A stretch of DNA of 64,000 nt. Source: Truepera sp. (GTDB lineage: Bacteria > Deinococcota > Deinococci > Deinococcales > Trueperaceae). Positions within the stretch are counted from its first letter, which is position 1; the number at the start of each line of letters is the position of its first letter. Positions 1-64,000 of this stretch are shown here, in pieces. The translations under genes were made by a program, and so were the position numbers. Location: the NCBI GenBank assembly GCA_965218435.1, contig CBDCKW010000005.1, forward strand, positions 576,001 to 640,000, given 5' to 3'. A model generated the notes under the pieces. That model was not told the origin of the DNA and did no database searches. It was given only the letters and a program-made list of their open reading frames with translations.

Positions 1-956
<956 letters not shown>

Positions 957-1067
957 TTAAGGCTGTGCCGCGAGGCAGAGGATGGCGTCGGTGGGTACGG
1001 CGATGGTCGGGTCGGGGCGCTCTTTGAAGCGCACGTCCCGGAGGCCGTACAGCATGGTTCCTTTCAT
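957..1067 (-). pseudogene. 36-aa N-terminal stub of a zinc-dependent alcohol dehydrogenase
   Basis: GAGGAG RBS + MKGTMLYGLRDVRFKERPDPTIAVPTDAILCLAAQP*. Resembles an MDR/Zn-ADH N-terminus but stops before the CGSD motif. Confidence 0.7.
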
Positions 1068-1081
1068 GGTGGTTCTCCTCT

Positions 1082-1357
1082 CTAACGGAAAGTTTGTCTG
1101 GGACTGCCTCTGGCGTGGTTTCTGGCGTCACGCTGAACGGCAAAGAGGCCGGAGATGGCAATAGCCCGGCCCGCCTGCCCCTCGGTTATTTCCAGGTCGG
1201 TCGCGATTGGCGTCAGCAAGCTGACGGACATGAACTCGGACGCGATCAGCGTCCCGACGCCCACGGTGAGGGCGAAGACGGCCCCCCACGGTGGGGCAAG
1301 CCCTGCGGGCGCGTTAGTTTCCTGAGCGGTATAGGCTGACGTGTTACTCAATTTCAT
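1082..1357 (-). pseudogene. N-terminal stub of an MFS efflux transporter (NepI/DHA1-like)
   Basis: WGAVFALTVGV...SEFMSVSLLTPIATDLEITEGQAG matches TM1-TM2 of DHA1 MFS proteins; only 91 aa. Confidence 0.75.
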
Positions 1358-1701
1358 AGACTCACCATCACGCGGACGTTCCCCTTGCCGAGTGCGTCCG
1401 ACAATCCCGCCGTGTCGTCAAGCCGCCCCAGTCGGGTGTAGCTGTACGAAGACTGGAAACCCTGGTAGAAGAGCACCAGGCAGTCGGAGCCGTAGAGCAT
1501 CAGGTCGCCTGTCTCGATGTTCCCTACCCGCTGCGGGTCGGTCGGCAGCCTTGCGGTCAGGTTGACGTACTTCTCGTTGCCGTTCAGCTCAATCATGGCG
1601 AACGTCAGGGGGAGCTGCTCCTGTAGCGCCTGCGTCGAAGCGTTGTCAAGAAGCGTCGCAGTGAATGTCTTGGTTCCGACCTGGATAGTAGCTTTACTCA
1701 T
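1354..1701 (-). CDS. Cyclophilin-like fold protein
   Basis: LPLT..MIELNGNEKY...GDLMLYGSDCLVLFY...SYSYTRLG motifs; start moved to ATG 1701. Confidence 0.8.
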   Translation of the reverse strand: MSKATIQVGTKTFTATLLDNASTQALQEQLPLTFAMIELNGNEKYVNLTARLPTDPQRVGNIETGDLMLYGSDCLVLFYQGFQSSYSYTRLGRLDDTAGLSDALGKGNVRVMVSL

Positions 1702-1711
1702 GGCTTCCCCG

Positions 1712-2476
1712 TTACTGCGCGGTGTATCCACCATCGACCGAGAGGGCGTGGCCGATGACGAAGCCCGCGCCAGGGCTGCACAGCCAGAGGACGGCCGAGG
1801 CGACCTCTTCGGGCTTGCCCAGCCTGCCGGTTGGCTGGTTCTTCAGCATGTCCTCTTTGGTGATGCCTTCATTCACGAACATGTCCGCCACCATCGGCGT
1901 GTCGATGGCTCCAGGGCAGACCGCATTGATGCGGATGCCCCTGGCGGCGTACTCGAGCCCGGCGCTTTTCGTAAGTCCGATCACCCCGTGCTTAGAGGCA
2001 TGGTAGATGGCGCGCCTTGGAATGCCGATCAGCCCGCCGATGGACGAGTTGTTGACGATCGCCCCGCTGCCCCGCTCGCGCATCTGGCGCAGCTCATACT
2101 TCATGCAGTTCCACACGCCCCGGAGGTTGATGGCGTTGACGCGTTCAAACTCTTCGCCGGTGGCGTCGGCCGTTTCGACCGGCAGCGATTGGATGCCCGC
2201 GTTGTTGAAAGCTGCGTCGAGGCGTCCGAAGGTGACGACGGTCTGCTCGACCATAGCGGCGACGTTCGCCTCGTCGGTCACGTCGCAGCGGATGGCGAGC
2301 GCCTGGTGCCCGGAAGCGTTCAGCTCATCGGCCACGGTCTTCACCGAGTCCTCGTTGATGTCGGCCAGGACGACCGCAGCGCCCGACTCCGCGAAGGCTC
2401 TGGCGGTCGCTTGGCCCATGCCTAGGCCCGCGCCGGTGACGAGTGCCACCTGATTCTCAAAAGACAGATTCATCAT
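1712..2476 (-). CDS. Short-chain dehydrogenase/reductase
   Basis: TGAGLGMG, NNAG, YHASK, AVCPG. Confidence 0.92.
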   Translation of the reverse strand: MMNLSFENQVALVTGAGLGMGQATARAFAESGAAVVLADINEDSVKTVADELNASGHQALAIRCDVTDEANVAAMVEQTVVTFGRLDAAFNNAGIQSLPVETADATGEEFERVNAINLRGVWNCMKYELRQMRERGSGAIVNNSSIGGLIGIPRRAIYHASKHGVIGLTKSAGLEYAARGIRINAVCPGAIDTPMVADMFVNEGITKEDMLKNQPTGRLGKPEEVASAVLWLCSPGAGFVIGHALSVDGGYTAQ

Positions 2477-2519
2477 TCCTCCTGATTCATGTTGCGTTGG
2501 CTACTTCGGGTTGCCCGGA

Positions 2520-2963
2520 CTACTGGCGCTCGTAAGTCACTCGGAAGTACTCATCGGGGCTCGTGGGGGTGAGGACGAGTTGGTCCTCCGTGACCTCAAA
2601 AGCGCGCTCCAAATCCTGCCCGATGAGATCGCGGACGAGAGAAGAACCTACCGTGACGACAAATGTCTTCGCCTCATCGTCAACGGCGATACGGCCATAA
2701 AACGCCTCATAGCCGTTGATGGTGTAGGGGGTGGGGGCGGCGTCGGCGTCCGGGTTCATGGCCTGAACCGACATCGTGCCCGAGTCCGTGAACACGATCT
2801 GCCCGGAGTAGGGCACTTCTTGGAGGTCGTCTGCCGAGGTGCCGCTCTCGAGCGAGGTCATGCGCCAGACGCCAGAGAGCAACGACGCGCTGTCTTGGGC
2901 TAGAGCTAAGGTCGCGACGGTGAGAGCGAAAGCGAAAAGAGAAGTTTTGTTGATGAAGGTCAT
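2520..2963 (-). CDS. Secreted lipocalin-like domain protein
   Basis: Signal peptide; LSGVWRM, GQIVFT..GTMSVQ, YEAFYG pattern. Confidence 0.7.
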   Translation of the reverse strand: MTFINKTSLFAFALTVATLALAQDSASLLSGVWRMTSLESGTSADDLQEVPYSGQIVFTDSGTMSVQAMNPDADAAPTPYTINGYEAFYGRIAVDDEAKTFVVTVGSSLVRDLIGQDLERAFEVTEDQLVLTPTSPDEYFRVTYERQ

Positions 2964-3063
2964 TTCGGTATCTCCTTAAAGTTGAGATTGGAAAAGTTCG
3001 GATGTCTGGGCGTTACGCTCCGTGAAGCACATAGCGCCGGGTCCATTCAGGCCGCTACTCCGA

Positions 3064-3450
3064 TTAGGTAATCGCGCTATCAACCGGGGCGTTGTCAACG
3101 TAGATACGCTGATCAGTGAACCTGCCGTCGCGGACTGTGAAGATCGAGCAGGCGTCGATCTCGGTAACGGTGTCGTCGTGAAGGTGCCAGACGCTGGTGA
3201 CTTCGAGGATGATTACCCCGTCGTCTTCCTGCCAGACGTTGATCAGCGGGTGGGCCAGTGACTTTACCTTGGCGAGTAACGACGCCATCCGTTCCAAAAT
3301 GGCGTCGCGCCCGGTGATGGTCGGCGCGTTCGCGAACGTCTGGGTAATGTTGTCGGCGTAGTAGGCACCGAGGCGCGCGAGGTCCTTGGACTCCATAGCG
3401 TCGAAGTAGTCCGTCAGGAGGTCGATTGTGGCCTGATTGGCGCGGGGCAT
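3064..3450 (-). CDS. SnoaL-like/NTF2 family protein
   Basis: YFDAM..D...YADN...N.PTITGRDAI...FTVRDGRFT...YVD pattern. Confidence 0.8.
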   Translation of the reverse strand: MPRANQATIDLLTDYFDAMESKDLARLGAYYADNITQTFANAPTITGRDAILERMASLLAKVKSLAHPLINVWQEDDGVIILEVTSVWHLHDDTVTEIDACSIFTVRDGRFTDQRIYVDNAPVDSAIT

Positions 3451-3486
3451 AGGAGGTCCCTTCCGTTGTTAGTGCGGCCGAGCAGC

Positions 3487-4527
3487 TCAGCCGTTCGAGG
3501 CTGGGTCGGCTGCTGTGGAGGGCCGTTCCGGTCCGTCGCCCGCACTGTGCTCAAAGGCTGCCGACTCGTGGGCCAGCGCCGTGAGCGCGTCGCGCTGCGC
3601 CGGTTCGAGCTGGACGTCGGCTGCTGTCGCGTTCGCGCGGAGCTCGTCCGGGGTCTCGGCACCCACGATTACCGACGTGACCGCCGGGCGCGACAACAGC
3701 CAGGCGAGCGAGACCTGATACGGCTGCCGTCCCCATTCACGGCTGAGCCGCTCGACCTCGCGGGCAATGGCGATTTCGGACTCGGGAAACCCGGCACCCT
3801 GGAAACGCTGGTCGCCGACGACGTCCCGGTCGAGCACGCCGAGGTCGGCGAGCAGACCGCCGTGCAGCGGCGCGTAGGGGATGATCGACAGCCCGAACTG
3901 CGTGCAGGCGGGCGCGAGTTCGCGTTCAGCAGCCCGGTCGATGAGGTTGTACTTCACCTGCACGGCGACGGGCGCGTTCAAGCGACGATCATCCGCGATC
4001 CACAGGGCGTGCGTGACCTGCCAAGCGGGGTGGTTGCTTAAGCCGACGTAGCGGATCTTGCCCTGCCGGATGAGGTCGTCGTACACCGCGAGGGTCTGCT
4101 CTAGCGGGGTGTCCGGGTCGGGGTCGTGGGCGTAGTACAGGTCGATGTAGTCGGTTCCCAAACGGCGCAAGCTCGTCTCGACTTGGCGGATGATGTGGCG
4201 GCGCGACAGGCCGCGGTCGTTGACCCCGTGCCCGACAATCCCATTGGACTTGGTGGCGATCACCACCTCGTCGCGGCGACCGCGTAGGGCTCGGCCAAGG
4301 AGCTGCTCGGCGGGTTCCCGGTCGGCGGCGGCAGGCGCACCTGGCCGGTCGAAGACGGGCATGTTGCCGTACACATCGGCGGTGTCGATAAAGTTGACGC
4401 CGAGGTCGAGCGCTTCGCCGACGAGCCGGTCGGTGTGCTCCGCGGTTGGCGCGACGCCGAAGGTGGCGGTACCGAGCGCGATGCGGGATACTCTGATGCC
4501 GGTGGAACCGAGGATAGCGTACTGCAT
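3487..4527 (-). CDS. Aldo/keto reductase
   Basis: LGTATFG, FIDTADVYG, VIATK, SLRRLGTDYIDLYYAH; AAGGAGG RBS. Confidence 0.92.
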   Translation of the reverse strand: MQYAILGSTGIRVSRIALGTATFGVAPTAEHTDRLVGEALDLGVNFIDTADVYGNMPVFDRPGAPAAADREPAEQLLGRALRGRRDEVVIATKSNGIVGHGVNDRGLSRRHIIRQVETSLRRLGTDYIDLYYAHDPDPDTPLEQTLAVYDDLIRQGKIRYVGLSNHPAWQVTHALWIADDRRLNAPVAVQVKYNLIDRAAERELAPACTQFGLSIIPYAPLHGGLLADLGVLDRDVVGDQRFQGAGFPESEIAIAREVERLSREWGRQPYQVSLAWLLSRPAVTSVIVGAETPDELRANATAADVQLEPAQRDALTALAHESAAFEHSAGDGPERPSTAADPASNG

Positions 4528-4590
4528 AAACAACCTCCTTCTCGAGTGGGCGGGTCAGACAGCGTAGAGCAGACCCGCTTTTGTTTTCTG

Positions 4591-5322
4591 CTAATCCAAT
4601 GAGACTTCGGTAAACCGGGCCAAGGCGTCCAGCAGCTCGTCCTGGAAGCGCTGATCGTGAACAGCGGGCTTCGGGTCGGTGCGGCGCTGGTGGTACCAGT
4701 ACCCGCCCGAGGTTTTTGCCTCCGGGTCTTCGCTGGTGGCGAGCCATGTCTGGGTCGTGTGACCGAGTTCCAGGTCGTCGGTCGCACCTACGCCACCCAT
4801 CTTCGTAGGTACCCAGCCGGGATCGACGGCGTTGCTCAGCACTTCCGGCCACAACCGGGCGACGGCCATCGCGAGCGCCGTGACGAACAACTTGCTGTCC
4901 GAATACGAGCCGCTTGTACCCCGCCCGCGCCAGTCCATTCCCGTTAGGTCGGCCCGCCCGCCGCTGTGCATACTGCTGCTGAGGTAGATCAGGCGCTGCG
5001 GTCGGTCGATGTGCGCGGTGAGCAGATACGGGGCGACTACGTTGACGGGCAGTATGGCTGACCCGCTGCCGATGCCAGCGTTGTGGATCACCGCGTCCAT
5101 CCGCCCGAGGCGGTTCACCTGGTCAGCGACGCTATGTGTCTCCTTAAGGTCGGCTAGATCGCCGACGACAGCCTCAGCTCCGCGATCTAGCAGGTCGCGC
5201 ACGGCGTCAAGGCGCTGGGGGGTGCGCGTGTGTACGACAACCTTATGGCCGTTTTCTAAAAGAGCTTGAGCGGCAGCGCGTCCGAGGCCGTCCGCCGAAC
5301 CCGTGACGAACACGCGGTTCAT
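4591..5322 (-). CDS. Short-chain dehydrogenase/reductase
   Basis: TGSADGLG, HNAG, YSDSK, VDPGWVPTKMGG. Confidence 0.88.
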   Translation of the reverse strand: MNRVFVTGSADGLGRAAAQALLENGHKVVVHTRTPQRLDAVRDLLDRGAEAVVGDLADLKETHSVADQVNRLGRMDAVIHNAGIGSGSAILPVNVVAPYLLTAHIDRPQRLIYLSSSMHSGGRADLTGMDWRGRGTSGSYSDSKLFVTALAMAVARLWPEVLSNAVDPGWVPTKMGGVGATDDLELGHTTQTWLATSEDPEAKTSGGYWYHQRRTDPKPAVHDQRFQDELLDALARFTEVSLD

Positions 5323-5357
5323 GAAGACAAAACCGTGAGTTTCTGATTGGAGGTCAT
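5319..5357 (-). other. 12-codon ORF (gene remnant or leader) translationally coupled to the SDR
   Basis: AAGGAG RBS then MTSNQKLTVLSS*; its TGA overlaps the SDR ATG (ATGA). Confidence 0.4.
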
Positions 5358-5393
5358 TTCATCTCCTTGAGATAAGAATGTGTCGGAGTTCAG

Positions 5394-5897
5394 CTACTGT
5401 GGGATGAGCTGGGCGCATACGGGGCCGGTTTCGAGGTCGTTAAGGCGTTCCTGGCCGGACACGATGGTGCCGATCGGAATCACCTGGTCGTCGTAGGACG
5501 TATCGCGGCGCTTGGCGTCGTAGAAAAAGCCGAGGTTGCCCCAGGGGACGAAATAGATGAGGTCGCCGTTAGCGGGAGGGCTACCGCTCGAGCCTTCGGT
5601 GCTTAGGTCGCGCGGAAGGTAGCTGAGTTTCTCCATGCTGGCAAAATCCTCGAATTCCAAAGTGAGGGGCAGCCTGGACGCGAAGTCGCGGCTGGTGGGG
5701 TTGTCGGCAAGCTGGACGATGATCTCGGTATCACCGACGGTGAAGCGCGCGCGCGTCTCAGTAGCTGTTTCCTGCGCCGGTGCAGCTGTTCTACACGCCT
5801 CCGGTGTAACGGGCGCAGCGGCGCAGGCCGAGGTGAGGAGCAGCGCTCTAAGGATGAACGTGGCGAGGGTGGCGGGTGCGCGTAGGGTAAGGCCCAT
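5394..5897 (-). CDS. Cyclophilin-like fold protein with N-terminal signal/lipoprotein-like leader
   Basis: DNPTSRDFASRLPLTLEFEDF..EK..YLPR...GDLIYFVPWGNLGFFY. Confidence 0.78.
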   Translation of the reverse strand: MGLTLRAPATLATFILRALLLTSACAAAPVTPEACRTAAPAQETATETRARFTVGDTEIIVQLADNPTSRDFASRLPLTLEFEDFASMEKLSYLPRDLSTEGSSGSPPANGDLIYFVPWGNLGFFYDAKRRDTSYDDQVIPIGTIVSGQERLNDLETGPVCAQLIPQ

Positions 5898-6292
5898 CAG
5901 CCTTGGTACTGCGCATCATTGACAGGCTCGAGCCACTCGACGACTTCGCCCCCTTGCGCCTCATGAATAGCGATGTGTGTCATGGCGGTGGTGGGACTCG
6001 CACCGTGCCAGTGCTTCTCACCCGGCTCGAACCAGATCACGTCTCCGGGCCGGATTTCCTCGACCTGACCCCCTTCGCGCTGGACGAGCCCGAGCCCGAA
6101 GGTCACGATGAGCGTTTGCCCCAAGGGGTGCGTGTGCCAGTTGGTGCGCGCTCCAGGTTCAAAGGTAACCGTTGCGCCCCTGATACGCGCATCGTTCGTG
6201 CTCTGAAAGGGAGCATCGAGGCGAACGGTGCCGGTAAACCAGTCCGACGGTCCTTTCGCCGAGGGTTGTGAACCGTTTTTCTGAATGTTCAT
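5897..6292 (-). CDS. Cupin domain protein
   Basis: [31 protein letters not shown]; start at ATG 6292. Confidence 0.9.
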
Positions 6293-6314
6293 GACTTCAA
6301 TCCTTTCTTCGTTC

Positions 6315-7058
6315 CTACCAAGGCTGTGAAGCCGGACCGACGGTGAACTCGCTGATGGTGGTGTCTTCCGGCTGATCGATGGCAATAGCCACAACACTTG
6401 CAATGCGATCCGGCGAGATGCCGTACTGGTCGTAAATTCCCCCCATGCCTTCGGCTGTACCCTCGTGCGAGATCGTGCCTAACAGTTCGGTGTTGATCGC
6501 AGCGGGATAGATGGTTGCCGTGCGGATGTTGGTGCCCTCCTGGGCCGATTCCATCCGCAGGACTTCCATGAAGTCGCGTACGAACCATTTCGTCCCGCCG
6601 TAGACTGCGCCACCCGGATAGGCTTTGAGCCCGGCGACCGACGAGGTGGTAATGACGTGCCCAGACTTTTGTTGGGTAAACGTCGGCAGCACAGCGGCGA
6701 CGCCGTTTAACACACCCTTGATGTTGACATCGACCATGCGATCCCAGTCATCGGTTTTTAGGGCGGAGAGCGGCGAATTCGGCATGATGCCTGCGTTCAG
6801 GAAGACCACATCGACGCCCCCGAACGTCTCCTTTGCGAGTTCGACTAGGGCAGCGCTATCAGCTGGGTCAGTCACGTCTGTCACCCGGTAGGCCGCTTGT
6901 CCGCTTGCCCCCTTGATAGCCTCGACCAACTCCTTAAGCTCATTTTCGCGCCTTGCGCCCAGCACAACTTTAGCGCCTCGACTGGCGAGCAGCTTCGCTG
7001 TCGCTTCCCCGATGCCTGACGATGCGCCGGTAATAATCACAACTTTGTCCTTAACCAT
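6315..7058 (-). CDS. Short-chain dehydrogenase/reductase (YdfG-like)
   Basis: [17 protein letters not shown]. Confidence 0.92.
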
Positions 7059-7214
7059 TTTTATCCCTTCGTCGGTAAGGCTGGCCTTTCAACCATCCGT
7101 TTCCGATCCGCTATTGAAGAATAGTTCGGATTGTTGACTGGGTGTTAGAACGATTGTCCGGAATAGTTGCGCTATCCTGCAAAAGGGTGGACATCTTCAG
7201 GATGGAAAGTCAAC

Positions 7215-8168
7215 ATGTATAGGATGAATCAAGACCTAGAAGAACCTAAACGCCAGAAAATCGACGCCAGTCTTCACGAGCTGACTGCGCGCGTCGCGCA
7301 GGCCATTCCTGAGGACGGGAACATCGAGGCGCTCGAAGGGCTTCGGCTGTTCCGTTCGTCCTCGATCACGGAGCTGTCGCACGGGATCTCTATCCCCGCC
7401 TTATGCCTCGTCGTTCAAGGTCGCAAAGAGGTCACACTTGGCGACGACCTCTACTTCTACGACGCCAACCAATATCTCATTACCGCCGCCGCACTGCCTA
7501 TCGAGAGCCGGTTCACCGAGGCGTCGGCAGAGCGGCCGTGCCTGGGCATCGTCCTTCAACTCGATCCCGCCCTCATCGGCTCGGTCATTGTTGAAATGAT
7601 ACGCCCCGTGCAGCGAGATCGCACCTCAGTAAGAGCCTTTAACGTGAGCCCGTTAGAAGCCGGGCTTTTAGACGCTCTGATAAGGCTTATGGAGCTTTTG
7701 AATTTACCTGCGGATGAGGCCCGCTTTCTCAGGCCGCTCATCGTCCGGGAGATTATCTTCCGACTCCTTAAGGGGGAGCAGGGCGGCTGGCTCCAGCACA
7801 CCACCATCCTGAGCGGCCATAGCCACCGGATTGCCGGGGCCTTAGAACGGCTCCGCAAGGACTTCAACCAACCCCTTCGGATCGAGGACTTCGCCCAGGA
7901 CGTCGGCATGAGCGTTTCCAGCTTTCACCACCACTTCAAGGCCGTCACGGGTATGAGCCCCGTTCAGTTCCAAAAGCGGATACGCCTCCAAGAGGCTAGG
8001 CGGCTCATGCTTTCCGAAAACTTCGACGCTGCCCATGCAGGCTTTCGGGTAGGGTATGACGACACCTCGCACTTCAACCGTGAGTACAAGCGGCACTTCG
8101 GCCAGCCGCCGAGGCGCGACGTGCAGCGGCTGCGGGAGGTCGGCGCGGCGGCAGGCGCTGAGGTGTAG
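7215..8168 (+). CDS. AraC family transcriptional regulator (YqhC-like N-terminal domain)
   Basis: LCLVVQGRK...; C-terminal HTH MSVSSFHHHFKAVTGMSP.QFQK.IRLQEAR, VGY...FNREYKR.FG.PP. Divergent from the oxidoreductase operon; start uncertain (7215/7224). Confidence 0.92.
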   Translation: MYRMNQDLEEPKRQKIDASLHELTARVAQAIPEDGNIEALEGLRLFRSSSITELSHGISIPALCLVVQGRKEVTLGDDLYFYDANQYLITAAALPIESRFTEASAERPCLGIVLQLDPALIGSVIVEMIRPVQRDRTSVRAFNVSPLEAGLLDALIRLMELLNLPADEARFLRPLIVREIIFRLLKGEQGGWLQHTTILSGHSHRIAGALERLRKDFNQPLRIEDFAQDVGMSVSSFHHHFKAVTGMSPVQFQKRIRLQEARRLMLSENFDAAHAGFRVGYDDTSHFNREYKRHFGQPPRRDVQRLREVGAAAGAEV

Positions 8169-8226
8169 ACAAACCGAGCGGCAGCCCCTATTGGGGTTGA
8201 CCTCTATAAAGTGGTAGGAGTGTTTG

Positions 8227-8260
8227 CTATGCGTGGCTACGGCCCGATAATGGCATAAGC
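8227..8260 (-). repeat. Conserved 34-bp site 'A' downstream of vapC (putative recombination site)
   Basis: Minus strand GCTTATGCCATTATCGGGCCGTAGCCACGCATAG; 24/34 ungapped identity to 27612-27645; imperfect terminal arms. Confidence 0.65.
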
Positions 8261-8299
8261 ACCAACAGTAAGCGGTCAGGTTTATGGAGTCGTACCCTA

Positions 8300-8689
8300 C
8301 TACTCCCAAAGAAGTGGGACATCGTAGTGACGAAACACGTCGTCCTTGCTCACAAGCGTCAATCCCTCGACGTTCGCTTGAGCGATGAGTAGGCGATCAA
8401 AGGGGTCCTTATGGTAGTCGCCAAGCTTCTCGAGTGCAAGAACATGTTGCAGGGAGACGGAAAGTACGCCTAGACCGTTCTTCTCCCTTTGCTCGCTTAT
8501 CAACGTCGAAAGAGGCGTTCGCAGCTCGAGCTTGCCCAAAGCGGCTTTGATCTGCATCTCCCAAGCGCTGACGACACTCAAGGTAATTTCGTGAGCAGGG
8601 TCTTGTAAGGTCTCAAGAAGTGAGTTGGGGAGTTGTTCGGCGTCGGCATCCCACCATAAGAAGGCGTGCGTATCCAGTAACAGCCTCAC
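8300..8689 (-). CDS. vapC: Type II TA toxin, PIN domain
   Basis: LLLDTHAFLW, SVVSAWEM, HKDPFDRLLIAQA, LVSKD. Confidence 0.93.
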   Translation of the reverse strand: MRLLLDTHAFLWWDADAEQLPNSLLETLQDPAHEITLSVVSAWEMQIKAALGKLELRTPLSTLISEQREKNGLGVLSVSLQHVLALEKLGDYHKDPFDRLLIAQANVEGLTLVSKDDVFRHYDVPLLWE

Positions 8690-8886
8690 TCGCCAAGCCA
8701 GAACTGTTCACCCAGGGGTGCATCGAAGTCATCTTTTATGTGTGCCGACCCACGATGCAGGTTTGGCTGACGAGTTCGGGGTTGCGACACTTTACGCTCG
8801 AAGAGGTAGCTGGCATAGTCGAAGACCTCTTCACGTAACTCGGCGGGAAGTTGGTCGATGAGTGTGTCGAGCGCCTTACGGTCCAT
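8686..8886 (-). CDS. DUF2281-type antitoxin
   Basis: LPAELREEVFDYASYL...G...IKDDFDAPL; GTGA overlap with vapC. Confidence 0.85.
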   Translation of the reverse strand: MDRKALDTLIDQLPAELREEVFDYASYLFERKVSQPRTRQPNLHRGSAHIKDDFDAPLGEQFWLGE

Positions 8887-8948
8887 AAAGACATGATAAA
8901 CGATGCCTACTCGAAACTCCTCTGGTTATGGTGAGTCCGGGCATCTTT

Positions 8949-8961
8949 GCAGCTATAGGCG
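8949..8961 (+). repeat. Partial inverted copy 'B' of the site, between recombinase and antitoxin
   Basis: GCAGCTATAGGCG vs site D minus strand GCAGCTAACGGGCCG and site F GCCATTATAGGGCGG. Confidence 0.35.
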
Positions 8962-8981
8962 TATGCATCATCTGGATGGGT

Positions 8982-9872
8982 CTACTGCGGGAAATAGCGT
9001 CGGTAGGTCGCCTGCCTCGATTCACCTGAGAGATGGACGTAAAGCTGTGTGGTGGTCGGCGAGGCGTGGCCCAAGATCGACTGTACTGCTGCAATAGGCG
9101 CATCCTGGTTCAGCAGAAGAGTCGCCAGGGTGTGCCGCAGAACATGGGGTGTTACTCGAGTCGCCAAACCGCATCTAGCAGCAACCCGTTTGAAGATACG
9201 CTGCATCTGCGAAATGCTGAGGCGCTGTCGGCTCAAGTTGCCGTTTTCTTGCAGGCGACGACGGTCGGTAACAAAAAGCGCTGAACTCAAATCCTCACGG
9301 TCATTGAGGTATCGCCTGAGCCAAAGCGCCGCCTTCGCACCAAAATAGACCTCTCGCTCCTTATTGCCCTTACCCAGCACAATCGCGCTGCGGCGCGTCC
9401 AGTCCACTTTGTCGTGGTTGAGTCCATGAACCTCTCCGACCCGACAACCGGTGGCAAAGAAAAACTCGATTAAGGCGTGCTCGAGCGGACTCTTGCAGGC
9501 GTCACGTAACAACTCGACCTCCTCGATGGACAGTGCCTTCGGAATGCGGTGAGGAAGCCGAGGCTCTTTGAGCTTTACAGCAGGGTTTCGTAGCAACACC
9601 TCTTCTTCGTGAAGCCACTTGAAGAACACTTTGACGACCCTAACCCTATTCGCCAGACTTGACGTCTTCAAGCGAGTAAAACCGGACAGGTAAGTGCGGA
9701 GGTGCTCGAGCCGAATCTGATCCACAAGCGTATCGCTTCCCAAACGCATAGCGAGGTGCTGGAGTTGTCGGCGGTACGAGTAAAGTGTTCGGGAGCTATA
9801 CCCATCGAGGCGTTTTGCCTCCAGGTAAGAGTGAATGACCGTAGTGAGCATTGGGGCGACAGACTGGTTCAT
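8982..9872 (-). CDS. Tyrosine recombinase/integrase (XerA/XerD-like)
   Basis: TGCRVGE (R), GKGNKER (K), HVLRH (HxxR), LGH, TTQLY (Y) all intact; GGAGG RBS before ATG 9872. Confidence 0.93.
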   Translation of the reverse strand: MNQSVAPMLTTVIHSYLEAKRLDGYSSRTLYSYRRQLQHLAMRLGSDTLVDQIRLEHLRTYLSGFTRLKTSSLANRVRVVKVFFKWLHEEEVLLRNPAVKLKEPRLPHRIPKALSIEEVELLRDACKSPLEHALIEFFFATGCRVGEVHGLNHDKVDWTRRSAIVLGKGNKEREVYFGAKAALWLRRYLNDREDLSSALFVTDRRRLQENGNLSRQRLSISQMQRIFKRVAARCGLATRVTPHVLRHTLATLLLNQDAPIAAVQSILGHASPTTTQLYVHLSGESRQATYRRYFPQ

Positions 9873-10000
9873 AAGAAACCTCCGAACCGTAGCTTGTCCG
9901 GAGGGCGTTCCAAACACACGCAAACCCGTAAGTTTTATAGCAGCGTCGCGCTCGATAACTGCATAACGACCTGCGCTTCACCCGCCGACAGATGTTCTAG

Positions 10001-11386
10001 TCCTTCAGTTGCAGTTAAAGCTTTTAAGCTGAGGCTATGACTAAACTTTCTTTGGATCAGGTGTGCAATTGGGCAGATGAACTTGATGACCTGTACGCCC
10101 GCATTGCCCCGCGCTTCACCCGAGCGGAGCCGCGGCGACGGGCGCGTTCTTATTTGCAAGGGTTACTGAGCCCGATCAAGCGCAAGAACGGCTGGCAGCT
10201 AGCGGAACAAGCCGGTGAAGCGACACCTTACGGTACGCAGCGGCTACTCAACGGCTCACAGTGGGACGCAGAAGAGGTGCGCGATGATCTGCGGGATTAT
10301 GTTGTGGAGCAGCTCGGCTCGGAAGAGGCCGTGCTAGTTGTCGACGAAACCGGCTTTCTGAAAAAGGGCGACCACTCGGTGGGGTCAAACGGCAGTATTC
10401 AGGTACAGCCGGACGCGTCGAGAACTGCCAGGTCGGAGTGTTTCTAGCCTATGCGAGTGAAGCAGGCACAGCGTTCATTGACCGCGAGCTGTTCTTACCC
10501 CGGGAGTGGGCAGATAGCGAGACGCGCCGGACTCAGGGCCAGGTTCCCGAAGACCGAGCGTTTCTGAGTAAACCGCAATTGGCGCAGCGGATGCTCGAGC
10601 GCACTTTCAAGGCGGGTGTGCAAGCGGCGTGGGTTACGGCGGACACGGTGTACTCCTCAGGAAAGATGCGACAGCTTTTAGAGAAACGCCAGCAACCCTA
10701 TATTCTGGCGGTACCTGCCAACTTCATGCTGCGGTTTATTGCTGAGGATGGGCTGCAGCAGCCCCGCATCGCCGAATTGTTCAAGACGCTAGGGTCACAA
10801 GCCTGGCAACGCTTATCGGCAGGCAGTGGTAGTAAGGGAGAACGTCTATACGACTGGGCGTGGCTAAGCTTGCGCAAGTTGAGCACGTCGCGGCCTGAGC
10901 TTGCGCCCCTTATCGAACCGGGATTCGACCGCTGGTTTTTGGCAAGGCGCAGCCTAGACGACCCTGAGGAACTCGCCTATTACGTCGTTTTTGCACCTCA
11001 GCCGACCACGCTTGCCGAGGCCGTTCGCGTCGCCGGTACCAGGTGGGTGATCGAGACCGGCTTTGAGGCTGTGAAAGGGGAAGCTGGACTCGCTGAGTAC
11101 GAGACCCGCTCATGGTCGGGCTGGTATCGCCATATCACCGTGTCACTATTGGCGCACGCATTCCTGAGCGCCATCCGTGCTCAGGAGGCTAAAAAAGGGG
11201 TGACGGAGACGGTAAACTTATCGCGTTGAGCGTGCCGGAAGTGCGGCACTTGCTTTGTCTGCTACTTTGGCATGACAGGCTGAGTCCACACGTTGTTCTA
11301 GCTTGGTCGTACTGGCAACGAAGGCACCAAGCTCATGCGAAACAGGCTCATTGCAGACGGCAAAAACGTCATCTGCAACTGTAGGA
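10001..11386 (+). mobile_element. IS701-family insertion sequence
   Basis: Terminal IRs TCCTTCAGTTGCAG / TCCTACAGTTGCAG; CTAG on both flanks (9997-10000, 11387-11390). Confidence 0.9.
10037..11384 (+). pseudogene. IS701 transposase, frameshifted
   Basis: [19 protein letters not shown]; one G missing at ~10381-10384 breaks [17 protein letters not shown]; second shift at AAAAAAGGGG ~11191 into the LSVPEVRHL...W.RRHQ tail. Confidence 0.85.
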
Positions 11387-11436
11387 CTAGTAAAAGAGAC
11401 GTGCTGCGTAAGGTCTGCGGAGCTGGAATCAACACG

Positions 11437-12432
11437 CTAAGAATAGTGTGCCTTTATACGCTCCACGGTAAAAGAAACAGTACTTCCTACAAGCTCCCGC
11501 AACTTAGGGTTGTCAGGGCGTCCAAGTATCCAGGCATTGAGCAATAGACGACGCGCCACGAAGAACGTCGAGAGTTGCAACTCCGCACCGGTCGCAAGCG
11601 GGCGGACACGCCGGTAGCCGGTAAAGAACGCTTGGCAGAGCGTCTCAAAGTCGTTACGATGCTCAACCTCGAGGAGCGACACCGCTACGTCGTACAAGAA
11701 ATGTCCCCAGCCACAGTCGTCGAAGTCAATGGCTCTGACGTTACCCTTATGAAACAGATAGTTCTCCTGGTGCAGATCTGCATGGATAAGGTTGAAGTCA
11801 CTGGGGTCTCGCCCTACCGCCGCTATTTCGCTCAACATGCGCTCGTAGGCGTGACGGAGAAAGTCGGCATCTTTCTTTGAACCGAATTGTCTACTTGTCT
11901 CCAAGCTTTCAAGCATCGTTTGGTTGTTAGGGTCTGCATATCTTACGACAGGTCTTGCAAAGTTTTCGGGGAGTGAGCCAGCCTCCGCGTGCTGGTGGAG
12001 TCTGGCCATTAAACTGCCTACTTGGTCAAACGTCGTGGGAGTCAACTGATTGCGGTGCTTAAAGCGTCCCTCAACCCAAGCAAATAGGACACAGCAGCGA
12101 GGGTCCGGGATACGCTCATCTTGGACGACCGTTAAGAGATCGTTGCTACGTGTGTTGACCGGCCCAGGTACAACTAAGCCGGTATCTTTTCTAAGTGCAA
12201 CCAGCCATTGCAGTTCGGAACGGACGAACTTTATGCCTTCCTCTCCAAGCGGTTGATGGACACGCAACGCGTAGCTTCCCTTGTCCGTGTCCACTCTAAA
12301 CACCGTATTCGTCCAGTGATGTAAGAGGGTGATTCGCTTAGGGTTTACAGCGTATTCACGCAGCGCCCTAACAGCAAGCAAACGAAGTCGGCGGGCTTGA
12401 CCTTGTGAGGCCAGATTCTCAAACGGTTTCAT
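11437..12432 (-). CDS. APH/homoserine-kinase-II-type phosphotransferase
   Basis: NTVFRV, YALRVH, ARLH, LIHADLHQEN, IDFDDCGWG. Confidence 0.88.
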   Translation of the reverse strand: MKPFENLASQGQARRLRLLAVRALREYAVNPKRITLLHHWTNTVFRVDTDKGSYALRVHQPLGEEGIKFVRSELQWLVALRKDTGLVVPGPVNTRSNDLLTVVQDERIPDPRCCVLFAWVEGRFKHRNQLTPTTFDQVGSLMARLHQHAEAGSLPENFARPVVRYADPNNQTMLESLETSRQFGSKKDADFLRHAYERMLSEIAAVGRDPSDFNLIHADLHQENYLFHKGNVRAIDFDDCGWGHFLYDVAVSLLEVEHRNDFETLCQAFFTGYRRVRPLATGAELQLSTFFVARRLLLNAWILGRPDNPKLRELVGSTVSFTVERIKAHYS

Positions 12433-12854
12433 GTTGCACCCTCAAAGAAGGCGTACCGACAAGTCAACAACATTTCTTCCCTTTCAGCAGTAGAACAAGA
12501 CGAGCAGCGTAAACTCCGCCGACACACTCGAGACTGCTAGGGGAAAAGCGTTGAAGTTACTTAGCAGTAAAAGCGGAGATGTAAGTCGGTGAAATTTGCG
12601 TTTTGAAAGCAGTTATTCGTTTCATAACACACCTCCTATGGATAATGGAATTCCAGAATTGTACAGCGTTCGGGAAGCATTGGCAAATTACGCAAGTAAC
12701 CGGCCCAACCTCTGCATAAGGTACGGTTTTTCGAAAAACTCCCGACGCTCGAACGTTTTGTATTTCATACTGAATCCATACTGGTAAGACAGAACCGGCG
12801 GTGGCCGATATGACGTATGTAACGTCTAGCCACTGATAAGTCTATACTCGCACT

Positions 12855-13001
12855 ATGGACTCTCGTCCATTGGGCTCAGGCCTCATGCCCATCGGACGCT
12901 TTGCACAGGCGTCCCAGCGCTCACTCAAAACTTTACGGCTCTACAGCGGATAGACGCCTAATATAATCGACCCAGATCTCGGCTACCGCTACCACAATTA
13001 A
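12855..13001 (+). pseudogene. MerR-family regulator HTH remnant
   Basis: TATACT-N6-ATG; LMPIGRFAQASQRSLKTLRLY then a stop, then IDPDLGYRYH*. Confidence 0.65.
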
Positions 13002-13014
13002 CAGAAACGCTATT

Positions 13015-14493
13015 CTAACCAATACAGATTAGCTCCAAACTCATCATGCGAGCAAGCTTTCGAAGCTTAGTTGCCTGATGTCCTACTCCAAGAGCACAGT
13101 GGTGTGTTGGTCCTTGAGCGCACCATTCATTCATGAAGGTGGCAGGGTCAAGGCCAAACTTAAGCCTCGTATTGGTATTGCCAATCTGCATCGTTTCACC
13201 TTGAACAGCTTCCCCCTCCGCCACGATCATCTTGAGCTTTCCGTCCGCCGTTTGAGTTATCCCGAGAATAGTGACTGGTCCTAGCTTTACATTGAATTCG
13301 ACCGAGACGCCGAAACCGCGTTTGCCGTGATAAAGGCTTAAACCGCGTAAAACGGGCTTCTCGTCACTGGTAGCGACATGCCCGGGTCCGTCATGCCCCA
13401 TCAGGATAAAATCCTCGCTAAAGTCGAGCGCGTAAAACTCGGTGTACGAACCGCCCGCACCAAGCCGGTCAAGCAGCATCATGGCAACGCAAGTTTTTAA
13501 GTCTCCCTCACCCGCAGCGGGTATTCCGCGCGCAGTGAGAAGAGAGTTGCCCACGATTACCGACGCACCGAGTTCTTCAAAGGCGTTGCCGCCCAACCCC
13601 CGGTAGTAGTAGGTCAAACCTTGCAGATCGAAGTCCGAAACCAGTTTGTCTAAACCGCATGCAACACGGGCACTCCACTTGAGCTCGTCCGAGCTAACCT
13701 CTTGAGAAATCTGGTCGTGCCCCGGCTCGGCGATGTCAAAAACGCGCCTGATTTCAGCCAGCTTTGCCTGTATAGCCTCGTCCGTTGCCTCTTGTACGCG
13801 TACCTGCAGGTCGTCCATCTCTAACACTTCGATGTGGGTACCAAGCTGCGCATGGTGCATGGTGAAGTCTGAATACATATCGAGCATCCCGGGATAAGTG
13901 TGACCCAGAAACCCGATGCGGCTATAGCGAACAGCGCGCGTGACAGACGCAGCACTTACCCAGTTACCAATTTCTGTCCAGGCACGTTCAAAGTAACGGT
14001 TCGCCTGACCTTCAGCAGGCTCGAGCAGTCCTGTCACGACGTTAAAGGGAATCTTACTACGGGCGAAGGCGTTCGAGATTTCCGGCACACAGCAGGCTGC
14101 ACAGTTCGCAAGCCATTCGGCAGTGTCAGTGTTCAAGTAGTTGAGCGCGGGGACGGGCTGCAAGTTAAGCACCAGTACAGGCGCGTTCCGCCGCTGCACA
14201 GCAGGTAAAACTTGCGACGAAGTACTGTACGTACCTACATAACAGACAATGAGGTCGACATTCTCCCGTGTAAAAAAATCGCCTGCTGACTTGGCCTTGG
14301 GCGCGTCGTCTATGAGCCCAGCGGAGACGACCTCTGCTCCCAGCTCCCTCAGCCGTGTCTCGACGGCTTGTTGATAGCCCTCGAGCCTCTCCCTCAACCC
14401 TTCAAACTGGGGCCAGTAAGCTGCGAGGCCGACGCCGAACACACCGACGCGGGGTTTAGGTGACTCAATCCGGTTGAGCGTTGAGTGTGTCAT
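13015..14493 (-). CDS. L-fucose/L-arabinose isomerase family protein
   Basis: GEGD, FTE-like YTEFY, MGHDGPGH, GNTN, GPTHHCALGVGH. Confidence 0.85.
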   Translation of the reverse strand: MTHSTLNRIESPKPRVGVFGVGLAAYWPQFEGLRERLEGYQQAVETRLRELGAEVVSAGLIDDAPKAKSAGDFFTRENVDLIVCYVGTYSTSSQVLPAVQRRNAPVLVLNLQPVPALNYLNTDTAEWLANCAACCVPEISNAFARSKIPFNVVTGLLEPAEGQANRYFERAWTEIGNWVSAASVTRAVRYSRIGFLGHTYPGMLDMYSDFTMHHAQLGTHIEVLEMDDLQVRVQEATDEAIQAKLAEIRRVFDIAEPGHDQISQEVSSDELKWSARVACGLDKLVSDFDLQGLTYYYRGLGGNAFEELGASVIVGNSLLTARGIPAAGEGDLKTCVAMMLLDRLGAGGSYTEFYALDFSEDFILMGHDGPGHVATSDEKPVLRGLSLYHGKRGFGVSVEFNVKLGPVTILGITQTADGKLKMIVAEGEAVQGETMQIGNTNTRLKFGLDPATFMNEWCAQGPTHHCALGVGHQATKLRKLARMMSLELICIG

Positions 14494-14526
14494 GAGGACT
14501 CCTTAAAAGATGATTAAACGTTGGTT

Positions 14527-15450
14527 TCAGCCTGCGACGACCCGGTTCTCGAGCACCCCGATACCGCTCACTTCGGCGCGCATCACGTCACCGGCTTTTA
14601 GGTACTTGGGCGGGTCGAAACCTAGACCCACGCCGGGCGGCGTGCCGGTAGCGATGATGTCACCGGGCTCGAGAGTAAATAGCCCCGATAGGTAAGCTAA
14701 AATCTCGTTGACAGGGTTGAGCATATCGCCAGCCGGCGCATTTTGCCTCAGCTCACCGTTAACCCAAAGTTTGAGTTGCGCTCCGGCAGGGTCGAAGGCG
14801 TCCGCTGTGACCACCGCTGGGCCTAAGGGCGCGTAGCTGTCGCAAGTTTTACCCGCCACCCACTGCCCGCCGCGCTCGAGCTGCAAGTCCCTCGCGCTGA
14901 TGTCGTTGACGACTGTATAACCGAAAATGTAATCATGCGCGTCCTGAGCTGAAACGTCTTTCATGGTCTGCCCGACGATTACCGCCAGCTCGACCTCGTA
15001 ATCGAGCTTTTGCGTGTGCTTAGATAAGATAACCGGCTCGTTTGGCCCTACGATAGCGGAGGCGTACTTGCTAAAAAAGACGGGCGTTTCGGGCACCGCC
15101 ATCTTGGACTCGTCGGCGTGGGTCTGGTAGTTGAGGCCGATACCGATGAGCTTACCCGGACGCAGCAAGGGGGCGAGCAGCGCTACGTCGTCCTCACGCT
15201 GTGTAAAGTCGCCGCGCTCAGCTGCCCACGCTGCGACCTCTTGCGCGGCGACGCGAGCAACGTCGCCCAACTTGACGACGGTCTCGAGGTCAGAAAAAAA
15301 GGTTTTGGCTTTGAACTCAGCGTCGCCGGAGCGGGTTTCAAAAAGAGCTTTTGCGGCGAGGCGGAGGTCTAGAACGCCGCCGCCTGTCAACACGCCCAAA
15401 CGACTCTCGTAAGCCGGGCTCACCTCGGGTCTAAACGATACGAACTTCAC
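14527..15450 (-). CDS. Fumarylacetoacetate hydrolase family protein
   Basis: GIGLNY..H..E, LDYEVELAV, NDISARD, GK..D...PLGP, TGTPPGVG. Confidence 0.92.
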   Translation of the reverse strand: MKFVSFRPEVSPAYESRLGVLTGGGVLDLRLAAKALFETRSGDAEFKAKTFFSDLETVVKLGDVARVAAQEVAAWAAERGDFTQREDDVALLAPLLRPGKLIGIGLNYQTHADESKMAVPETPVFFSKYASAIVGPNEPVILSKHTQKLDYEVELAVIVGQTMKDVSAQDAHDYIFGYTVVNDISARDLQLERGGQWVAGKTCDSYAPLGPAVVTADAFDPAGAQLKLWVNGELRQNAPAGDMLNPVNEILAYLSGLFTLEPGDIIATGTPPGVGLGFDPPKYLKAGDVMRAEVSGIGVLENRVVAG

Positions 15451-15488
15451 GGGGTTTCCTTCATAGTGTCTCCTTCATCGGGTCTTTT

Positions 15489-16448
15489 TTACAATGCAAC
15501 CGGGCATCTGAGCGGGTGTCCTTGCAGCGCCCGCGCCGCTTCCTCTGCCGCCAGCTGTTGCAGGCGCGCGATAGCCCTTTCTGAATACCAGGCGATATGC
15601 GGGGTGAGGAGCAGGTCATCACTCTCACGCAGAGGTGAATTTTCAGGTAAAGGTTCTTCTTCAAAAACGTCCAGCGCAGCGGCGCGAATGTCGCCTGACT
15701 GCAGCGCCGCGACCAGCGCGTCCGGGTCGATCAGGCCGCCTCGAGCCGTATTCACCAGCACGGCGGTAGGTTTCATCTGCCCCAGTCTCTGTCGGTTGAT
15801 AAAGTGCCGCGTCTGCTCCGTTAAGGGAATGTGTAAGGTAATTGCGTCTGCTTTGGCAAGAAGCTCGTCTAACTCGGTGAGCGTCACGCCCAGTTCGTCG
15901 GCTTGCGTCTGGGACAAGTAGGGGTCGTAGACGAGAAAGGAGAAGCCGAACGCTTTCAGCCTCGCCACGACCTCGCTGCCGATACGCCCTAACCCAATCA
16001 GCCCGACGGTGGTTTCCTTGAAAGGCAACAGCGGTTTGGCTAGCTCGATACCGTCCCAGCGTCCTGCACGCACCCCCCGGTCAAGTGCGGGGATACGCCG
16101 CAGCAGGGTGAGCAGCAGCGCAGTGGTGTGTTCAGCCACCTCATCCATACAGTAGTCGGGGACATACGCGACCTTGACGCCGACCTCTTTGGCAGCAGCC
16201 AAGTCGATGGTGTCCACCCCGACGCCGTAACGCACGACGGTCGCGCCTTTGCCCAGGTGTTCCAGTACCTTCCGAGTGATGGGTGCAAACTGCGCTAAAA
16301 CGACCTCTGCGTCACCGACTGCCTCGATAACGTCGTTCTCGGTTTTACACTGATAGCCTTCGACCGACCCTCCGACTTTAGACAAGACATTTTGTTCGGG
16401 CTCGAGTGACGGAAAGGTGTAGTCCGTCACGACCACGCGGGCGCTCAC
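15489..16448 (-). CDS. D-2-hydroxyacid dehydrogenase (CtBP-like)
   Basis: RYGVGVD, GLIGLGRIG, VNTARG, LDVFEEEP, TPHIAW. Confidence 0.9.
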   Translation of the reverse strand: MSARVVVTDYTFPSLEPEQNVLSKVGGSVEGYQCKTENDVIEAVGDAEVVLAQFAPITRKVLEHLGKGATVVRYGVGVDTIDLAAAKEVGVKVAYVPDYCMDEVAEHTTALLLTLLRRIPALDRGVRAGRWDGIELAKPLLPFKETTVGLIGLGRIGSEVVARLKAFGFSFLVYDPYLSQTQADELGVTLTELDELLAKADAITLHIPLTEQTRHFINRQRLGQMKPTAVLVNTARGGLIDPDALVAALQSGDIRAAALDVFEEEPLPENSPLRESDDLLLTPHIAWYSERAIARLQQLAAEEAARALQGHPLRCPVAL

Positions 16449-17197
16449 GCCGTCACCGCCAAGTCTGCACGTTTGCGAAACGCCTCGTCGCGGAAGCTGA
16501 CCTCTTGTCCGGCAAGGTCGGCGGCCTCGTCGGTAAAGAGCCAGGCGAGGGCGCGGGCGACCTCTGCCGGCTCGGAGAGGGCTTCGCGGCTCAGCTTGCT
16601 CACTTCATTGAGGCCCGAGGCGCGGATTTCGCCCTGCATTTCGGTGTCCACCACGCCCGGACTAAAGCCGTAGACACGGGCGCGGGTCTCGAGCGCCAGC
16701 GAGTTTGTAAGCATCGCCAGACCTGCTTTACCCGTACAGTAGGCGCTCCACCCCTCGAGCGCCCGGTGCGCCGCCCCGGAACTCAGGTTGACGATGACGC
16801 CGCCCTTCATATGCGTCAAGGCCGCGTGACAGACGTTAAACGCACCTACGATATTCACCTGGATATTTTGCGCCCACGCTGCCGGGTCGGTGTCGGCAAA
16901 GGCGGCAATCGGGTGAATCACCCCAGCGTTGTTGATGACCCCAGTGAGACTGCCGAAGCGGTCTAAAGTTTCGTTGATGAGCGCCGTGACCTGTGCATAG
17001 TCGGCGACGTCACAGCCGACAGCGTGTGCCTGCCCGCCTGACCCCGTAATCTCGTCCGCAATAGTTTTGGTGGCTTCCGTACTCCGCGCGGCTAATACGA
17101 CTCGCGCACCCTGCCTTGCCAGCTCCCTGACCGTCGCCGCCCCGATGCCCCGGCTCGAGCCCGTCACGATAATGACGTGATTTTCTAAAGTTGCCAT
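16445..17197 (-). CDS. Short-chain dehydrogenase/reductase
   Basis: TGSSRGIG, NNAG, SSGAA, YCTGK, PGVVDT; start at ATG 17197. Confidence 0.88.
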   Translation of the reverse strand: MATLENHVIIVTGSSRGIGAATVRELARQGARVVLAARSTEATKTIADEITGSGGQAHAVGCDVADYAQVTALINETLDRFGSLTGVINNAGVIHPIAAFADTDPAAWAQNIQVNIVGAFNVCHAALTHMKGGVIVNLSSGAAHRALEGWSAYCTGKAGLAMLTNSLALETRARVYGFSPGVVDTEMQGEIRASGLNEVSKLSREALSEPAEVARALAWLFTDEAADLAGQEVSFRDEAFRKRADLAVTA

Positions 17198-17199
17198 CC

Positions 17200-17514
17200 T
17201 CAGTCCATATGCCACTGCAAGGGCAGCAGGTAGGGAAAGTTCGTCGTCGGGTCGGTTTCGACTTTCATCACAGGCGTCATCGACTCGCCCCAACGCGCGT
17301 TGACTTCGCTTTTACCTAGTGCCTCGGTGGTTCCTTCGAGGTCGTCCGTTTCAAAATAACCGAACAACGTCAGGCCATGCCGAAAAATCGAATAGTTGCT
17401 AATGCCCACCTCACGCAGCGCCTCAACCATCTCAGGCCAAATCTCGTCGTGCCGTCTTTTGTACTCTTCTTCGTAACCGGGCCGCACTTCTAACACCCAT
17501 GCATACTGCGCCAT
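17200..17514 (-). CDS. rhaM: L-rhamnose mutarotase family protein
   Basis: EEYKRRHDEIWPEM...GISNYSIF...LFGYFE...W...M. Confidence 0.85.
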   Translation of the reverse strand: MAQYAWVLEVRPGYEEEYKRRHDEIWPEMVEALREVGISNYSIFRHGLTLFGYFETDDLEGTTEALGKSEVNARWGESMTPVMKVETDPTTNFPYLLPLQWHMD

Positions 17515-17517
17515 GTT

Positions 17518-18276
17518 TCAACCTCTTTCTAGATAGTCGTAGATAATCTCGCCGGGAACTAACTGAAAGTCTGCTCGCCAGTAAAACGCCTCGAGCATCT
17601 CCCGAACCGGCAGCTTGTAAACCGGGGCCTGCGCGTTCGGCCTCAGCTCGACGGTGCCGGGGCCGCGCCAGCACTCGTGAACCGTCACGTTACTGAGGCG
17701 TCTCGAGGTCAGTTGCCGGATGGCGGGCCGCCCGTCGATATGGTTTACCGCCTTCAAGTTCAAATTGAGCGCGAAGTCCATGTAGTCGGACAACCCGCTT
17801 ATCTCGGCGCGTTGTTGCTTGTAGACGGTTGTCCCCGTAATCACCTCGAGCCTGTTGCGCGTCACCGTGCCGACGATGAGGTCACCCCTTACCTCGAGCT
17901 TCGGTTCGGCAAACTTTTTCGGTTGCCCGTGCAGCTCGCGCCCGTGCGCCACGCCGATGTCGCTGTTTAAGAACAGATAGGGCGAGTAAGCGCCCTCCGC
18001 CACACCCGGCAAGCTCGCCCCGACCATCACGTTGCACTCCTGATAATGGCCCAGATAGTCCACGTCGTGCATGTCGTAAAGGTGGATGAGGACGGTTTCG
18101 GAAGTGGCTTCGAGCGGCGGCGGTAGAAGTGCTTCGACGGCCTCCCGCTCCGTTTGGTACACGAGCGTCAAAATCTCGCAGTTGCGAAACCCCAAGGGGT
18201 AGGGCGGTACCAGGGGCGCGTCCCACGGGGTCGAGAAACCGCCGTCTAAGATGGTCTCGAGGCTGAGTCGGCTCAA
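17518..18276 (-). CDS. Acetoacetate decarboxylase family protein
   Basis: TP.DAPL.PP.P, Y.E, GRELHGQPKK containing the Schiff-base Lys motif. Confidence 0.85.
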   Translation of the reverse strand: MSRLSLETILDGGFSTPWDAPLVPPYPLGFRNCEILTLVYQTEREAVEALLPPPLEATSETVLIHLYDMHDVDYLGHYQECNVMVGASLPGVAEGAYSPYLFLNSDIGVAHGRELHGQPKKFAEPKLEVRGDLIVGTVTRNRLEVITGTTVYKQQRAEISGLSDYMDFALNLNLKAVNHIDGRPAIRQLTSRRLSNVTVHECWRGPGTVELRPNAQAPVYKLPVREMLEAFYWRADFQLVPGEIIYDYLERG

Positions 18277-19025
18277 GTGCCCTCCGCGAGACGCGGCGCA
18301 CCCTCAGGCGCAGGTTTACCGACGCGCTCGTAGTATTCGGCGGGAATATCTTTCGGGTCTTTGTAGATGTACCAGGTGCAGCTGCCGTCCGGGTCGCCGG
18401 TATACTCGGTGACGCGCAGCGGATGCCCGTAGTTTTCGATGGCTAAAATCTCGTTGACGTAGGCGCAGTGCCCGCAGTAGAGGCAGACGTTCTCCTTCCC
18501 CCAAGTCCAGTCGTGGGCGCTTTCGCTAAACCCGAACAGCTCCGGGTTAGGCTCTTTGCCCTCGGCAAGGCGTTTGATGGCGACGCCGCCCGAACCGCAC
18601 GGTTCCAAGTCGATACGCCAGCGTTTCCCCTCGTCGGTGACGCCTAGCTCACCGCGTCGCCTCGGCCCCATCAAGTGCCCACGCAGACCTTCGACGGTGA
18701 GCTGAAGCTGCGTCTCTGCGTCCGCCGCCATTACTGCGTCGTAGCGGTCACGGTAGTAGCTGCCGAGAATGGCGCGGTAGGCGTCCTCGAGCGCGTCCTC
18801 CCCTTGCGTTTTTTGAATATAGCTAAAAAACGACCAGGCCCAGTTCGCGTACATGTCGTGGACGACTTGCCACTCGAAGCGGGCGTACTCGAGCCGTTCC
18901 TTTGCCAGCTCCATATCGCCCTGCGCCATCGCCTCTTCGACCTGCGCGAGCGTCGCATGACCCTGTTCGGTCGGCGCTTCTTGCCGTAAAGAGCGCCCTA
19001 CAATGTCCGACGGTTTTAAGTTCAC
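18273..19025 (-). CDS. Hypothetical Cys/His-rich protein (possibly V4R/ATC-hydrolase-like metal-binding fold)
   Basis: AAGGAGG RBS and GTGA overlap; motifs LRGH, PCGSGG, CLYCGHC, CTWYIYK. Fold assignment is a guess. Confidence 0.7.
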   Translation of the reverse strand: MNLKPSDIVGRSLRQEAPTEQGHATLAQVEEAMAQGDMELAKERLEYARFEWQVVHDMYANWAWSFFSYIQKTQGEDALEDAYRAILGSYYRDRYDAVMAADAETQLQLTVEGLRGHLMGPRRRGELGVTDEGKRWRIDLEPCGSGGVAIKRLAEGKEPNPELFGFSESAHDWTWGKENVCLYCGHCAYVNEILAIENYGHPLRVTEYTGDPDGSCTWYIYKDPKDIPAEYYERVGKPAPEGAPRLAEGT

Positions 19026-19855
19026 AGCTCCTCCTTGCCGGTTCCTTCTCCCGTAGTCTTTTCTTCTACAGCCTTTTTTGGGGGCGTTGCGCCGTAGCCC
19101 GTCCAACCGCCCGTGACGTTAATCTGCTCGCCCGTAATGAACCCGGCCTCTTTTGAAGCGAGGTAGGTGACCGCCACCGCCACCTCCTCGGACGTACACC
19201 AGCGGCCTAGCGGAATGCTTTTTAAGACGTTCGCCTCGAAGGTCTGCCAGTCTTGTTCCAGCAGCTCCGCCTTCGCCCGGAACCACCGTTCCATCCCCGT
19301 CCCCAGCCCGATGTGACCGGGGGCGACGGCGTTGACGGTGACGTTGTAGGGGGCGAGCTCGAGCGCCAAACACTGTGTCAAGCCCCAGACCGCGTATTTT
19401 GAAGCGATGTAGGCGCTCGAGAACGGGTTGCCCGTGAGCCGGGTGATGATGTTGACGATGCGCCCGCTCTCTTGCTTCATCAGGTGCGGCGCAGCGGCGC
19501 GGCAGACGTAAAAGCAGCCCCTCGAGTTCGTGGTGGCGATTTTTTCCCAGTCGTCGTCACTCAAATCTTTCAGGAGCTTCTGGATATGGACGCCCGCGTT
19601 ATTCACCACGATGTCCAAACGCCCAAAGTGTTCTACGGTCGTCTCAAGCAGAGCGTTGACCGAGGCGCTGTCCGTTACGTCTGTTTTTACCCCAAATCCG
19701 TTCAGTTCTTGTGCCGTCGTCTCCGTTTTCTCGTCATCAAGGTCGGCAATCACGACCTTGGCACCCTCGGCGTGGAGACGTGTAGCAATCGCCTTGCCGA
19801 TACCCGCTGCGCCGCCCGTGACGAGGGCAATTTGTCCTTTAAGCTGCTCGCTCAT
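19022..19855 (-). CDS. Short-chain dehydrogenase/reductase
   Basis: TGGAAGIG, NNAG, YIASK, VAPG. Confidence 0.9.
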   Translation of the reverse strand: MSEQLKGQIALVTGGAAGIGKAIATRLHAEGAKVVIADLDDEKTETTAQELNGFGVKTDVTDSASVNALLETTVEHFGRLDIVVNNAGVHIQKLLKDLSDDDWEKIATTNSRGCFYVCRAAAPHLMKQESGRIVNIITRLTGNPFSSAYIASKYAVWGLTQCLALELAPYNVTVNAVAPGHIGLGTGMERWFRAKAELLEQDWQTFEANVLKSIPLGRWCTSEEVAVAVTYLASKEAGFITGEQINVTGGWTGYGATPPKKAVEEKTTGEGTGKEEL

Positions 19856-20661
19856 GAATACTTCCTTACGAGGTCGCGCATTTTGACGGTTTCGCTCAGC
19901 ACGTCATCTTGAAGCGTGCCCATATAAGCCTGGTGGACGTATTCGACGGCTAAATACCCGTCGTAGCCGGTTTCGCGCAGAGTGGCGAGCAGGGCGGGAA
20001 AGTTGAGTGTGCCTTCCTCGAGTTTTGCCTGCAAGACCCCGGCTCGCGCCTGCCGTAAATGGATATGCCCCGCGTGCGGTGCGAGAGCGTCGATTTCCTC
20101 CTGGCGATAACTCAAACAGACGAAGTGCGCGTAGTCGAGCGCGAGCTTTAAGTAGGGAACTTTCTCGAGCAAATCTAAAACGAGAGCGGGGCTCTCCAAA
20201 TACGAATGGACATGTTGCTCAATCGTCAAAACGACACCCGCAGCTTGGGCAAGGGGCATGAGTTCTTTGAGGGCGGTGGCGGTCTGCTCGAGCGCGTCCC
20301 GCCGCCCCTGTCCCCGGTTGAGGACACCCGGCAGGAGCATTACCGAGGGAATCGCGGCAGCTTTGCAAAACGTCATCACCTTTTGGAAGTCTCTAAGATT
20401 GTCTTTGAGGCTGCCAGGGTCGGCTAAGTTGCGGTCTTCCGGTGAAGCGCCGAAGAGATAGTAAAAGTTGCTCAGAGTAATGTCGTGTGCTTTTAGCTGT
20501 TCGGCTGCGCCTTCAGGGTCGGTTAGCAGCGCATCTTTGTCCAAAGCCGAACGGTAAAAAAGCCCTACATCCACCGCCCCGATGCCTAGAGCTTTGGCGA
20601 CACCGACCGTCTCTTTTAAGGTGCAGTGCGGAAAAGACCACGAGGTGACGGAGAGTTTCAT
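19852..20661 (-). CDS. Sugar phosphate isomerase/epimerase (xylose-isomerase-like TIM barrel)
   Basis: IEQHVHS, LDYAHF, HIHLRQ, GYDGYLAVEY metal-ligand pattern. Confidence 0.85.
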   Translation of the reverse strand: MKLSVTSWSFPHCTLKETVGVAKALGIGAVDVGLFYRSALDKDALLTDPEGAAEQLKAHDITLSNFYYLFGASPEDRNLADPGSLKDNLRDFQKVMTFCKAAAIPSVMLLPGVLNRGQGRRDALEQTATALKELMPLAQAAGVVLTIEQHVHSYLESPALVLDLLEKVPYLKLALDYAHFVCLSYRQEEIDALAPHAGHIHLRQARAGVLQAKLEEGTLNFPALLATLRETGYDGYLAVEYVHQAYMGTLQDDVLSETVKMRDLVRKYS

Positions 20662-21734
20662 GAAATCGCCTCGACTCGTCCCGACTTCGCCGACTTGTGC
20701 GCGGCTTCGATCACCTCGACCGCCCGCTGCGCGACCTCACCGGGGGCGTCGTTCGCCACCTGTTCTCCTAAGCAGATTTGGACGAAGCGCTCCAAGGGCT
20801 GATAGGACTCGTAAGCGCCGTCGCCGTCCTCGAGCGGCACAATCATATGGTTTCCGTCGTGCCGCCGCAGCTCCAGACGTTCTCGTTCGATGTCCAGGAG
20901 CATCACGCCTTCAGTACCGAAGATACGAAGGTCGATCTGGTACTGCTTGAGGTCGATGCCGTCCGTAGTCGGTTTCGGCAGAGTCGCAGCGCCGGACACC
21001 ACGCCCGTCGCGCCGTTTGTAAAACGCAGGTTGATGGCGTCGTAGTAGTCCACGCCGGTCGGTGACAGGCCCATCCAAGCGAAAACTTCTTTGGGCTCGA
21101 GCGGTACCGTACCGAACAGCAAACCCAGCGCGTGACAGAGCTGCCCGTAGCCGTAGCCCCCGGCCCGTTCCGGGTCGGCCCAGGTCGAGGCGGGTGGGCG
21201 AAAGGTCGCGCCTTCGGTCTCGAGCATCCCCTCGCCGCCGAACAGGTCGCCTAGAGCCGAGGCCATCTGACACACCACGTGGCGCACCTCGCCGAGTTGC
21301 GGCGCGAGGCGGCGCGCTTCGCGGGCGAAGGGGCGAAAGCTCCAGCCCTGGGGGATCATGATCTGTTTACCCTGTTCCTGGGCGAGGGCGACGAGTTCGC
21401 GGGCCTGGTCGCCGCGCACCGTCAGGGGCTTTTCGACCAAGACGTGCTTGCCGCTTTCTAACACCGCCTTGGCGTGTTCAAAGTGGTTGATGTGCGGCGA
21501 GGCGACGACCACGCCGTCTAGGTCGAGTTGGACGAGTTCTCGGTAGTCTTCGGTCGCGTGTTCAAAGCCGAACTGCTCGCGGACAGCTGCCAACTCTTCT
21601 CGTCCTAAACGGCAGACACCGACCAGCTCTACATCGTCTCGCTCCTTAAAAAAGGGCAGCTGAACGCTGGTCGCCCACCATCCCGCGCCGATAAAGCCGA
21701 GGCGCGCGCTGTCTTTCATGGTGCCTTTGTTCAT
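20658..21734 (-). CDS. Gfo/Idh/MocA family oxidoreductase
   Basis: GFIGAGWW, VASPH..HFE, HVLVEKP. Confidence 0.9.
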   Translation of the reverse strand: MNKGTMKDSARLGFIGAGWWATSVQLPFFKERDDVELVGVCRLGREELAAVREQFGFEHATEDYRELVQLDLDGVVVASPHINHFEHAKAVLESGKHVLVEKPLTVRGDQARELVALAQEQGKQIMIPQGWSFRPFAREARRLAPQLGEVRHVVCQMASALGDLFGGEGMLETEGATFRPPASTWADPERAGGYGYGQLCHALGLLFGTVPLEPKEVFAWMGLSPTGVDYYDAINLRFTNGATGVVSGAATLPKPTTDGIDLKQYQIDLRIFGTEGVMLLDIERERLELRRHDGNHMIVPLEDGDGAYESYQPLERFVQICLGEQVANDAPGEVAQRAVEVIEAAHKSAKSGRVEAIS

Positions 21735-22447
21735 AAAGCCTCCTTTTGCCGGTCATACGCTTTCTTTACTCGCTCCAAATGACGCTGCATGGCGCGGCCT
21801 GCGGCTTCCGCGTCGCGCGCTTCGAGCGCCTGATAGATGGCGGTGTGGTCTTCATGACTGCGTTCCCGCACGCCGGGCAAGTTCACCGTCAGGCTCCGGC
21901 TGGCGCGGGTCAGCACGCTTAAACTCTGCACAATCTGTTTGAGTAGGGTGTTACTCGCTGCGTCGGTGATGACCTTGTGAAAGGCAATGTCGAGTTCGAG
22001 AAACGCCTCCGGGTCGTCAAGGACTGTTTCCCCCTCAGCGACGTAACATTTGAGCTGCGCGAGGTCTGTGTCGCTCAGGTGTTCGGCTGCGAGTCGCGTC
22101 AGACCGGCCTCGAGCACTGCGCGCGCTTCGAAAAGCATGTCGAGGTTGTCCGCCTCTAAGCTCACCAAAAAGTGCAGCGGCTGCAAGAGGCGCTCCGGAC
22201 TCAGCACGGCAACCCGAACCCCGTCGCCCTGACGAATATCGAGTACGCCGAGCAGCGACAGCGCCCGGAGCGCCTCCCGCAAACTGGGCCTGCCGACGCC
22301 TAACTGCGCCGCCAACTCACGTTCAGCCGGCAAGCGGTCTCCCGGTTTGAGGACGCCCGCCTGAATCAACCCCAAAACGCGCTGTGTGACCTGTTCGGCA
22401 ACCCCTTGTTTAGCGATGAGTTGCTCGAGGCCGCCAGGAGCTATCAA
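21731..22447 (-). CDS. FadR/GntR family transcriptional regulator
   Basis: LKPGDRLPAERELAAQLGVGRPSLREAL; FCD domain D..FH, H..I; TTG start overlapping the upstream TGA is inferred. Confidence 0.9.
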   Translation of the reverse strand: MIAPGGLEQLIAKQGVAEQVTQRVLGLIQAGVLKPGDRLPAERELAAQLGVGRPSLREALRALSLLGVLDIRQGDGVRVAVLSPERLLQPLHFLVSLEADNLDMLFEARAVLEAGLTRLAAEHLSDTDLAQLKCYVAEGETVLDDPEAFLELDIAFHKVITDAASNTLLKQIVQSLSVLTRASRSLTVNLPGVRERSHEDHTAIYQALEARDAEAAGRAMQRHLERVKKAYDRQKEAL

Positions 22448-23451
22448 CTTCCCATAACACGGGTACGCAGCTGGTCGAGACCGACGGCAAGCAAAAGGAC
22501 GACGCCCTGAGTCACGTCTTGCCAAAAGCTCGAGACGTTTAAGAGCACCAGCCCGTTGTTGAGCGTCCCGAGGATTAGAACGGCGAGCAGCGTCCCCCAG
22601 ATGCTGCCGCGCCCCCCGTAAAGACTCGTCCCGCCTAAAATGACGGCGGCAATGACCGTAAGGATGCTGTCCGACGCGGCAGTCGGCGCGCTGGCGCGGA
22701 GCATCGCCGCTAGCACCAGCCCGCTCACCGCGCCGCTGATTCCGGACAGGATAAAAAGCCGCGTCAGCACCCGGTTGACCGGAACGCCCGAGAGCCGACT
22801 CGCTTCTTTGTTACCGCCCGTCGCGTAAACGAAGCGGCCAAAACGTGTGCGCACCAGCACCCAAAAGAGGACGATGAAGGCGACGACCATCACGATAAGC
22901 GGAACGGGGACCCCCAGAACTCGCCCGGAGCCGATAAAAGTAAATCCTTCCGAGAGCAGCGGTTTGGTCAGGCCGCCCGTCAAGACGAGCGCGACACCTT
23001 CGCAGATACTGAGCATCCCCAAGGTGGCGATCAGCGCGTTGATCCCGACCCGAGTGACGAAAAAACCGTTGACCCAGCCGATTCCGGCGGCGACGAGCAG
23101 GGCCACCAAACAGGCCAGCCAGATGCTCCACCCGGCAGCGGCGAGCAGGCCGACGATCACCCCGCTCAACCCGGCAATCGCCGCGACGGACAAGTCCATC
23201 CCCCCGGCAATAATCAGGAGCGTCTGGGTCGCCGCCATCAAACCGATAAAAGCCATGTTGTTGCCGATACTCAGCAGGTTTCTGGTCGATAAAAAGAAGG
23301 GTGACAACACGGAAAAAACGATCATCAGGACGACGTAAAAGACAAGCAGCACGCCGACCCCGGCCCACGGTTTATTCAGCAGGTTACGCAGCGAGGCGTT
23401 CCCGGACGCGCCGCGCCCAGGGTTAGAGCTCCTTAGCTTGGGTTGCGACAT
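22444..23451 (-). CDS. Monosaccharide ABC transporter permease (RbsC-like)
   Basis: GGMDLSV, TRFGR..YATGGN.EASRLSG, IAAVILGGTSL.GG.G. Confidence 0.92.
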   Translation of the reverse strand: MSQPKLRSSNPGRGASGNASLRNLLNKPWAGVGVLLVFYVVLMIVFSVLSPFFLSTRNLLSIGNNMAFIGLMAATQTLLIIAGGMDLSVAAIAGLSGVIVGLLAAAGWSIWLACLVALLVAAGIGWVNGFFVTRVGINALIATLGMLSICEGVALVLTGGLTKPLLSEGFTFIGSGRVLGVPVPLIVMVVAFIVLFWVLVRTRFGRFVYATGGNKEASRLSGVPVNRVLTRLFILSGISGAVSGLVLAAMLRASAPTAASDSILTVIAAVILGGTSLYGGRGSIWGTLLAVLILGTLNNGLVLLNVSSFWQDVTQGVVLLLAVGLDQLRTRVMGS

Positions 23452-24931
23452 CTAACAGCTCCTTTGTTTTGACGCCGCGCCGATATTCGCCGACGAGCAC
23501 GCCCCTGTTGAGTACGATCGACCGGTCGCACATCCCTTCGATCTCTTCGGCGTCCGTAGAGACAAGCAAAATTGCCATCCCCCGGTTTGCCAGCGTTTTA
23601 AGTTCCGCGTAGATTTCTTTGCGCGCCCCAACGTCTACGCCGCGCGTCGGTTCGTCCATGATCAAAAGGTCGACCCCCTCGACCAGCCAGCGGGCGATGC
23701 AGACTTTTTGCTGGTTGCCGCCACTTAGGTAACGGAGCTTTTGACCCGTCCCCCGGGCCTTGATCGATAGCCCTTTCATCCAGCGGTCCACGTATTCGTC
23801 TTCGGCCTGGCGGGAAACGTTGCCAAAGGTTGTGTAGCGTTCTAAAAAAGCCAGCGTCATGTTTTCGCGCACGCTCATGTCGGGGACTACACCCTCGGCC
23901 TTGCGTTCAGCGGCGATGTAGCCGATGCCCAAAGCTTTGGCCTGCATGGTGGTGGTCATGCTAAAAGGCTGCCCCTTAAAGCGAACCTTGCCCCGGACAG
24001 GTTTTTCCGCTGCGCCGAAGAGTGCCTTGCCGAGCGTGCCGATACCTGAACCGATCAGGCCGAACACGCCTAAGATCTCCCCTTTTTTTAGCTCGAAGCT
24101 TACGCCGTAAAGGACGCCTTCGATACTTAAATCCTCGACCTCGAGCAACGTTTCACCGTGTGGGGTTTGTTCTTGGGGATAAAGGTCGTCTACGGCGTTA
24201 CCGACCATCGCCAGCACCACATCCGCGTGAGACGCGTCTTGCGTCCGGTATTCGCCGGTCTTTTCACCGTCGCGCAAAACGACGATGTGATCGGAAATTT
24301 TAAAAACCTCGTTAAGATAGTGAGAGATATAGATGACGCTGACGCCGCGCGCGCACAGACGCCCGATGACTTCAAACAGCCGCGCGACCTCCTGGTTCGT
24401 CAGCGACGCGCTTGGCTCATCCATGACCAGGACGCGGGCGCGGCCTGCGAGGGCGCGGGCAATCTCTACCACGCGCTGCTCGGGAACCGACAGGTCTTTG
24501 ACGAGGGTTCTAGGGTCGACCTCGAGCCCGAGCTGAGCAAGCAGTTCACGCGCTTCTTCGCGCATCCGTTTGGTGTCGAGTTGAAGTAGCCCGAGCTGCC
24601 GTTTGAGCGGCAACTGTCCAATAAAGATATTTTCTTCGACGCTCATCTCGGGGATAACCGAGATTTCTTGCGGCAGCATCCTTACGCCCTTCTCAATAGC
24701 TTCAAAGGGCGTGTTAAAAACGGTCTCTTCACCGTCTAGCTGCACCACACCGTCGTCGCGAGTGTATTCCCCGCAAAGGATTTTAATAAGTGTCGATTTG
24801 CCCGCCCCGTTCTGGCCCAATAGGGCCAGAACTTCACCTTCACCCAAACTGAGGTCGACGCCTTTTAAGACGGGCACGCCGCCGAAAGACTTCCAGATAC
24901 CCGACATCTCGAGGCGTGAAGCAGGTGTCAC
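23423..24931 (-). CDS. Monosaccharide ABC transporter ATPase (RbsA-like, two domains)
   Basis: GQNGAGKST, MDEPS, LSGGNQQK, DEPTRGVDVGA. Confidence 0.95.
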   Translation of the reverse strand: MTPASRLEMSGIWKSFGGVPVLKGVDLSLGEGEVLALLGQNGAGKSTLIKILCGEYTRDDGVVQLDGEETVFNTPFEAIEKGVRMLPQEISVIPEMSVEENIFIGQLPLKRQLGLLQLDTKRMREEARELLAQLGLEVDPRTLVKDLSVPEQRVVEIARALAGRARVLVMDEPSASLTNQEVARLFEVIGRLCARGVSVIYISHYLNEVFKISDHIVVLRDGEKTGEYRTQDASHADVVLAMVGNAVDDLYPQEQTPHGETLLEVEDLSIEGVLYGVSFELKKGEILGVFGLIGSGIGTLGKALFGAAEKPVRGKVRFKGQPFSMTTTMQAKALGIGYIAAERKAEGVVPDMSVRENMTLAFLERYTTFGNVSRQAEDEYVDRWMKGLSIKARGTGQKLRYLSGGNQQKVCIARWLVEGVDLLIMDEPTRGVDVGARKEIYAELKTLANRGMAILLVSTDAEEIEGMCDRSIVLNRGVLVGEYRRGVKTKELLDVATQAKEL

Positions 24932-24934
24932 CGG

Positions 24935-26116
24935 CTACTCTGTAGGGATGATGGCTTCGTAGCCCGCGTAGTTGGGGTTGGCGCGGACGCTCTCCAAGTG
25001 TGCTTGATACGCGTCTTGGGGAAACTCGTAGGTAAAGTCCGGGTAGCCTTCCGGCGTTTTACATTCGCGGTCCTTGTAATACTCACAGACGTTCATCGGC
25101 GTCACCATCACGTGCTTGACGAGCACAGCGGCGGGCACCTCTTGCCCTGCCAACGTTGCCAGCGCCGTCGGGATAAGGTAGTTTCCGTAACGCTCCGGGA
25201 AGTATCCGGGCGAGGCGATAAAGTCGGGCTCGCCGGTCAAGCTGTCGAGTTCATCTGCACCCATACCGACGAACAGCGCGTCGCCCTCGCGTCCGGCAGT
25301 CTGCACCGCGCGCAACATCCCGGTGGTGGCTTGGTCGTTGATCGCAATGCCCATGACTGGAACATCTTCGGGAATACGGCCTAGAGCGTTACTCATCTGG
25401 CTGAAAGACTCCTCGAGCGTGTTTTTGGTGTCGATTTCGATAATGTGATCCTCTGGAAAGCCCTCAGCCGAGGCGAGAAATCCTGCACGCTGCCCCCCTG
25501 TACGCAGTGCCGGGATTGCGCCAGACTGCGGCAGTGCCCCGATAACCAGGTACCCGTCGTTTAGGCGGTCGCCGAACTTTGCTTGGGCAGCTTGCGCCAG
25601 GTAAGACCCGCCCATAAAGCCCGAACGCGGGTTGTTCGCACCGAAAAAGGTCGCGCCCTCCATCGGGATATCGATAGCGATCACCGGAATATCCGCATTA
25701 TTGAACTCTTCCATGATCACGGAGCCGAAGTTCGCGTCGGTTTGAAACTCTATTACGAAGTCAACGTTACGCTGCACAAAACTCTGAGCATTTGAAAGCG
25801 CAGTAGGGCCGTCAAGCCGGTTGTCGGCAATAACCAGTTCGATACCTGCTGCCTTAGCATTTTTCACAATCCCTTGCTCTGTCAAGATGCCGAAGGCAAT
25901 ATCACGCTGCAGGTTGGCAAAGGCAAAAACGTAATTTTCCCCGTTTTTAGGGGGCGTGACCTCTTTGGCTGCCGCGACCATCTGCTGCAGCGTTTCGGCG
26001 TTCAACATCTCGCCGTCGTAGGTCTCTGGGCTGAAGCCGAAAAAATCCTGAGCTGACGCGAGACTCGAGCCGAGTAGTAATACATATACAAGAACTACGA
26101 AACTTACAACTTTCAT
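24935..26116 (-). CDS. Sugar ABC transporter substrate-binding protein
   Basis: Signal peptide; periplasmic binding protein type I pattern (VIAIDIP, GAN, IND). Confidence 0.85.
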   Translation of the reverse strand: MKVVSFVVLVYVLLLGSSLASAQDFFGFSPETYDGEMLNAETLQQMVAAAKEVTPPKNGENYVFAFANLQRDIAFGILTEQGIVKNAKAAGIELVIADNRLDGPTALSNAQSFVQRNVDFVIEFQTDANFGSVIMEEFNNADIPVIAIDIPMEGATFFGANNPRSGFMGGSYLAQAAQAKFGDRLNDGYLVIGALPQSGAIPALRTGGQRAGFLASAEGFPEDHIIEIDTKNTLEESFSQMSNALGRIPEDVPVMGIAINDQATTGMLRAVQTAGREGDALFVGMGADELDSLTGEPDFIASPGYFPERYGNYLIPTALATLAGQEVPAAVLVKHVMVTPMNVCEYYKDRECKTPEGYPDFTYEFPQDAYQAHLESVRANPNYAGYEAIIPTE

Positions 26117-26182
26117 ATCTACCTCCCGTAAGATTTTTACGGCAGAAATCTGCCCGATCGAACTTCATTCGTCTATCTGTAA

Positions 26183-26221
26183 TGGTAAGACCACTTTACC
26201 TTTTAGGCCCAGCTTTGTCAA
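26183..26221 (-). promoter_or_regulatory. Sigma70 promoter plus FadR-type operator
   Basis: Minus strand TTGACA (26216-26221), 17 bp, TAAAGT (26193-26198); palindrome TGGTAAGACCA at 26183-26193 over the predicted +1. Confidence 0.8.
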
Positions 26222-26388
26222 CACCGAGCATATTTGAGAGCTAGAAAAGAAACCAGGAAAGTGCGTGGCCGCGCTCGTATGGTTCTAGAGCGGGTGAGGC
26301 ATAAGGCAAGTAGCCCGCTCAGCTGCTCAGCACTCTTTGCTTACACGACAGGCGCAGGTATATACAGGAAAGCCTTCATTTGTAGAGG

Positions 26389-27607
26389 TGACCTGACCCC
26401 GATAGCGGAACCAGGATCATCTTAAGTCAAAAGCCAATTTGGTATAGCAGGGTTCGGCAGGATCAGCCAAGCCTCAGGAGCGGGAGGGCGGTAGCAGTTG
26501 TAGTGATCTCGCCAGTGGGCGATGAGGATCTGGGCTTCATTCGAGGGAAGTGAAGACCTCGCCATTCAGGAGTTCGTATCTGAGCTTGCCTTTAAATGAT
26601 TTGATGTAGCCGTTTTCTCAGGGGCTACCCGGTTTGATAAAGAGCATGTTGATCTGCAGGCGTTTGAGCCAGCGTTTCACAGCCTTAGCGCAAAACTCAG
26701 GACCGTTATCGCTGCAGATATGTGCCAGTGGACCTTTGCGGAGAAACAGTTCCGAGAGCGTTTCCAAGACGCGGGTCGAGTTGAGTTTGCGTTAAAATCT
26801 GATCGCAAGACATTCACGAGTGAATTCATCGACGACCGTCAGCATCCGAAATCCTCTGCCGTTGCTGGTCTTATCGGCGACAAAGTCATACGCCCAGACG
26901 TGTTCCTTGTGTTCAGGTCTAAGTCTGAGACACGAGCGGTCACTCAACCATAGCCGTCTGAGCTTGGGCTGTCTGACAGGAACTTTGAGTCCCTCCTGAC
27001 ACCATGTCCGCTGGATGCTCTTGCTGTTGATAGCCAACCCTGAAGTCTTAGTAAGACAGTGATCCGGCAATAGCCATAACGCCCATACTGCTTGGCGAGA
27101 TCGGTAATCACTGTCGTTAAGCGTGTCTCATCAGACTTGACCTTAATGACTCGACATTGAACCGAGCGATGTTGACCCAATGTCCGGCGCGCTCTACGCT
27201 CTGACACCCCTAAACGCTCGCCCACCGCGTTGACACAATGGCGGCGGCGTTCAGGGCTCAAAAGTTTTCCTTGGCCGCCTCTTCCAAAATTAGCTTGTTC
27301 AAAGTTAAGTCAGCTACTGCTTTACGAAGCCGAGCGTTCTCTCTCTTGACTTCCTTCAATCGTTCGTTTAGCTTGATCGACCTGCATGCCCCCGTACTCT
27401 TTTCGCCACCGGTAGTAGATGACTTCGCTGACCTGTAGCGTGCTGACCACCTCGGCGACGCTTGCCCCTTTATTCAGCCGTACCTCGACTTCCCGGAGTT
27501 TGCTGATAATTTCCTTTGGCTTATACGTCTTCTTAGGCATTTCTACCCCGACTAAAATTAATCTGGCGCTATCAATGCGCCTGGATTCCTTTTAGAAAGT
27601 CAGGTCA
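26389..27607 (-). mobile_element. Degenerate IS3-family (IS407-group-like) element
   Basis: TGACCTGAC termini at both ends; orfA MPKKTYKPKEIISKLREVE..YYRWRKEYGG; orfB pieces YGRYG, HVWAYDFV, VVDEFTRECL; several frameshifts. Confidence 0.88.
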
Positions 27608-27611
27608 TCCT

Positions 27612-27645
27612 CTCTGCGGCACTTCGGCCCGTTAGCTGCTTAAGC
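27612..27645 (-). repeat. Conserved 34-bp site 'D' downstream of the second vapC (putative recombination site)
   Basis: Minus strand GCTTAAGCAGCTAACGGGCCGAAGTGCCGCAGAG; 24/34 ungapped identity to 8227-8260. Confidence 0.65.
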
Positions 27646-28015
27646 TTTCCGACTAGCGTTCGATCCAGTTCTCGACCTGCAGGCCGCCAATACGCTCGAA
27701 GTGACGCAGGTTCCCCGTGATGACTACAAGATTGTGTTCGAGCGCGGTTGCAGCAATCATCAGATCAGCGTCTGCCAGCCGCTCGCCACGAACTTCCAAA
27801 GCAGCTTTCAGTTCTCCGAACCGTTCCATTTCGGCCGTGCTGAGAGGGATAGCTAGAAGCAGCGCCCTTAGGCTGTCCACCTCAGCTTTGCGCTCGGTGC
27901 GCCGCTCACTTTTTGCCGCGCCGTAGTACAGCTCTCCGATGCACACACTACTCGTGCAGAGTGCGCTTAAGGGAGCGCCAAGCAGCTTTTGCCGAACGTC
28001 CTCACGACCACGGAG

Positions 28016-28583
28016 CTAAACAACACACCGACTAAAGTCGGAGGGTTTGAGGCAACGACTGAAAGTCAGGATACGGGTCGTAGACCCGTTAGCCCTCTGT
28101 CTTGAAGTTGTCGTCTCGGGTCGGTTCGAAGTGGTGCTCCAAATAGCTTTTGATCATTTCCTCCGTTACCTGTCCCACCGTTGCACAGAAGTATCCCCTC
28201 GCCCAGCAGTGCCGCCCCCAGTACCTCGCTTTTAGCTTCGGATACTCCTCGAACAGCTTGCTCGCACTCCGCCCCTTGACACGCCTCATGATTTCGCTCG
28301 GTGCCATCGTCGGCGGAGCACTTACCAAGATGTGTACATGGTCACTACTGACTACTCCGCTCAGTATTCGTATCTCGAACGCTTCGCAGGTTTGCCGTAC
28401 CAGTTCTCGCACTCGCTCGGCAACATCACCCTTCAGCACCTTGTAGCGGTATTTCGTCACCCATACGAAGTGGTACTCGATGTTGAAAACTGTCTGACTG
28501 CCGTAGCGGTATGCCATTCACCAAGGCTAACAGATGAAATCTGACCGCCTAAAGGCGGTGGCTTTAACCTTACACTTGGAATA
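28016..28583 (-). mobile_element. IS200/IS605-family element (tnpA only, 568 bp)
   Basis: Inserted 3' of TTAC with no target duplication; subterminal hairpins ACCGCCTTTAGGCGGT (left end) and CCGACTTTAGTCGG (right end); ends in TTAG. Confidence 0.9.
28089..28517 (-). CDS. tnpA: IS200/IS605 Y1 HUH transposase
   Basis: YHFVWVTKYR, DHVHIL (HUH), KGRS, WARGYF, IKSYL (catalytic Y). Confidence 0.93.
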   Translation of the reverse strand: MAYRYGSQTVFNIEYHFVWVTKYRYKVLKGDVAERVRELVRQTCEAFEIRILSGVVSSDHVHILVSAPPTMAPSEIMRRVKGRSASKLFEEYPKLKARYWGRHCWARGYFCATVGQVTEEMIKSYLEHHFEPTRDDNFKTEG

Positions 28584-28622
28584 GTAAAACACCAACGTGT
28601 CGGTATCAAGCAGGTAGGTCAT

Positions 28623-28850
28623 TTACAGATCAACGTCACGGCCAAATGATCGTTCTGGCAGAAGGTCTTTATCGGCAAGCGGTTCATCTCGCCATACCCC
28701 GGAGAGGCTGGCAAGTGGATGCGCTTCGCCAATCGCATCGCTTTTGCTAGCTACGCGTCTAGCGAGGAGGAAAGCTGCGAAGTCCTCGACCTCCTCGCGC
28801 AAGTCTGGAGGTAGGGCTGCGAGTGTGCGTTCAAGCTTTACATCGGCCAT
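28623..28850 (-). CDS. DUF2281-type antitoxin
   Basis: LPPDLREEVEDFAAFL; its stop abuts the vapC ATG at 28622. Confidence 0.82.
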   Translation of the reverse strand: MADVKLERTLAALPPDLREEVEDFAAFLLARRVASKSDAIGEAHPLASLSGVWRDEPLADKDLLPERSFGRDVDL

Positions 28851-28853
28851 AAC

Positions 28854-28868
28854 GCCATTATAGGGCGG
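28854..28868 (+). repeat. Inverted copy 'F' of the site core; overlaps the antitoxin -10 box
   Basis: GCCATTATAGGGCGG vs site A minus strand GCCATTATCGGGCCG (13/15); its reverse complement contains TATAAT 6 bp before the ATG at 28850. Confidence 0.5.
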
Positions 28869-28870
28869 AA

Positions 28871-28929
28871 TTATTGAGGAAAGTAACGTCGGTAAGTCGC
28901 TTGCCTCGATTCGCCGGAGAGGTGGACGT
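28871..28929 (-). pseudogene. 3' remnant of a second tyrosine recombinase, paralogous to 8982-9872
   Basis: Encodes VHLSGESRQATYRRYFPQ*, identical to the first recombinase C-terminus; 48/59 nt identity, all differences at third codon positions. Confidence 0.9.
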
Positions 28930-29546
28930 CCGTATGGGTGAGCATCAGCGCTTTATGCTGGCGAGCCTACTCCGGCAGTTGGATTTTCTCGAGGTGGAGG
29001 TCGAAGCCATAGACCGCAAGGTAGCTGAGCAACTTGCGGATAAAGATGAGCTTATCGAGCGGCTTGACGCCATTCCCGGCGTAGGGCGGCGTGTTGCCGA
29101 GGAGGTGCTGGCTGAGATTGGTACCGACATGAGCCGTTTTGCCAGCAGTGCTCATTTGGCATCATGGACACGCATCTGTCCGGGCAACCATGAAAGCGGC
29201 GGTAAACGCCGCACCGAAAGCATCGGCCCCGGTAACCATTGGTTGCGAAGTGCTTTGGTCGAAGCGGCAAGGGCCGCAGCGATGACCAAGAAGTCCTACC
29301 TGTCAGCGCAGTATCGACGAATCAGAGCCCGGCGCGGCGGTAAACGAGCCGCCATTGCGGTAGCTCACAGCATCTTGACTATCATCTACCACCTCATTAG
29401 GGACGGCACCACTTACGAAGACCTGGGCACGGACTACTTCGAGGAGCGAGCGCGGGACAGAGTGCTTCACCAGTCCGTCAAGCGCATCGAGCGGCTCGGC
29501 TACCAGGTGTCTGTCGTTACGCCATAGGGGAGATTTTCGGAGGAAG
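28930..29546 (+). mobile_element. IS110-family transposase 3' fragment and right end
   Basis: IPGVG...AEIG.DMSRF.S..HLASW..ICPGNHESGGK...GN.WLR.ALVEAA...KRAAIAVAHSIL; N-terminal DEDD domain missing; right boundary approximate. Confidence 0.85.
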
Positions 29547-30456
29547 GCAGTTGGGTTCTTTGCCAGAGAAAGCAAGTGAGATACCGTTTCATTGAGCGGG
29601 AGCGTCAGAGCTACCCGGTGGAGCGCTTGTGCAAGATGATGGAGGTGTCCAGGAGCGGCTTCTATGGCTGGCGGAGAAGGCCAAAAAGCAAGCGGGCGCA
29701 ACAAGATGAGGGGCTGACCCGGCAAATCCATCATATCTATGCCCAGAATCGAAGGGTCTACGGTGCCCCTCGCATACATGCTGAACTGCGTGACCAGGAC
29801 ATACGTTGTAGCCGCAAGCGCGTGGCACGGCTGATGCGCTCGGCAGGGCTCAAAGGCAAGGTCAAAGGAGCCAAAAAACCTAAACGGTCAGCACCATCCG
29901 TGCCTGCCACTAATCTTCTCAAGGCACATGGGGCAGTGACAAAAACCGATCAGGTTTGGATCTCTGACATTACCTACTTGCGTTACCGCTGAAGGCTGGC
30001 TCTACCTAGCAGTCGTCATCGACGCCTACTCTAGGCGTGTCGTTGGCTGGGCTATGAGGGCGCGTTTAACAGCGGCACTGGCGATAGATGCCTTCACCAT
30101 GGCATGGCAGCGAAGATGTCCGCTACCCGGACTCATTTGTCATTCGGATCGCGGCAGCCAATACACCAGCACGAGCTTTCGGACAGCCCTCGGGGCAGCG
30201 AGAGCGTTACCAAGCATGGGAAGAGGTGCTCTAGACAACGCTCTTGCAGAAAGTTTCTTCGCTACTCTCAAATGCGAGGAAGCACGCATTTACCCCTCTC
30301 GTGACCTAGCTAGACGCTACCTCTTCAACTACCTGGAAACGTTTTACAATCGGCAAAGGCGACACTCGAGTCTAGGCTTTCTCTCCCCGGCAATATTCGA
30401 GGAGTTGGCAGCTAAGCAACGCTTAACCGACTGTCTTCAATAACGGGGCAAGATCA
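29544..30456 (+). mobile_element. IS3-family element fragment (orfA tail plus frameshifted orfB)
   Basis: orfA tail KAVGFFARESK*; orfB YGAPRI, WISDITY, extra T at ~29983 before GWLYLAVVID, HSDRGSQY, DNALAESFF; ends GGGGCAAGATCA. Confidence 0.88.
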
Positions 30457-30482
30457 ATTTTAGGGTACAGCGACCTAGTGGA

Positions 30483-31133
30483 TCACACATGTCGTGCCCG
30501 CTCGAGGGCCGTTCGAAGCGCTGCCGCCCGGGTGCCAAGCGCTTCTCCTTCAGCGGAGGTAAGGGGAACATCCTTGACTAGATAACTTCCAACCCCAAAC
30601 GCTACCCCGCCCGCCTGGTGGAACGCACCAAGCGTTTCCGGGTCGACGCCGCCGGTCGGAACAAAGCCTAAATTGTCGAGCGGAGCACGTAGGGCTTTGA
30701 GATAGCCCGGCCCGAGAGCGTCGGCGGGAAACAGTTTTACCATGCTGCATCCGGCCCGGTACGCCGTCTGTGCCTCGGTCGCGGTAAATATGCCAGGGAG
30801 GATAAGAGTATCACGCGTTTGTGCTAAGGCAACCGCCTCGAGGTCTAGGCTGGGAGCGACAAGGAAGCGAGCACCAGCGTCTAGCGCCCGCCGCGCGTCC
30901 GCAGCGGTGCGAACCGTACCCGCACCTACTAACAGGTTGCTTGCAAAAATCTTATTGAGCTGACTGATGCCCTCGAGCGCGTCCCGACTGTTAAGGGTAA
31001 TCTCCAAAACACGTATTCCACCCGCTAAAAGCGCCTCAGCAATGCCCTGCTGCTCGTCGAGAGAAAAGTCGCCCCGGATAATGGCGACAAGACCGTCCTC
31101 ACGGATTTGTTGGCCTATTTGCTGGCTGTTCAC
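30483..31133 (-). CDS. KDPG/KDPGal/KHG aldolase
   Basis: AIIRG, LEITLNS, GAGTV, PG..T.TE, VKLFPA (Schiff-base K), PTGGV; GTG start after GGAGG. Confidence 0.88.
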   Translation of the reverse strand: MNSQQIGQQIREDGLVAIIRGDFSLDEQQGIAEALLAGGIRVLEITLNSRDALEGISQLNKIFASNLLVGAGTVRTAADARRALDAGARFLVAPSLDLEAVALAQTRDTLILPGIFTATEAQTAYRAGCSMVKLFPADALGPGYLKALRAPLDNLGFVPTGGVDPETLGAFHQAGGVAFGVGSYLVKDVPLTSAEGEALGTRAAALRTALERARHV

Positions 31134-31268
31134 GAGCTTACCCTCCACTAAAATGGTGACGGGCGTAGCGTCACTACACGTACCTGTACGAAATCATCAG
31201 AATGCGAACCTTATTCGTGCTGCTCTTATCGTCGAAGCGTTGGGGAGCCTTTGTAAACTAGTGGACAC

Positions 31269-32282
31269 CTAGTTATCAGCTCCCCGTAAGTCGAGTTCCC
31301 CCGCGTAATGACAGGCAGCAAAGCGGTTTTTCGTAATCTCACGAAGCTCCGGTCTTTCTACGCGACACCGCTCTTGGGCATACTGGCAGCGTGGATGGAA
31401 GTAGCAGCCGGACGGCGGATCAGCCGGATTGGGGGTTTCCCCCTGCAGCTGCACCGCTATATTTCGCTGCGAAGGATCCGGTTTCGGAACCGAAGCGAGC
31501 AGTGCAGCGGTATAGGGGTGCAGCGGGTTGGTAAAGAGCGCTAAAGTTTCTGCACTTTCGGCGACCTTGCCAATGTACATCACGACAACCCGGTCTGAAA
31601 TGTGCTCGACCACCCCTAGGTCGTGGGAGATAAACAAGTAAGCCAGCTCGAACTCTCGCTGAAGGTCTTGGAGCAGGTTTAAGACCTGTGCCTGAATGGA
31701 TACGTCAAGGGCAGATACCGCTTCGTCGGCAACAATGAGCGACGGGTTGGTCGCCAACGCCCGCGCAATCCCGATGCGCTGCCGCTGCCCACCTGAGAAT
31801 GCATGAGGGTAACGGTTAAGGTGTTTGACCTCGAGGCCCACGACGTTCATCAAAGTTTTGACCCGTTCTACGAGCGCACGACCTTTTGCCCTACCGCTGA
31901 TGACGAGCGGTTCCCCGACAATCTCGAGTACCGTCATCCGCGGGTCTAAAGACGAGTAGGGGTCTTGAAAGATCATCTGCATATGTGGCCGAATAGACCG
32001 CAGCGTTGCAGCGTCCAAAGTGGCGATATCTACCACCGAGTCGTTAGGAAGCTTGAGCAACATCTCACCAGCGGTAGGCTCTAAGGCCCGCAGCACCGTA
32101 CGACCAAGCGTCGTTTTGCCACACCCTGACTCGCCCACCAAGCCGACGGTCTCCCCTGCTTGAATGTGAAAGTTGACGTCGTCGACCGCTTTGACATTTC
32201 CTACGGTACGGCGCAAAAAGCCCGCGTGCACCGGAAAGTATTTCTTTAAGCCTTTAACCTCTAAGAGCGGCGTGTTACGCAT
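31269..32282 (-). CDS. Oligopeptide/oligosaccharide ABC ATPase (OppF/AppF-like)
   Basis: GESGCGKT, FQDPYSSL, FSGGQRQRI, PSGC.FHPRC. Confidence 0.93.
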   Translation of the reverse strand: MRNTPLLEVKGLKKYFPVHAGFLRRTVGNVKAVDDVNFHIQAGETVGLVGESGCGKTTLGRTVLRALEPTAGEMLLKLPNDSVVDIATLDAATLRSIRPHMQMIFQDPYSSLDPRMTVLEIVGEPLVISGRAKGRALVERVKTLMNVVGLEVKHLNRYPHAFSGGQRQRIGIARALATNPSLIVADEAVSALDVSIQAQVLNLLQDLQREFELAYLFISHDLGVVEHISDRVVVMYIGKVAESAETLALFTNPLHPYTAALLASVPKPDPSQRNIAVQLQGETPNPADPPSGCYFHPRCQYAQERCRVERPELREITKNRFAACHYAGELDLRGADN

Positions 32283-33327
32283 GCTGGGCCTCATCATGAT
32301 GTAGAAAGCAACGTACAAAGTGTCCTTGCTCTATCTCCTGAAGTGCGGGAATAGCCTGACTGCAGGATCCAAACGCGTCATCGCAACGTGCCCTAAAGCG
32401 GCATTCAATAGGAAGATTTATAGGTACGGGTACGTTACCTCGGATGGCCTCGAGGTGCTCACGCTTTTTGGTACTCACCGTGGGCACAGACGCCAGCAAT
32501 TTACGCGTATAGGGATGAAGCGGATTTTTGAATAGGTCGTGAACCCGGCCGTACTCTACGATCTGCCCCAAATACATCACGGCCATCGTATCGGCGACCT
32601 GTGCCACTACGCCTAAATCGTGCGTGATATAGATCATCGACATATCGAACTCGTCTTTAAGATCGTTCATAAGCTTGAGAATCTGCCACTGTACCGTGAC
32701 ATCGAGGGCAGTCGTCGGCTCATCGGCGATCAGGAGTGACGGCCTCCCGGCTAACGCCATGGCAATCATGGCTCGCTGACGAAGACCTCCGGAGAGTTCA
32801 AAAGGATACGCGTTGAGGGTCCTTTTCGGCTCCGGCATGCCGACCTTGGCAAGCGTCGCCAAGGCAATGTCTTGGGCTTCTTGCTTGTCCCTCGTTCGGT
32901 GCAACAAGACCGTCTCCACAATCTGGTTGCCGATGGTGTGTACCGGCGACAGGCTGGTCATCGGCTCCTGGAAAACCATCGCGACGCGGCTGCCGCGAAT
33001 CTTGCGGAGTGCCCGGCTCTCTTCACTAAGCTGAGCAATGTCTACCGTTTGACCGCCCTTTTCGTGAAGCAGGATCTGACCACCCACAATTTTCCCTGGC
33101 CGCTTGACCAGTCGCAGAATCGAGCGCGCGGTCATGCTCTTGCCACAGCCGCTCTCACCGATAATTCCCAAAGTTTCTCGTCTCTTTACGGAGAAACTGA
33201 CGCCGTCAACCGCCTTGAGCAAACCCTCATCGAGAAAGAAGTGGGTTTTGAGGTCTTTGACCTCGAGCACAGTGTTTTGGGTGTGGGCGGTGGGTCCCTC
33301 GCGGTTACTTGTAGGGGTCGGCTGCAT
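32275..33327 (-). CDS. Oligopeptide/oligosaccharide ABC ATPase (OppD-like)
   Basis: GESGCGKS, FQEPMTSL, LSGGLRQR, DEPTTALD; start uncertain. Confidence 0.93.
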   Translation of the reverse strand: MQPTPTSNREGPTAHTQNTVLEVKDLKTHFFLDEGLLKAVDGVSFSVKRRETLGIIGESGCGKSMTARSILRLVKRPGKIVGGQILLHEKGGQTVDIAQLSEESRALRKIRGSRVAMVFQEPMTSLSPVHTIGNQIVETVLLHRTRDKQEAQDIALATLAKVGMPEPKRTLNAYPFELSGGLRQRAMIAMALAGRPSLLIADEPTTALDVTVQWQILKLMNDLKDEFDMSMIYITHDLGVVAQVADTMAVMYLGQIVEYGRVHDLFKNPLHPYTRKLLASVPTVSTKKREHLEAIRGNVPVPINLPIECRFRARCDDAFGSCSQAIPALQEIEQGHFVRCFLHHDEAQHA

Positions 33328-34426
33328 CTCGGACTCCATCTCCAACAAAATTGAACGCTAGCACGATCACGATCACGAACCCAGCGGGAATGAGCATCCA
33401 AGGGTAGAGGGCCACCGTTCGGATGTTCTGGGCGTCCTGTAGTAGCGTTCCCAAGCTTACCGCGGGCGGCTGGATACCGAGACCCAAGAACGACAGCGCC
33501 GTCTCGCCGAGAATCACACTCGGGACGAGCAGTGTAACCTGGACAATCAGATAAGAGGCGAACGAAGGTACGAGGTGCCTGAGAATTACCCGGGAGTGAC
33601 TCGCACCCGAGATAATTGCTGCGGTGACAAAGTCTTCTTCCCGAAGTTCTAAAAACTTGCCGCGTACCACGCGAGCAATGCCGCTCCAGCCGATCAGCGA
33701 CAAGATAACGGTAATGCCAAAAAATACTTTGACCGACGACCAGTGGGGCGGCAAGGCGGCGCTAAGCGCCATCCACAGCGGGATAGTAGGAATCGACAGA
33801 AGAAACTCGATAAGCCGCTGTACAATTAGATCCGTAATTCCGCCGAAGTATCCGGAGATACCCCCCAAGACCACACCCAAGACGAAACTCAGCGCCACCC
33901 CAACGAGTCCCACGAACAGGGAGATGCGCAGAGCGGCGACGGTTCTCGAGAAGATATCGCGTCCTAAGGCGTCGGTACCGAATAGAAAGACGGTGCCGTC
34001 TTCTACCCCGAAAAGGTGAATATCGGTGGACACCAAACCCAGAAGCTTATAGGGTGGGCCATGGACAAAAAAGCGTAGCGGCAACGCTGTTTCGGGATCG
34101 GGCTTGAATACGAACGAAAAGGTGACCGGATCGTTAGTCCGAGTGTAACCGTAGATAAAGGGCCGTATTCCCCCTTCGCCAAAGATATGAACCGTTTGCG
34201 GTGGTGCGTTTAAGAATTGCGTGGACTTGGTGTTCGCGTTGTAGGGAGCAACGAAGTCGGCGAACACTGCCAGCAAGTAGAGCAGCGTCAGTACTGCAAG
34301 ACTAACGAGCGCCAACTTGTGCTTCTTGAACTTCCGCCAGATAAGCTGCCGCTGCGAGGCGATATAGTAACGCTCATCCTCAGCAGGTGCGGCGGCTTTG
34401 GACTTTGCTCTTGCTTCTATGGCCAT
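33305..34426 (-). CDS. Opp-type ABC permease (OppC-like)
   Basis: GTDALGRD, REEDFV.AA..SGA, ETALSFLGLG, GDGVRDAADP. Confidence 0.92.
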   Translation of the reverse strand: MAIEARAKSKAAAPAEDERYYIASQRQLIWRKFKKHKLALVSLAVLTLLYLLAVFADFVAPYNANTKSTQFLNAPPQTVHIFGEGGIRPFIYGYTRTNDPVTFSFVFKPDPETALPLRFFVHGPPYKLLGLVSTDIHLFGVEDGTVFLFGTDALGRDIFSRTVAALRISLFVGLVGVALSFVLGVVLGGISGYFGGITDLIVQRLIEFLLSIPTIPLWMALSAALPPHWSSVKVFFGITVILSLIGWSGIARVVRGKFLELREEDFVTAAIISGASHSRVILRHLVPSFASYLIVQVTLLVPSVILGETALSFLGLGIQPPAVSLGTLLQDAQNIRTVALYPWMLIPAGFVIVIVLAFNFVGDGVRDAADPYK

Positions 34427-34427
34427 C

Positions 34428-35414
34428 TCAATTCTCCAACCGGATGCGGGGGTCGAAGACGGCCAGCAAAATGTCTGACACCAGCGTACCGATAACCGTT
34501 AGCACCGACAAAATCAGCACGATGCTGCCTGCAAGATAGGTGTCTTGCCGGATGAGCGCGTTGTAAAGTAAGGGCCCCATATCGGGAATACCCATGACGA
34601 TTGAAACGATGACCTGACCGGAGAAGACCGCTGGGATAAGCCAGCCTGCCGTGCTGATAATCGGGTTTAGCGCAATGCGAACAGGGTACTTCCAGAGTAC
34701 ACGGTTGCCAGGGAGGCCTTTAGCTCTCGCGGTTTCGACGTAGGGCCGTTGCAACTCATCAAGCAGCGACCCGCGCAAAATGCGGATCAGCGGAGCGGTA
34801 CCTGAGAGGGCAATGATAAGTACCGGTAACGGGAGGTGAGCCGCCATATTCCAAAACTTTGCCCAGCTCATCGGCTCGCCTAGATATTCAGGTGAGACAA
34901 GACCGCCGAGGCTCAACCCGAGGTACTTGTAGGAGAAAAACATCAAAATAAGCGCGACTAAAAAGTTGGGGATGGAGAGCCCGATAAAGCCGATAAAGGT
35001 AGCCAGGTAGTCCCAGACTGAATATTGACGCGTAGCTGAAAGGATGCCAATGGGAATAGCGAGGGCGTAGGTGACGCCAATTGTAAGAAACGCCAGTAGC
35101 AGCGTAACGGGCAACCGTTCGGCGATAAGGGCGGTTACCGGCCGTCCATAGGAAAACGAGAACCCGAAGTTACCCTGGAAAATTCCGCTTATCCACTTGA
35201 GGTACTGCTGCGGGAGGGGTAAGCCAAGTCCGTACTGTTGCTTAAGCCCTTCGATGATCTCATCGTTGACCTGCGCTCCCTGGGCGCGCAAGGTGATCAC
35301 GTAATTGCTGAGCCAATCTCCGGGGGGGAGCTGAATGATGACGAAGGACACTACAGAAAGAAGCGCCACGAGAAATACGCCAAATACAAGGCGGCGGGCA
35401 AGGTACCGAATCAC
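34428..35414 (-). CDS. Opp-type ABC permease (OppB-like)
   Basis: IIQLPPGD, YV.TARAKG, SDILLAVFDPRIR; GTG start at 35414. Confidence 0.92.
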   Translation of the reverse strand: MIRYLARRLVFGVFLVALLSVVSFVIIQLPPGDWLSNYVITLRAQGAQVNDEIIEGLKQQYGLGLPLPQQYLKWISGIFQGNFGFSFSYGRPVTALIAERLPVTLLLAFLTIGVTYALAIPIGILSATRQYSVWDYLATFIGFIGLSIPNFLVALILMFFSYKYLGLSLGGLVSPEYLGEPMSWAKFWNMAAHLPLPVLIIALSGTAPLIRILRGSLLDELQRPYVETARAKGLPGNRVLWKYPVRIALNPIISTAGWLIPAVFSGQVIVSIVMGIPDMGPLLYNALIRQDTYLAGSIVLILSVLTVIGTLVSDILLAVFDPRIRLEN

Positions 35415-35518
35415 GCTTTGCAGTCCCTTAACCTTGCCTGTGTAACTTGTAGGTTGGTGCACTGGGCAGTGCACCAACCCTTCATGAAGCTGCTTTTATC
35501 AAGCATCAACGTTAGACC

Positions 35519-37477
35519 TTACTGCCAGTAGAACTGGTAGTGACGGTTGTAGGTTCCAATGCCGATACTGGCATTGTCGGTAAAGGTATTTTCATCAACG
35601 TTGCCTAAGCCATTTCGGGTTACTGCAGGTTTGGGCACCAAACCGATGGTACCGATTCTGTAAAGGCCTTTTTCCCAAAGATCAAAAATTTCCGTTAAGG
35701 CCGTTTGCTGGTCTGCCTCGGACATGGTAGGTAGATTACGGTAAAGTTCGAACATGCGCTGCACAGCAGCAGGGGGTTCTTCACCTTGAGCGCCATTTGA
35801 GTTGTACCAGAGCTGCCACTGGGGTGCCCACTGCTGACCCGAGATATAGCCGTTTGCGCCAATCTTGATAGCCTCTTCTGAAACTCCGTCCATAGCCCAG
35901 CCTGCCACCATAAAGTCGCCGGAATCGAACTGCTCGCCCATTAAGGTGCGCTCCGTATCCTTGACACCCGTACGAATACCGACGGCTTGCCAGTAGTCAC
36001 GAACGAGTTCGGAAATCTTAGCGGGAACGGCGTCGGGCACGTTGGAGATAGTGAGGGTAAACGGTTGACCGTCGGAACGAAGTCTGAAATTCTCATTGTC
36101 GCGCTTGTCCATACCCATTTCGTCAAGTAGCTTGTTGGCCTGATCGGGGTTGTACTCAATCATATAGTTTCCCCAGTCGTCTTTATAAGCGCTCGAGGTG
36201 GGGCTTATCGTGGCCTGTAAAGGCGTACCTTGACCAAGCGCGATAATGTCGTTGATTTCATCACGGTTTAACGCCAATGACAAAGCTTGCCGGAAACGTA
36301 CATCACGTAAAACATCACCTACTGCCTTAGCTCCGGCATAGTTCTGGTTCACTGAGTAGGCAGCGATTGACGTCCATAAGCTCGGCGCAAGCCAGGGGTG
36401 ATAGTTGCCTCGGTCGGCCCCATCGACAAATGCGGGATAGTCACTGATCGAAGTGCCCCAGTCCTGATAGTCGTACTGGCCCGCAGCCATCTTGACCGCT
36501 AAGTTGGCCGTATTGTCGAAGTTCGTCGCCACCACACGGTTGATGTAAGGAAGCTGATTACCCGCCGTATCAACTTTGAAATAGTAAGGATTGCGCTCCA
36601 TCACGGTGCCTTGCGGACTCCGCTCCCTCACAACCCAAGGACCCATCGTAGGCACGTCAGGGGTAACGCGGAACCATTCATAACGTTTGGCCCCGAAATA
36701 CTGAACCCAAGTTTCGTAACCTGCCGCCTTCGCTTCAGCCTCCACATTTGGGTTATAGGTTTTATGAAAGGGTTTTAGATAGTGTGCGGCTTCAAAGATG
36801 TCGCCTTGAACACCGTTGAATACGACGCCGGCTAAATGGGCGAGAAACGAAAAGTAGGGGGCTGTGAAGCCGAACTCGAGCGTGTACTCGTCGAGCTTTT
36901 TGACCTTCATCGGCTGACCGCCGGGTTGAAACGCCTGCGGAACATTAGGCGTAATTTCCTCGTTAAGGATGATGTCGTTCCACCAAAACAGGACGTCGTC
37001 GGCAGTAAAAGGTGCGCCGTCAGACCATTTCATACCTGGACGCAAAGACAAGGTGAACGTCTTGCCATCGTCACTAAACGACCAGCCTTTGGCAATATTG
37101 GGAACGATGGTCTGACCGTCTCGGGCTAGGTTCAGCATGTATTCGGCGGTGGTAAAGTTCGAAGCAGGATAGCCGACTGTATCCGACACCTGAGCCAGTG
37201 TAAGTGAGCCCCCATATTTGCCGACCTCACCGAAAGGATTGTCCACTAAAGGCTCCTCAGGCAGGCGCTGCTCGAGCGGCGGCAGGGTACCCTGATCGAC
37301 AAGCTCTTGCAACATCGGGGCTTGGTGAAACTCACTAAGGGTGTTGCCGGTGGCCTGCTCATAGTCAGCGACCGTAGCCCAGCCCCATAGAGGTTTCTCT
37401 GCTGGAGCCGACTGGCCCAGCGCAAAACCAAAAAAGCCGACGATTACGACGAAAAGAATATTTTTAACTTTGTTCAC
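35519..37477 (-). CDS. Family 5 ABC substrate-binding protein
   Basis: Signal peptide; LPP..QRLP..P, GKYGG, WSDGAPFTADDV, RNPYYFKVD..GNQLPY, RFRQALSLA.NR. Confidence 0.9.
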   Translation of the reverse strand: MNKVKNILFVVIVGFFGFALGQSAPAEKPLWGWATVADYEQATGNTLSEFHQAPMLQELVDQGTLPPLEQRLPEEPLVDNPFGEVGKYGGSLTLAQVSDTVGYPASNFTTAEYMLNLARDGQTIVPNIAKGWSFSDDGKTFTLSLRPGMKWSDGAPFTADDVLFWWNDIILNEEITPNVPQAFQPGGQPMKVKKLDEYTLEFGFTAPYFSFLAHLAGVVFNGVQGDIFEAAHYLKPFHKTYNPNVEAEAKAAGYETWVQYFGAKRYEWFRVTPDVPTMGPWVVRERSPQGTVMERNPYYFKVDTAGNQLPYINRVVATNFDNTANLAVKMAAGQYDYQDWGTSISDYPAFVDGADRGNYHPWLAPSLWTSIAAYSVNQNYAGAKAVGDVLRDVRFRQALSLALNRDEINDIIALGQGTPLQATISPTSSAYKDDWGNYMIEYNPDQANKLLDEMGMDKRDNENFRLRSDGQPFTLTISNVPDAVPAKISELVRDYWQAVGIRTGVKDTERTLMGEQFDSGDFMVAGWAMDGVSEEAIKIGANGYISGQQWAPQWQLWYNSNGAQGEEPPAAVQRMFELYRNLPTMSEADQQTALTEIFDLWEKGLYRIGTIGLVPKPAVTRNGLGNVDENTFTDNASIGIGTYNRHYQFYWQ

Positions 37478-37560
37478 AGTTTACCTCCTGGACTCGGTGA
37501 CATCTAGTTTGCTCAGCCTGCCCCTTACCGCGAAACGCGGTTTAATCAGCGTGAAACCTC

Positions 37561-38400
37561 CTAATCTATAGCTGAAGCCTTAGGGTGGTAAAGTGAACGC
37601 TCATAGGGTTCTGCGGTTCCGTGATACCGGGGTAGCAACGAATTTACCTTAGTAGCGGCCGCTTGTGACCAACTGTCCGGCGGGTGTTGGGTTTTTTTAA
37701 CTACCTGCGCCTGAATTCGCTCTGGCAGCGCGGCGAAGTCCGGCTGGTACCAAAGCGTAAGGAGCGTCCGGCGCTCGCTACTACCGTTGCCGTATGCAGC
37801 GTGCAAGATGCGAGCGTCACCGACGAGTAAATCGCCCGCTTTTACAGGCACGTCCACCTCGTCGGGCCGAGTCGAAAATTCGGGTCGACGCATGTCCTTG
37901 GCCTCACTGAGTGCCGCCGAATGAGGCGCGTCTAACAAGTCGTGGAGTGCGTTATGGGTGATGTGAGAACCAGGAATGACCCTTAAGCAACCGTTCTGGC
38001 GCGTTGTATCGACCAGGTAGTACATCAAGAAGAGTTGCTGCGGCGCGCGCTCATAGGCAGAGGGGTCTTCCCAGGCAAACCAGTCGTAGTGCCAAAAGAG
38101 TGCCGGCCCCTGCGGGGGTTTACTGATGACATAACCGTCGGAGAAGGTCGGCTGCATATATCCAAGGGAGGCTAGGGCCTCGAGCGCCCCAGGATAGGCA
38201 ATCAAATCGGCGAACACCGGATCGCTCATGACGCTGACCATACTGCCGGTAGCGCGAGCTTTCTTGGCATTTTTCTCACTCTGAGTCGCTAACACTCGGT
38301 CTGTAACTTGTTGCAGACGTTGCAGCATGTCAGCCGAGAGCACACCTTCAAAGCGGCAGTAGCCGCGCTCGATAAGTTGCTGCCGTTTATCTTCTTTCAT
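37561..38400 (-). CDS. Phytanoyl-CoA dioxygenase family Fe(II)/2OG enzyme
   Basis: WHYD (HxD), NGCLRVIPGSH, GD....D.RILHA..N...RR. Confidence 0.88.
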   Translation of the reverse strand: MKEDKRQQLIERGYCRFEGVLSADMLQRLQQVTDRVLATQSEKNAKKARATGSMVSVMSDPVFADLIAYPGALEALASLGYMQPTFSDGYVISKPPQGPALFWHYDWFAWEDPSAYERAPQQLFLMYYLVDTTRQNGCLRVIPGSHITHNALHDLLDAPHSAALSEAKDMRRPEFSTRPDEVDVPVKAGDLLVGDARILHAAYGNGSSERRTLLTLWYQPDFAALPERIQAQVVKKTQHPPDSWSQAAATKVNSLLPRYHGTAEPYERSLYHPKASAID

Positions 38401-38494
38401 AACCTTAGCTCCTTTTCGACCCGAGGGAAATTACCTACAGGCTTGTCCTACACCGCCGCTCTAACGGCTAAAAACAGGTGTAATTCTCTAATAG

Positions 38495-38540
38495 TTGTGC
38501 TCGTCACAAAGACACTACAAAGGATAAATGGGCAAGTCAA
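38495..38540 (-). promoter_or_regulatory. Sigma70 promoter plus palindromic operator candidate
   Basis: Minus strand TTGACT (38535-38540), 17 bp, TAGTGT (38512-38517); TTGTG-N5-CACAA at 38495-38509. Confidence 0.6.
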
Positions 38541-39013
38541 GGTTGGTTTTGCCCGTTTTTTACGAAGAGGCTGCTGACAACCCTTAGATGATTGACATGG
38601 TAGATAAAGTCGGATCCACTGCTTTTGCAGTGCTCGAACTGTGTAACCTGAGGTGTAACACATTTACTCAAGGAGTCCCGAAGACACTTAACGTAAAGCA
38701 AGCACCATTTCTAATTGAAGGCGGGAAGCCGAAAACTATCACTCTGAGTCTTGACAAAGTGCTACTGGACCTTTGTATGAGACGCCCCGATGAACAGGTA
38801 GTCAAAAATGGGCAGCAAGGGCATGGACATGCCCGTTTTCGGGTGCTAGCCTCCATAAATCAAGCTGTAGGCGCTAACCCGCTCCTCTCAGGCACCGAGT
38901 TGACAAGCAACTAAAGAGCCATACCCGGATTTGTCTAGAAAGTGATGTTCCGACCTAGCTATATTTCTGCTCGACTTGCAGGGCCTACCAAAGTTTGGTT
39001 GAAGGAGCTATTC

Positions 39014-40123
39014 GTGGCTAGACTGTGGAAAGACTACACTCGGAAAGAACTTTTGCAGCGGCTGGGTCGGCTCGAGCAGCTCGGTGGGGTACGCCTTGTA
39101 ACTCTTGGTGACGGAGCAGAGCACGGTGTGCGCGTGCTCGAGTTTCGCACTGGCAGCGGGTTTAACTTCGATATACTCGTTGACCGTGCGTTTGACGTTG
39201 GGCGCTGCTCTTTTCAAGAGTGGCCACTCGCCTGGGAATCGCCCGTTGGCTTCACGGGGCCGTGGTTCTACGAACCGCAAGGGTTAGGCTTTCTGCGCTC
39301 TTTCGGCGGGGGTCTGTTGACGACCGGCGGCCTCGACCACACGCTTTTTCCGACCAACGATACCGCCGAACCGTACCACTATCCTCCAAAAACGACGGAA
39401 CATTACGGGCTACATGGGCGCGTCTCTAACCGTCCGGCGCGTCTGACAGGCTACGGTGAACGCTGGGAGGGCGACGAGTGCCTCCTCTGGGCTGAGGGCG
39501 AAGTATGTCAAGCATCCGCGTTAGGCGAAAATCTGCGGCTAACGCGGCGCATCGAAACCTACCTCGGGACGTCAAGCCTAAGAATTTACGATGAGGTTGA
39601 GAATATTGGCTACCACCCGACGCCGCACATGCTTCTCTACCACGTCAACCTTGGCTTTCCAATCGTAGATGAAGGGGCGGAAGTGCTCCTACCCGCCGAG
39701 CAGGTTTACCCTCGTGGAGACTATCCTAGCGACAATTTTTCTACCCTTACCTCACCCACGCCCGACTTCGAGGAGCGGGTGTTCGAATACCAGCCGGTAC
39801 CGGAAAAAGACGGGGCGGTGCCTGTCGCCATCCTCAACCGGAAGCGTGAGCTCGGCTTCTACCAGGTTTTTCAACTCAAACAGCTACCGCACCCCTTCGT
39901 CTGGCAGATGCTCGGTGAAGGGCACTATGTCGTGGCGCTCGAGCCCAGCACCAACCGAGTAGTGGGCAGGCACGACGCTAGAGAACAGGGCGAGCTGATC
40001 CAACTGGAGCCGGGTGAGGTGAGGCACTACGACTTAGAACTAGGTGTGCTCGCAGGGTCAGACGCGCTTGAAGCCTTTGCAGAGCGGGTGACCGGACTCC
40101 GCAACGCTAAGGAAAAGGCGTGA
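39014..40123 (+). CDS. Aldose 1-epimerase-like protein (DUF4432)
   Basis: G.E.GVR.L..RTGSG...DR..D, FGGGLLTTGGL, LHGR, YHVNLG.P, LEP; GAAGGAG RBS plus GTG. Confidence 0.8.
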   Translation: MARLWKDYTRKELLQRLGRLEQLGGVRLVTLGDGAEHGVRVLEFRTGSGFNFDILVDRAFDVGRCSFQEWPLAWESPVGFTGPWFYEPQGLGFLRSFGGGLLTTGGLDHTLFPTNDTAEPYHYPPKTTEHYGLHGRVSNRPARLTGYGERWEGDECLLWAEGEVCQASALGENLRLTRRIETYLGTSSLRIYDEVENIGYHPTPHMLLYHVNLGFPIVDEGAEVLLPAEQVYPRGDYPSDNFSTLTSPTPDFEERVFEYQPVPEKDGAVPVAILNRKRELGFYQVFQLKQLPHPFVWQMLGEGHYVVALEPSTNRVVGRHDAREQGELIQLEPGEVRHYDLELGVLAGSDALEAFAERVTGLRNAKEKA

Positions 40124-42291
40124 CGAACGCGGACATCCTATTGGGTCAACTGGCCAACGGTGCCTCGGTGTGCGCTGTTCTCGGAGTTGAAGGCTGGGGT
40201 CTTAACGTCCACGCGCCCGGGTGCGCGTCTGCCCACCAGGATCGGCCGGTGTGCGCTGAAGTCTGGGACGGAAAGCAAGTCAAGGCGTACCACCGTGGCT
40301 ACGATACCGTGGTACGTGAAGCTGAGGGTTTCGTCGGACGGTCTCGGCTCGTCCTTACAGACAGCGCTAGCGCTACACTAATAGTAGAAGACTACTGGTC
40401 GGTGCCGGGCGACACCCTACAAATGGCGCGAACTGTCCGGGTAGAGGGGGCCGCCTCGGGAGGGTTTCTTACAAGCATTACGCTCGAGCTCAACTTGCCC
40501 CTCACCTGGCTAGATGTGGACGCTTTTGCCCCTGGAATGATCTACGGCAGTGAAAACATCGCGCCACACGCCATCGGCAGCGTTTCTCACTATCTTACCG
40601 GCGTGCGCAGTGTACGCATTCGTGAGGACCGTCTGCCAGCCCCGTTGCTGGGGCTGGCGCTTCGTGACGGCACCTCGGTCGCCGTTCTCAACCCCACGCC
40701 TCGTGGCAACACGACCCGAGAAGATAGTCGTGACTTAGAAGGCACCCCACTCGTGGATGCACGCTTTACGTTTGCGGCTCTAGGTAGTAGCGAGCGGGAC
40801 GGACATCTAGAGGTGGGTCTTTACTTCCCCGGCACCGAGGGGGAGATCACCTATCTGGCTGATACCCCTTTTGCAGGGGGGCAGTTTGGTGACAATCAGC
40901 GGCGGCGGTGGCGGGGACGCTACCACCCTTTTCAAGACGGCTTCGAGCAACGTTACGCAGCAGCCTTCCGGTTCGGGAGTTGCGAACGCGATCAAACCTT
41001 CCGCCGAAACGCCTGGCATTGGGCGTGGTCGGCGCTCGAACCTAGAGTCGCCAAGCAAGACCTTGCGGCCACACGAGAGGCGCTAGGAGACATGCTAGAA
41101 GCTTCTATCCAGCAGGTTGATAACCGGGCCGGGCCCACCCACGTGGTCGATTCGGTAAGTGGCGCGGTACAACCGTCTCCTGTGCTGATGGGGTTTACGG
41201 GACGCGCGGTAGAAACGGGTGAATTGCTGCTGCGTTCCGCTAGCGACCTGAGTGGTCAAGCCGCTGTGCAGCGGCGTGCGCGGGCGCTTTCCGTACTCGA
41301 GACCTTTGCACGCCTGCCCGTCACGCCCCCTCAAGCCGAGGGCCTCGACCTGCATGGTGGGCAGCTCAGCAGCGGCGTGCGCCCGGATTTTTACGTGCGG
41401 GCGCTCGCAGAAGGTGGCAAGTTCATGCTGCGCGCGTATGAACGGGAGTTGGCAAAAGGCGAGGCGCACCCCCACTGGCTAACTTGGTGCGTGCAGCTCG
41501 CTGACTGGCTGCTGACTCAAGAGCTGCCGGCTGGAGGTTTTCCACGCGCCTGGCGCGACCTCACGGCGGAGGTTGTCGCGGACGACCCACGCTCGAGCAA
41601 CGCGGTCGTACCCTTTTTCGTGCCACTCGCCCATGTGACTGGAAAGGAAATCTATCTACAGGCAGCGTTGCGTGCAGCGGAGCTGTGCTGGGCCTTAGGG
41701 GGCAGTCGTGGCGGTTTCGTGGGTGGCACACTCGACAACGCCAACGTGGTGGACAAAGAAGCGGGTACCTTGGCGCTCGAGGCGTACCTCGCGCTTTACG
41801 ACGCAACTTCCGATTCCCGTTGGCTTGTGCGGGCCGAAGACGCAGCGGATTTCGCCGAGACCTGGATTTACCTTTGGAACGTGCCGATGCCGGCGGATGA
41901 GGCAGACGCAGACCTGCACTGGAAGCAGGGCGTCACCACGGTCGGTGCACAACTTATTGCCACCGGGCACTCCCTTACGGACACCTATATGACCTGGGAT
42001 GTAGCGAACTATGCCAAACTCGCACGGCTGACGGGCGACCCGCATTATTTCGAGGTAGCAAAGCTGCTTTTTCATAACACCAAAGTCATGCTGGCCTTGC
42101 CGGGACGCCCCTTTGATCTCGTCGGCCCCGGCTGGCAGCAAGAGCACTGGAGCTTCGCTCCGCCGCGTGGTCGGGGCATCCACCGCTTCTGGTTGCCTTG
42201 GGTTACGTGCAGTCACCTAGAGGGACTCTATAGTCTCGAGGATTTTGATCCCCAACTCTATTATGAGCTGGCCAGGCCAGTGGAACGTTAA
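40120..42291 (+). CDS. 723-aa hypothetical protein, possible beta-sandwich + (alpha/alpha)6 glycosidase-like
   Basis: Long ORF coupled in the operon; helical repeats with YLQAA..AA, DKEAG, WL..AE.AADFAETW, QEHW. Fold is inferred. Confidence 0.65.
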   Translation: MTNADILLGQLANGASVCAVLGVEGWGLNVHAPGCASAHQDRPVCAEVWDGKQVKAYHRGYDTVVREAEGFVGRSRLVLTDSASATLIVEDYWSVPGDTLQMARTVRVEGAASGGFLTSITLELNLPLTWLDVDAFAPGMIYGSENIAPHAIGSVSHYLTGVRSVRIREDRLPAPLLGLALRDGTSVAVLNPTPRGNTTREDSRDLEGTPLVDARFTFAALGSSERDGHLEVGLYFPGTEGEITYLADTPFAGGQFGDNQRRRWRGRYHPFQDGFEQRYAAAFRFGSCERDQTFRRNAWHWAWSALEPRVAKQDLAATREALGDMLEASIQQVDNRAGPTHVVDSVSGAVQPSPVLMGFTGRAVETGELLLRSASDLSGQAAVQRRARALSVLETFARLPVTPPQAEGLDLHGGQLSSGVRPDFYVRALAEGGKFMLRAYERELAKGEAHPHWLTWCVQLADWLLTQELPAGGFPRAWRDLTAEVVADDPRSSNAVVPFFVPLAHVTGKEIYLQAALRAAELCWALGGSRGGFVGGTLDNANVVDKEAGTLALEAYLALYDATSDSRWLVRAEDAADFAETWIYLWNVPMPADEADADLHWKQGVTTVGAQLIATGHSLTDTYMTWDVANYAKLARLTGDPHYFEVAKLLFHNTKVMLALPGRPFDLVGPGWQQEHWSFAPPRGRGIHRFWLPWVTCSHLEGLYSLEDFDPQLYYELARPVER

Positions 42292-42296
42292 GGGTT

Positions 42297-43799
42297 ATGT
42301 CTGAACTTCTGCTAGGTATCGACGTCGGCACCACGAACGTCAAGGCGGTGCTAACGACGCCCACAGGGCGAGTTATCGCTCAGGCACAGAACGCCTATCC
42401 TACCCAGCACCCACGCCCCGGTTGGGCCGAGCAGAACCCACAAGCTTGGTGGAAGGGGCTCGTCGGAGCGGTCCGCGAGGTGCTAGCGACGTCGGCCGCG
42501 CGCCCTGAAAGGGTTACCGGCATCGGCGTAAGCGGTCAGGGGTGCGCGGTGACTCTGATCGACCAAAACGGCGAGGTCTTAAGACCCGCCATCATCTGGA
42601 TGGATAGCCGCGCCGAAAGGCAGTGTGAAACTCTGCGGGCATGTTATGCCGAAAAAATCTTGCGACGTAACGGAAAAAGCCCCGCTCCCTATAACGCCGA
42701 TCCCGTGCTCATGTGGTTGCGAAAGCACGAGCCGGAAATTCTAGACCGAGCAGCTTGCAGCCTTACCACAACTGGCTATATCAACTTCCGGCTGACGGGC
42801 GAGCCCGTGCTAAATGTCTCGGATGCCAGCATCCTCTTTGCCTTTGATCTCGAAACCGGAAACTGGTCCAACGACCTCATCGAGGCGTTCGGCCTTCCAA
42901 AACACTTGTACCCACCTGTAGCCCAAAGTCGAGAGGTGATCGGGCAACTCAGTGACAAGGTTGCTGCAGAGTTAGGACTTCGTCCTGGTACCAAGGTCGT
43001 GGCAGGGGGTGAGGACACCTCTTCGGCGGGGCTAGCGGTTGGCGTGATACGTCCAGGACAGGTGCTGCTGTCACTTGGCACCGCCGGAACCCTCTATGCG
43101 GTTCAAGATCGCATGACCGTCCACCCAGACCTTCTTACCTTTTTGCATGTACTAGAGGGTCAGTTTCTGATGGGCGGCTCGGTAGCGGCAGTGGGGGCGG
43201 CACTAGCTTGGTGCTGCAACGCTTTTGGGGGCGGGCTCGAGCCCACCGCGCTCCTCAAGCTAGCTACAGAAAGTGAGGCTGGAGCGGGTGGCCTCGTCTT
43301 CTTGCCCTACCTTAGCGGCGAACTTCAGCCTATCAATGACGGCCACGCGCGCGGTGTTTTTGTGGGAATTTCTCCCTCTACCGAAACGAAGCAAGTGGTG
43401 CGGGCGGTGCTCGAGGGCACCGCCTTCGCGCTAGCACATAACCTAAGGGTGGCGACCCAGGCTGGAGCGTCGGCAATTGAGCTGCGCGCCGTCGGCGGTC
43501 CCACCCGCAGCTCGCTCTGGTGCCAGATCATAGCCGACGTAGCCAACAAGCCTTTAAACGTGCTTGGCGACAATCCGGGCGCACCTTTAGGTAACGCGCT
43601 GCTCGCCGCCGAGGGTGTGGGGCTTATCGACCATGCCGGACGTGTGGCGGAGGGGGCAGCTATGGTATCGCGCACCTTTGAACCGCGCGCCGAACTACGC
43701 GAGCGTTACGACGGGCTTTTCGAAATATACAAGAATCTTTACCCCAGCCTAAAAGGCACCTTCGCCGACCTCGCGGCGCTTTCGGGAGGGGACCGATGA
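42297..43799 (+). CDS. FGGY carbohydrate kinase (xylulokinase-like)
   Basis: GIDVGTT, GWAEQ, GVSGQ, WMD.R, LGTAG, FLPYLSGE, VGGP.RS.LW.QI.ADV. Confidence 0.92.
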   Translation: MSELLLGIDVGTTNVKAVLTTPTGRVIAQAQNAYPTQHPRPGWAEQNPQAWWKGLVGAVREVLATSAARPERVTGIGVSGQGCAVTLIDQNGEVLRPAIIWMDSRAERQCETLRACYAEKILRRNGKSPAPYNADPVLMWLRKHEPEILDRAACSLTTTGYINFRLTGEPVLNVSDASILFAFDLETGNWSNDLIEAFGLPKHLYPPVAQSREVIGQLSDKVAAELGLRPGTKVVAGGEDTSSAGLAVGVIRPGQVLLSLGTAGTLYAVQDRMTVHPDLLTFLHVLEGQFLMGGSVAAVGAALAWCCNAFGGGLEPTALLKLATESEAGAGGLVFLPYLSGELQPINDGHARGVFVGISPSTETKQVVRAVLEGTAFALAHNLRVATQAGASAIELRAVGGPTRSSLWCQIIADVANKPLNVLGDNPGAPLGNALLAAEGVGLIDHAGRVAEGAAMVSRTFEPRAELRERYDGLFEIYKNLYPSLKGTFADLAALSGGDR

Positions 43800-44563
43800 G
43801 GCTTAAAAACAAAATCGCCCTGATTACCGGCGCAGGGCGGGGTATCGGGCGCGCTTGTGCGGAGGCGTTTGCTTGCGAGGGTGCACAGGTAGTGATTGCT
43901 GAGCTCGAGCCCGGTCTTGGTCAGGAGGTGACGCGCAGCATCCGTGAGGCGGGGGGTGAGGCGTGCTTTATCAAGGTAGATGTAGCTGTGCCCGAAGAGG
44001 TTGAGGCGGTGGTCCGTGAAACCGTTGAAATGTATGGAGGGCTCGACGTGCTCGTCAGTAACGCGGGCATCGGCGGGCGGCGTCTGGGCGACGGGCCAGT
44101 TCATGAATGCACTGTCGAAGCCTGGGACCGCGTGCTCGAGGTGAATTTACGCGGCACCTTTTTAAGTTGCAAATACGCGCTTCCTGAACTGCTCAAACGG
44201 CGGGGCAACATCGTTACCCTCTCGAGCGTGCTGGGTCTGGTCGGCACCCAAGGGCTCTACGATACCCACGCCTACGCCACGAGCAAGGCGGGCATCATCG
44301 GGCTGACGCGGGCGATGGCCGCGCACTACGCCAGAGAAGGCGTCCGCGCGAACGTCATTGCGCCGGGGCTTATCGACACGGCGATGGCAGGGCGAACAAA
44401 AGATGAGGCGGAGCGTCTCGAGCAGGTCGCCTTCTGGCAGCCTTTAGGGCCTTTGGGAGAAGTGGATGATGTAGCAGAGACAGCCGTGTTTCTCGCCAGT
44501 AATGAGGCTAAATTCATTACCGGGGCCGTCATCCCCGTTGACGGCGGCTGGACCGCGCAGTGA
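43796..44563 (+). CDS. Short-chain dehydrogenase/reductase
   Basis: TGAGRGIG, SNAG, YATSK, IAPG. Confidence 0.92.
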   Translation: MRLKNKIALITGAGRGIGRACAEAFACEGAQVVIAELEPGLGQEVTRSIREAGGEACFIKVDVAVPEEVEAVVRETVEMYGGLDVLVSNAGIGGRRLGDGPVHECTVEAWDRVLEVNLRGTFLSCKYALPELLKRRGNIVTLSSVLGLVGTQGLYDTHAYATSKAGIIGLTRAMAAHYAREGVRANVIAPGLIDTAMAGRTKDEAERLEQVAFWQPLGPLGEVDDVAETAVFLASNEAKFITGAVIPVDGGWTAQ

Positions 44564-44610
44564 TAGTTAGAAACGGGACAAGCGAGCGTAAAGCTGAGAA
44601 AGAGGGGAAG

Positions 44611-45948
44611 ATGGACGTATACACAAAAGAATTACCACTACTCTGGGACGCGGACGTCATTGTCGTGGGCTCGGGCTCAGCTGGGTCCGCGGCTGCTATC
44701 GCCGCGGCGCGTAACGGTGCCGATACGGTGCTGGTTGAACGCTTCGGCTTCCTGGGTGGGACCAGCACGCAGGTTTTGGACACCTTTTACGGCTTTTACA
44801 CCCCCGGCTCAGTGGCCTACAAGGTTGTGGGCGGCGTGCCCGACGACGTGGTGGGGGCGCTCAAAAAGCATAACGCCGCTTTCGAGCGGCCCAACACCTA
44901 CGGCGCGGGCACCGGCGTCACCTACGACCCCCTCATCCTCAAGGTGGTCTGGGAGAGGCTCGCGCAAGAGGCCGGGGTGCGGCTCCTCTACCACTCCTTT
45001 TGCACCGACGTGCTGGTGGAGGACGGCGCGATAACGGGCGTGATCGTGGACGGCAAGCGCGGGCTGATGAAGCTCACGGCGAGGGTCGTCATCGACTGTA
45101 CCGGCGACGCGGATGTGTGTGACCGGGCGGGAGCGCCCTTCGAGCGCGCGGGCGATATTGACCCGGCACAAACGCTGAGCACGACCTTCAGGATGATTAA
45201 CGTAGACATTGACGCGGCGCAAGCCTTTGGTAAAAAGTCGATGTGGGCCAAGATGGAGGAGGCGATGATAAGCGGCAACTACCGGTTGCCGCGCAAAGAA
45301 GGAAGTTGGCACATCACCACGCAGGCCGGGGTGGTCCACACCATCATGACGCGTGTGGCCGAGGTGGACGCCACCGACCCGGTTGAGCTGACGCGGGCCG
45401 AAATCACCGGGCGAGAACAGGCACTAGAGTATGCGCGCTTCCTCAAGGACTACGTGCCGGGCTATGAAGACGCCGCGCTCTCCTGGCTCTCGGACCCCAT
45501 CGGCGTGCGCGAGACGCGGCGGGTTTATGGGCGTTACCGCCTGACGCGCGAGGACTGTTTGGAGGCGCGCAAGTTTGACGACGCCATCGGCGCGTGCGGC
45601 GCGCCCATCGAGGACCACCATTCCGGCTCGGATACGAACTGGCACTACCTACCCGACGGCTTGACCTACGACATCCCCTACCGGACGCTCCTTCCTAAAA
45701 AAGTCGAAGGGCTCTTGGTCGCGGGCCGCTGCTTTAGCGCCACCCACGACGCCCACGCCTCGTGCCGCTCGATGGCGCAGACGATGACGATGGGGCAGGC
45801 CGCGGGCACGGCGGCGGCTTTGGCGGTCAAGAGTGACGTGAGGCCCGCTGAGGTGGACGTTCCCAAACTTCAGGAGCGGCTGCTCGAGATAGGTGCCAAG
45901 TTCGGCGAGATTGAGGTTGACGCGCCTCTGGTACTGGAAGAGGCCTAA
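44611..45948 (+). CDS. FAD-dependent oxidoreductase
   Basis: VVGSGSAG..AAIAAAR.G...LVER..FLGG, IDCTGDAD, GVRETRR, YDIPYR.L, VAGRC.S, GQAAGTAA. Confidence 0.88.
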   Translation: MDVYTKELPLLWDADVIVVGSGSAGSAAAIAAARNGADTVLVERFGFLGGTSTQVLDTFYGFYTPGSVAYKVVGGVPDDVVGALKKHNAAFERPNTYGAGTGVTYDPLILKVVWERLAQEAGVRLLYHSFCTDVLVEDGAITGVIVDGKRGLMKLTARVVIDCTGDADVCDRAGAPFERAGDIDPAQTLSTTFRMINVDIDAAQAFGKKSMWAKMEEAMISGNYRLPRKEGSWHITTQAGVVHTIMTRVAEVDATDPVELTRAEITGREQALEYARFLKDYVPGYEDAALSWLSDPIGVRETRRVYGRYRLTREDCLEARKFDDAIGACGAPIEDHHSGSDTNWHYLPDGLTYDIPYRTLLPKKVEGLLVAGRCFSATHDAHASCRSMAQTMTMGQAAGTAAALAVKSDVRPAEVDVPKLQERLLEIGAKFGEIEVDAPLVLEEA

Positions 45949-45950
45949 AG

Positions 45951-46949
45951 GTGCCTGTAGAGACGACGCTGGGGGCGCTCGAGCCCCACACTTTAGGTGT
46001 CATCAACGCGCACGAGCACCTCATCATCGACGGCGGCTACACCGTGCTCAAGGAGCCCGACTTTCGGCTCGACAGCGTGCCCAAGGCGGTAGAAGAACTC
46101 ATCCGTTGGCGCGACGCGGGGGGCGGGGCGATTGTAGACACTATGCCCTTCGGGAGCGGGCGCAACGTTCGCAAGCTTATCCAGATAAGCCAGGCGACGG
46201 GCGTGCCCATCGTGGTGCCCACGGGCTTCCAGAAAAGTTCTTACTACCTGCCCGACCACTGGCAGCACCGCTACGACGAGGAGGCGATTGCCGAGCTTTT
46301 GATTGCCGAATGTCGAGACGGGGTAGACGAAAACAACTATGACGGCCCGGTGGTGACGCGGAGCCCCGTCAAAACTGGCCTCATTAAAGTTGCGGGAGAT
46401 TACCAGTTCGTCAGCGAGACCACCCGCAAACTCATCCGCGCCGCCGGGCGCGCACACGGGGCGACGGGGGTACCCATCCTCGTCCATACCGAAATGGGCA
46501 CGGCGGGGCATGAGCTTCTTGACTTACTTGAGGCCGCGGGCGTCCCCCCACAACGCGTCATGCTCTGCCACGTAGACCGCAACCCGGACCTTAAAGTTCA
46601 CAAGGAACTGGCTGAACGAGGCGCGTTTTTGGAGTACGACACACCTGGCCGCATCAAATATCAACCTGAAACGGTTGTGATAAACCTTATGCGCGACATG
46701 TTCGAGGCGGGTTACGGCGGCAACCTGCTCCTTGGTGGCGATATGGCGCGGCGCTCCTACTGGACGGCCTACGGCGGAGGGCCGGGACTCGAGTACCTGC
46801 TTACCACCTTTACCCCCCGGCTGCGGGCGGAAGGGTTTTCAGAAGAAAAACTCACCCTTGTGTGGCGTGACAACCCGGCGCGCTGGCTTACCGGCTCCGC
46901 TGCCGGGAACGCGTCCGAAAGAAAGCTGCAAGAGAAAGCGGTGCGTTGA
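45951..46949 (+). CDS. Phosphotriesterase-family amidohydrolase (possible lactonase)
   Basis: HEHL, VPTGF, IK, VHTE.G, CHVD, GGD metal-ligand set. Confidence 0.88.
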   Translation: MPVETTLGALEPHTLGVINAHEHLIIDGGYTVLKEPDFRLDSVPKAVEELIRWRDAGGGAIVDTMPFGSGRNVRKLIQISQATGVPIVVPTGFQKSSYYLPDHWQHRYDEEAIAELLIAECRDGVDENNYDGPVVTRSPVKTGLIKVAGDYQFVSETTRKLIRAAGRAHGATGVPILVHTEMGTAGHELLDLLEAAGVPPQRVMLCHVDRNPDLKVHKELAERGAFLEYDTPGRIKYQPETVVINLMRDMFEAGYGGNLLLGGDMARRSYWTAYGGGPGLEYLLTTFTPRLRAEGFSEEKLTLVWRDNPARWLTGSAAGNASERKLQEKAVR

Positions 46950-46986
46950 GCGTGCTCGAGCCTCCCCAATCAGCAAAGGATTACCA

Positions 46987-47799
46987 ATGGACTTGACCTT
47001 CCCCCACCACCTCGACCGCATCAAAGAAGGCGTACTTGCCCAAAAGGAAACGCTTCAAAAGGTCGCCGCCGCTTTTGCCGACGCTATTGAAGACGGCGGT
47101 TTAGTCCACGTCTACGCCAACGGCCACTCGCGCGTGGCGGTTGAGGAGTGGGTGGTACGGATGGGCGCGCTTACCGGCTTTCACCCTATCCTTACTTCGG
47201 GTCTTGTAACTTTTACTGATGTAGTGGGGCCCAACGGCATACGTCTTAACCAAACGGTCGAGAAGGTTGAAGGTTTGGGGGCTAAGCTACTAGACGAGTT
47301 TGACGTAGGTCCCCGCGACGCCTTTGTGGCGGTGTCGGCCACGGGCACGACCGTGGCAGCGGTAGACGTCGCGTTAGAGTTCAACCGCCGCTACCCTGAG
47401 CATCCTCTTGTCGCCGTCACCTCAGAGATTCAGGCTAGGGACGCTCCACCCAAACACAGCTCCGGCAAAAATCTCTACCACGTCGTCCGCGAGGCCAAGC
47501 GCGGCTTCTTGCTCGATAACTGTATGCCGCTGGGCGACGTGTCGGTCACGGTTGAAGGTCAGGAGGCAACGTATCAGGTTTGCCCTTTATCTAACATCGG
47601 CGCGCTGACGCTCGTGCAGTCATTAAACGAACTCACGCTACGCGAGCTTGACCGGCGCGGGGTAAAGCATCACGTGCTACAAAACATGCACCTGCACGAT
47701 ACCGAGGATACTTATGACACTTGGCTACGCGACCAGCGCAAGAGATACTCGAGGGCACTTCATTATCCTCAGCGGGTAATGCCAAAAGGTAAGGAGTAA
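46987..47799 (+). CDS. SIS-domain sugar isomerase-like protein
   Basis: GGLVHVYANGHS....EE...R.G...F.PI, VSATG, DNC.P.GD; AAAGGA RBS. Confidence 0.8.
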   Translation: MDLTFPHHLDRIKEGVLAQKETLQKVAAAFADAIEDGGLVHVYANGHSRVAVEEWVVRMGALTGFHPILTSGLVTFTDVVGPNGIRLNQTVEKVEGLGAKLLDEFDVGPRDAFVAVSATGTTVAAVDVALEFNRRYPEHPLVAVTSEIQARDAPPKHSSGKNLYHVVREAKRGFLLDNCMPLGDVSVTVEGQEATYQVCPLSNIGALTLVQSLNELTLRELDRRGVKHHVLQNMHLHDTEDTYDTWLRDQRKRYSRALHYPQRVMPKGKE

Positions 47800-47825
47800 C
47801 TGTCCGAGCTTGAGTTTTCGGCTTT

Positions 47826-48623
47826 TCAGCTCACCACAAGCTCAACCTTTTTTAAGCTGAGTGCCTTGGCTAAATTTGGCATGGGAGGTTTGTCTGTCAC
47901 AATAACATCAATGTCCTCGAGCCGCGCTAGATAAGCGAAACTCACCTTCTCAAACTTGCTGCTGTCTAAGACGATAATAACGACGCTCGAGTGTTCGATC
48001 ATAAGTTCTAAGGTAACGGCGTTGAGCTGATTGTTGACAGTCAGCCCTTCCTTTTCTGAAAGGCCACTGACACCGATTACAGCAACGTCGAAAAAATAAG
48101 TCCGCAGCGCCCGTTCGGTAACAGGTCCGACCAGTGTAAAGTAATCTCCGTGAACATCCCCTCCAGTACAGGTCACCTGCATACGCGGCACTTGAGCAAG
48201 TTGCTGAGCGATATCGAGGGCGTTCGTTACAATGCTGTAGGAGCGGTTAAAGCTTTGTAACGCCTTGGCCACCTGAAAAGTTGTCGTGCCAGCACCGAGC
48301 ACGACTTGTTTGTAAGGCTCAAGTAAGCGCGCAGCGGCCACACCTATCGCTTGCTTTGCTCGAAAGGTGTATTCGTCACTTTTTAGCTGCTCCGGCGGTA
48401 AAAAAAATTCTCTATTTGGCGAATCGCTTAGTCGTACCCCCCCATGGTAACGCTCAATCACCCCAGCCTCTTCCAGCATTTTTAGGTCACGGCGTACCGT
48501 CCACTCAGATATCCTGAGCAGCGTAACTAAGTCGGTTATTGACAGCTCGTGACGGCGGTGGAGCAGGCGCACAAGGGTTTCTTGACGACTTAAGCTACGC
48601 GAGTTCGGCACAGTTGGTCTCAC
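47826..48623 (-). CDS. DeoR/GlpR family transcriptional regulator
   Basis: SEWTVRRDL..LE..G...R.HGG, GAGTT, VTNAL, DSSKF. Confidence 0.93.
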   Translation of the reverse strand: MRPTVPNSRSLSRQETLVRLLHRRHELSITDLVTLLRISEWTVRRDLKMLEEAGVIERYHGGVRLSDSPNREFFLPPEQLKSDEYTFRAKQAIGVAAARLLEPYKQVVLGAGTTTFQVAKALQSFNRSYSIVTNALDIAQQLAQVPRMQVTCTGGDVHGDYFTLVGPVTERALRTYFFDVAVIGVSGLSEKEGLTVNNQLNAVTLELMIEHSSVVIIVLDSSKFEKVSFAYLARLEDIDVIVTDKPPMPNLAKALSLKKVELVVS

Positions 48624-48776
48624 ATCCTGATAAAGGTAGTGTTATAACTCCTCCGGGGTGTAGCTAGTCAATGTCTTTAAGTGCAAAACTCTTTACCTTT
48701 GCTACCCTGTTCACTTAAAGATTTGTAGGTCATCATAAGGCCCTGTAGAGGGAACCGTAAATTATTACGGACAAGC

Positions 48777-49835
48777 TTAAGGCTCGCCCCGCAACGTCGC
48801 TTGGACTTGTGCTCTTTCCGCTAGCGCCATACGCCACTGACCGATAGCCACAGCGACAATCAGCAGTAACCCCTTGGCAACCAGTTGATAAAAAGTGGGA
48901 ATGCCGAGCAAGTTCATACCGTTACTCATCGTTGCTAACAGTAAAACAGCGAGCATACTGCCTGCTACCGTTCCCTTACCCCCTGCTAGCAGCGCACCAC
49001 CAAGGAACACCGCCGTGATGGCCTCGAGCTCGAGCCCTTGCGTACCCGAGACAGGCTGACCCGAACTTGTTCGCGCAGTGACGATCACACCCGCAAGACC
49101 TGAGAGAGCCCCTGAAACAGAGTAGATATAGAGCTTCATTCGGTTTAAGTTGATGCCTACTAAACGGGCAGCTTCAGGATTGCCCCCCATCGAATAAAGT
49201 GACCGACCAAAAACCGTTGACTTCATAACAAAATGCGCAACAAGGGCGACGACGACTAAAATCACAAAAGCGATAGGAATACCTGGAAAAGACCCGACTT
49301 GGAACAGCCGCCCTGACCCTAGCCGAGCAAAGGTCGGATCCAAGACGCCGATAGGCCGACCTCCTGGCGCTATCAAAAAAGCTAGACCTTGAAAGGCTGA
49401 AAGTGTCGCTAACGTGGCGACTACCGGATTGACGCGCAGATACGTGATGATAAGTGCGTTTATAACCCCGAGCACTGCCCCTGCTAGGATTCCCAACGCC
49501 ACGCCGCCAAAGACGGTACCCACCACTGATACCATAAGGGCCGAAACAACTGACGCCACACCTGCAATGGAACCCACTGAAATATCGAGTCCCGCTGACA
49601 CGATAACCATCGTCATACCTACCGCGATAAGTCCCACGACGGCCATATTTTGACCAATATTTAAGAGGTTACGGGTACTAAAAAAAAAGGGCGTTTGACT
49701 GGCAATAAGAGTGACCAAGACAACTAAAGCGATAATAAGTGAGAGGTTCTCCGCACCCAAAAAGTCACTTAGCCGTTTCAAAAAATTAGGTTTGCGTTTG
49801 GCTTGAGAGGTAACCTCAGCTGAACCAGTTGACAT
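48777..49835 (-). CDS. Monosaccharide ABC permease (AraH/RbsC-like)
   Basis: GLDISVGS, FGRSLY.MGGNPEAARL.GI, ELEAITAVFLGG. Confidence 0.92.
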   Translation of the reverse strand: MSTGSAEVTSQAKRKPNFLKRLSDFLGAENLSLIIALVVLVTLIASQTPFFFSTRNLLNIGQNMAVVGLIAVGMTMVIVSAGLDISVGSIAGVASVVSALMVSVVGTVFGGVALGILAGAVLGVINALIITYLRVNPVVATLATLSAFQGLAFLIAPGGRPIGVLDPTFARLGSGRLFQVGSFPGIPIAFVILVVVALVAHFVMKSTVFGRSLYSMGGNPEAARLVGINLNRMKLYIYSVSGALSGLAGVIVTARTSSGQPVSGTQGLELEAITAVFLGGALLAGGKGTVAGSMLAVLLLATMSNGMNLLGIPTFYQLVAKGLLLIVAVAIGQWRMALAERAQVQATLRGEP

Positions 49836-49878
49836 GGTAAGCGTCCTTTAAGAAATGAGCTGTAGCGTAGTCTTACGC

Positions 49879-51378
49879 TTAAGCTGCCTTTTGCTCGAGA
49901 GCGAGTGTAAGGATAAGTTCTTCGGTAGCAGCAGATTTTTCAATAGGTTCGGTAATAGTACCGTTTCTCATAACGATGATGCGGTCGGCCATACTGAGCA
50001 GTTCCGGCATTTCGGAAGAAATGAGCATAATGGCGATGCCACTTTTTGCTAAGTCGTCAATCAATCGGTAGATTTCGGCCTTGGCACCGACGTCTACGGC
50101 GCGCGTCGGCTCATCTAAAATCAGGACTTTAGGCTTAGCCGCGAGCCACCGTGCCAATACCACTTTTTGCTGATTACCACCGGAAAGTTTGCCAACGTCT
50201 TGCTCGAGCGAGGGTGTTTTGATGTCGAGATAGCGAATATAGGGTGAGACCTCGTCGACCATCTTCTGGGTGCGAAGAACCCCCACACGGCTGAGAGCGG
50301 AATAAACGGCCATCGAAGCGTTCTCAATAACGCTTCGTACCAAAATGAGCCCCTCTCTTTTCCGGTCTTCGGGTGCAAACCCGAGGTTGACTGCGATCGC
50401 CTCGGCGGGGGACGTGACGGCCACGAGTCTCCCCTCAACCCTGACGTCCCCAGAGCGTTTCGGCAACGCGCCGAAAAGAACCTTGGCTAACTCGGTTCTG
50501 CCTGCACCAACGAGACCCGCGAAACCAAGAATTTCACCCTTACGGATTTTGAAGCTGACGTCGTGGTGCCAGCGGCTATTTAGGTGAGTGACCTCGAGCG
50601 CAATTTCGTCGCGAGAAACCTCAGCACGTTGAACCCCCCCAGACAAATCACGCCCAACCATCATGTGGACAATCTCGCGGCTTTGGGTATCGCTCGTCGT
50701 TCGCACACCGACTAGCCGACCATCTCTTAAGATACAAATCCGATCCGAAACTGCCATAATCTCGTGCAAGCGGTGTGACACATACACTACGCCAAGACCC
50801 TGTGAGCGCAAAAGTGCGATCAGGGTGAATAGCCTTTTCGTTTCGTCTGCTGTCAAAGATGAGGTAGGTTCATCAAAGGCGATGACCTTGACGCCGTCTT
50901 TTAAAGCGCGGACGATCTCGACAATATGTTTCTGAGCAGGAGACAACGACGAGCCCAAAGCGTCCGGGGCGACGAAGCCTGAAAATCCGTAAGTGGCAAG
51001 TATCGCAGCTGTCTTTTTACGCATCGTCTCAAAATCTACTCGGTAGTTTTTGGTTGGATACTCGCCGACAAAAACATTTTCGGCTACAGATACGTGGGGC
51101 ACGATTTCGGGTTCCTGACGCACGAGCCGAAAACCCGCTTGGCGCGCCTCGAGCGGGCTGGCGCGGCTGATGTCGGTACCGTCTAGCATAATCGTGCCTT
51201 CATCGAGCCGGTAGTCGCCACTCAAAATCTTAAGGAGGGTCGATTTACCCGCACCATTTTCACCTACAAAAGCCATAACCTCACCGGCGCGCACCTCCAT
51301 AGCGAGGTCAGAAAGAGCTCTGATATTTGGAAAAGATTTGCTGACCCCTTTTATAGACAACAGCGTTCGGTTTAACAC
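49879..51378 (-). CDS. Monosaccharide ABC ATPase (AraG/RbsA-like)
   Basis: GENGAGKST, FDEPTSSL, LSGGNQQK, DEPTR.VDVGAK. Confidence 0.95.
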   Translation of the reverse strand: MLNRTLLSIKGVSKSFPNIRALSDLAMEVRAGEVMAFVGENGAGKSTLLKILSGDYRLDEGTIMLDGTDISRASPLEARQAGFRLVRQEPEIVPHVSVAENVFVGEYPTKNYRVDFETMRKKTAAILATYGFSGFVAPDALGSSLSPAQKHIVEIVRALKDGVKVIAFDEPTSSLTADETKRLFTLIALLRSQGLGVVYVSHRLHEIMAVSDRICILRDGRLVGVRTTSDTQSREIVHMMVGRDLSGGVQRAEVSRDEIALEVTHLNSRWHHDVSFKIRKGEILGFAGLVGAGRTELAKVLFGALPKRSGDVRVEGRLVAVTSPAEAIAVNLGFAPEDRKREGLILVRSVIENASMAVYSALSRVGVLRTQKMVDEVSPYIRYLDIKTPSLEQDVGKLSGGNQQKVVLARWLAAKPKVLILDEPTRAVDVGAKAEIYRLIDDLAKSGIAIMLISSEMPELLSMADRIIVMRNGTITEPIEKSAATEELILTLALEQKAA

Positions 51379-51462
51379 AAGAACCTCGTTTTCAGTAACG
51401 CTCGTGGAGTGGGCAGGCTAACCGAATATACTTGCGGCTACCCACTCCTTTAAGGCTATTGT

Positions 51463-52446
51463 TTAGTCGCAGGTCATCACGTCAGCATAGTTTGAGGGAT
51501 CCACGATTGTGGTATTGGCAACAGTACTAGGTGGTAACGGTTTACCCGTCTCAATAGCGTTGATAAGCGCCCGTGCCGCTGCGTCGCCCACGTCTGTACC
51601 GCTGATGTAAAGTGCGGCCTTGAACCCTGTGGCGATGCCTGCTTTCCAGGGGCGGCACGCTTCGTAAGCGCCCAGTCCCACGGCAATAACGTCATCAGCT
51701 GTAAAACCTGCGTTGTTCAGCGCGTTTACTGTGCCTAAAACGCCTTCGTCGTTGCAACCAAAAACTACCCATTTGTTGACATCTGGATGGGCGGTAACAA
51801 CAGGTCCAGCAGCTTCTAGAGCAGCGTTGGTCGTTCCGTCATACGCAACCGCGTAGATGTTGTCGGGACTAGCACCCGCCTTGATGACCTGTTGTTTCTC
51901 CGCCTCAGTTCGGTCGTTACAAACAGAAAGTGTTTGAACCTCAGCGCTTAGAACACCGTAATTTTCGTTCTCGACCCAACCAGCTTCTGTAAGTAGTTCA
52001 CCGGCTTTGGTGCCTACTTTGGTGCCCATATCCGTCCCGTTAAAGCCAACGAAGGGAACCGGTTTGCCAGCACCGTCGACCAAAGGATCATCAGTGGCTA
52101 CTAACAGCACACTTGCGTCGGCAGTCGCTTTCGCAGCTGCCGGGCCGATCGCTTGATCCGGCGCTGTGAGGCCGATGCCTTTCGCACCTGCAGCGATGGC
52201 GTCGCTGATGGCGCTGATAGCAAGGTTGGCATCGAGTTCTACGTTGATAATTTGAGAAGTGTAACCGAGTTCTTTTGCTGCGGCTTGGAAACCTTGAGCT
52301 TGATCGATAAAATACTGTTGCGTCCCGCTTTTATAGATGGCAACGACCAGCTTTTCCTGAGCAAATGCCGCGCTAAACAAGTACAATGCGACGAGGCCGA
52401 CAACGACCAACCCGGACATACGAACCGCTCGAGCTACCTTCTGCAC
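51463..52446 (-). CDS. Monosaccharide-binding protein (AraF-like)
   Basis: Signal peptide; K...Q.YF, PDQ.IGP, DDPL, S.C.DR, ND..VLG resemble arabinose/galactose-binding proteins. Confidence 0.8.
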   Translation of the reverse strand: MQKVARAVRMSGLVVVGLVALYLFSAAFAQEKLVVAIYKSGTQQYFIDQAQGFQAAAKELGYTSQIINVELDANLAISAISDAIAAGAKGIGLTAPDQAIGPAAAKATADASVLLVATDDPLVDGAGKPVPFVGFNGTDMGTKVGTKAGELLTEAGWVENENYGVLSAEVQTLSVCNDRTEAEKQQVIKAGASPDNIYAVAYDGTTNAALEAAGPVVTAHPDVNKWVVFGCNDEGVLGTVNALNNAGFTADDVIAVGLGAYEACRPWKAGIATGFKAALYISGTDVGDAAARALINAIETGKPLPPSTVANTTIVDPSNYADVMTCD

Positions 52447-52541
52447 AATCTCTACCTCCTGAATTTTTAACTTGCGGTCAGTTTAACAAAGGCAAACGTG
52501 CAGCACAAGGAGCTTCTTGCACGCCCTCAAGCAGCTGAGTT

Positions 52542-53681
52542 TTACCACTCTGCCAAGCTGCCGTCTGGGTGATACCAAACCGGGTTACGCCAGCGGTGCT
52601 TGTTCTTGCTCAGTTCGCGTACCAGGGCTTCATCGATGTCAAGCCCGAGTCCTGGACCAGTAGGAATCTCTAAAAAGCCCTCACGAGGCGTTAACACCTC
52701 TGGGTTAGTGAGGTAAGTCAGTAAGTCGTGGGTTTCGTTGTAGTGAATGCCTAAGGATATTTCCTGCAGTACGACGTTGGGGGTGCAAGCGGCCAGCTGC
52801 AAACACGAAGCCAACGCCAGCGGCCCTAAAGGACAGTGAGGAGCCACGGCCACATCATAGGCTTCAGCCATCGCGCTAATCTTTTTGGTCTCCAAGATAC
52901 CGCCTGCGTGGGACAGGTCGGGTTGAATCACGTCGATAAAACCGCTTGCCAGAAAGGGTTTGAAACCCCAGCGGCTGTAGACGCGCTCGCCCAAAGCAAT
53001 CGGGATGCTACTAAGTTGCGACAACTCCTGCAACGCCTCGAGATGGTCGCTCAACAAAGGTTCTTCGACAAACAAGGGCTGGAGGGGCTCGAGCCGCTTT
53101 AGTAGCTGCTTGGCCATCGGCTTATGAACCCGACCGTGGAAATCGATACCTACGTCGAGCCCCTCTCCCTTCACCGCTTCGACGCGCGCCGTGACCTCCT
53201 CAAATGCACGTGGGCCTTCGAGATAACCCAGTTCGGCGGTCGCGTTCATCTTGACCGCCTTGAAGCCTTGAGCCTTACGGGCGCGGGTAGCCTCCGCTAC
53301 CTCCTGGGGCCGGTCGCCGCCAATCCAGGCATAGGCCTGAACGCGTTCACGCACCCGGCCCCCCAGCATCTCCCAGACGGGCAGCCCCAGCGCCTTGCCC
53401 TTGAGGTCCCAGAGGGCCTGCTCAACGCCGGAAAGCGCGGACATGAGCACGGGGCCGCCCCGGTAGAAGCCGCCGCGGTAGCCGATTTGCCAGAGGGCTT
53501 CGATGCAGAACGGATCCTGACCAAGAAACCTGTCCTTGAGCGCCTCGAGCGCGCCGTCGACGGCCTCGGCGTAGCCCTCTAAACTTGCCTCGCCCCACCC
53601 CACCACGCCCTCATCACTTTCGACGCGCACAAAAAGCCAACGTGGTGGGGTGTAAAAGGTCTCAATTTGGGCAATCTTCAT
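52542..53681 (-). CDS. dgoD: D-galactonate dehydratase
   Basis: PPRWLF, GWGE, GGFYRGGP.LMSA, DFHGRVH, EEP, GER, PHCPLGP, GIHYN, WRNP.W...DGS.AEW. Confidence 0.92.
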   Translation of the reverse strand: MKIAQIETFYTPPRWLFVRVESDEGVVGWGEASLEGYAEAVDGALEALKDRFLGQDPFCIEALWQIGYRGGFYRGGPVLMSALSGVEQALWDLKGKALGLPVWEMLGGRVRERVQAYAWIGGDRPQEVAEATRARKAQGFKAVKMNATAELGYLEGPRAFEEVTARVEAVKGEGLDVGIDFHGRVHKPMAKQLLKRLEPLQPLFVEEPLLSDHLEALQELSQLSSIPIALGERVYSRWGFKPFLASGFIDVIQPDLSHAGGILETKKISAMAEAYDVAVAPHCPLGPLALASCLQLAACTPNVVLQEISLGIHYNETHDLLTYLTNPEVLTPREGFLEIPTGPGLGLDIDEALVRELSKNKHRWRNPVWYHPDGSLAEW

Positions 53682-54667
53682 CCTGGCCTCCTTGTGGTGA
53701 GTTGAGCCTCGAGCCACCAGCTACGCGCGCCGCCGGGAGGCAGCAGCGCATATTGGTTATGGGGTTCAACCGCCTCCTCGAGTGAGTCCTGAGCGCCGAT
53801 GCAGGGTTCTAAAGCGAGGTTGTAGTAGGGCTCGCCGCCCGTGCCCGACCAAGCCCCCGCGTTTAGCCATAGGCCCAACTGGGGAATCAGCGCCGGGTCG
53901 AAGCCAAAACGAAATGCGCCGTCTTCTGCCTCTAAACTCGCCCAACCCTGAGCGAGCGGCTCGCTCCAGACCTTGAAGGCTACCTCGGCGGAGGCGTCCG
54001 GCAAGTGGGTCAAATCATAGCTTTTCTCACCATTTCTGACCGCTAGCGGCCAAGAAAGATGCGTATCCTTTTGAACGTTGGTCGGCGCTACCTCCAGATA
54101 AATGTGCAGTTTCGCGTCATCGGGTACGCACACCCTCATTCCGGGCTCAATTGCAAACAAGGGATGGGCGCTCCAGATAAAAGCGATGTCGTCATCTGCT
54201 TGGCTCGCAACCTGGTAGTCGAAACGAAGGGTATCCGACGCCTCCTCTATCCGGATGGTGCGGCTGAAGGTGTAAGGTAGGGCAACCCCGTGACCTTTTG
54301 TACGCAGCTCGAGCCCGTTTCTGAATTCTTTAAGGGTCGTCACCCACGCCTGCGACCAGAGTTCGCCGTGGTCGGGCAGAGGTGTCCCCCGCCAGGGCTC
54401 GAGCGGGTAACGGCACGGGGCCACGGTCGGAAAGCACTCGTCCCAGCCACCGGTATCGGCTTTTCCAACGTAGGACGTCCCGTAACTGTGCTCTTGATAG
54501 GGAAGCTGTTCGTTCGCCCACAACCACTCGCGCCCACTCCGAAGGTCGCGGAGACTGCTGAGCTTGCCACCAAGCTCGGGGATGAGGGTCAAAGAAATAA
54601 GGTCGTTCGCCACCGTATACGCGCTAAAGCCCTGCACCGTTGCCTCGGCAAGCTCGAGCGAGGCCAT
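53678..54667 (-). CDS. Galactose mutarotase-like fold protein
   Basis: PELGGK..SL.D....EWL, GGWDECFPT, PDHGELW, WSAHP, LEP. Confidence 0.75.
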   Translation of the reverse strand: MASLELAEATVQGFSAYTVANDLISLTLIPELGGKLSSLRDLRSGREWLWANEQLPYQEHSYGTSYVGKADTGGWDECFPTVAPCRYPLEPWRGTPLPDHGELWSQAWVTTLKEFRNGLELRTKGHGVALPYTFSRTIRIEEASDTLRFDYQVASQADDDIAFIWSAHPLFAIEPGMRVCVPDDAKLHIYLEVAPTNVQKDTHLSWPLAVRNGEKSYDLTHLPDASAEVAFKVWSEPLAQGWASLEAEDGAFRFGFDPALIPQLGLWLNAGAWSGTGGEPYYNLALEPCIGAQDSLEEAVEPHNQYALLPPGGARSWWLEAQLTTRRPG

Positions 54668-54710
54668 TAACGACCGCCCAACGGGTTTGCGCAAACATGA
54701 GCAGCGTGCA

Positions 54711-55730
54711 TTAGCGCTCCTTCACCGGCAGTCGAACCTGCGGTTGACTGTCGCTCAACGTGTTCAGCTCATTGGCGTCGTAGGGGCTGCCATCCGGGTG
54801 CAAGACGTCGTGTTGCCACAGTTCGGGCGTGGGATCACCTGGTTCGGAGCCCCAGAGCAGGTAGGTCTGCGTGCGTCCCGCAACGAGGCCCCAGTGGTAC
54901 CAGCCGACCTGATAAGCGTCGAACAGGGGCAAAATAGCCGCAAACGTATTGCCGCGTGGGCGGTGCAACCATTCGGTGCAGAGCAGCGGGCGTTCAAACG
55001 CGGCGCAACGCTCGAGCGTTTCTTTCACGCCTTCGGGACCTTCATAGCTGTGAAAGCTAACAACGTCAGACAAGGCGAACATGCGCTGACTCATCGAACT
55101 GTCGAAGTCCACCCAGGGTCCAACCGTCAAAGGTTGCGAAGGCCCGGCCTCTCGCGCCCACACAAAGGTCGCCTCGACCAGAGGAAGACTTTTCTCGCCC
55201 ATGGTGGAGTTGCCGGGTTCGTTGTACAGGTCCCAGACGATGATGCGCTCGTCCTCAGCAAACGTACCGACGATATCCTTGACGTAGTGCTCGAGCCCAG
55301 GCCAAACCGAGCGATCGGTGACACGTTCCAATCCAGGGCTCGGGACCCAGCCGCTGTTGTGAACCCCCGGAACGGGCTCGTCTTGTCTGCCCAGGTACGG
55401 TTCCCTACTCGCAAAAGCGCAGTCGTCGAAGAGGACGGGCATGGTGCTGAGGCCGTAGCGTGCTGCGGTCGCAAGAAAAGTTTGAAAACGCGCCTTGAAG
55501 CTCTCCAGGTCGTCGGCCCACACGAGGTACTGAAGAAAAACCCGAACGCTGGTGTAGCCAATGCTTTTAGCCCACCTCAGTTCCTCATCAATCGTGGTTA
55601 AATCGAACGAACCGGCCTGCCACATCTCCGTGTCGTTAACGGCGGTTCGGGGCAAATAGTTACAGCCTCGGATGGGGCCTGCAGCGTCGTACCACGCCCA
55701 AGCGCGTTGCGAAGTCCACATCTTCGTCAC
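54711..55730 (-). CDS. GH5-like (clan GH-A) glycoside hydrolase
   Basis: WDLYNEP (acid/base), SFHSY, CTEW (nucleophile), WGLV.G.TQ; no signal peptide. Confidence 0.85.
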   Translation of the reverse strand: MTKMWTSQRAWAWYDAAGPIRGCNYLPRTAVNDTEMWQAGSFDLTTIDEELRWAKSIGYTSVRVFLQYLVWADDLESFKARFQTFLATAARYGLSTMPVLFDDCAFASREPYLGRQDEPVPGVHNSGWVPSPGLERVTDRSVWPGLEHYVKDIVGTFAEDERIIVWDLYNEPGNSTMGEKSLPLVEATFVWAREAGPSQPLTVGPWVDFDSSMSQRMFALSDVVSFHSYEGPEGVKETLERCAAFERPLLCTEWLHRPRGNTFAAILPLFDAYQVGWYHWGLVAGRTQTYLLWGSEPGDPTPELWQHDVLHPDGSPYDANELNTLSDSQPQVRLPVKER

Positions 55731-55815
55731 AACCCCCTCACCTTAGCGTTGCGTCTCTTAGACAGCTATCTTTCACCGATGTCTCCCTTACAAAGAGTTC
55801 GTTACGCACACAGGT

Positions 55816-56673
55816 CTAACCTTTCATACCTGAGGTCGCCACACCCCTTACAAAGTAGCGTTGAAGCAGGAGGAAGAAGATGACCGCGGGCAGGGTTGCA
55901 GCGACCGCCGACGCCATCACGACGCCTTGTTTCATTGACATACCCGCCCCACCGACGAGGGTCGCCAGACCGACGGGCAGCGTCCGGGTGGCGTCCGTGT
56001 TGGTGACGATCAGGGGCCAAAAAAAGTTGTTCCAACTCGAGACAAAGGTAAAAATGGCGACGGTGACAATGGCCGGACGGGAGAGCGGCAACAGGATGCG
56101 CCAAAAAAAGCCGAACTTGGTGCAGCCGTCAATGACGGAGGCGTCCTCGAGTTCTTTGGGAACCGCCTGAAAAAACTGGCTAAACAAAAAGACCCCAAAG
56201 GCGTTGGCCGCGAGCGGCACCGACAAACTGAAATAGCTGTCGGAGAGTCCCAAACGGCTTAAACCCAAAAAGAGTGGGACGAGCAGAATCTCGTAGGGAA
56301 GCAAAAAGGTCGCCAGAATCGTGAGGAGTACCACGCGCCGCCCCCGAAACTGCATCCGCGCTAGCGGATACGCGGCTAGCGCGTCGATGACGAGCGTAAG
56401 CGAGGTCGTGATGACCGCGACGATCAAACTATTTTTGAACCAGGTGAGCATGGGGAAACGTTGAAACAGCGCCGTGTAATAGTTGAGGGTGGGGTGATCG
56501 GGCAGCCACTTGATCGGATACCGGAAAATCTCTGACTCGGGTTTGAGCGAGGTGACTAGCATCCATAAAAAGGGCGCACCAAAGAGAATAGCGACAACGA
56601 GGAGCAGTAGGTAAGACGCTAGACGGCCCACCGAGATACCCTTTAGCTTGGGGCGAGCGCTTTGCATGTGCAC
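55816..56673 (-). CDS. Carbohydrate ABC permease (CUT1)
   Basis: PKELEDAS.IDG EAA-type loop; WN.FFWPL. Confidence 0.92.
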   Translation of the reverse strand: MHMQSARPKLKGISVGRLASYLLLLVVAILFGAPFLWMLVTSLKPESEIFRYPIKWLPDHPTLNYYTALFQRFPMLTWFKNSLIVAVITTSLTLVIDALAAYPLARMQFRGRRVVLLTILATFLLPYEILLVPLFLGLSRLGLSDSYFSLSVPLAANAFGVFLFSQFFQAVPKELEDASVIDGCTKFGFFWRILLPLSRPAIVTVAIFTFVSSWNNFFWPLIVTNTDATRTLPVGLATLVGGAGMSMKQGVVMASAVAATLPAVIFFLLLQRYFVRGVATSGMKG

Positions 56674-56676
56674 CTC

Positions 56677-57600
56677 CTAAAGAACCCGCATGGCCCGGAG
56701 TTGAACGACGGTGAAGACGAGGGTGATAAGCAGCAAAATCACCGCAGCGGCGGACGCGGGTCCCATCTGAAAGTTTTGAAAAGCCGACAAGTAGATGTAC
56801 TGGGCCATCACAAAGGTGCTCGCTCCGGGTCCTCCTTGCGTCATCACAAAAGCTTGACCAAAAACCCGCCACGACGAAACGATAGTTAAGGGGATGACAA
56901 ACGCGTTCACAGGCAGCAGCAGAGGCAGGGTGATAAAGCGAAAGCGCGCCCAAGCGTTGGCCCCGTCGAGTTTACCGGCGTCGAAAAGCTCCTCGGGGAT
57001 ATCCTGCAAGCCCGCCAAGTAGATAATCATGTTGACGTTGACCGTCCACCAAAGGGTGGTGAGGGCGAGCGCAGGCATGGACCAATGCGCGTCGGTAAGC
57101 CAGCCGATGTGAGGAATCCCAAATAAGCTCAGGTAATAGTTGATGAGCCCCGTTGCTTTGTCGTAAAGCCACACCCACAAAATACCGACTGCCGACACCA
57201 TAACGACGTAGGGCAGAAAAACGACCGTTCGGACGAGGTTGGTCCCCTTGAGTTTTTGGTTGAGGAGGAGCGCGAGGGCGAGACCCACGACAACGAGTGG
57301 CACAGCCGTCAGCACCATAAAGTAAAACGTATTGAGAATCGACCTGAGAAAAAGCCGGTCGGTAAAAATTTGCTTGTAGTTGGCCCATCCGGCCCAACTG
57401 GGCGCGCCCAAGATGTCCCAGTGGGTAAAGCTGATGGCGATACCCACCACGGCCGGCAGCAGCATGAACACGAAAAAAATAGCCAGGTAGGGGGTCATGA
57501 ACAAGTAGGCCGACACACCGTCCCATACACGTCTGCGCGCCGCTCCTTTGCTCGGGGCGCGCGCGCGCGACGTCTGCTTACCATAGTCGTTAAGCGCCAT
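56677..57600 (-). CDS. Carbohydrate ABC permease (CUT1)
   Basis: LAGLQDIPEELFDA..LDGA, ITLPLL.P, GGP. Confidence 0.92.
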   Translation of the reverse strand: MALNDYGKQTSRARAPSKGAARRRVWDGVSAYLFMTPYLAIFFVFMLLPAVVGIAISFTHWDILGAPSWAGWANYKQIFTDRLFLRSILNTFYFMVLTAVPLVVVGLALALLLNQKLKGTNLVRTVVFLPYVVMVSAVGILWVWLYDKATGLINYYLSLFGIPHIGWLTDAHWSMPALALTTLWWTVNVNMIIYLAGLQDIPEELFDAGKLDGANAWARFRFITLPLLLPVNAFVIPLTIVSSWRVFGQAFVMTQGGPGASTFVMAQYIYLSAFQNFQMGPASAAAVILLLITLVFTVVQLRAMRVL

Positions 57601-57653
57601 ACCAACCTTTCAAAACCGAGGTGACCTAAAAAATCAGCTCGAGCCGCGCGGAT

Positions 57654-59003
57654 TCAGGGCTGGGCGAGCTGGTCGTCGATACCCGCTTTCATGTCTACCA
57701 GCGCCTGCTCAACCGTCTTTGAGCGACTGAGCGCGGCTTCTAGGTTGATCGACAGGGGCGTGGGTTTGGCAAACGAGAAGATTTGCGTGTATTGCGGGAG
57801 TGAGGGCTCGAACACGACGTACGGCAATTCTTTAATAAACGCTTTGTAGTAGGCGTAGCGGGCGTCGTCGGTAAAGGTCGGGCTGCTTCGCGCGGCCGGG
57901 GACAGCGGAATAATCCCCACCGTCTTAGCGGGTATGGCGTAGTTTTCGTAAAACCACGTGATGAACGCCATATTGTCTTGGTATTTATCGGTGTTGCGCT
58001 GCTTGGGAATAGACATGCAGTGCGCGTTGCCCCAAGTAGCGGGCTGTGAGCCGACTACAGGCAGGGGCGCTGTGGCGAAGTTCAGACCCTGACTCATGCG
58101 CAAGTTAACCTCCCACGGGCCGATGAAGCGAATGGCAACCTGCTTGGCAGCAAACGCGTCGTTGCCGCTTAAGCCTCCCGTACCTTGATTGGCTACTTTA
58201 TGGTCATAAATGAGGTCGACGAGAAACTGGAGCGCCTGCTGCGACGCCTCGCTGTCGACCGCGGTTTTGCCCTGCTCGTCAAGAAAGCTGCCGCCAAACT
58301 GATGAAGCAAGCTGAACCACAGCCAGCGAGGAATCGCGCCGGTCGTGGGTAAGTCGACGCCGTACTGCGTCACGCTGCCGCTCGCGTCGGTGATAGTCAG
58401 CTTCTGGGTCCAGTCGAGAAACGCGTCGCGCGTGGTGGGCGGCTGGTCCGGGTCGAGGCCCGCAGCGTTCACCATGTCCAGGTTGTAGTACATGCCCAGG
58501 GGGTGGACGTCCCCTGGTACCGCGTAGAGCTGGCCTTGCCACTGCGACGCCCCAAGCACCGCCGCAGGCACATCCGAAATGTCGAGGTTCGCCTCCCGCA
58601 CAAGGTCGCCTATGGGTACGGTCATCCCGCGTTTGGCAAACTCAGGGATTTCGGACACATGGTGAAGAACGAGGTCTGGTGCCCCCCCCGACGCGGCCGA
58701 GATGACCCACTTGCTAAACAAGGTGTCCCACTCGAAAGCCGTGGGTTCGATGGTCAAGCCAAGACTGTTTTGCTTGTCAAAGAGGGTAAGGACGTCGTTG
58801 AGGGCGGTGGTATTGTCCGCCCCCGTCCAGCCGTGCCAGAGCGACAGCGTCGTTGCTGCACTTTGCGCTCGCACCGGAGATCCTAAAAATGTACCCGCGC
58901 CTACCGAAAACCCTAGGGCCAGCGCACCTACCAGAAAATCTCGACGAGAAATTTTCCCCTCGAGCCACGCCTGTAAAAGCGCCTGCTTGTCGTTCGTCGC
59001 CAT
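57654..59003 (-). CDS. Oligosaccharide ABC substrate-binding protein with twin-arginine signal
   Basis: SRRDFL plus hydrophobic stretch and VRA|Q; WHGWTG, PD, YN.D. Confidence 0.87.
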   Translation of the reverse strand: MATNDKQALLQAWLEGKISRRDFLVGALALGFSVGAGTFLGSPVRAQSAATTLSLWHGWTGADNTTALNDVLTLFDKQNSLGLTIEPTAFEWDTLFSKWVISAASGGAPDLVLHHVSEIPEFAKRGMTVPIGDLVREANLDISDVPAAVLGASQWQGQLYAVPGDVHPLGMYYNLDMVNAAGLDPDQPPTTRDAFLDWTQKLTITDASGSVTQYGVDLPTTGAIPRWLWFSLLHQFGGSFLDEQGKTAVDSEASQQALQFLVDLIYDHKVANQGTGGLSGNDAFAAKQVAIRFIGPWEVNLRMSQGLNFATAPLPVVGSQPATWGNAHCMSIPKQRNTDKYQDNMAFITWFYENYAIPAKTVGIIPLSPAARSSPTFTDDARYAYYKAFIKELPYVVFEPSLPQYTQIFSFAKPTPLSINLEAALSRSKTVEQALVDMKAGIDDQLAQP

Positions 59004-59133
59004 AACCTTTCCTCCAAACTCCCTAACTCGAAGTGTTTTTTACCCGCCTATTTAGAAGACGGCGTCTCCTCTGAAATAGAGACGAGCTCAAGGTCTTTAG
59101 CTACCATTTAGTAACACTCGCTGATCGTAAAAT

Positions 59134-59186
59134 AGTATAGTGATATGATGAATATTTGTCAAGTGGTATGATGAATTGTAATACGA
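59134..59186. promoter_or_regulatory. Divergent promoter region with operator candidates
   Basis: Minus strand TTGACA (59157-59162), 17 bp, TATACT (59134-59139); direct repeats AGTGRTATGATGAAT at 59139-59153 and 59162-59176; near-palindrome TTGTAATACGA at 59176-59186. Confidence 0.75.
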
Positions 59187-59252
59187 TTAGGTAATTTAGC
59201 AGATAGTCAGTAGCTGCTCGAGATAAAACACTTTTAAGGAGGTCGTTAAAGG

Positions 59253-59993
59253 ATGAGGGCTGAGGCAAGGACATCCGAATTCGAACGCGTCGACAGCCAA
59301 CCTTTATATCAGCGGGTCGTCCAGCAGGTGACCAGTCAGATTGTCGGCGGTATCTTAGCGCCCGGCTCTTCTCTTCCTGTCGAGACTGAGCTGTCGCAGC
59401 AATTTGGGGTGAGCCGAACCGTCATTCGTGAAGCGGTGCGGATACTTGCTTCCAAAGGACTCATTTCCGTGCGGCAGGGAAGCGGTATGCGGGTTCAGTC
59501 ACCAGAGAGCTGGAACTATCTCGATCCTTTGGTGCTGTTTGAGCAGGTGCGGTGGGGTCATGGAGAGCTGCTCAATGAAGTGCTCGAGGTGCGCTACATC
59601 TTAGAAGTCGAGGTCGCGGCCTTAGCAGCCAAGCGGCGCACACCGGAAGATTTAGCCGCCATGCGAACATCCCTAGCGGGCATGGACAAGTATCTTGATG
59701 ACCCTGACATCTTTACCGAGTTTGATGTTAAGTTCCATGAACACGTCCTTATCGCGGCCCGAAACCGCCTTTTGCGCGAAGCCATGAAGCCGGTTGCCGA
59801 GACGCTGCAAACAGGGCGTTCAATCACCAATCGGCTCTCCGGCGGGGCCGAGGCTTCGATGGTCGGTCACCGCGAAATTTATGACGCCATCGAAGCTCAA
59901 GACGCCGTGTCCGCCCGTGACGCGACGGGGCGTCACGTCAAACAGTTTGAACATGACATTCGCGTCAGCCTTCGCGCTAACCTGTCTAAGTGA
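59253..59993 (+). CDS. FadR/GntR family regulator (DgoR-like position)
   Basis: PG..LP.E.EL..QFGVSRTVIREA...L.SKGL, D..FH, H.EI. Confidence 0.92.
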   Translation: MRAEARTSEFERVDSQPLYQRVVQQVTSQIVGGILAPGSSLPVETELSQQFGVSRTVIREAVRILASKGLISVRQGSGMRVQSPESWNYLDPLVLFEQVRWGHGELLNEVLEVRYILEVEVAALAAKRRTPEDLAAMRTSLAGMDKYLDDPDIFTEFDVKFHEHVLIAARNRLLREAMKPVAETLQTGRSITNRLSGGAEASMVGHREIYDAIEAQDAVSARDATGRHVKQFEHDIRVSLRANLSK

Positions 59994-60769
59994 CCGAGAT
60001 GAAGGGGGCTCTCCACAACAAACGCATCCTCATCACGGGGGGAACAAGCGGTATCGGGCAGGCCGTTGCCGTCAGCGCAGCTCGAGCAGGTGCGGATGTC
60101 GCGTTTTGTGGTCTCACTGAAGAGGGCGCTGCTGAAACTGTCAAGGCTGTCGAGCAGGCTGGACGAAGGGCTTACTTCCAAGCCTTGGACTTGAGTGACC
60201 TAAACGCGGCGCGCCGTTTTACTCGAGCTGCCGTTGACCAGTTGGGCGGCGTGGACGGTCTCGTCAACAACGCGGGCACCAACTTCTTTCATGGTGTCTT
60301 GGAAGCCACCAAAGAGGACATCGAGCGCTGTTTCGCCGTAGACTTCTATCCCGCCTGGGCCATGAGTCAAGAAGTCTACCCTACGCTTAAGGCGGCAGGG
60401 GGTGGGGTCATCGTCAACGTCGCCTCCGTTCACGCCGAGCGAACCTCCCCCGGCGCGTTTCCCTATAACGCCGCCAAAGCCGCGCTCGTCGCTCTGACTA
60501 AGTCGCAGGCGCTCGAGTGGGGCGGGGACAACATCCGGGCCGTGGTCCTAGCCCCCGCGTTTATCCTTACCCCGCTCGCGCAGGCTTATCTTGATGAGCA
60601 GGAACAACCTAAGGAGGCCCTGAGAGAGCTTGAGGAGGATCACCCCATTGGGCGCGTCGGTCAACCCGAGGACGTGGCCTCGCTGGTTGTCTACCTTTTG
60701 AGCGACGTAAACCGCTTCATTACCGGCAGTGCTATCCTCGTTGACGGCGGCGTGAGCGCAAAACTCTAA
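59990..60769 (+). CDS. Short-chain dehydrogenase/reductase
   Basis: TGGTSGIG, NNAG, YNAAK. Confidence 0.9.
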   Translation: MTEMKGALHNKRILITGGTSGIGQAVAVSAARAGADVAFCGLTEEGAAETVKAVEQAGRRAYFQALDLSDLNAARRFTRAAVDQLGGVDGLVNNAGTNFFHGVLEATKEDIERCFAVDFYPAWAMSQEVYPTLKAAGGGVIVNVASVHAERTSPGAFPYNAAKAALVALTKSQALEWGGDNIRAVVLAPAFILTPLAQAYLDEQEQPKEALRELEEDHPIGRVGQPEDVASLVVYLLSDVNRFITGSAILVDGGVSAKL

Positions 60770-60781
60770 AAGGAGGAAAAG

Positions 60782-61600
60782 GTGTTAACCGAAAAGCGCG
60801 TTGAAACGGGTGAAACGACGCTCAACTACGCCGAAGGCCCAGCGGTGGGCCCACCGCTGGTGTTGCTCCACGGGTTGACTGGGTGGTGGCGCAGTATGCA
60901 TCCCCTAATGGCACGGCTGTCGCCCGCGTGGCACATCTACGCCTGTGATTTGCGCGGTCACGGCAAATCTGGCTGGGTTGCGGGCCGTTACCGGGTGACA
61001 GATTATGCGCAGGACATTTCCGCTTTTATCCAGGCCACCGTGCCCGAGCCGGTCGTCTTGCTCGGACACTCCTTGGGGGCCTTGACGGCGCTTGCTACTG
61101 CGTCTCGAGTCCCAGAGCATGTGCGCGCTCTGGTACTGCTCGACCCGCCGCTTTTCAATCGCGATACCAGTATCGACACGACCCCCGAGTTCAGAGACTG
61201 GTTCAGCTGGGTTTACGAAACGGTGCGTTCAGAGCGCTCATATGAGGACGTGGTCGCCCGCTGCCAAGCTCTGATGCCGGAGGCGAACGAGGCCAGCGTC
61301 AAGGCACTGGCCGACCAAATCCGCAGAGTTGCGCCGGACACGGTGGACACTGCCCTTCACGATGGGCTATTTAGTGGCTTTAATCTCGAGGACGCTTTGC
61401 GACACGTAGCGTGTCCGACCCTGCTCCTTTACGGTGAGTGGGCTTGCGGTGCAGCAATGCGCGATGAGGATGCCGCCTTCGTACGAGCCAACCTTGCATC
61501 GGCCGTGATTGTCAAGCTGCCGAACGCCGGTCACCAGCTTTACGAGCAGGAGACGGAAACCGTTCTGCGCCACCTGGAAGTTTTTCTCGCGTCAAGCTGA
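60782..61600 (+). CDS. Alpha/beta hydrolase
   Basis: LLHG, DLRGHG.S, GHSLG nucleophile elbow, AGH. Confidence 0.9.
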   Translation: MLTEKRVETGETTLNYAEGPAVGPPLVLLHGLTGWWRSMHPLMARLSPAWHIYACDLRGHGKSGWVAGRYRVTDYAQDISAFIQATVPEPVVLLGHSLGALTALATASRVPEHVRALVLLDPPLFNRDTSIDTTPEFRDWFSWVYETVRSERSYEDVVARCQALMPEANEASVKALADQIRRVAPDTVDTALHDGLFSGFNLEDALRHVACPTLLLYGEWACGAAMRDEDAAFVRANLASAVIVKLPNAGHQLYEQETETVLRHLEVFLASS

Positions 61601-61689
61601 TCTAAGTCTGAGACCTTTGCCTGAGAACATCTTGGTAGTTCACTCGTCCGCTTGGCTAGAGATCGCTATTTTCTGAAGAAAGGGAACCT

Positions 61690-62394
61690 TTGTTCACACT
61701 TCTTTCTTATACTTTCGGTCCCGGCACACCGACTTTTGGCAACAATCCACCGATCGAGGTCAACGTCGTGTCTAGCATCGCGGAGGGCGGGGTCGCCAAC
61801 TGGCTGGAATTTAAGACCATCAACCATAACGGTACCCACATTGACGCGCCCTACCACTTCGACCCTATGGGCAAACGCCTCACCGATTTAGACGTCAACG
61901 AGCTTGTTTTCAAGGCCCCGGTAATCGTCGATATTCCAAAAGAGGATGGAGAACTCGTTACGGCCGACGACCTGAGGCAGCATGACGAGGGAATAGCGGA
62001 GGCGGATTTGCTGCTCCTTCGCACGGGCTGGGGGGCTCAGCATCGGGCTACCGATCCCGTACGCTACGGTCGCCACGCGCCGGGCTTTGCCGCTTCAGCC
62101 GGGCTTTATCTTTTGGGAGAGCAACCAAGCTTACGGGCCATCGCTATGGATTTGCCCTCAGCCGCTTCACCCGTCAGTGGACAGCCTAACGAGGAGGGGC
62201 TCGAGTTCCACCGGATCGTCCTAGGTACCTATAGAAGCCCGGAGGAACGCTACCTTTTGCTGATCGAGGATGTCCGTATCGAACTGGACTTAGACGTAAC
62301 GCAGTTCCAGCGCATCATTGTCTCTCCCCTCTGGCTCGAGGGTGCTGACGCCGCACCTGTGACTATCTTAGCGGAATTCAGGCATGGCGGTTGA
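61690..62394 (+). CDS. Cyclase family metal-dependent hydrolase (kynurenine formamidase-like)
   Basis: NHNGTHIDAPYH (HxGTHxDxPxH), LLRTG, IED, GADAAP. Confidence 0.85.
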   Translation: MFTLLSYTFGPGTPTFGNNPPIEVNVVSSIAEGGVANWLEFKTINHNGTHIDAPYHFDPMGKRLTDLDVNELVFKAPVIVDIPKEDGELVTADDLRQHDEGIAEADLLLLRTGWGAQHRATDPVRYGRHAPGFAASAGLYLLGEQPSLRAIAMDLPSAASPVSGQPNEEGLEFHRIVLGTYRSPEERYLLLIEDVRIELDLDVTQFQRIIVSPLWLEGADAAPVTILAEFRHGG

Positions 62395-62482
62395 ACAAGA
62401 GTCTCGCTTATCAATGAAACTTCATACTGCAAGCAGTTTCAAGCAGCCGTAAGAGATTTCTCGGTGGCTTCGCCGGCCCCCT

Positions 62483-63061
62483 TATACGGATTCCGATAAA
62501 ACCTCTAGTAAACACTTGGCCACCAGCGAAACAAGGCGTGGGCCTTAACACGTCCAGGTTGGCTAATAAGGAGTTCACACTGAACAATCAAGCGGCGCTC
62601 TAAGTCGTTAAGGTCAGCAGGACAGCGGTTGGCAACGAGTTCGTCACTAAGCGACCAAAAATGTTCAGCCGGTTGCAGCTCAGAGGTGTATGGAGGTTGG
62701 TAGCTAACTTCGACACGCTCGGGCAGCACAAGCTTGGAACTGGTATGCCAAGCAGCATTGTCCAGCACTAGGAGAATGTGCTTTTGCGCTGAAACATCGA
62801 GGCTTGAGGCAAAGTTGTCGAGCACCACCTCAAAGGCAAGGGTACTTATCTCAAGCAGGATATACCACACCGTCCTTCCCATTTCGAGCTGGACAAAAGC
62901 ATAAAGGTAAAGCCATTCGTATCTTGGGTAGGTGACGATAAGGGGTCTTTGCCCTGTAGAAGCCCAGACTTTGCGAAAAACGGGTTTAAGGCCGATACGG
63001 TGTTCGTCTACACACCAAAGCTCAACGTGGTCATGCAGTTTAGCTAGCTTAACGGCCTCAG
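62483..63061 (-). mobile_element. IS630-family transposase 3' fragment
   Basis: In-frame LWCVDEHRIGLKP..RKVW...YEWLYLYAFV...LDNAAWH...PPY..ELQPAE; terminal TATACGGATTCCG near 62483. Confidence 0.85.
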
Positions 63062-63226
63062 GATGGGGCGACCGGCGAGGTCGTCGAAAGGCTTACAGAG
63101 CCGACCGAAATAGACGGGCACCACGTCGCCGCCTCAGGGGACGACCCCCGGTACCTGGTCGAGAGCGACAAGAGCGGCAAGCGGGCGGTGCATAAGCCCG
63201 ACGCGCTTACGAAGGCAGGTGGGTAA
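63062..63226 (+). pseudogene. DUF2945-like protein, 5' end lost
   Basis: GATGEVVERLTEPTEIDGHHVAASGDDPRYLVESDKSGKRAVHKPDAL...*; no in-frame start next to the IS630 junction. Confidence 0.7.
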
Positions 63227-63391
63227 TAGCAGCAACCGACAATGACACCATCTAGGAGTTCAAAGAGGCTGTCAACATGACGCCCAAGGGGCTGGCAACG
63301 CTGACATCCACCGAGTACTATGTACACAACCTAGCGTTACGACCAGCCACCGTAGAGTCTGACATTTTAAGCACGTCGGAGAGGATTTACG

Positions 63392-64000
63392 ATGAGTACG
63401 ACTCTGGCCCAAACCCAAACGTTCGACACCGCGACCCTTATGGGAGGTCTCTATGGGGACGGCATCATCGGCTACAAGGGGGCTTTTAGCCGCAGCTGGG
63501 TAGAAGCCTTGGGAGAAGATATAGCGGAGTTGTACCAAGCTGCGCTCGAGCGTCCCGGCGGCGCGGTGGGACGCGGCCCCAAACGCCACTATGTAGAGAT
63601 CCATCCCGAGGACATCCGCGGTTTTCTCGAGCTGGTGACACACCCTTGGGTCACTGCGGTGTGCGAGGCAGTACTGGGTCCAGCGTACAAGATTGTCGAG
63701 ATCGGCTTCGACGTACCCAATCCCGGTGCCGTTGACCAACCGTGGCACCGCGACTTTCCGGCACCAGAAGACACGCTCAAGGGCCGACGGCTCAACTCAC
63801 TAGCGTTCAACGTGACTACCGTAGACGTTTTCGAGGACATGGGACCCTTTGTCGTTGCGCCCGGCACGCAGTGGGACCTACCCGAAGGCTTCGAGCATGA
63901 GATGTTCCCGCCGAAGTCGCTTTACGAGCGGTACGAAAGACGGGCGCAGCGGAAGATGCCGCAGATGGGCGACATCTCGGTGCGTTCGGCGCTGACGATT
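63392..64000 (+). CDS. Phytanoyl-CoA dioxygenase family protein (runs off window)
   Basis: GGAGAGG RBS; MSTTLAQ...QPWHRDF (HxD)...MGPF..APGT...GD...RSALTI. Confidence 0.82.
   Translation, partial: MSTTLAQTQTFDTATLMGGLYGDGIIGYKGAFSRSWVEALGEDIAELYQAALERPGGAVGRGPKRHYVEIHPEDIRGFLELVTHPWVTAVCEAVLGPAYKIVEIGFDVPNPGAVDQPWHRDFPAPEDTLKGRRLNSLAFNVTTVDVFEDMGPFVVAPGTQWDLPEGFEHEMFPPKSLYERYERRAQRKMPQMGDISVRSALTI

Follow-up and report, generated by a model that had tools for sequence, protein, structure and literature searches.

The window analysed here, a 64,000-bp stretch of a Truepera contig, carries an intact gene for a Xer-like tyrosine recombinase grouped on one strand with a DUF2281 antitoxin gene, a vapC toxin gene and a short site (module 1), and about 19 kb away the remains of a similar group (module 2); the features are collected in Table 1. 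The initial annotation had described two modules of the same order (recombinase, DUF2281, PIN, site), which is correct for module 1 and fails for module 2, where the recombinase gene is missing. The 34-bp site said to be common to both is real (8227-8260 and 27612-27645 agree at 24 of 34 positions), the recombinase tails do have an identical protein sequence over the last 18 aa (58 bp at 28872-28929, with 83% DNA identity), and the two VapCs do differ, giving no BLASTP alignment with each other when VapC 2 is represented by its 3′ piece. The antitoxins share 43% identity over 30 aa.

Table 1. Features of the window (positions in the window; site scores in bits)
Feature	Position	Strand	Remarks
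Cargo: AraC regulator, short-chain dehydrogenases, aldo-keto reductases	1..8168		
Site A, class R, 13-6-13	8227..8258	-	TTATGCCATTATC GGGCCG TAGCCACGCATAG; 25.4
VapC PIN toxin 1	8300..8689	-	PF01850
DUF2281 antitoxin 1	8686..8886	-	PF10047
Xer-like tyrosine recombinase, intact, 296 aa	8982..9872	-	PF00589
Class L site	9935..9966	-	TTATGCAGTTATC GAGCGC GACGCTGCTATAA; 25.6
DDE_5 insertion sequence	9997..11390	+	CTAG ends
Phosphotransferase (APH family)	11437..12432	-	PF01636
Class R site	12688..12719	-	TTATGCAGAGGTT GGGCCG GTTACTTGCGTAA; 27.5
Broken IS3-type element	26389..27607	-	HTH_Tnp_1 and rve; inverted ends read
Site B, class R	27612..27643	-	TTAAGCAGCTAAC GGGCCG AAGTGCCGCAGAG; 22.6
vapC 2, two pieces	27653..28622	-	
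DUF2281 antitoxin 2	28623..28850	-	PF10047
Recombinase remnant	28871..28929	-	last 18 codons and stop only
IS110 transposase remnant	28930..29527	+	PF02371

The window holds two further members of the site family beyond those annotated initially, the L site at 9935-9966 and the R site at 12688-12719, and with them a feature absent from that annotation, the existence of two spacer classes. The L site lies 63 bp ahead of the recombinase start and forms the outer limit of module 1, which is bracketed by one L and one R site. Cargo stands on both sides: one segment runs from R site A to the next L (C5:572595, 3.4 kb before the window), and the APH-family gene lies between R 12688 and L 9935. The DDE_5 element, which we take to be IS701-like, is a later insertion into this second cargo, the IS-free joint being present in sequencing run X3.

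Module 2 has been damaged by insertion sequences. The IS3-type element begins 5 bp past site B, an IS200 element (about 28010-28575; tnpA 28089-28517) splits vapC 2, leaving a 5′ piece (MTYLLDTDT) at 28575-28622, and the IS110 remnant abuts the recombinase tail and stands in place of the rest of that gene and its L site. The suggestion of two parallel working platforms is therefore unsupported; module 2 is a relic.

A family of sites with two spacer classes

The shared site is a 32-bp quasi-palindrome (13-6-13) that occurs with two spacers, GAGCGC (class L) and GGGCCG (class R). A weight matrix grown from the two 34-mers found 62 genome positions above 19 bits, including the two seed sites, vs 2 in a reversed-genome control, so the match between the 34-mers is not chance; plain repeat finding did not detect the sites. 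Distinct sites number 63 in the source genome (G000), 33 of class L and 30 of class R, not counting an intragenic match (C9:1770070) and duplicate copies on C2 and C5:250-290 kb. The exact spacer is found in 27 of the 33 L and 25 of the 30 R sites; arms diverge among sites while the spacer is nearly invariant, and many partner sites are decayed. Site centres fall inside ORFs of at least 150 aa in 6 of 63 cases, against 70% of random nearby positions. In homologues at ~70% identity the spacers have shifted to GCGCGC/GGCCCG and the 35-bp tandem spacing is kept.

Order and orientation are regular in this genome. Neighbouring sites (within 12.5 kb) lie on the same strand in 41 of 43 pairs, and same-strand neighbours alternate between L and R in 36 of 41 (p 4e-7), or in 24 of 29 when tandem pairs are left out (p 3e-4); five do not alternate. 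All 12 tandem pairs read L then R; of 31 L sites, 9 have an R directly after them and none has one directly before. The picture of a conserved platform with variable cargo bounded by dedicated sites stands as to the cargo and the sites. It does not stand as to a fixed platform with a single downstream site, the recombinase and toxin-antitoxin (TA) pair being one L-to-R module in a genome-wide alternating system. Shufflon-type inversion, also proposed, finds no evidence at these sites, because nearly all neighbours are direct.

The recombinase and its relatives

The intact gene encodes a simple tyrosine recombinase, with core-binding and catalytic domains and no arm-binding domain. The R-K-H-R-H-Y set is conserved (R144, K168, H243, R246, H269, Y278), the roles of these residues being our assignment from family knowledge. 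Its best matches are XerD (1a0p) and XerA (5hxy), and it scores below the curated cut-offs for XerC (201.6 of 335), XerD (195 of 329.6) and XerA (191 of 220), so by score it does not class as an orthologue of any of the three. The IntI model TIGR02249 gives 92.3 bits vs a cut-off of 265, and no I2 helix was found, only nine residues separating WLRRYL from LFVT with no extra helix in the model; a non-IntI, Xer-like enzyme was correctly recognised from the start. We infer that the enzyme acts on these sites, and our preferred reading, at a probability of about two in three, is a gene-cassette system with double-stranded sites and this recombinase as its enzyme.

Homologues in Bacillales also stand in site arrays (19 sites at L017, 36 at L179, 32 at L189 and 14 at L183); the Bacillales arrays with CGGG-core sites mentioned in the initial annotation do exist. 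Cargo beside homologues varies as predicted: DUF1016 at L001, Xre-RES at L002, PIN and GNAT at L005. Tandem pairs read class 1 then class 2 in 33 of 43 and the reverse in one, under strand and class rules that were fixed after the spacers had been seen. The arrays contain long runs of a single class and alternation is not strict. The filler between these tandem sites resembles an intrinsic terminator.

Most Alicyclobacillaceae loci have 0-4 sites and no arrays, which speaks against the cassette reading; counted in its favour, 18 outer loci of the enzyme family gave 3 site matches vs 6 in the control. In a survey of 151 genomes the enzyme was found in 8, and a strict Bacillales site pattern matched in 7, at most three times each, against 6 genomes in the control; with matches so close to control, the pattern is too narrow for a co-occurrence test. 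Homologues of Bacillales cargo on three plasmids yielded no clean two-ended cassettes.

Among 61 Deinococcota genomes the full enzyme occurs in three, all with sites; G004 has the enzyme and only two strict-pattern sites. The enzyme was not found in site-bearing G002 (26 sites), G005 (10) and G036 (about 5), the latter two genomes being 98-99% complete. The sites may be crossover sites worked by another enzyme, either host Xer, as with pdif, or a different tyrosine recombinase (G000 C3:46649-47644), with the window recombinase mere cargo. The C3-type gene is present in 5 of 61 genomes (G000, G002, G005 in part, G036 and G009), including all three that have sites and not the window enzyme, and a third recombinase type lies 190-640 bp from L sites at C5:160989, C5:371957 and C7:11712. 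We nevertheless consider this explanation unlikely. The 5.8 kb (G000) and 10 kb (G036) of sequence surrounding the C3-type gene yielded no site, and neither G004 nor G008, which both have sites and the window enzyme family, yielded that gene; no XerD exceeded the cut-off in any of the five genomes searched; and the site architecture accompanies the window's enzyme family into Bacillales. Spacer pairs track enzyme subclades, which is not an independent test because the relatives are kin, and a held-out locus, L027, has the same spacers as its sister L179. The third family (C5:370481) was rejected as site partner, its distribution (4 of 61 genomes, G002 not among them) not following that of the sites.

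Homology breakpoints and the nature of the sites

Five pairs of related segments lose homology at or beside a spacer, with the far end away from any site in two of the five. One is a 1068-bp Xre-RES module (C5:93220 vs C7:4875; C7 is a 12-kb contig that could derive from a co-binned strain) that is 98.6% identical, begins at L and ends 2 nt past the R spacer. In a second copy of the recombinase module (C5:68094) homology runs from the L spacer of 9935-9966 onward, a cassette in G005 has its end at an L spacer, homology between C5:566252 and C5:374263 runs from the R spacer onward, and a 1.8-kb segment shared by L017 and L189 terminates at a class-1 spacer. Cargo homologues also occur without sites (C9:908929-910803, G002:C52, L207, L208), and orthologous smpB and dnaX junctions carry sites in only some of the relatives, at too great a divergence for a clean empty allele. 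Of the 102 joints in contigs of four runs over C5:569600-589500, none of the 15 listed fell at a site; contigs drop rare forms, so this weighs neither way.

These breakpoints bear on a second alternative, that the sites are a dispersed (REP- or MITE-like) repeat or relics of a dead system, cargo being turned over by homologous recombination and insertion sequences. Breakage is indeed seen in module 2 and in the C5:68178 copy, with IS elements all round, partner sites are often decayed, and sites persist where the enzyme was not found. Yet the nearly identical Xre-RES module ending at sites points to recent movement, diverging arms around a near-invariant spacer are unlike a copied repeat, and one copy of the enzyme is intact; we hold this alternative to be improbable.

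Still less probable is a true integron variant in which tandem L.R is an attC-like site recombining as a folded single strand, despite the integron-like layout of co-oriented single-gene cassettes at L017 and L179, a group II intron inside a class-1 site of L179, and, in the Trueperaceae enzymes, a small beta-hairpin insert that follows the LFVT motif. That insert is absent from the Bacillota rows, and the breakpoints fall at both spacers. Folding of twelve tandem units did not exceed that of shuffled sequences (mean z -0.08 for the top and 0.01 for the bottom strand), no fold was found for the four window sites, and Rfam had no family matching the sites, either in 8 loci of G000 or in 6 array loci. 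The initial statement that the sites are not attC-like is thus upheld, and because the sites show no folding beyond that of shuffled sequences and the enzyme is without an I2 helix, we do not regard the system as an integron. No distinct attI was seen, and a consensus scan of 8100-10100 stayed at chance level.

A repressor operator or terminator tied to vapBC operons, raised initially as the finding that would undo the cassette idea, scarcely merits belief: both first-noted copies come after a vapC, the arms form a dyad and the Bacillales filler is terminator-like, but a site lies within 1 kb of just 3 of 14 vapC homologues, no terminator was called at site A and scans for terminators and promoters stayed at chance level, and a 6-bp centre that is asymmetric, invariant and of two classes, and at which homology breaks, is not an operator trait.

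Proposed exchange and comparison with known systems

Tyrosine recombinases bind the arms of a site and exchange strands across its spacer, and matching spacers are required. In the double-stranded cassette system that we favour, the enzyme would bind both 13-bp arms and carry out strand exchange over the 6 bp between them, which would confine recombination to sites whose spacers match. With L and R alternating in direct orientation, a lone L-to-R segment could not be excised; an L-L or R-R event would remove or insert two segments jointly, usually one cargo and the ~30-bp filler of a tandem L.R, and the tandem junction would thus act as the cassette boundary. A crossover at L and then at R may swap the intervening segment, and such a two-step exchange could put TA pairs, or recombinase and vapBC as in module 1, where filler was, by way of circular or cointegrate intermediates. 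TA modules probably stabilise the arrays.

More tentatively, and at somewhat less than even odds, we propose an undescribed cassette platform of Bacillales and Trueperaceae, in which natural recombinase-mediated cassette exchange, performed by a single Xer-like enzyme on two heterospecific double-stranded sites, would build up arrays of dozens of genes in lineages with hardly any integrons. On this reading two crossovers might also allow competence-acquired linear DNA to be captured without homology. A literature search found no description of this two-site cassette system.

Cre/loxP and Flp/FRT each use one simple tyrosine recombinase and 13-bp arms round a directional 8-bp spacer, and in engineered recombinase-mediated cassette exchange two non-matching spacers bracket a segment such that exchange is allowed and excision blocked. 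The present sites share the 13-bp arms, the directional spacer, the single simple enzyme and the bracketing by two heterospecific spacers, and differ in the 6-bp spacer, the degenerate arms and the natural occurrence of dozens of copies in one genome; unlike Cre, the enzyme is Xer-like. A compact recombinase with natural non-crossing spacer pairs that differ between subclades would be a ready cassette-exchange tool. Shufflons and other invertible cassettes (Rci, Fim, Gin) also have a dedicated recombinase beside short repeated sites; theirs are inverted, whereas 41 of 43 neighbours here are direct. In relatives with the palindromic GCGCGC spacer, inversion could be allowed.

The best reading resembles the dif modules of Acinetobacter plasmids, with an enzyme of its own. 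In these, double-stranded pdif sites carry a spacer of 6 bp and recombine only where spacers match; modules of two alternating types travel pairwise, single modules are replaced via cointegrate formation and resolution, and TA modules are frequent among the cargo (PMC13141974). Common to both are the 6-bp spacer, two alternating module types (36 of 41 in G000) and TA cargo. By the same account, pdif uses host XerC and XerD, 11-bp C and D boxes (11-6-11), and inverted sites with varied spacers on plasmids (PMC13141974); the present system has a single recombinase within the array as its probable enzyme, 13-bp quasi-symmetric TTATGC(R)... dyads pointing outward-in, direct neighbours (41 of 43) with two fixed spacers, and a minimal filler module that gives tandem pairs, and in both Trueperaceae and Bacillales it is found on chromosomes and on large replicons.

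With integrons, as two accounts describe them (PMC7790495, PMC9024848), the likenesses are arrays of small, often co-oriented accessory genes next to a tyrosine recombinase, TA cassettes, enzyme-less arrays and a site-inserted group II intron. The differences are that no I2 helix, folding attC or single attI with a cassette promoter was identified, that there are two spacer classes and the enzyme itself sits inside a module, and that cargo segments in Trueperaceae frequently comprise several genes, lie in either orientation and bring their own regulator. One of the two accounts describes integrons as extreme rarities among Firmicutes and the cause as unclear (PMC9024848); the Bacillales arrays of 14-36 sites beside the enzyme suggest that another system fills their role there, and that such arrays are missed by IntI and attC searches. 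Since the site is short with a clear consensus, direct mapping and testing of the arrays is feasible, and they could be mined for small adaptive and defence genes.

Site classes and their order

The two first-noted copies of the site served to build a weight matrix which, with a cut-off of 19 bits and the reversed genome as control, gave 62 positions in the Truepera sp. genome (both seeds included) against 2 in the control; the site common to both modules of the window, noted in the initial annotation, is not a chance match. Each site is 32 bp long, with a 13-bp arm beginning TTATGC, a 6-bp spacer, and a second arm, also 13 bp, which mirrors the first less strictly. Conservation is highest in the spacer, which defines two classes, L (GAGCGC in 27/33) and R (GGGCCG in 25/30). 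With one intragenic hit and duplicated regions removed and tandem partners added, there are 63 distinct sites (43 on contig C5, 13 on C9, six on C7 and one on C3), of which six are centered in ORFs of at least 150 aa, versus 70% for random nearby positions. The large near-identical duplications, real or assembly-made, are C5:16-44 kb with C5:258-286 kb and C2:39-52 kb with C5:176-188 kb, and sites within them were counted once. Two sites lie at core-gene edges, C9:2083063 (smpB-like) and C9:3260848 (dnaX-like; gene names read by eye); another Deinococcota genome, G005, has a decayed L beside smpB and a further one, G002, an R beside dnaX, with different DNA beyond in each.

Site neighbors up to 12.5 kb apart form 43 pairs, 41 of them on the same strand, and the classes alternate in 36 of these 41 (p 4e-7), or in 24/29 (p 3e-4) with tandem pairs left out. 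The 12 tandem pairs, spaced 34-38 bp, have L first in every case; a search for pairs with R first gave 0/31 at L sites and 0/24 at R sites. The right arm of tandem L sites differs from that of other L sites. By eye, the filler between tandem sites in Trueperaceae has no hairpin/T-run terminator look. Upstream of the window the array extends via four L.R junctions (C5:566252-572595). Among the genes carried from R to L are those for an ABC transporter alongside a two-component system, DinB, hydrolases, phosphotransferases, and TetR-enzyme pairs; L-to-R cargo is a toxin-antitoxin (TA) module in 4/5 cases (Xre-RES twice, a PIN-toxin module, and the recombinase-vapBC module of the window).

The recombinase and its modules

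Features of the window and related loci of the same genome (window coordinates unless a contig is named; the window corresponds to C5:576001-640000)
Feature	Position	Strand	Remark
Site, class R	8227 (8227-8260)	minus	site A, module 1
Tyrosine recombinase	8982-9872		296 aa, module 1
Site, class L	9935	minus
Site, class R	12688	minus
Sugar uptake and catabolism cluster	13015-26116		big; flanked by two R sites, no L detected between
Start of IS3-type element	27607-27612		5 bp beyond site B
Site, class R	27612	minus	site B, module 2
IS3-type element, broken	29576-30443		adjoins IS110 remnant
Sugar uptake and catabolism cluster	30483-62394		big
Recombinase copy, broken	C5:68178-69006
Second tyrosine recombinase	C3:46649-47644

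Module 1 has the layout first read from it, with recombinase, DUF2281 antitoxin, PIN toxin, and site all present; an R and an L site bracket the recombinase and vapBC. Module 2, taken at first for a second copy of a conserved platform, keeps the order of antitoxin, toxin, and site and is a relic: the final 58 bp of its recombinase gene are left, fused to an IS110 remnant, and its vapC is interrupted by IS200. The IS3-type element starts next to its site at the distance reported for IS1202-family elements and pdif sites (5 bp; PMC10132070).

Across 38 homologues R144, K168, R246, H269, and Y278 never vary, and H243 hardly does. The full enzyme is present in 3/61 Deinococcota genomes, its nearest relatives being in Trueperaceae; L/R pattern matches number 34 in the source genome, 26 in G002, 10 in G005, and 1-2 in nine others, with none in 49. 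Homologues about 70% identical go with spacers GCGCGC/GGCCCG (distinct sites: nine in G008, three in G036, one each in G004 and G038), and 35-bp tandem spacing is also kept in G004 and G064. A site lies directly upstream of the enzyme at homologue loci L001, L002, and L013 and at C5:68094, and weakly at L012. The enzyme implies sites, but the converse fails, since sites but no such enzyme were found in G002, G005, and G036. This, with the distribution of the second recombinase (in the source genome, G002, G005, G036, and G009), is the main doubt about attributing the sites to the window enzyme; at two loci checked, no sites were found near a recombinase of the second type. A further tyrosine recombinase family with AbrB-like/VapC pairs adjoins L sites, twice back to back (C5:367964-371787, C5:160403-160834, C7:11941-12330). 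An array in G064 (L143, G064:C8:40000-59999) has the palindromic spacer GCGCGC, which is directionless and could allow inversion.

The enzyme scores under the XerC, XerD, XerA, and IntI cut-offs, and its closest solved structures are XerD and XerA. Its predicted structure (pLDDT 87.7) has no space for the I2 helix, described in the accessible text of PMC7790495 as the step towards single-strand recombination; model and IntI score bear out the initial remark that no IntI-specific insertion is obvious. The sites are likewise not attC-like, as had been stated, because the 12 tandem units fold no better than shuffled sequences. A vapBC-linked operator, an alternative named by the initial annotation, is rejected, since a site lies 1 kb or less from 3/14 vapC homologues.

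Bacillales arrays and natural breakpoints

In the tree the Trueperaceae enzymes form one clade (100/99), near Alicyclobacillus-type proteins; a sister group unites enzymes of Bacillales arrays with some further sequences. The Bacillales arrays that the initial annotation mentioned beside similar recombinases do exist: a matrix seeded from locus L017 gave 344 strand hits in 18 loci versus 4 in the control, with 19 distinct sites in L017, 36 in L179, 32 in L189, and 14 in L183. Ten arrays hold 43 tandem pairs, 33 running class 1 to class 2 and one in reverse, under strand and class rules fixed after the data were seen; class alternation is not strict. On plasmid CP053689 (L179) 0/36 sites fall within a listed gene, and intervening genes are mostly small and co-oriented. 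Held-out L027 has spacers as in its sister, though its control was noisy (8 hits versus 3), 18 outer loci gave 3 hits versus 6 in the control, and Alicyclobacillaceae loci mostly have one site just beyond the enzyme, without a long array. Tandem filler in L017, L189, and other arrays (43-72 bp spacing) often contains a hairpin plus T run, intrinsic-terminator-like by eye. A group II intron interrupts a class-1 site within its right arm (L179:21313-23275), reminiscent of the attC-targeting group II introns of integrons. CP053689.1 is labelled Arthrobacter citreus, which may be wrong; its recombinase groups with Bacillales proteins.

Five breakpoints coincide with sites. A 1068-bp Xre-RES module, 98.6% identical between C5:93220 and C7:4875, matches from L base 1 to 2 nt past the R spacer. 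The recombinase module aligns with C5:68094 from the L spacer on, and C5:566252 aligns with a decayed R at C5:374263 from spacer base 1. For a 1.95-kb cassette that also occurs in G005, one end lies at an L spacer, and in G005 no site marks the other; one end of a 1.8-kb segment common to the Bacillales arrays L017 and L189 falls at a class-1 spacer, the other away from any site. Against site-bounded movement, cargo homologues are also found without sites.

Proposed exchange and known systems

The sites are very probably crossover sites for some tyrosine recombinase. Strand exchange at pdif sites requires matching spacers, according to the accessible text of PMC13141974. Where direct L and R sites alternate, a single event would shift two segments, and two events, one at L and one at R, would exchange a single segment; such moves would explain why the order is fixed, why tandem junctions exist, and why breakpoints fall at both classes, and the two-step swap would explain TA or recombinase modules in the filler's usual place. 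A single gene between two same-class sites in Bacillales would be a simple excisable cassette. We observe the anatomy and the breakpoints and infer catalysis, intermediates, and direction; we give roughly two chances in three to the whole reading, a double-stranded cassette system of two site classes run by the Xer-like recombinase of the window.

The Bacillales repeats may already be catalogued among the bcr repeats of Bacillus cereus, which the primary bcr paper reportedly describes. The accessible part of PMC6542083 mentions bcr repeats by name and gives no sequences, and that of PMC8138268, a classification of tyrosine recombinases, mentions no such system; nor did we find one described in the literature covered, mostly non-subscription papers. 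The system is real; it is probably a hitherto undescribed form of cassette exchange, resembling dif modules in its logic and integrons in its layout while belonging to neither.
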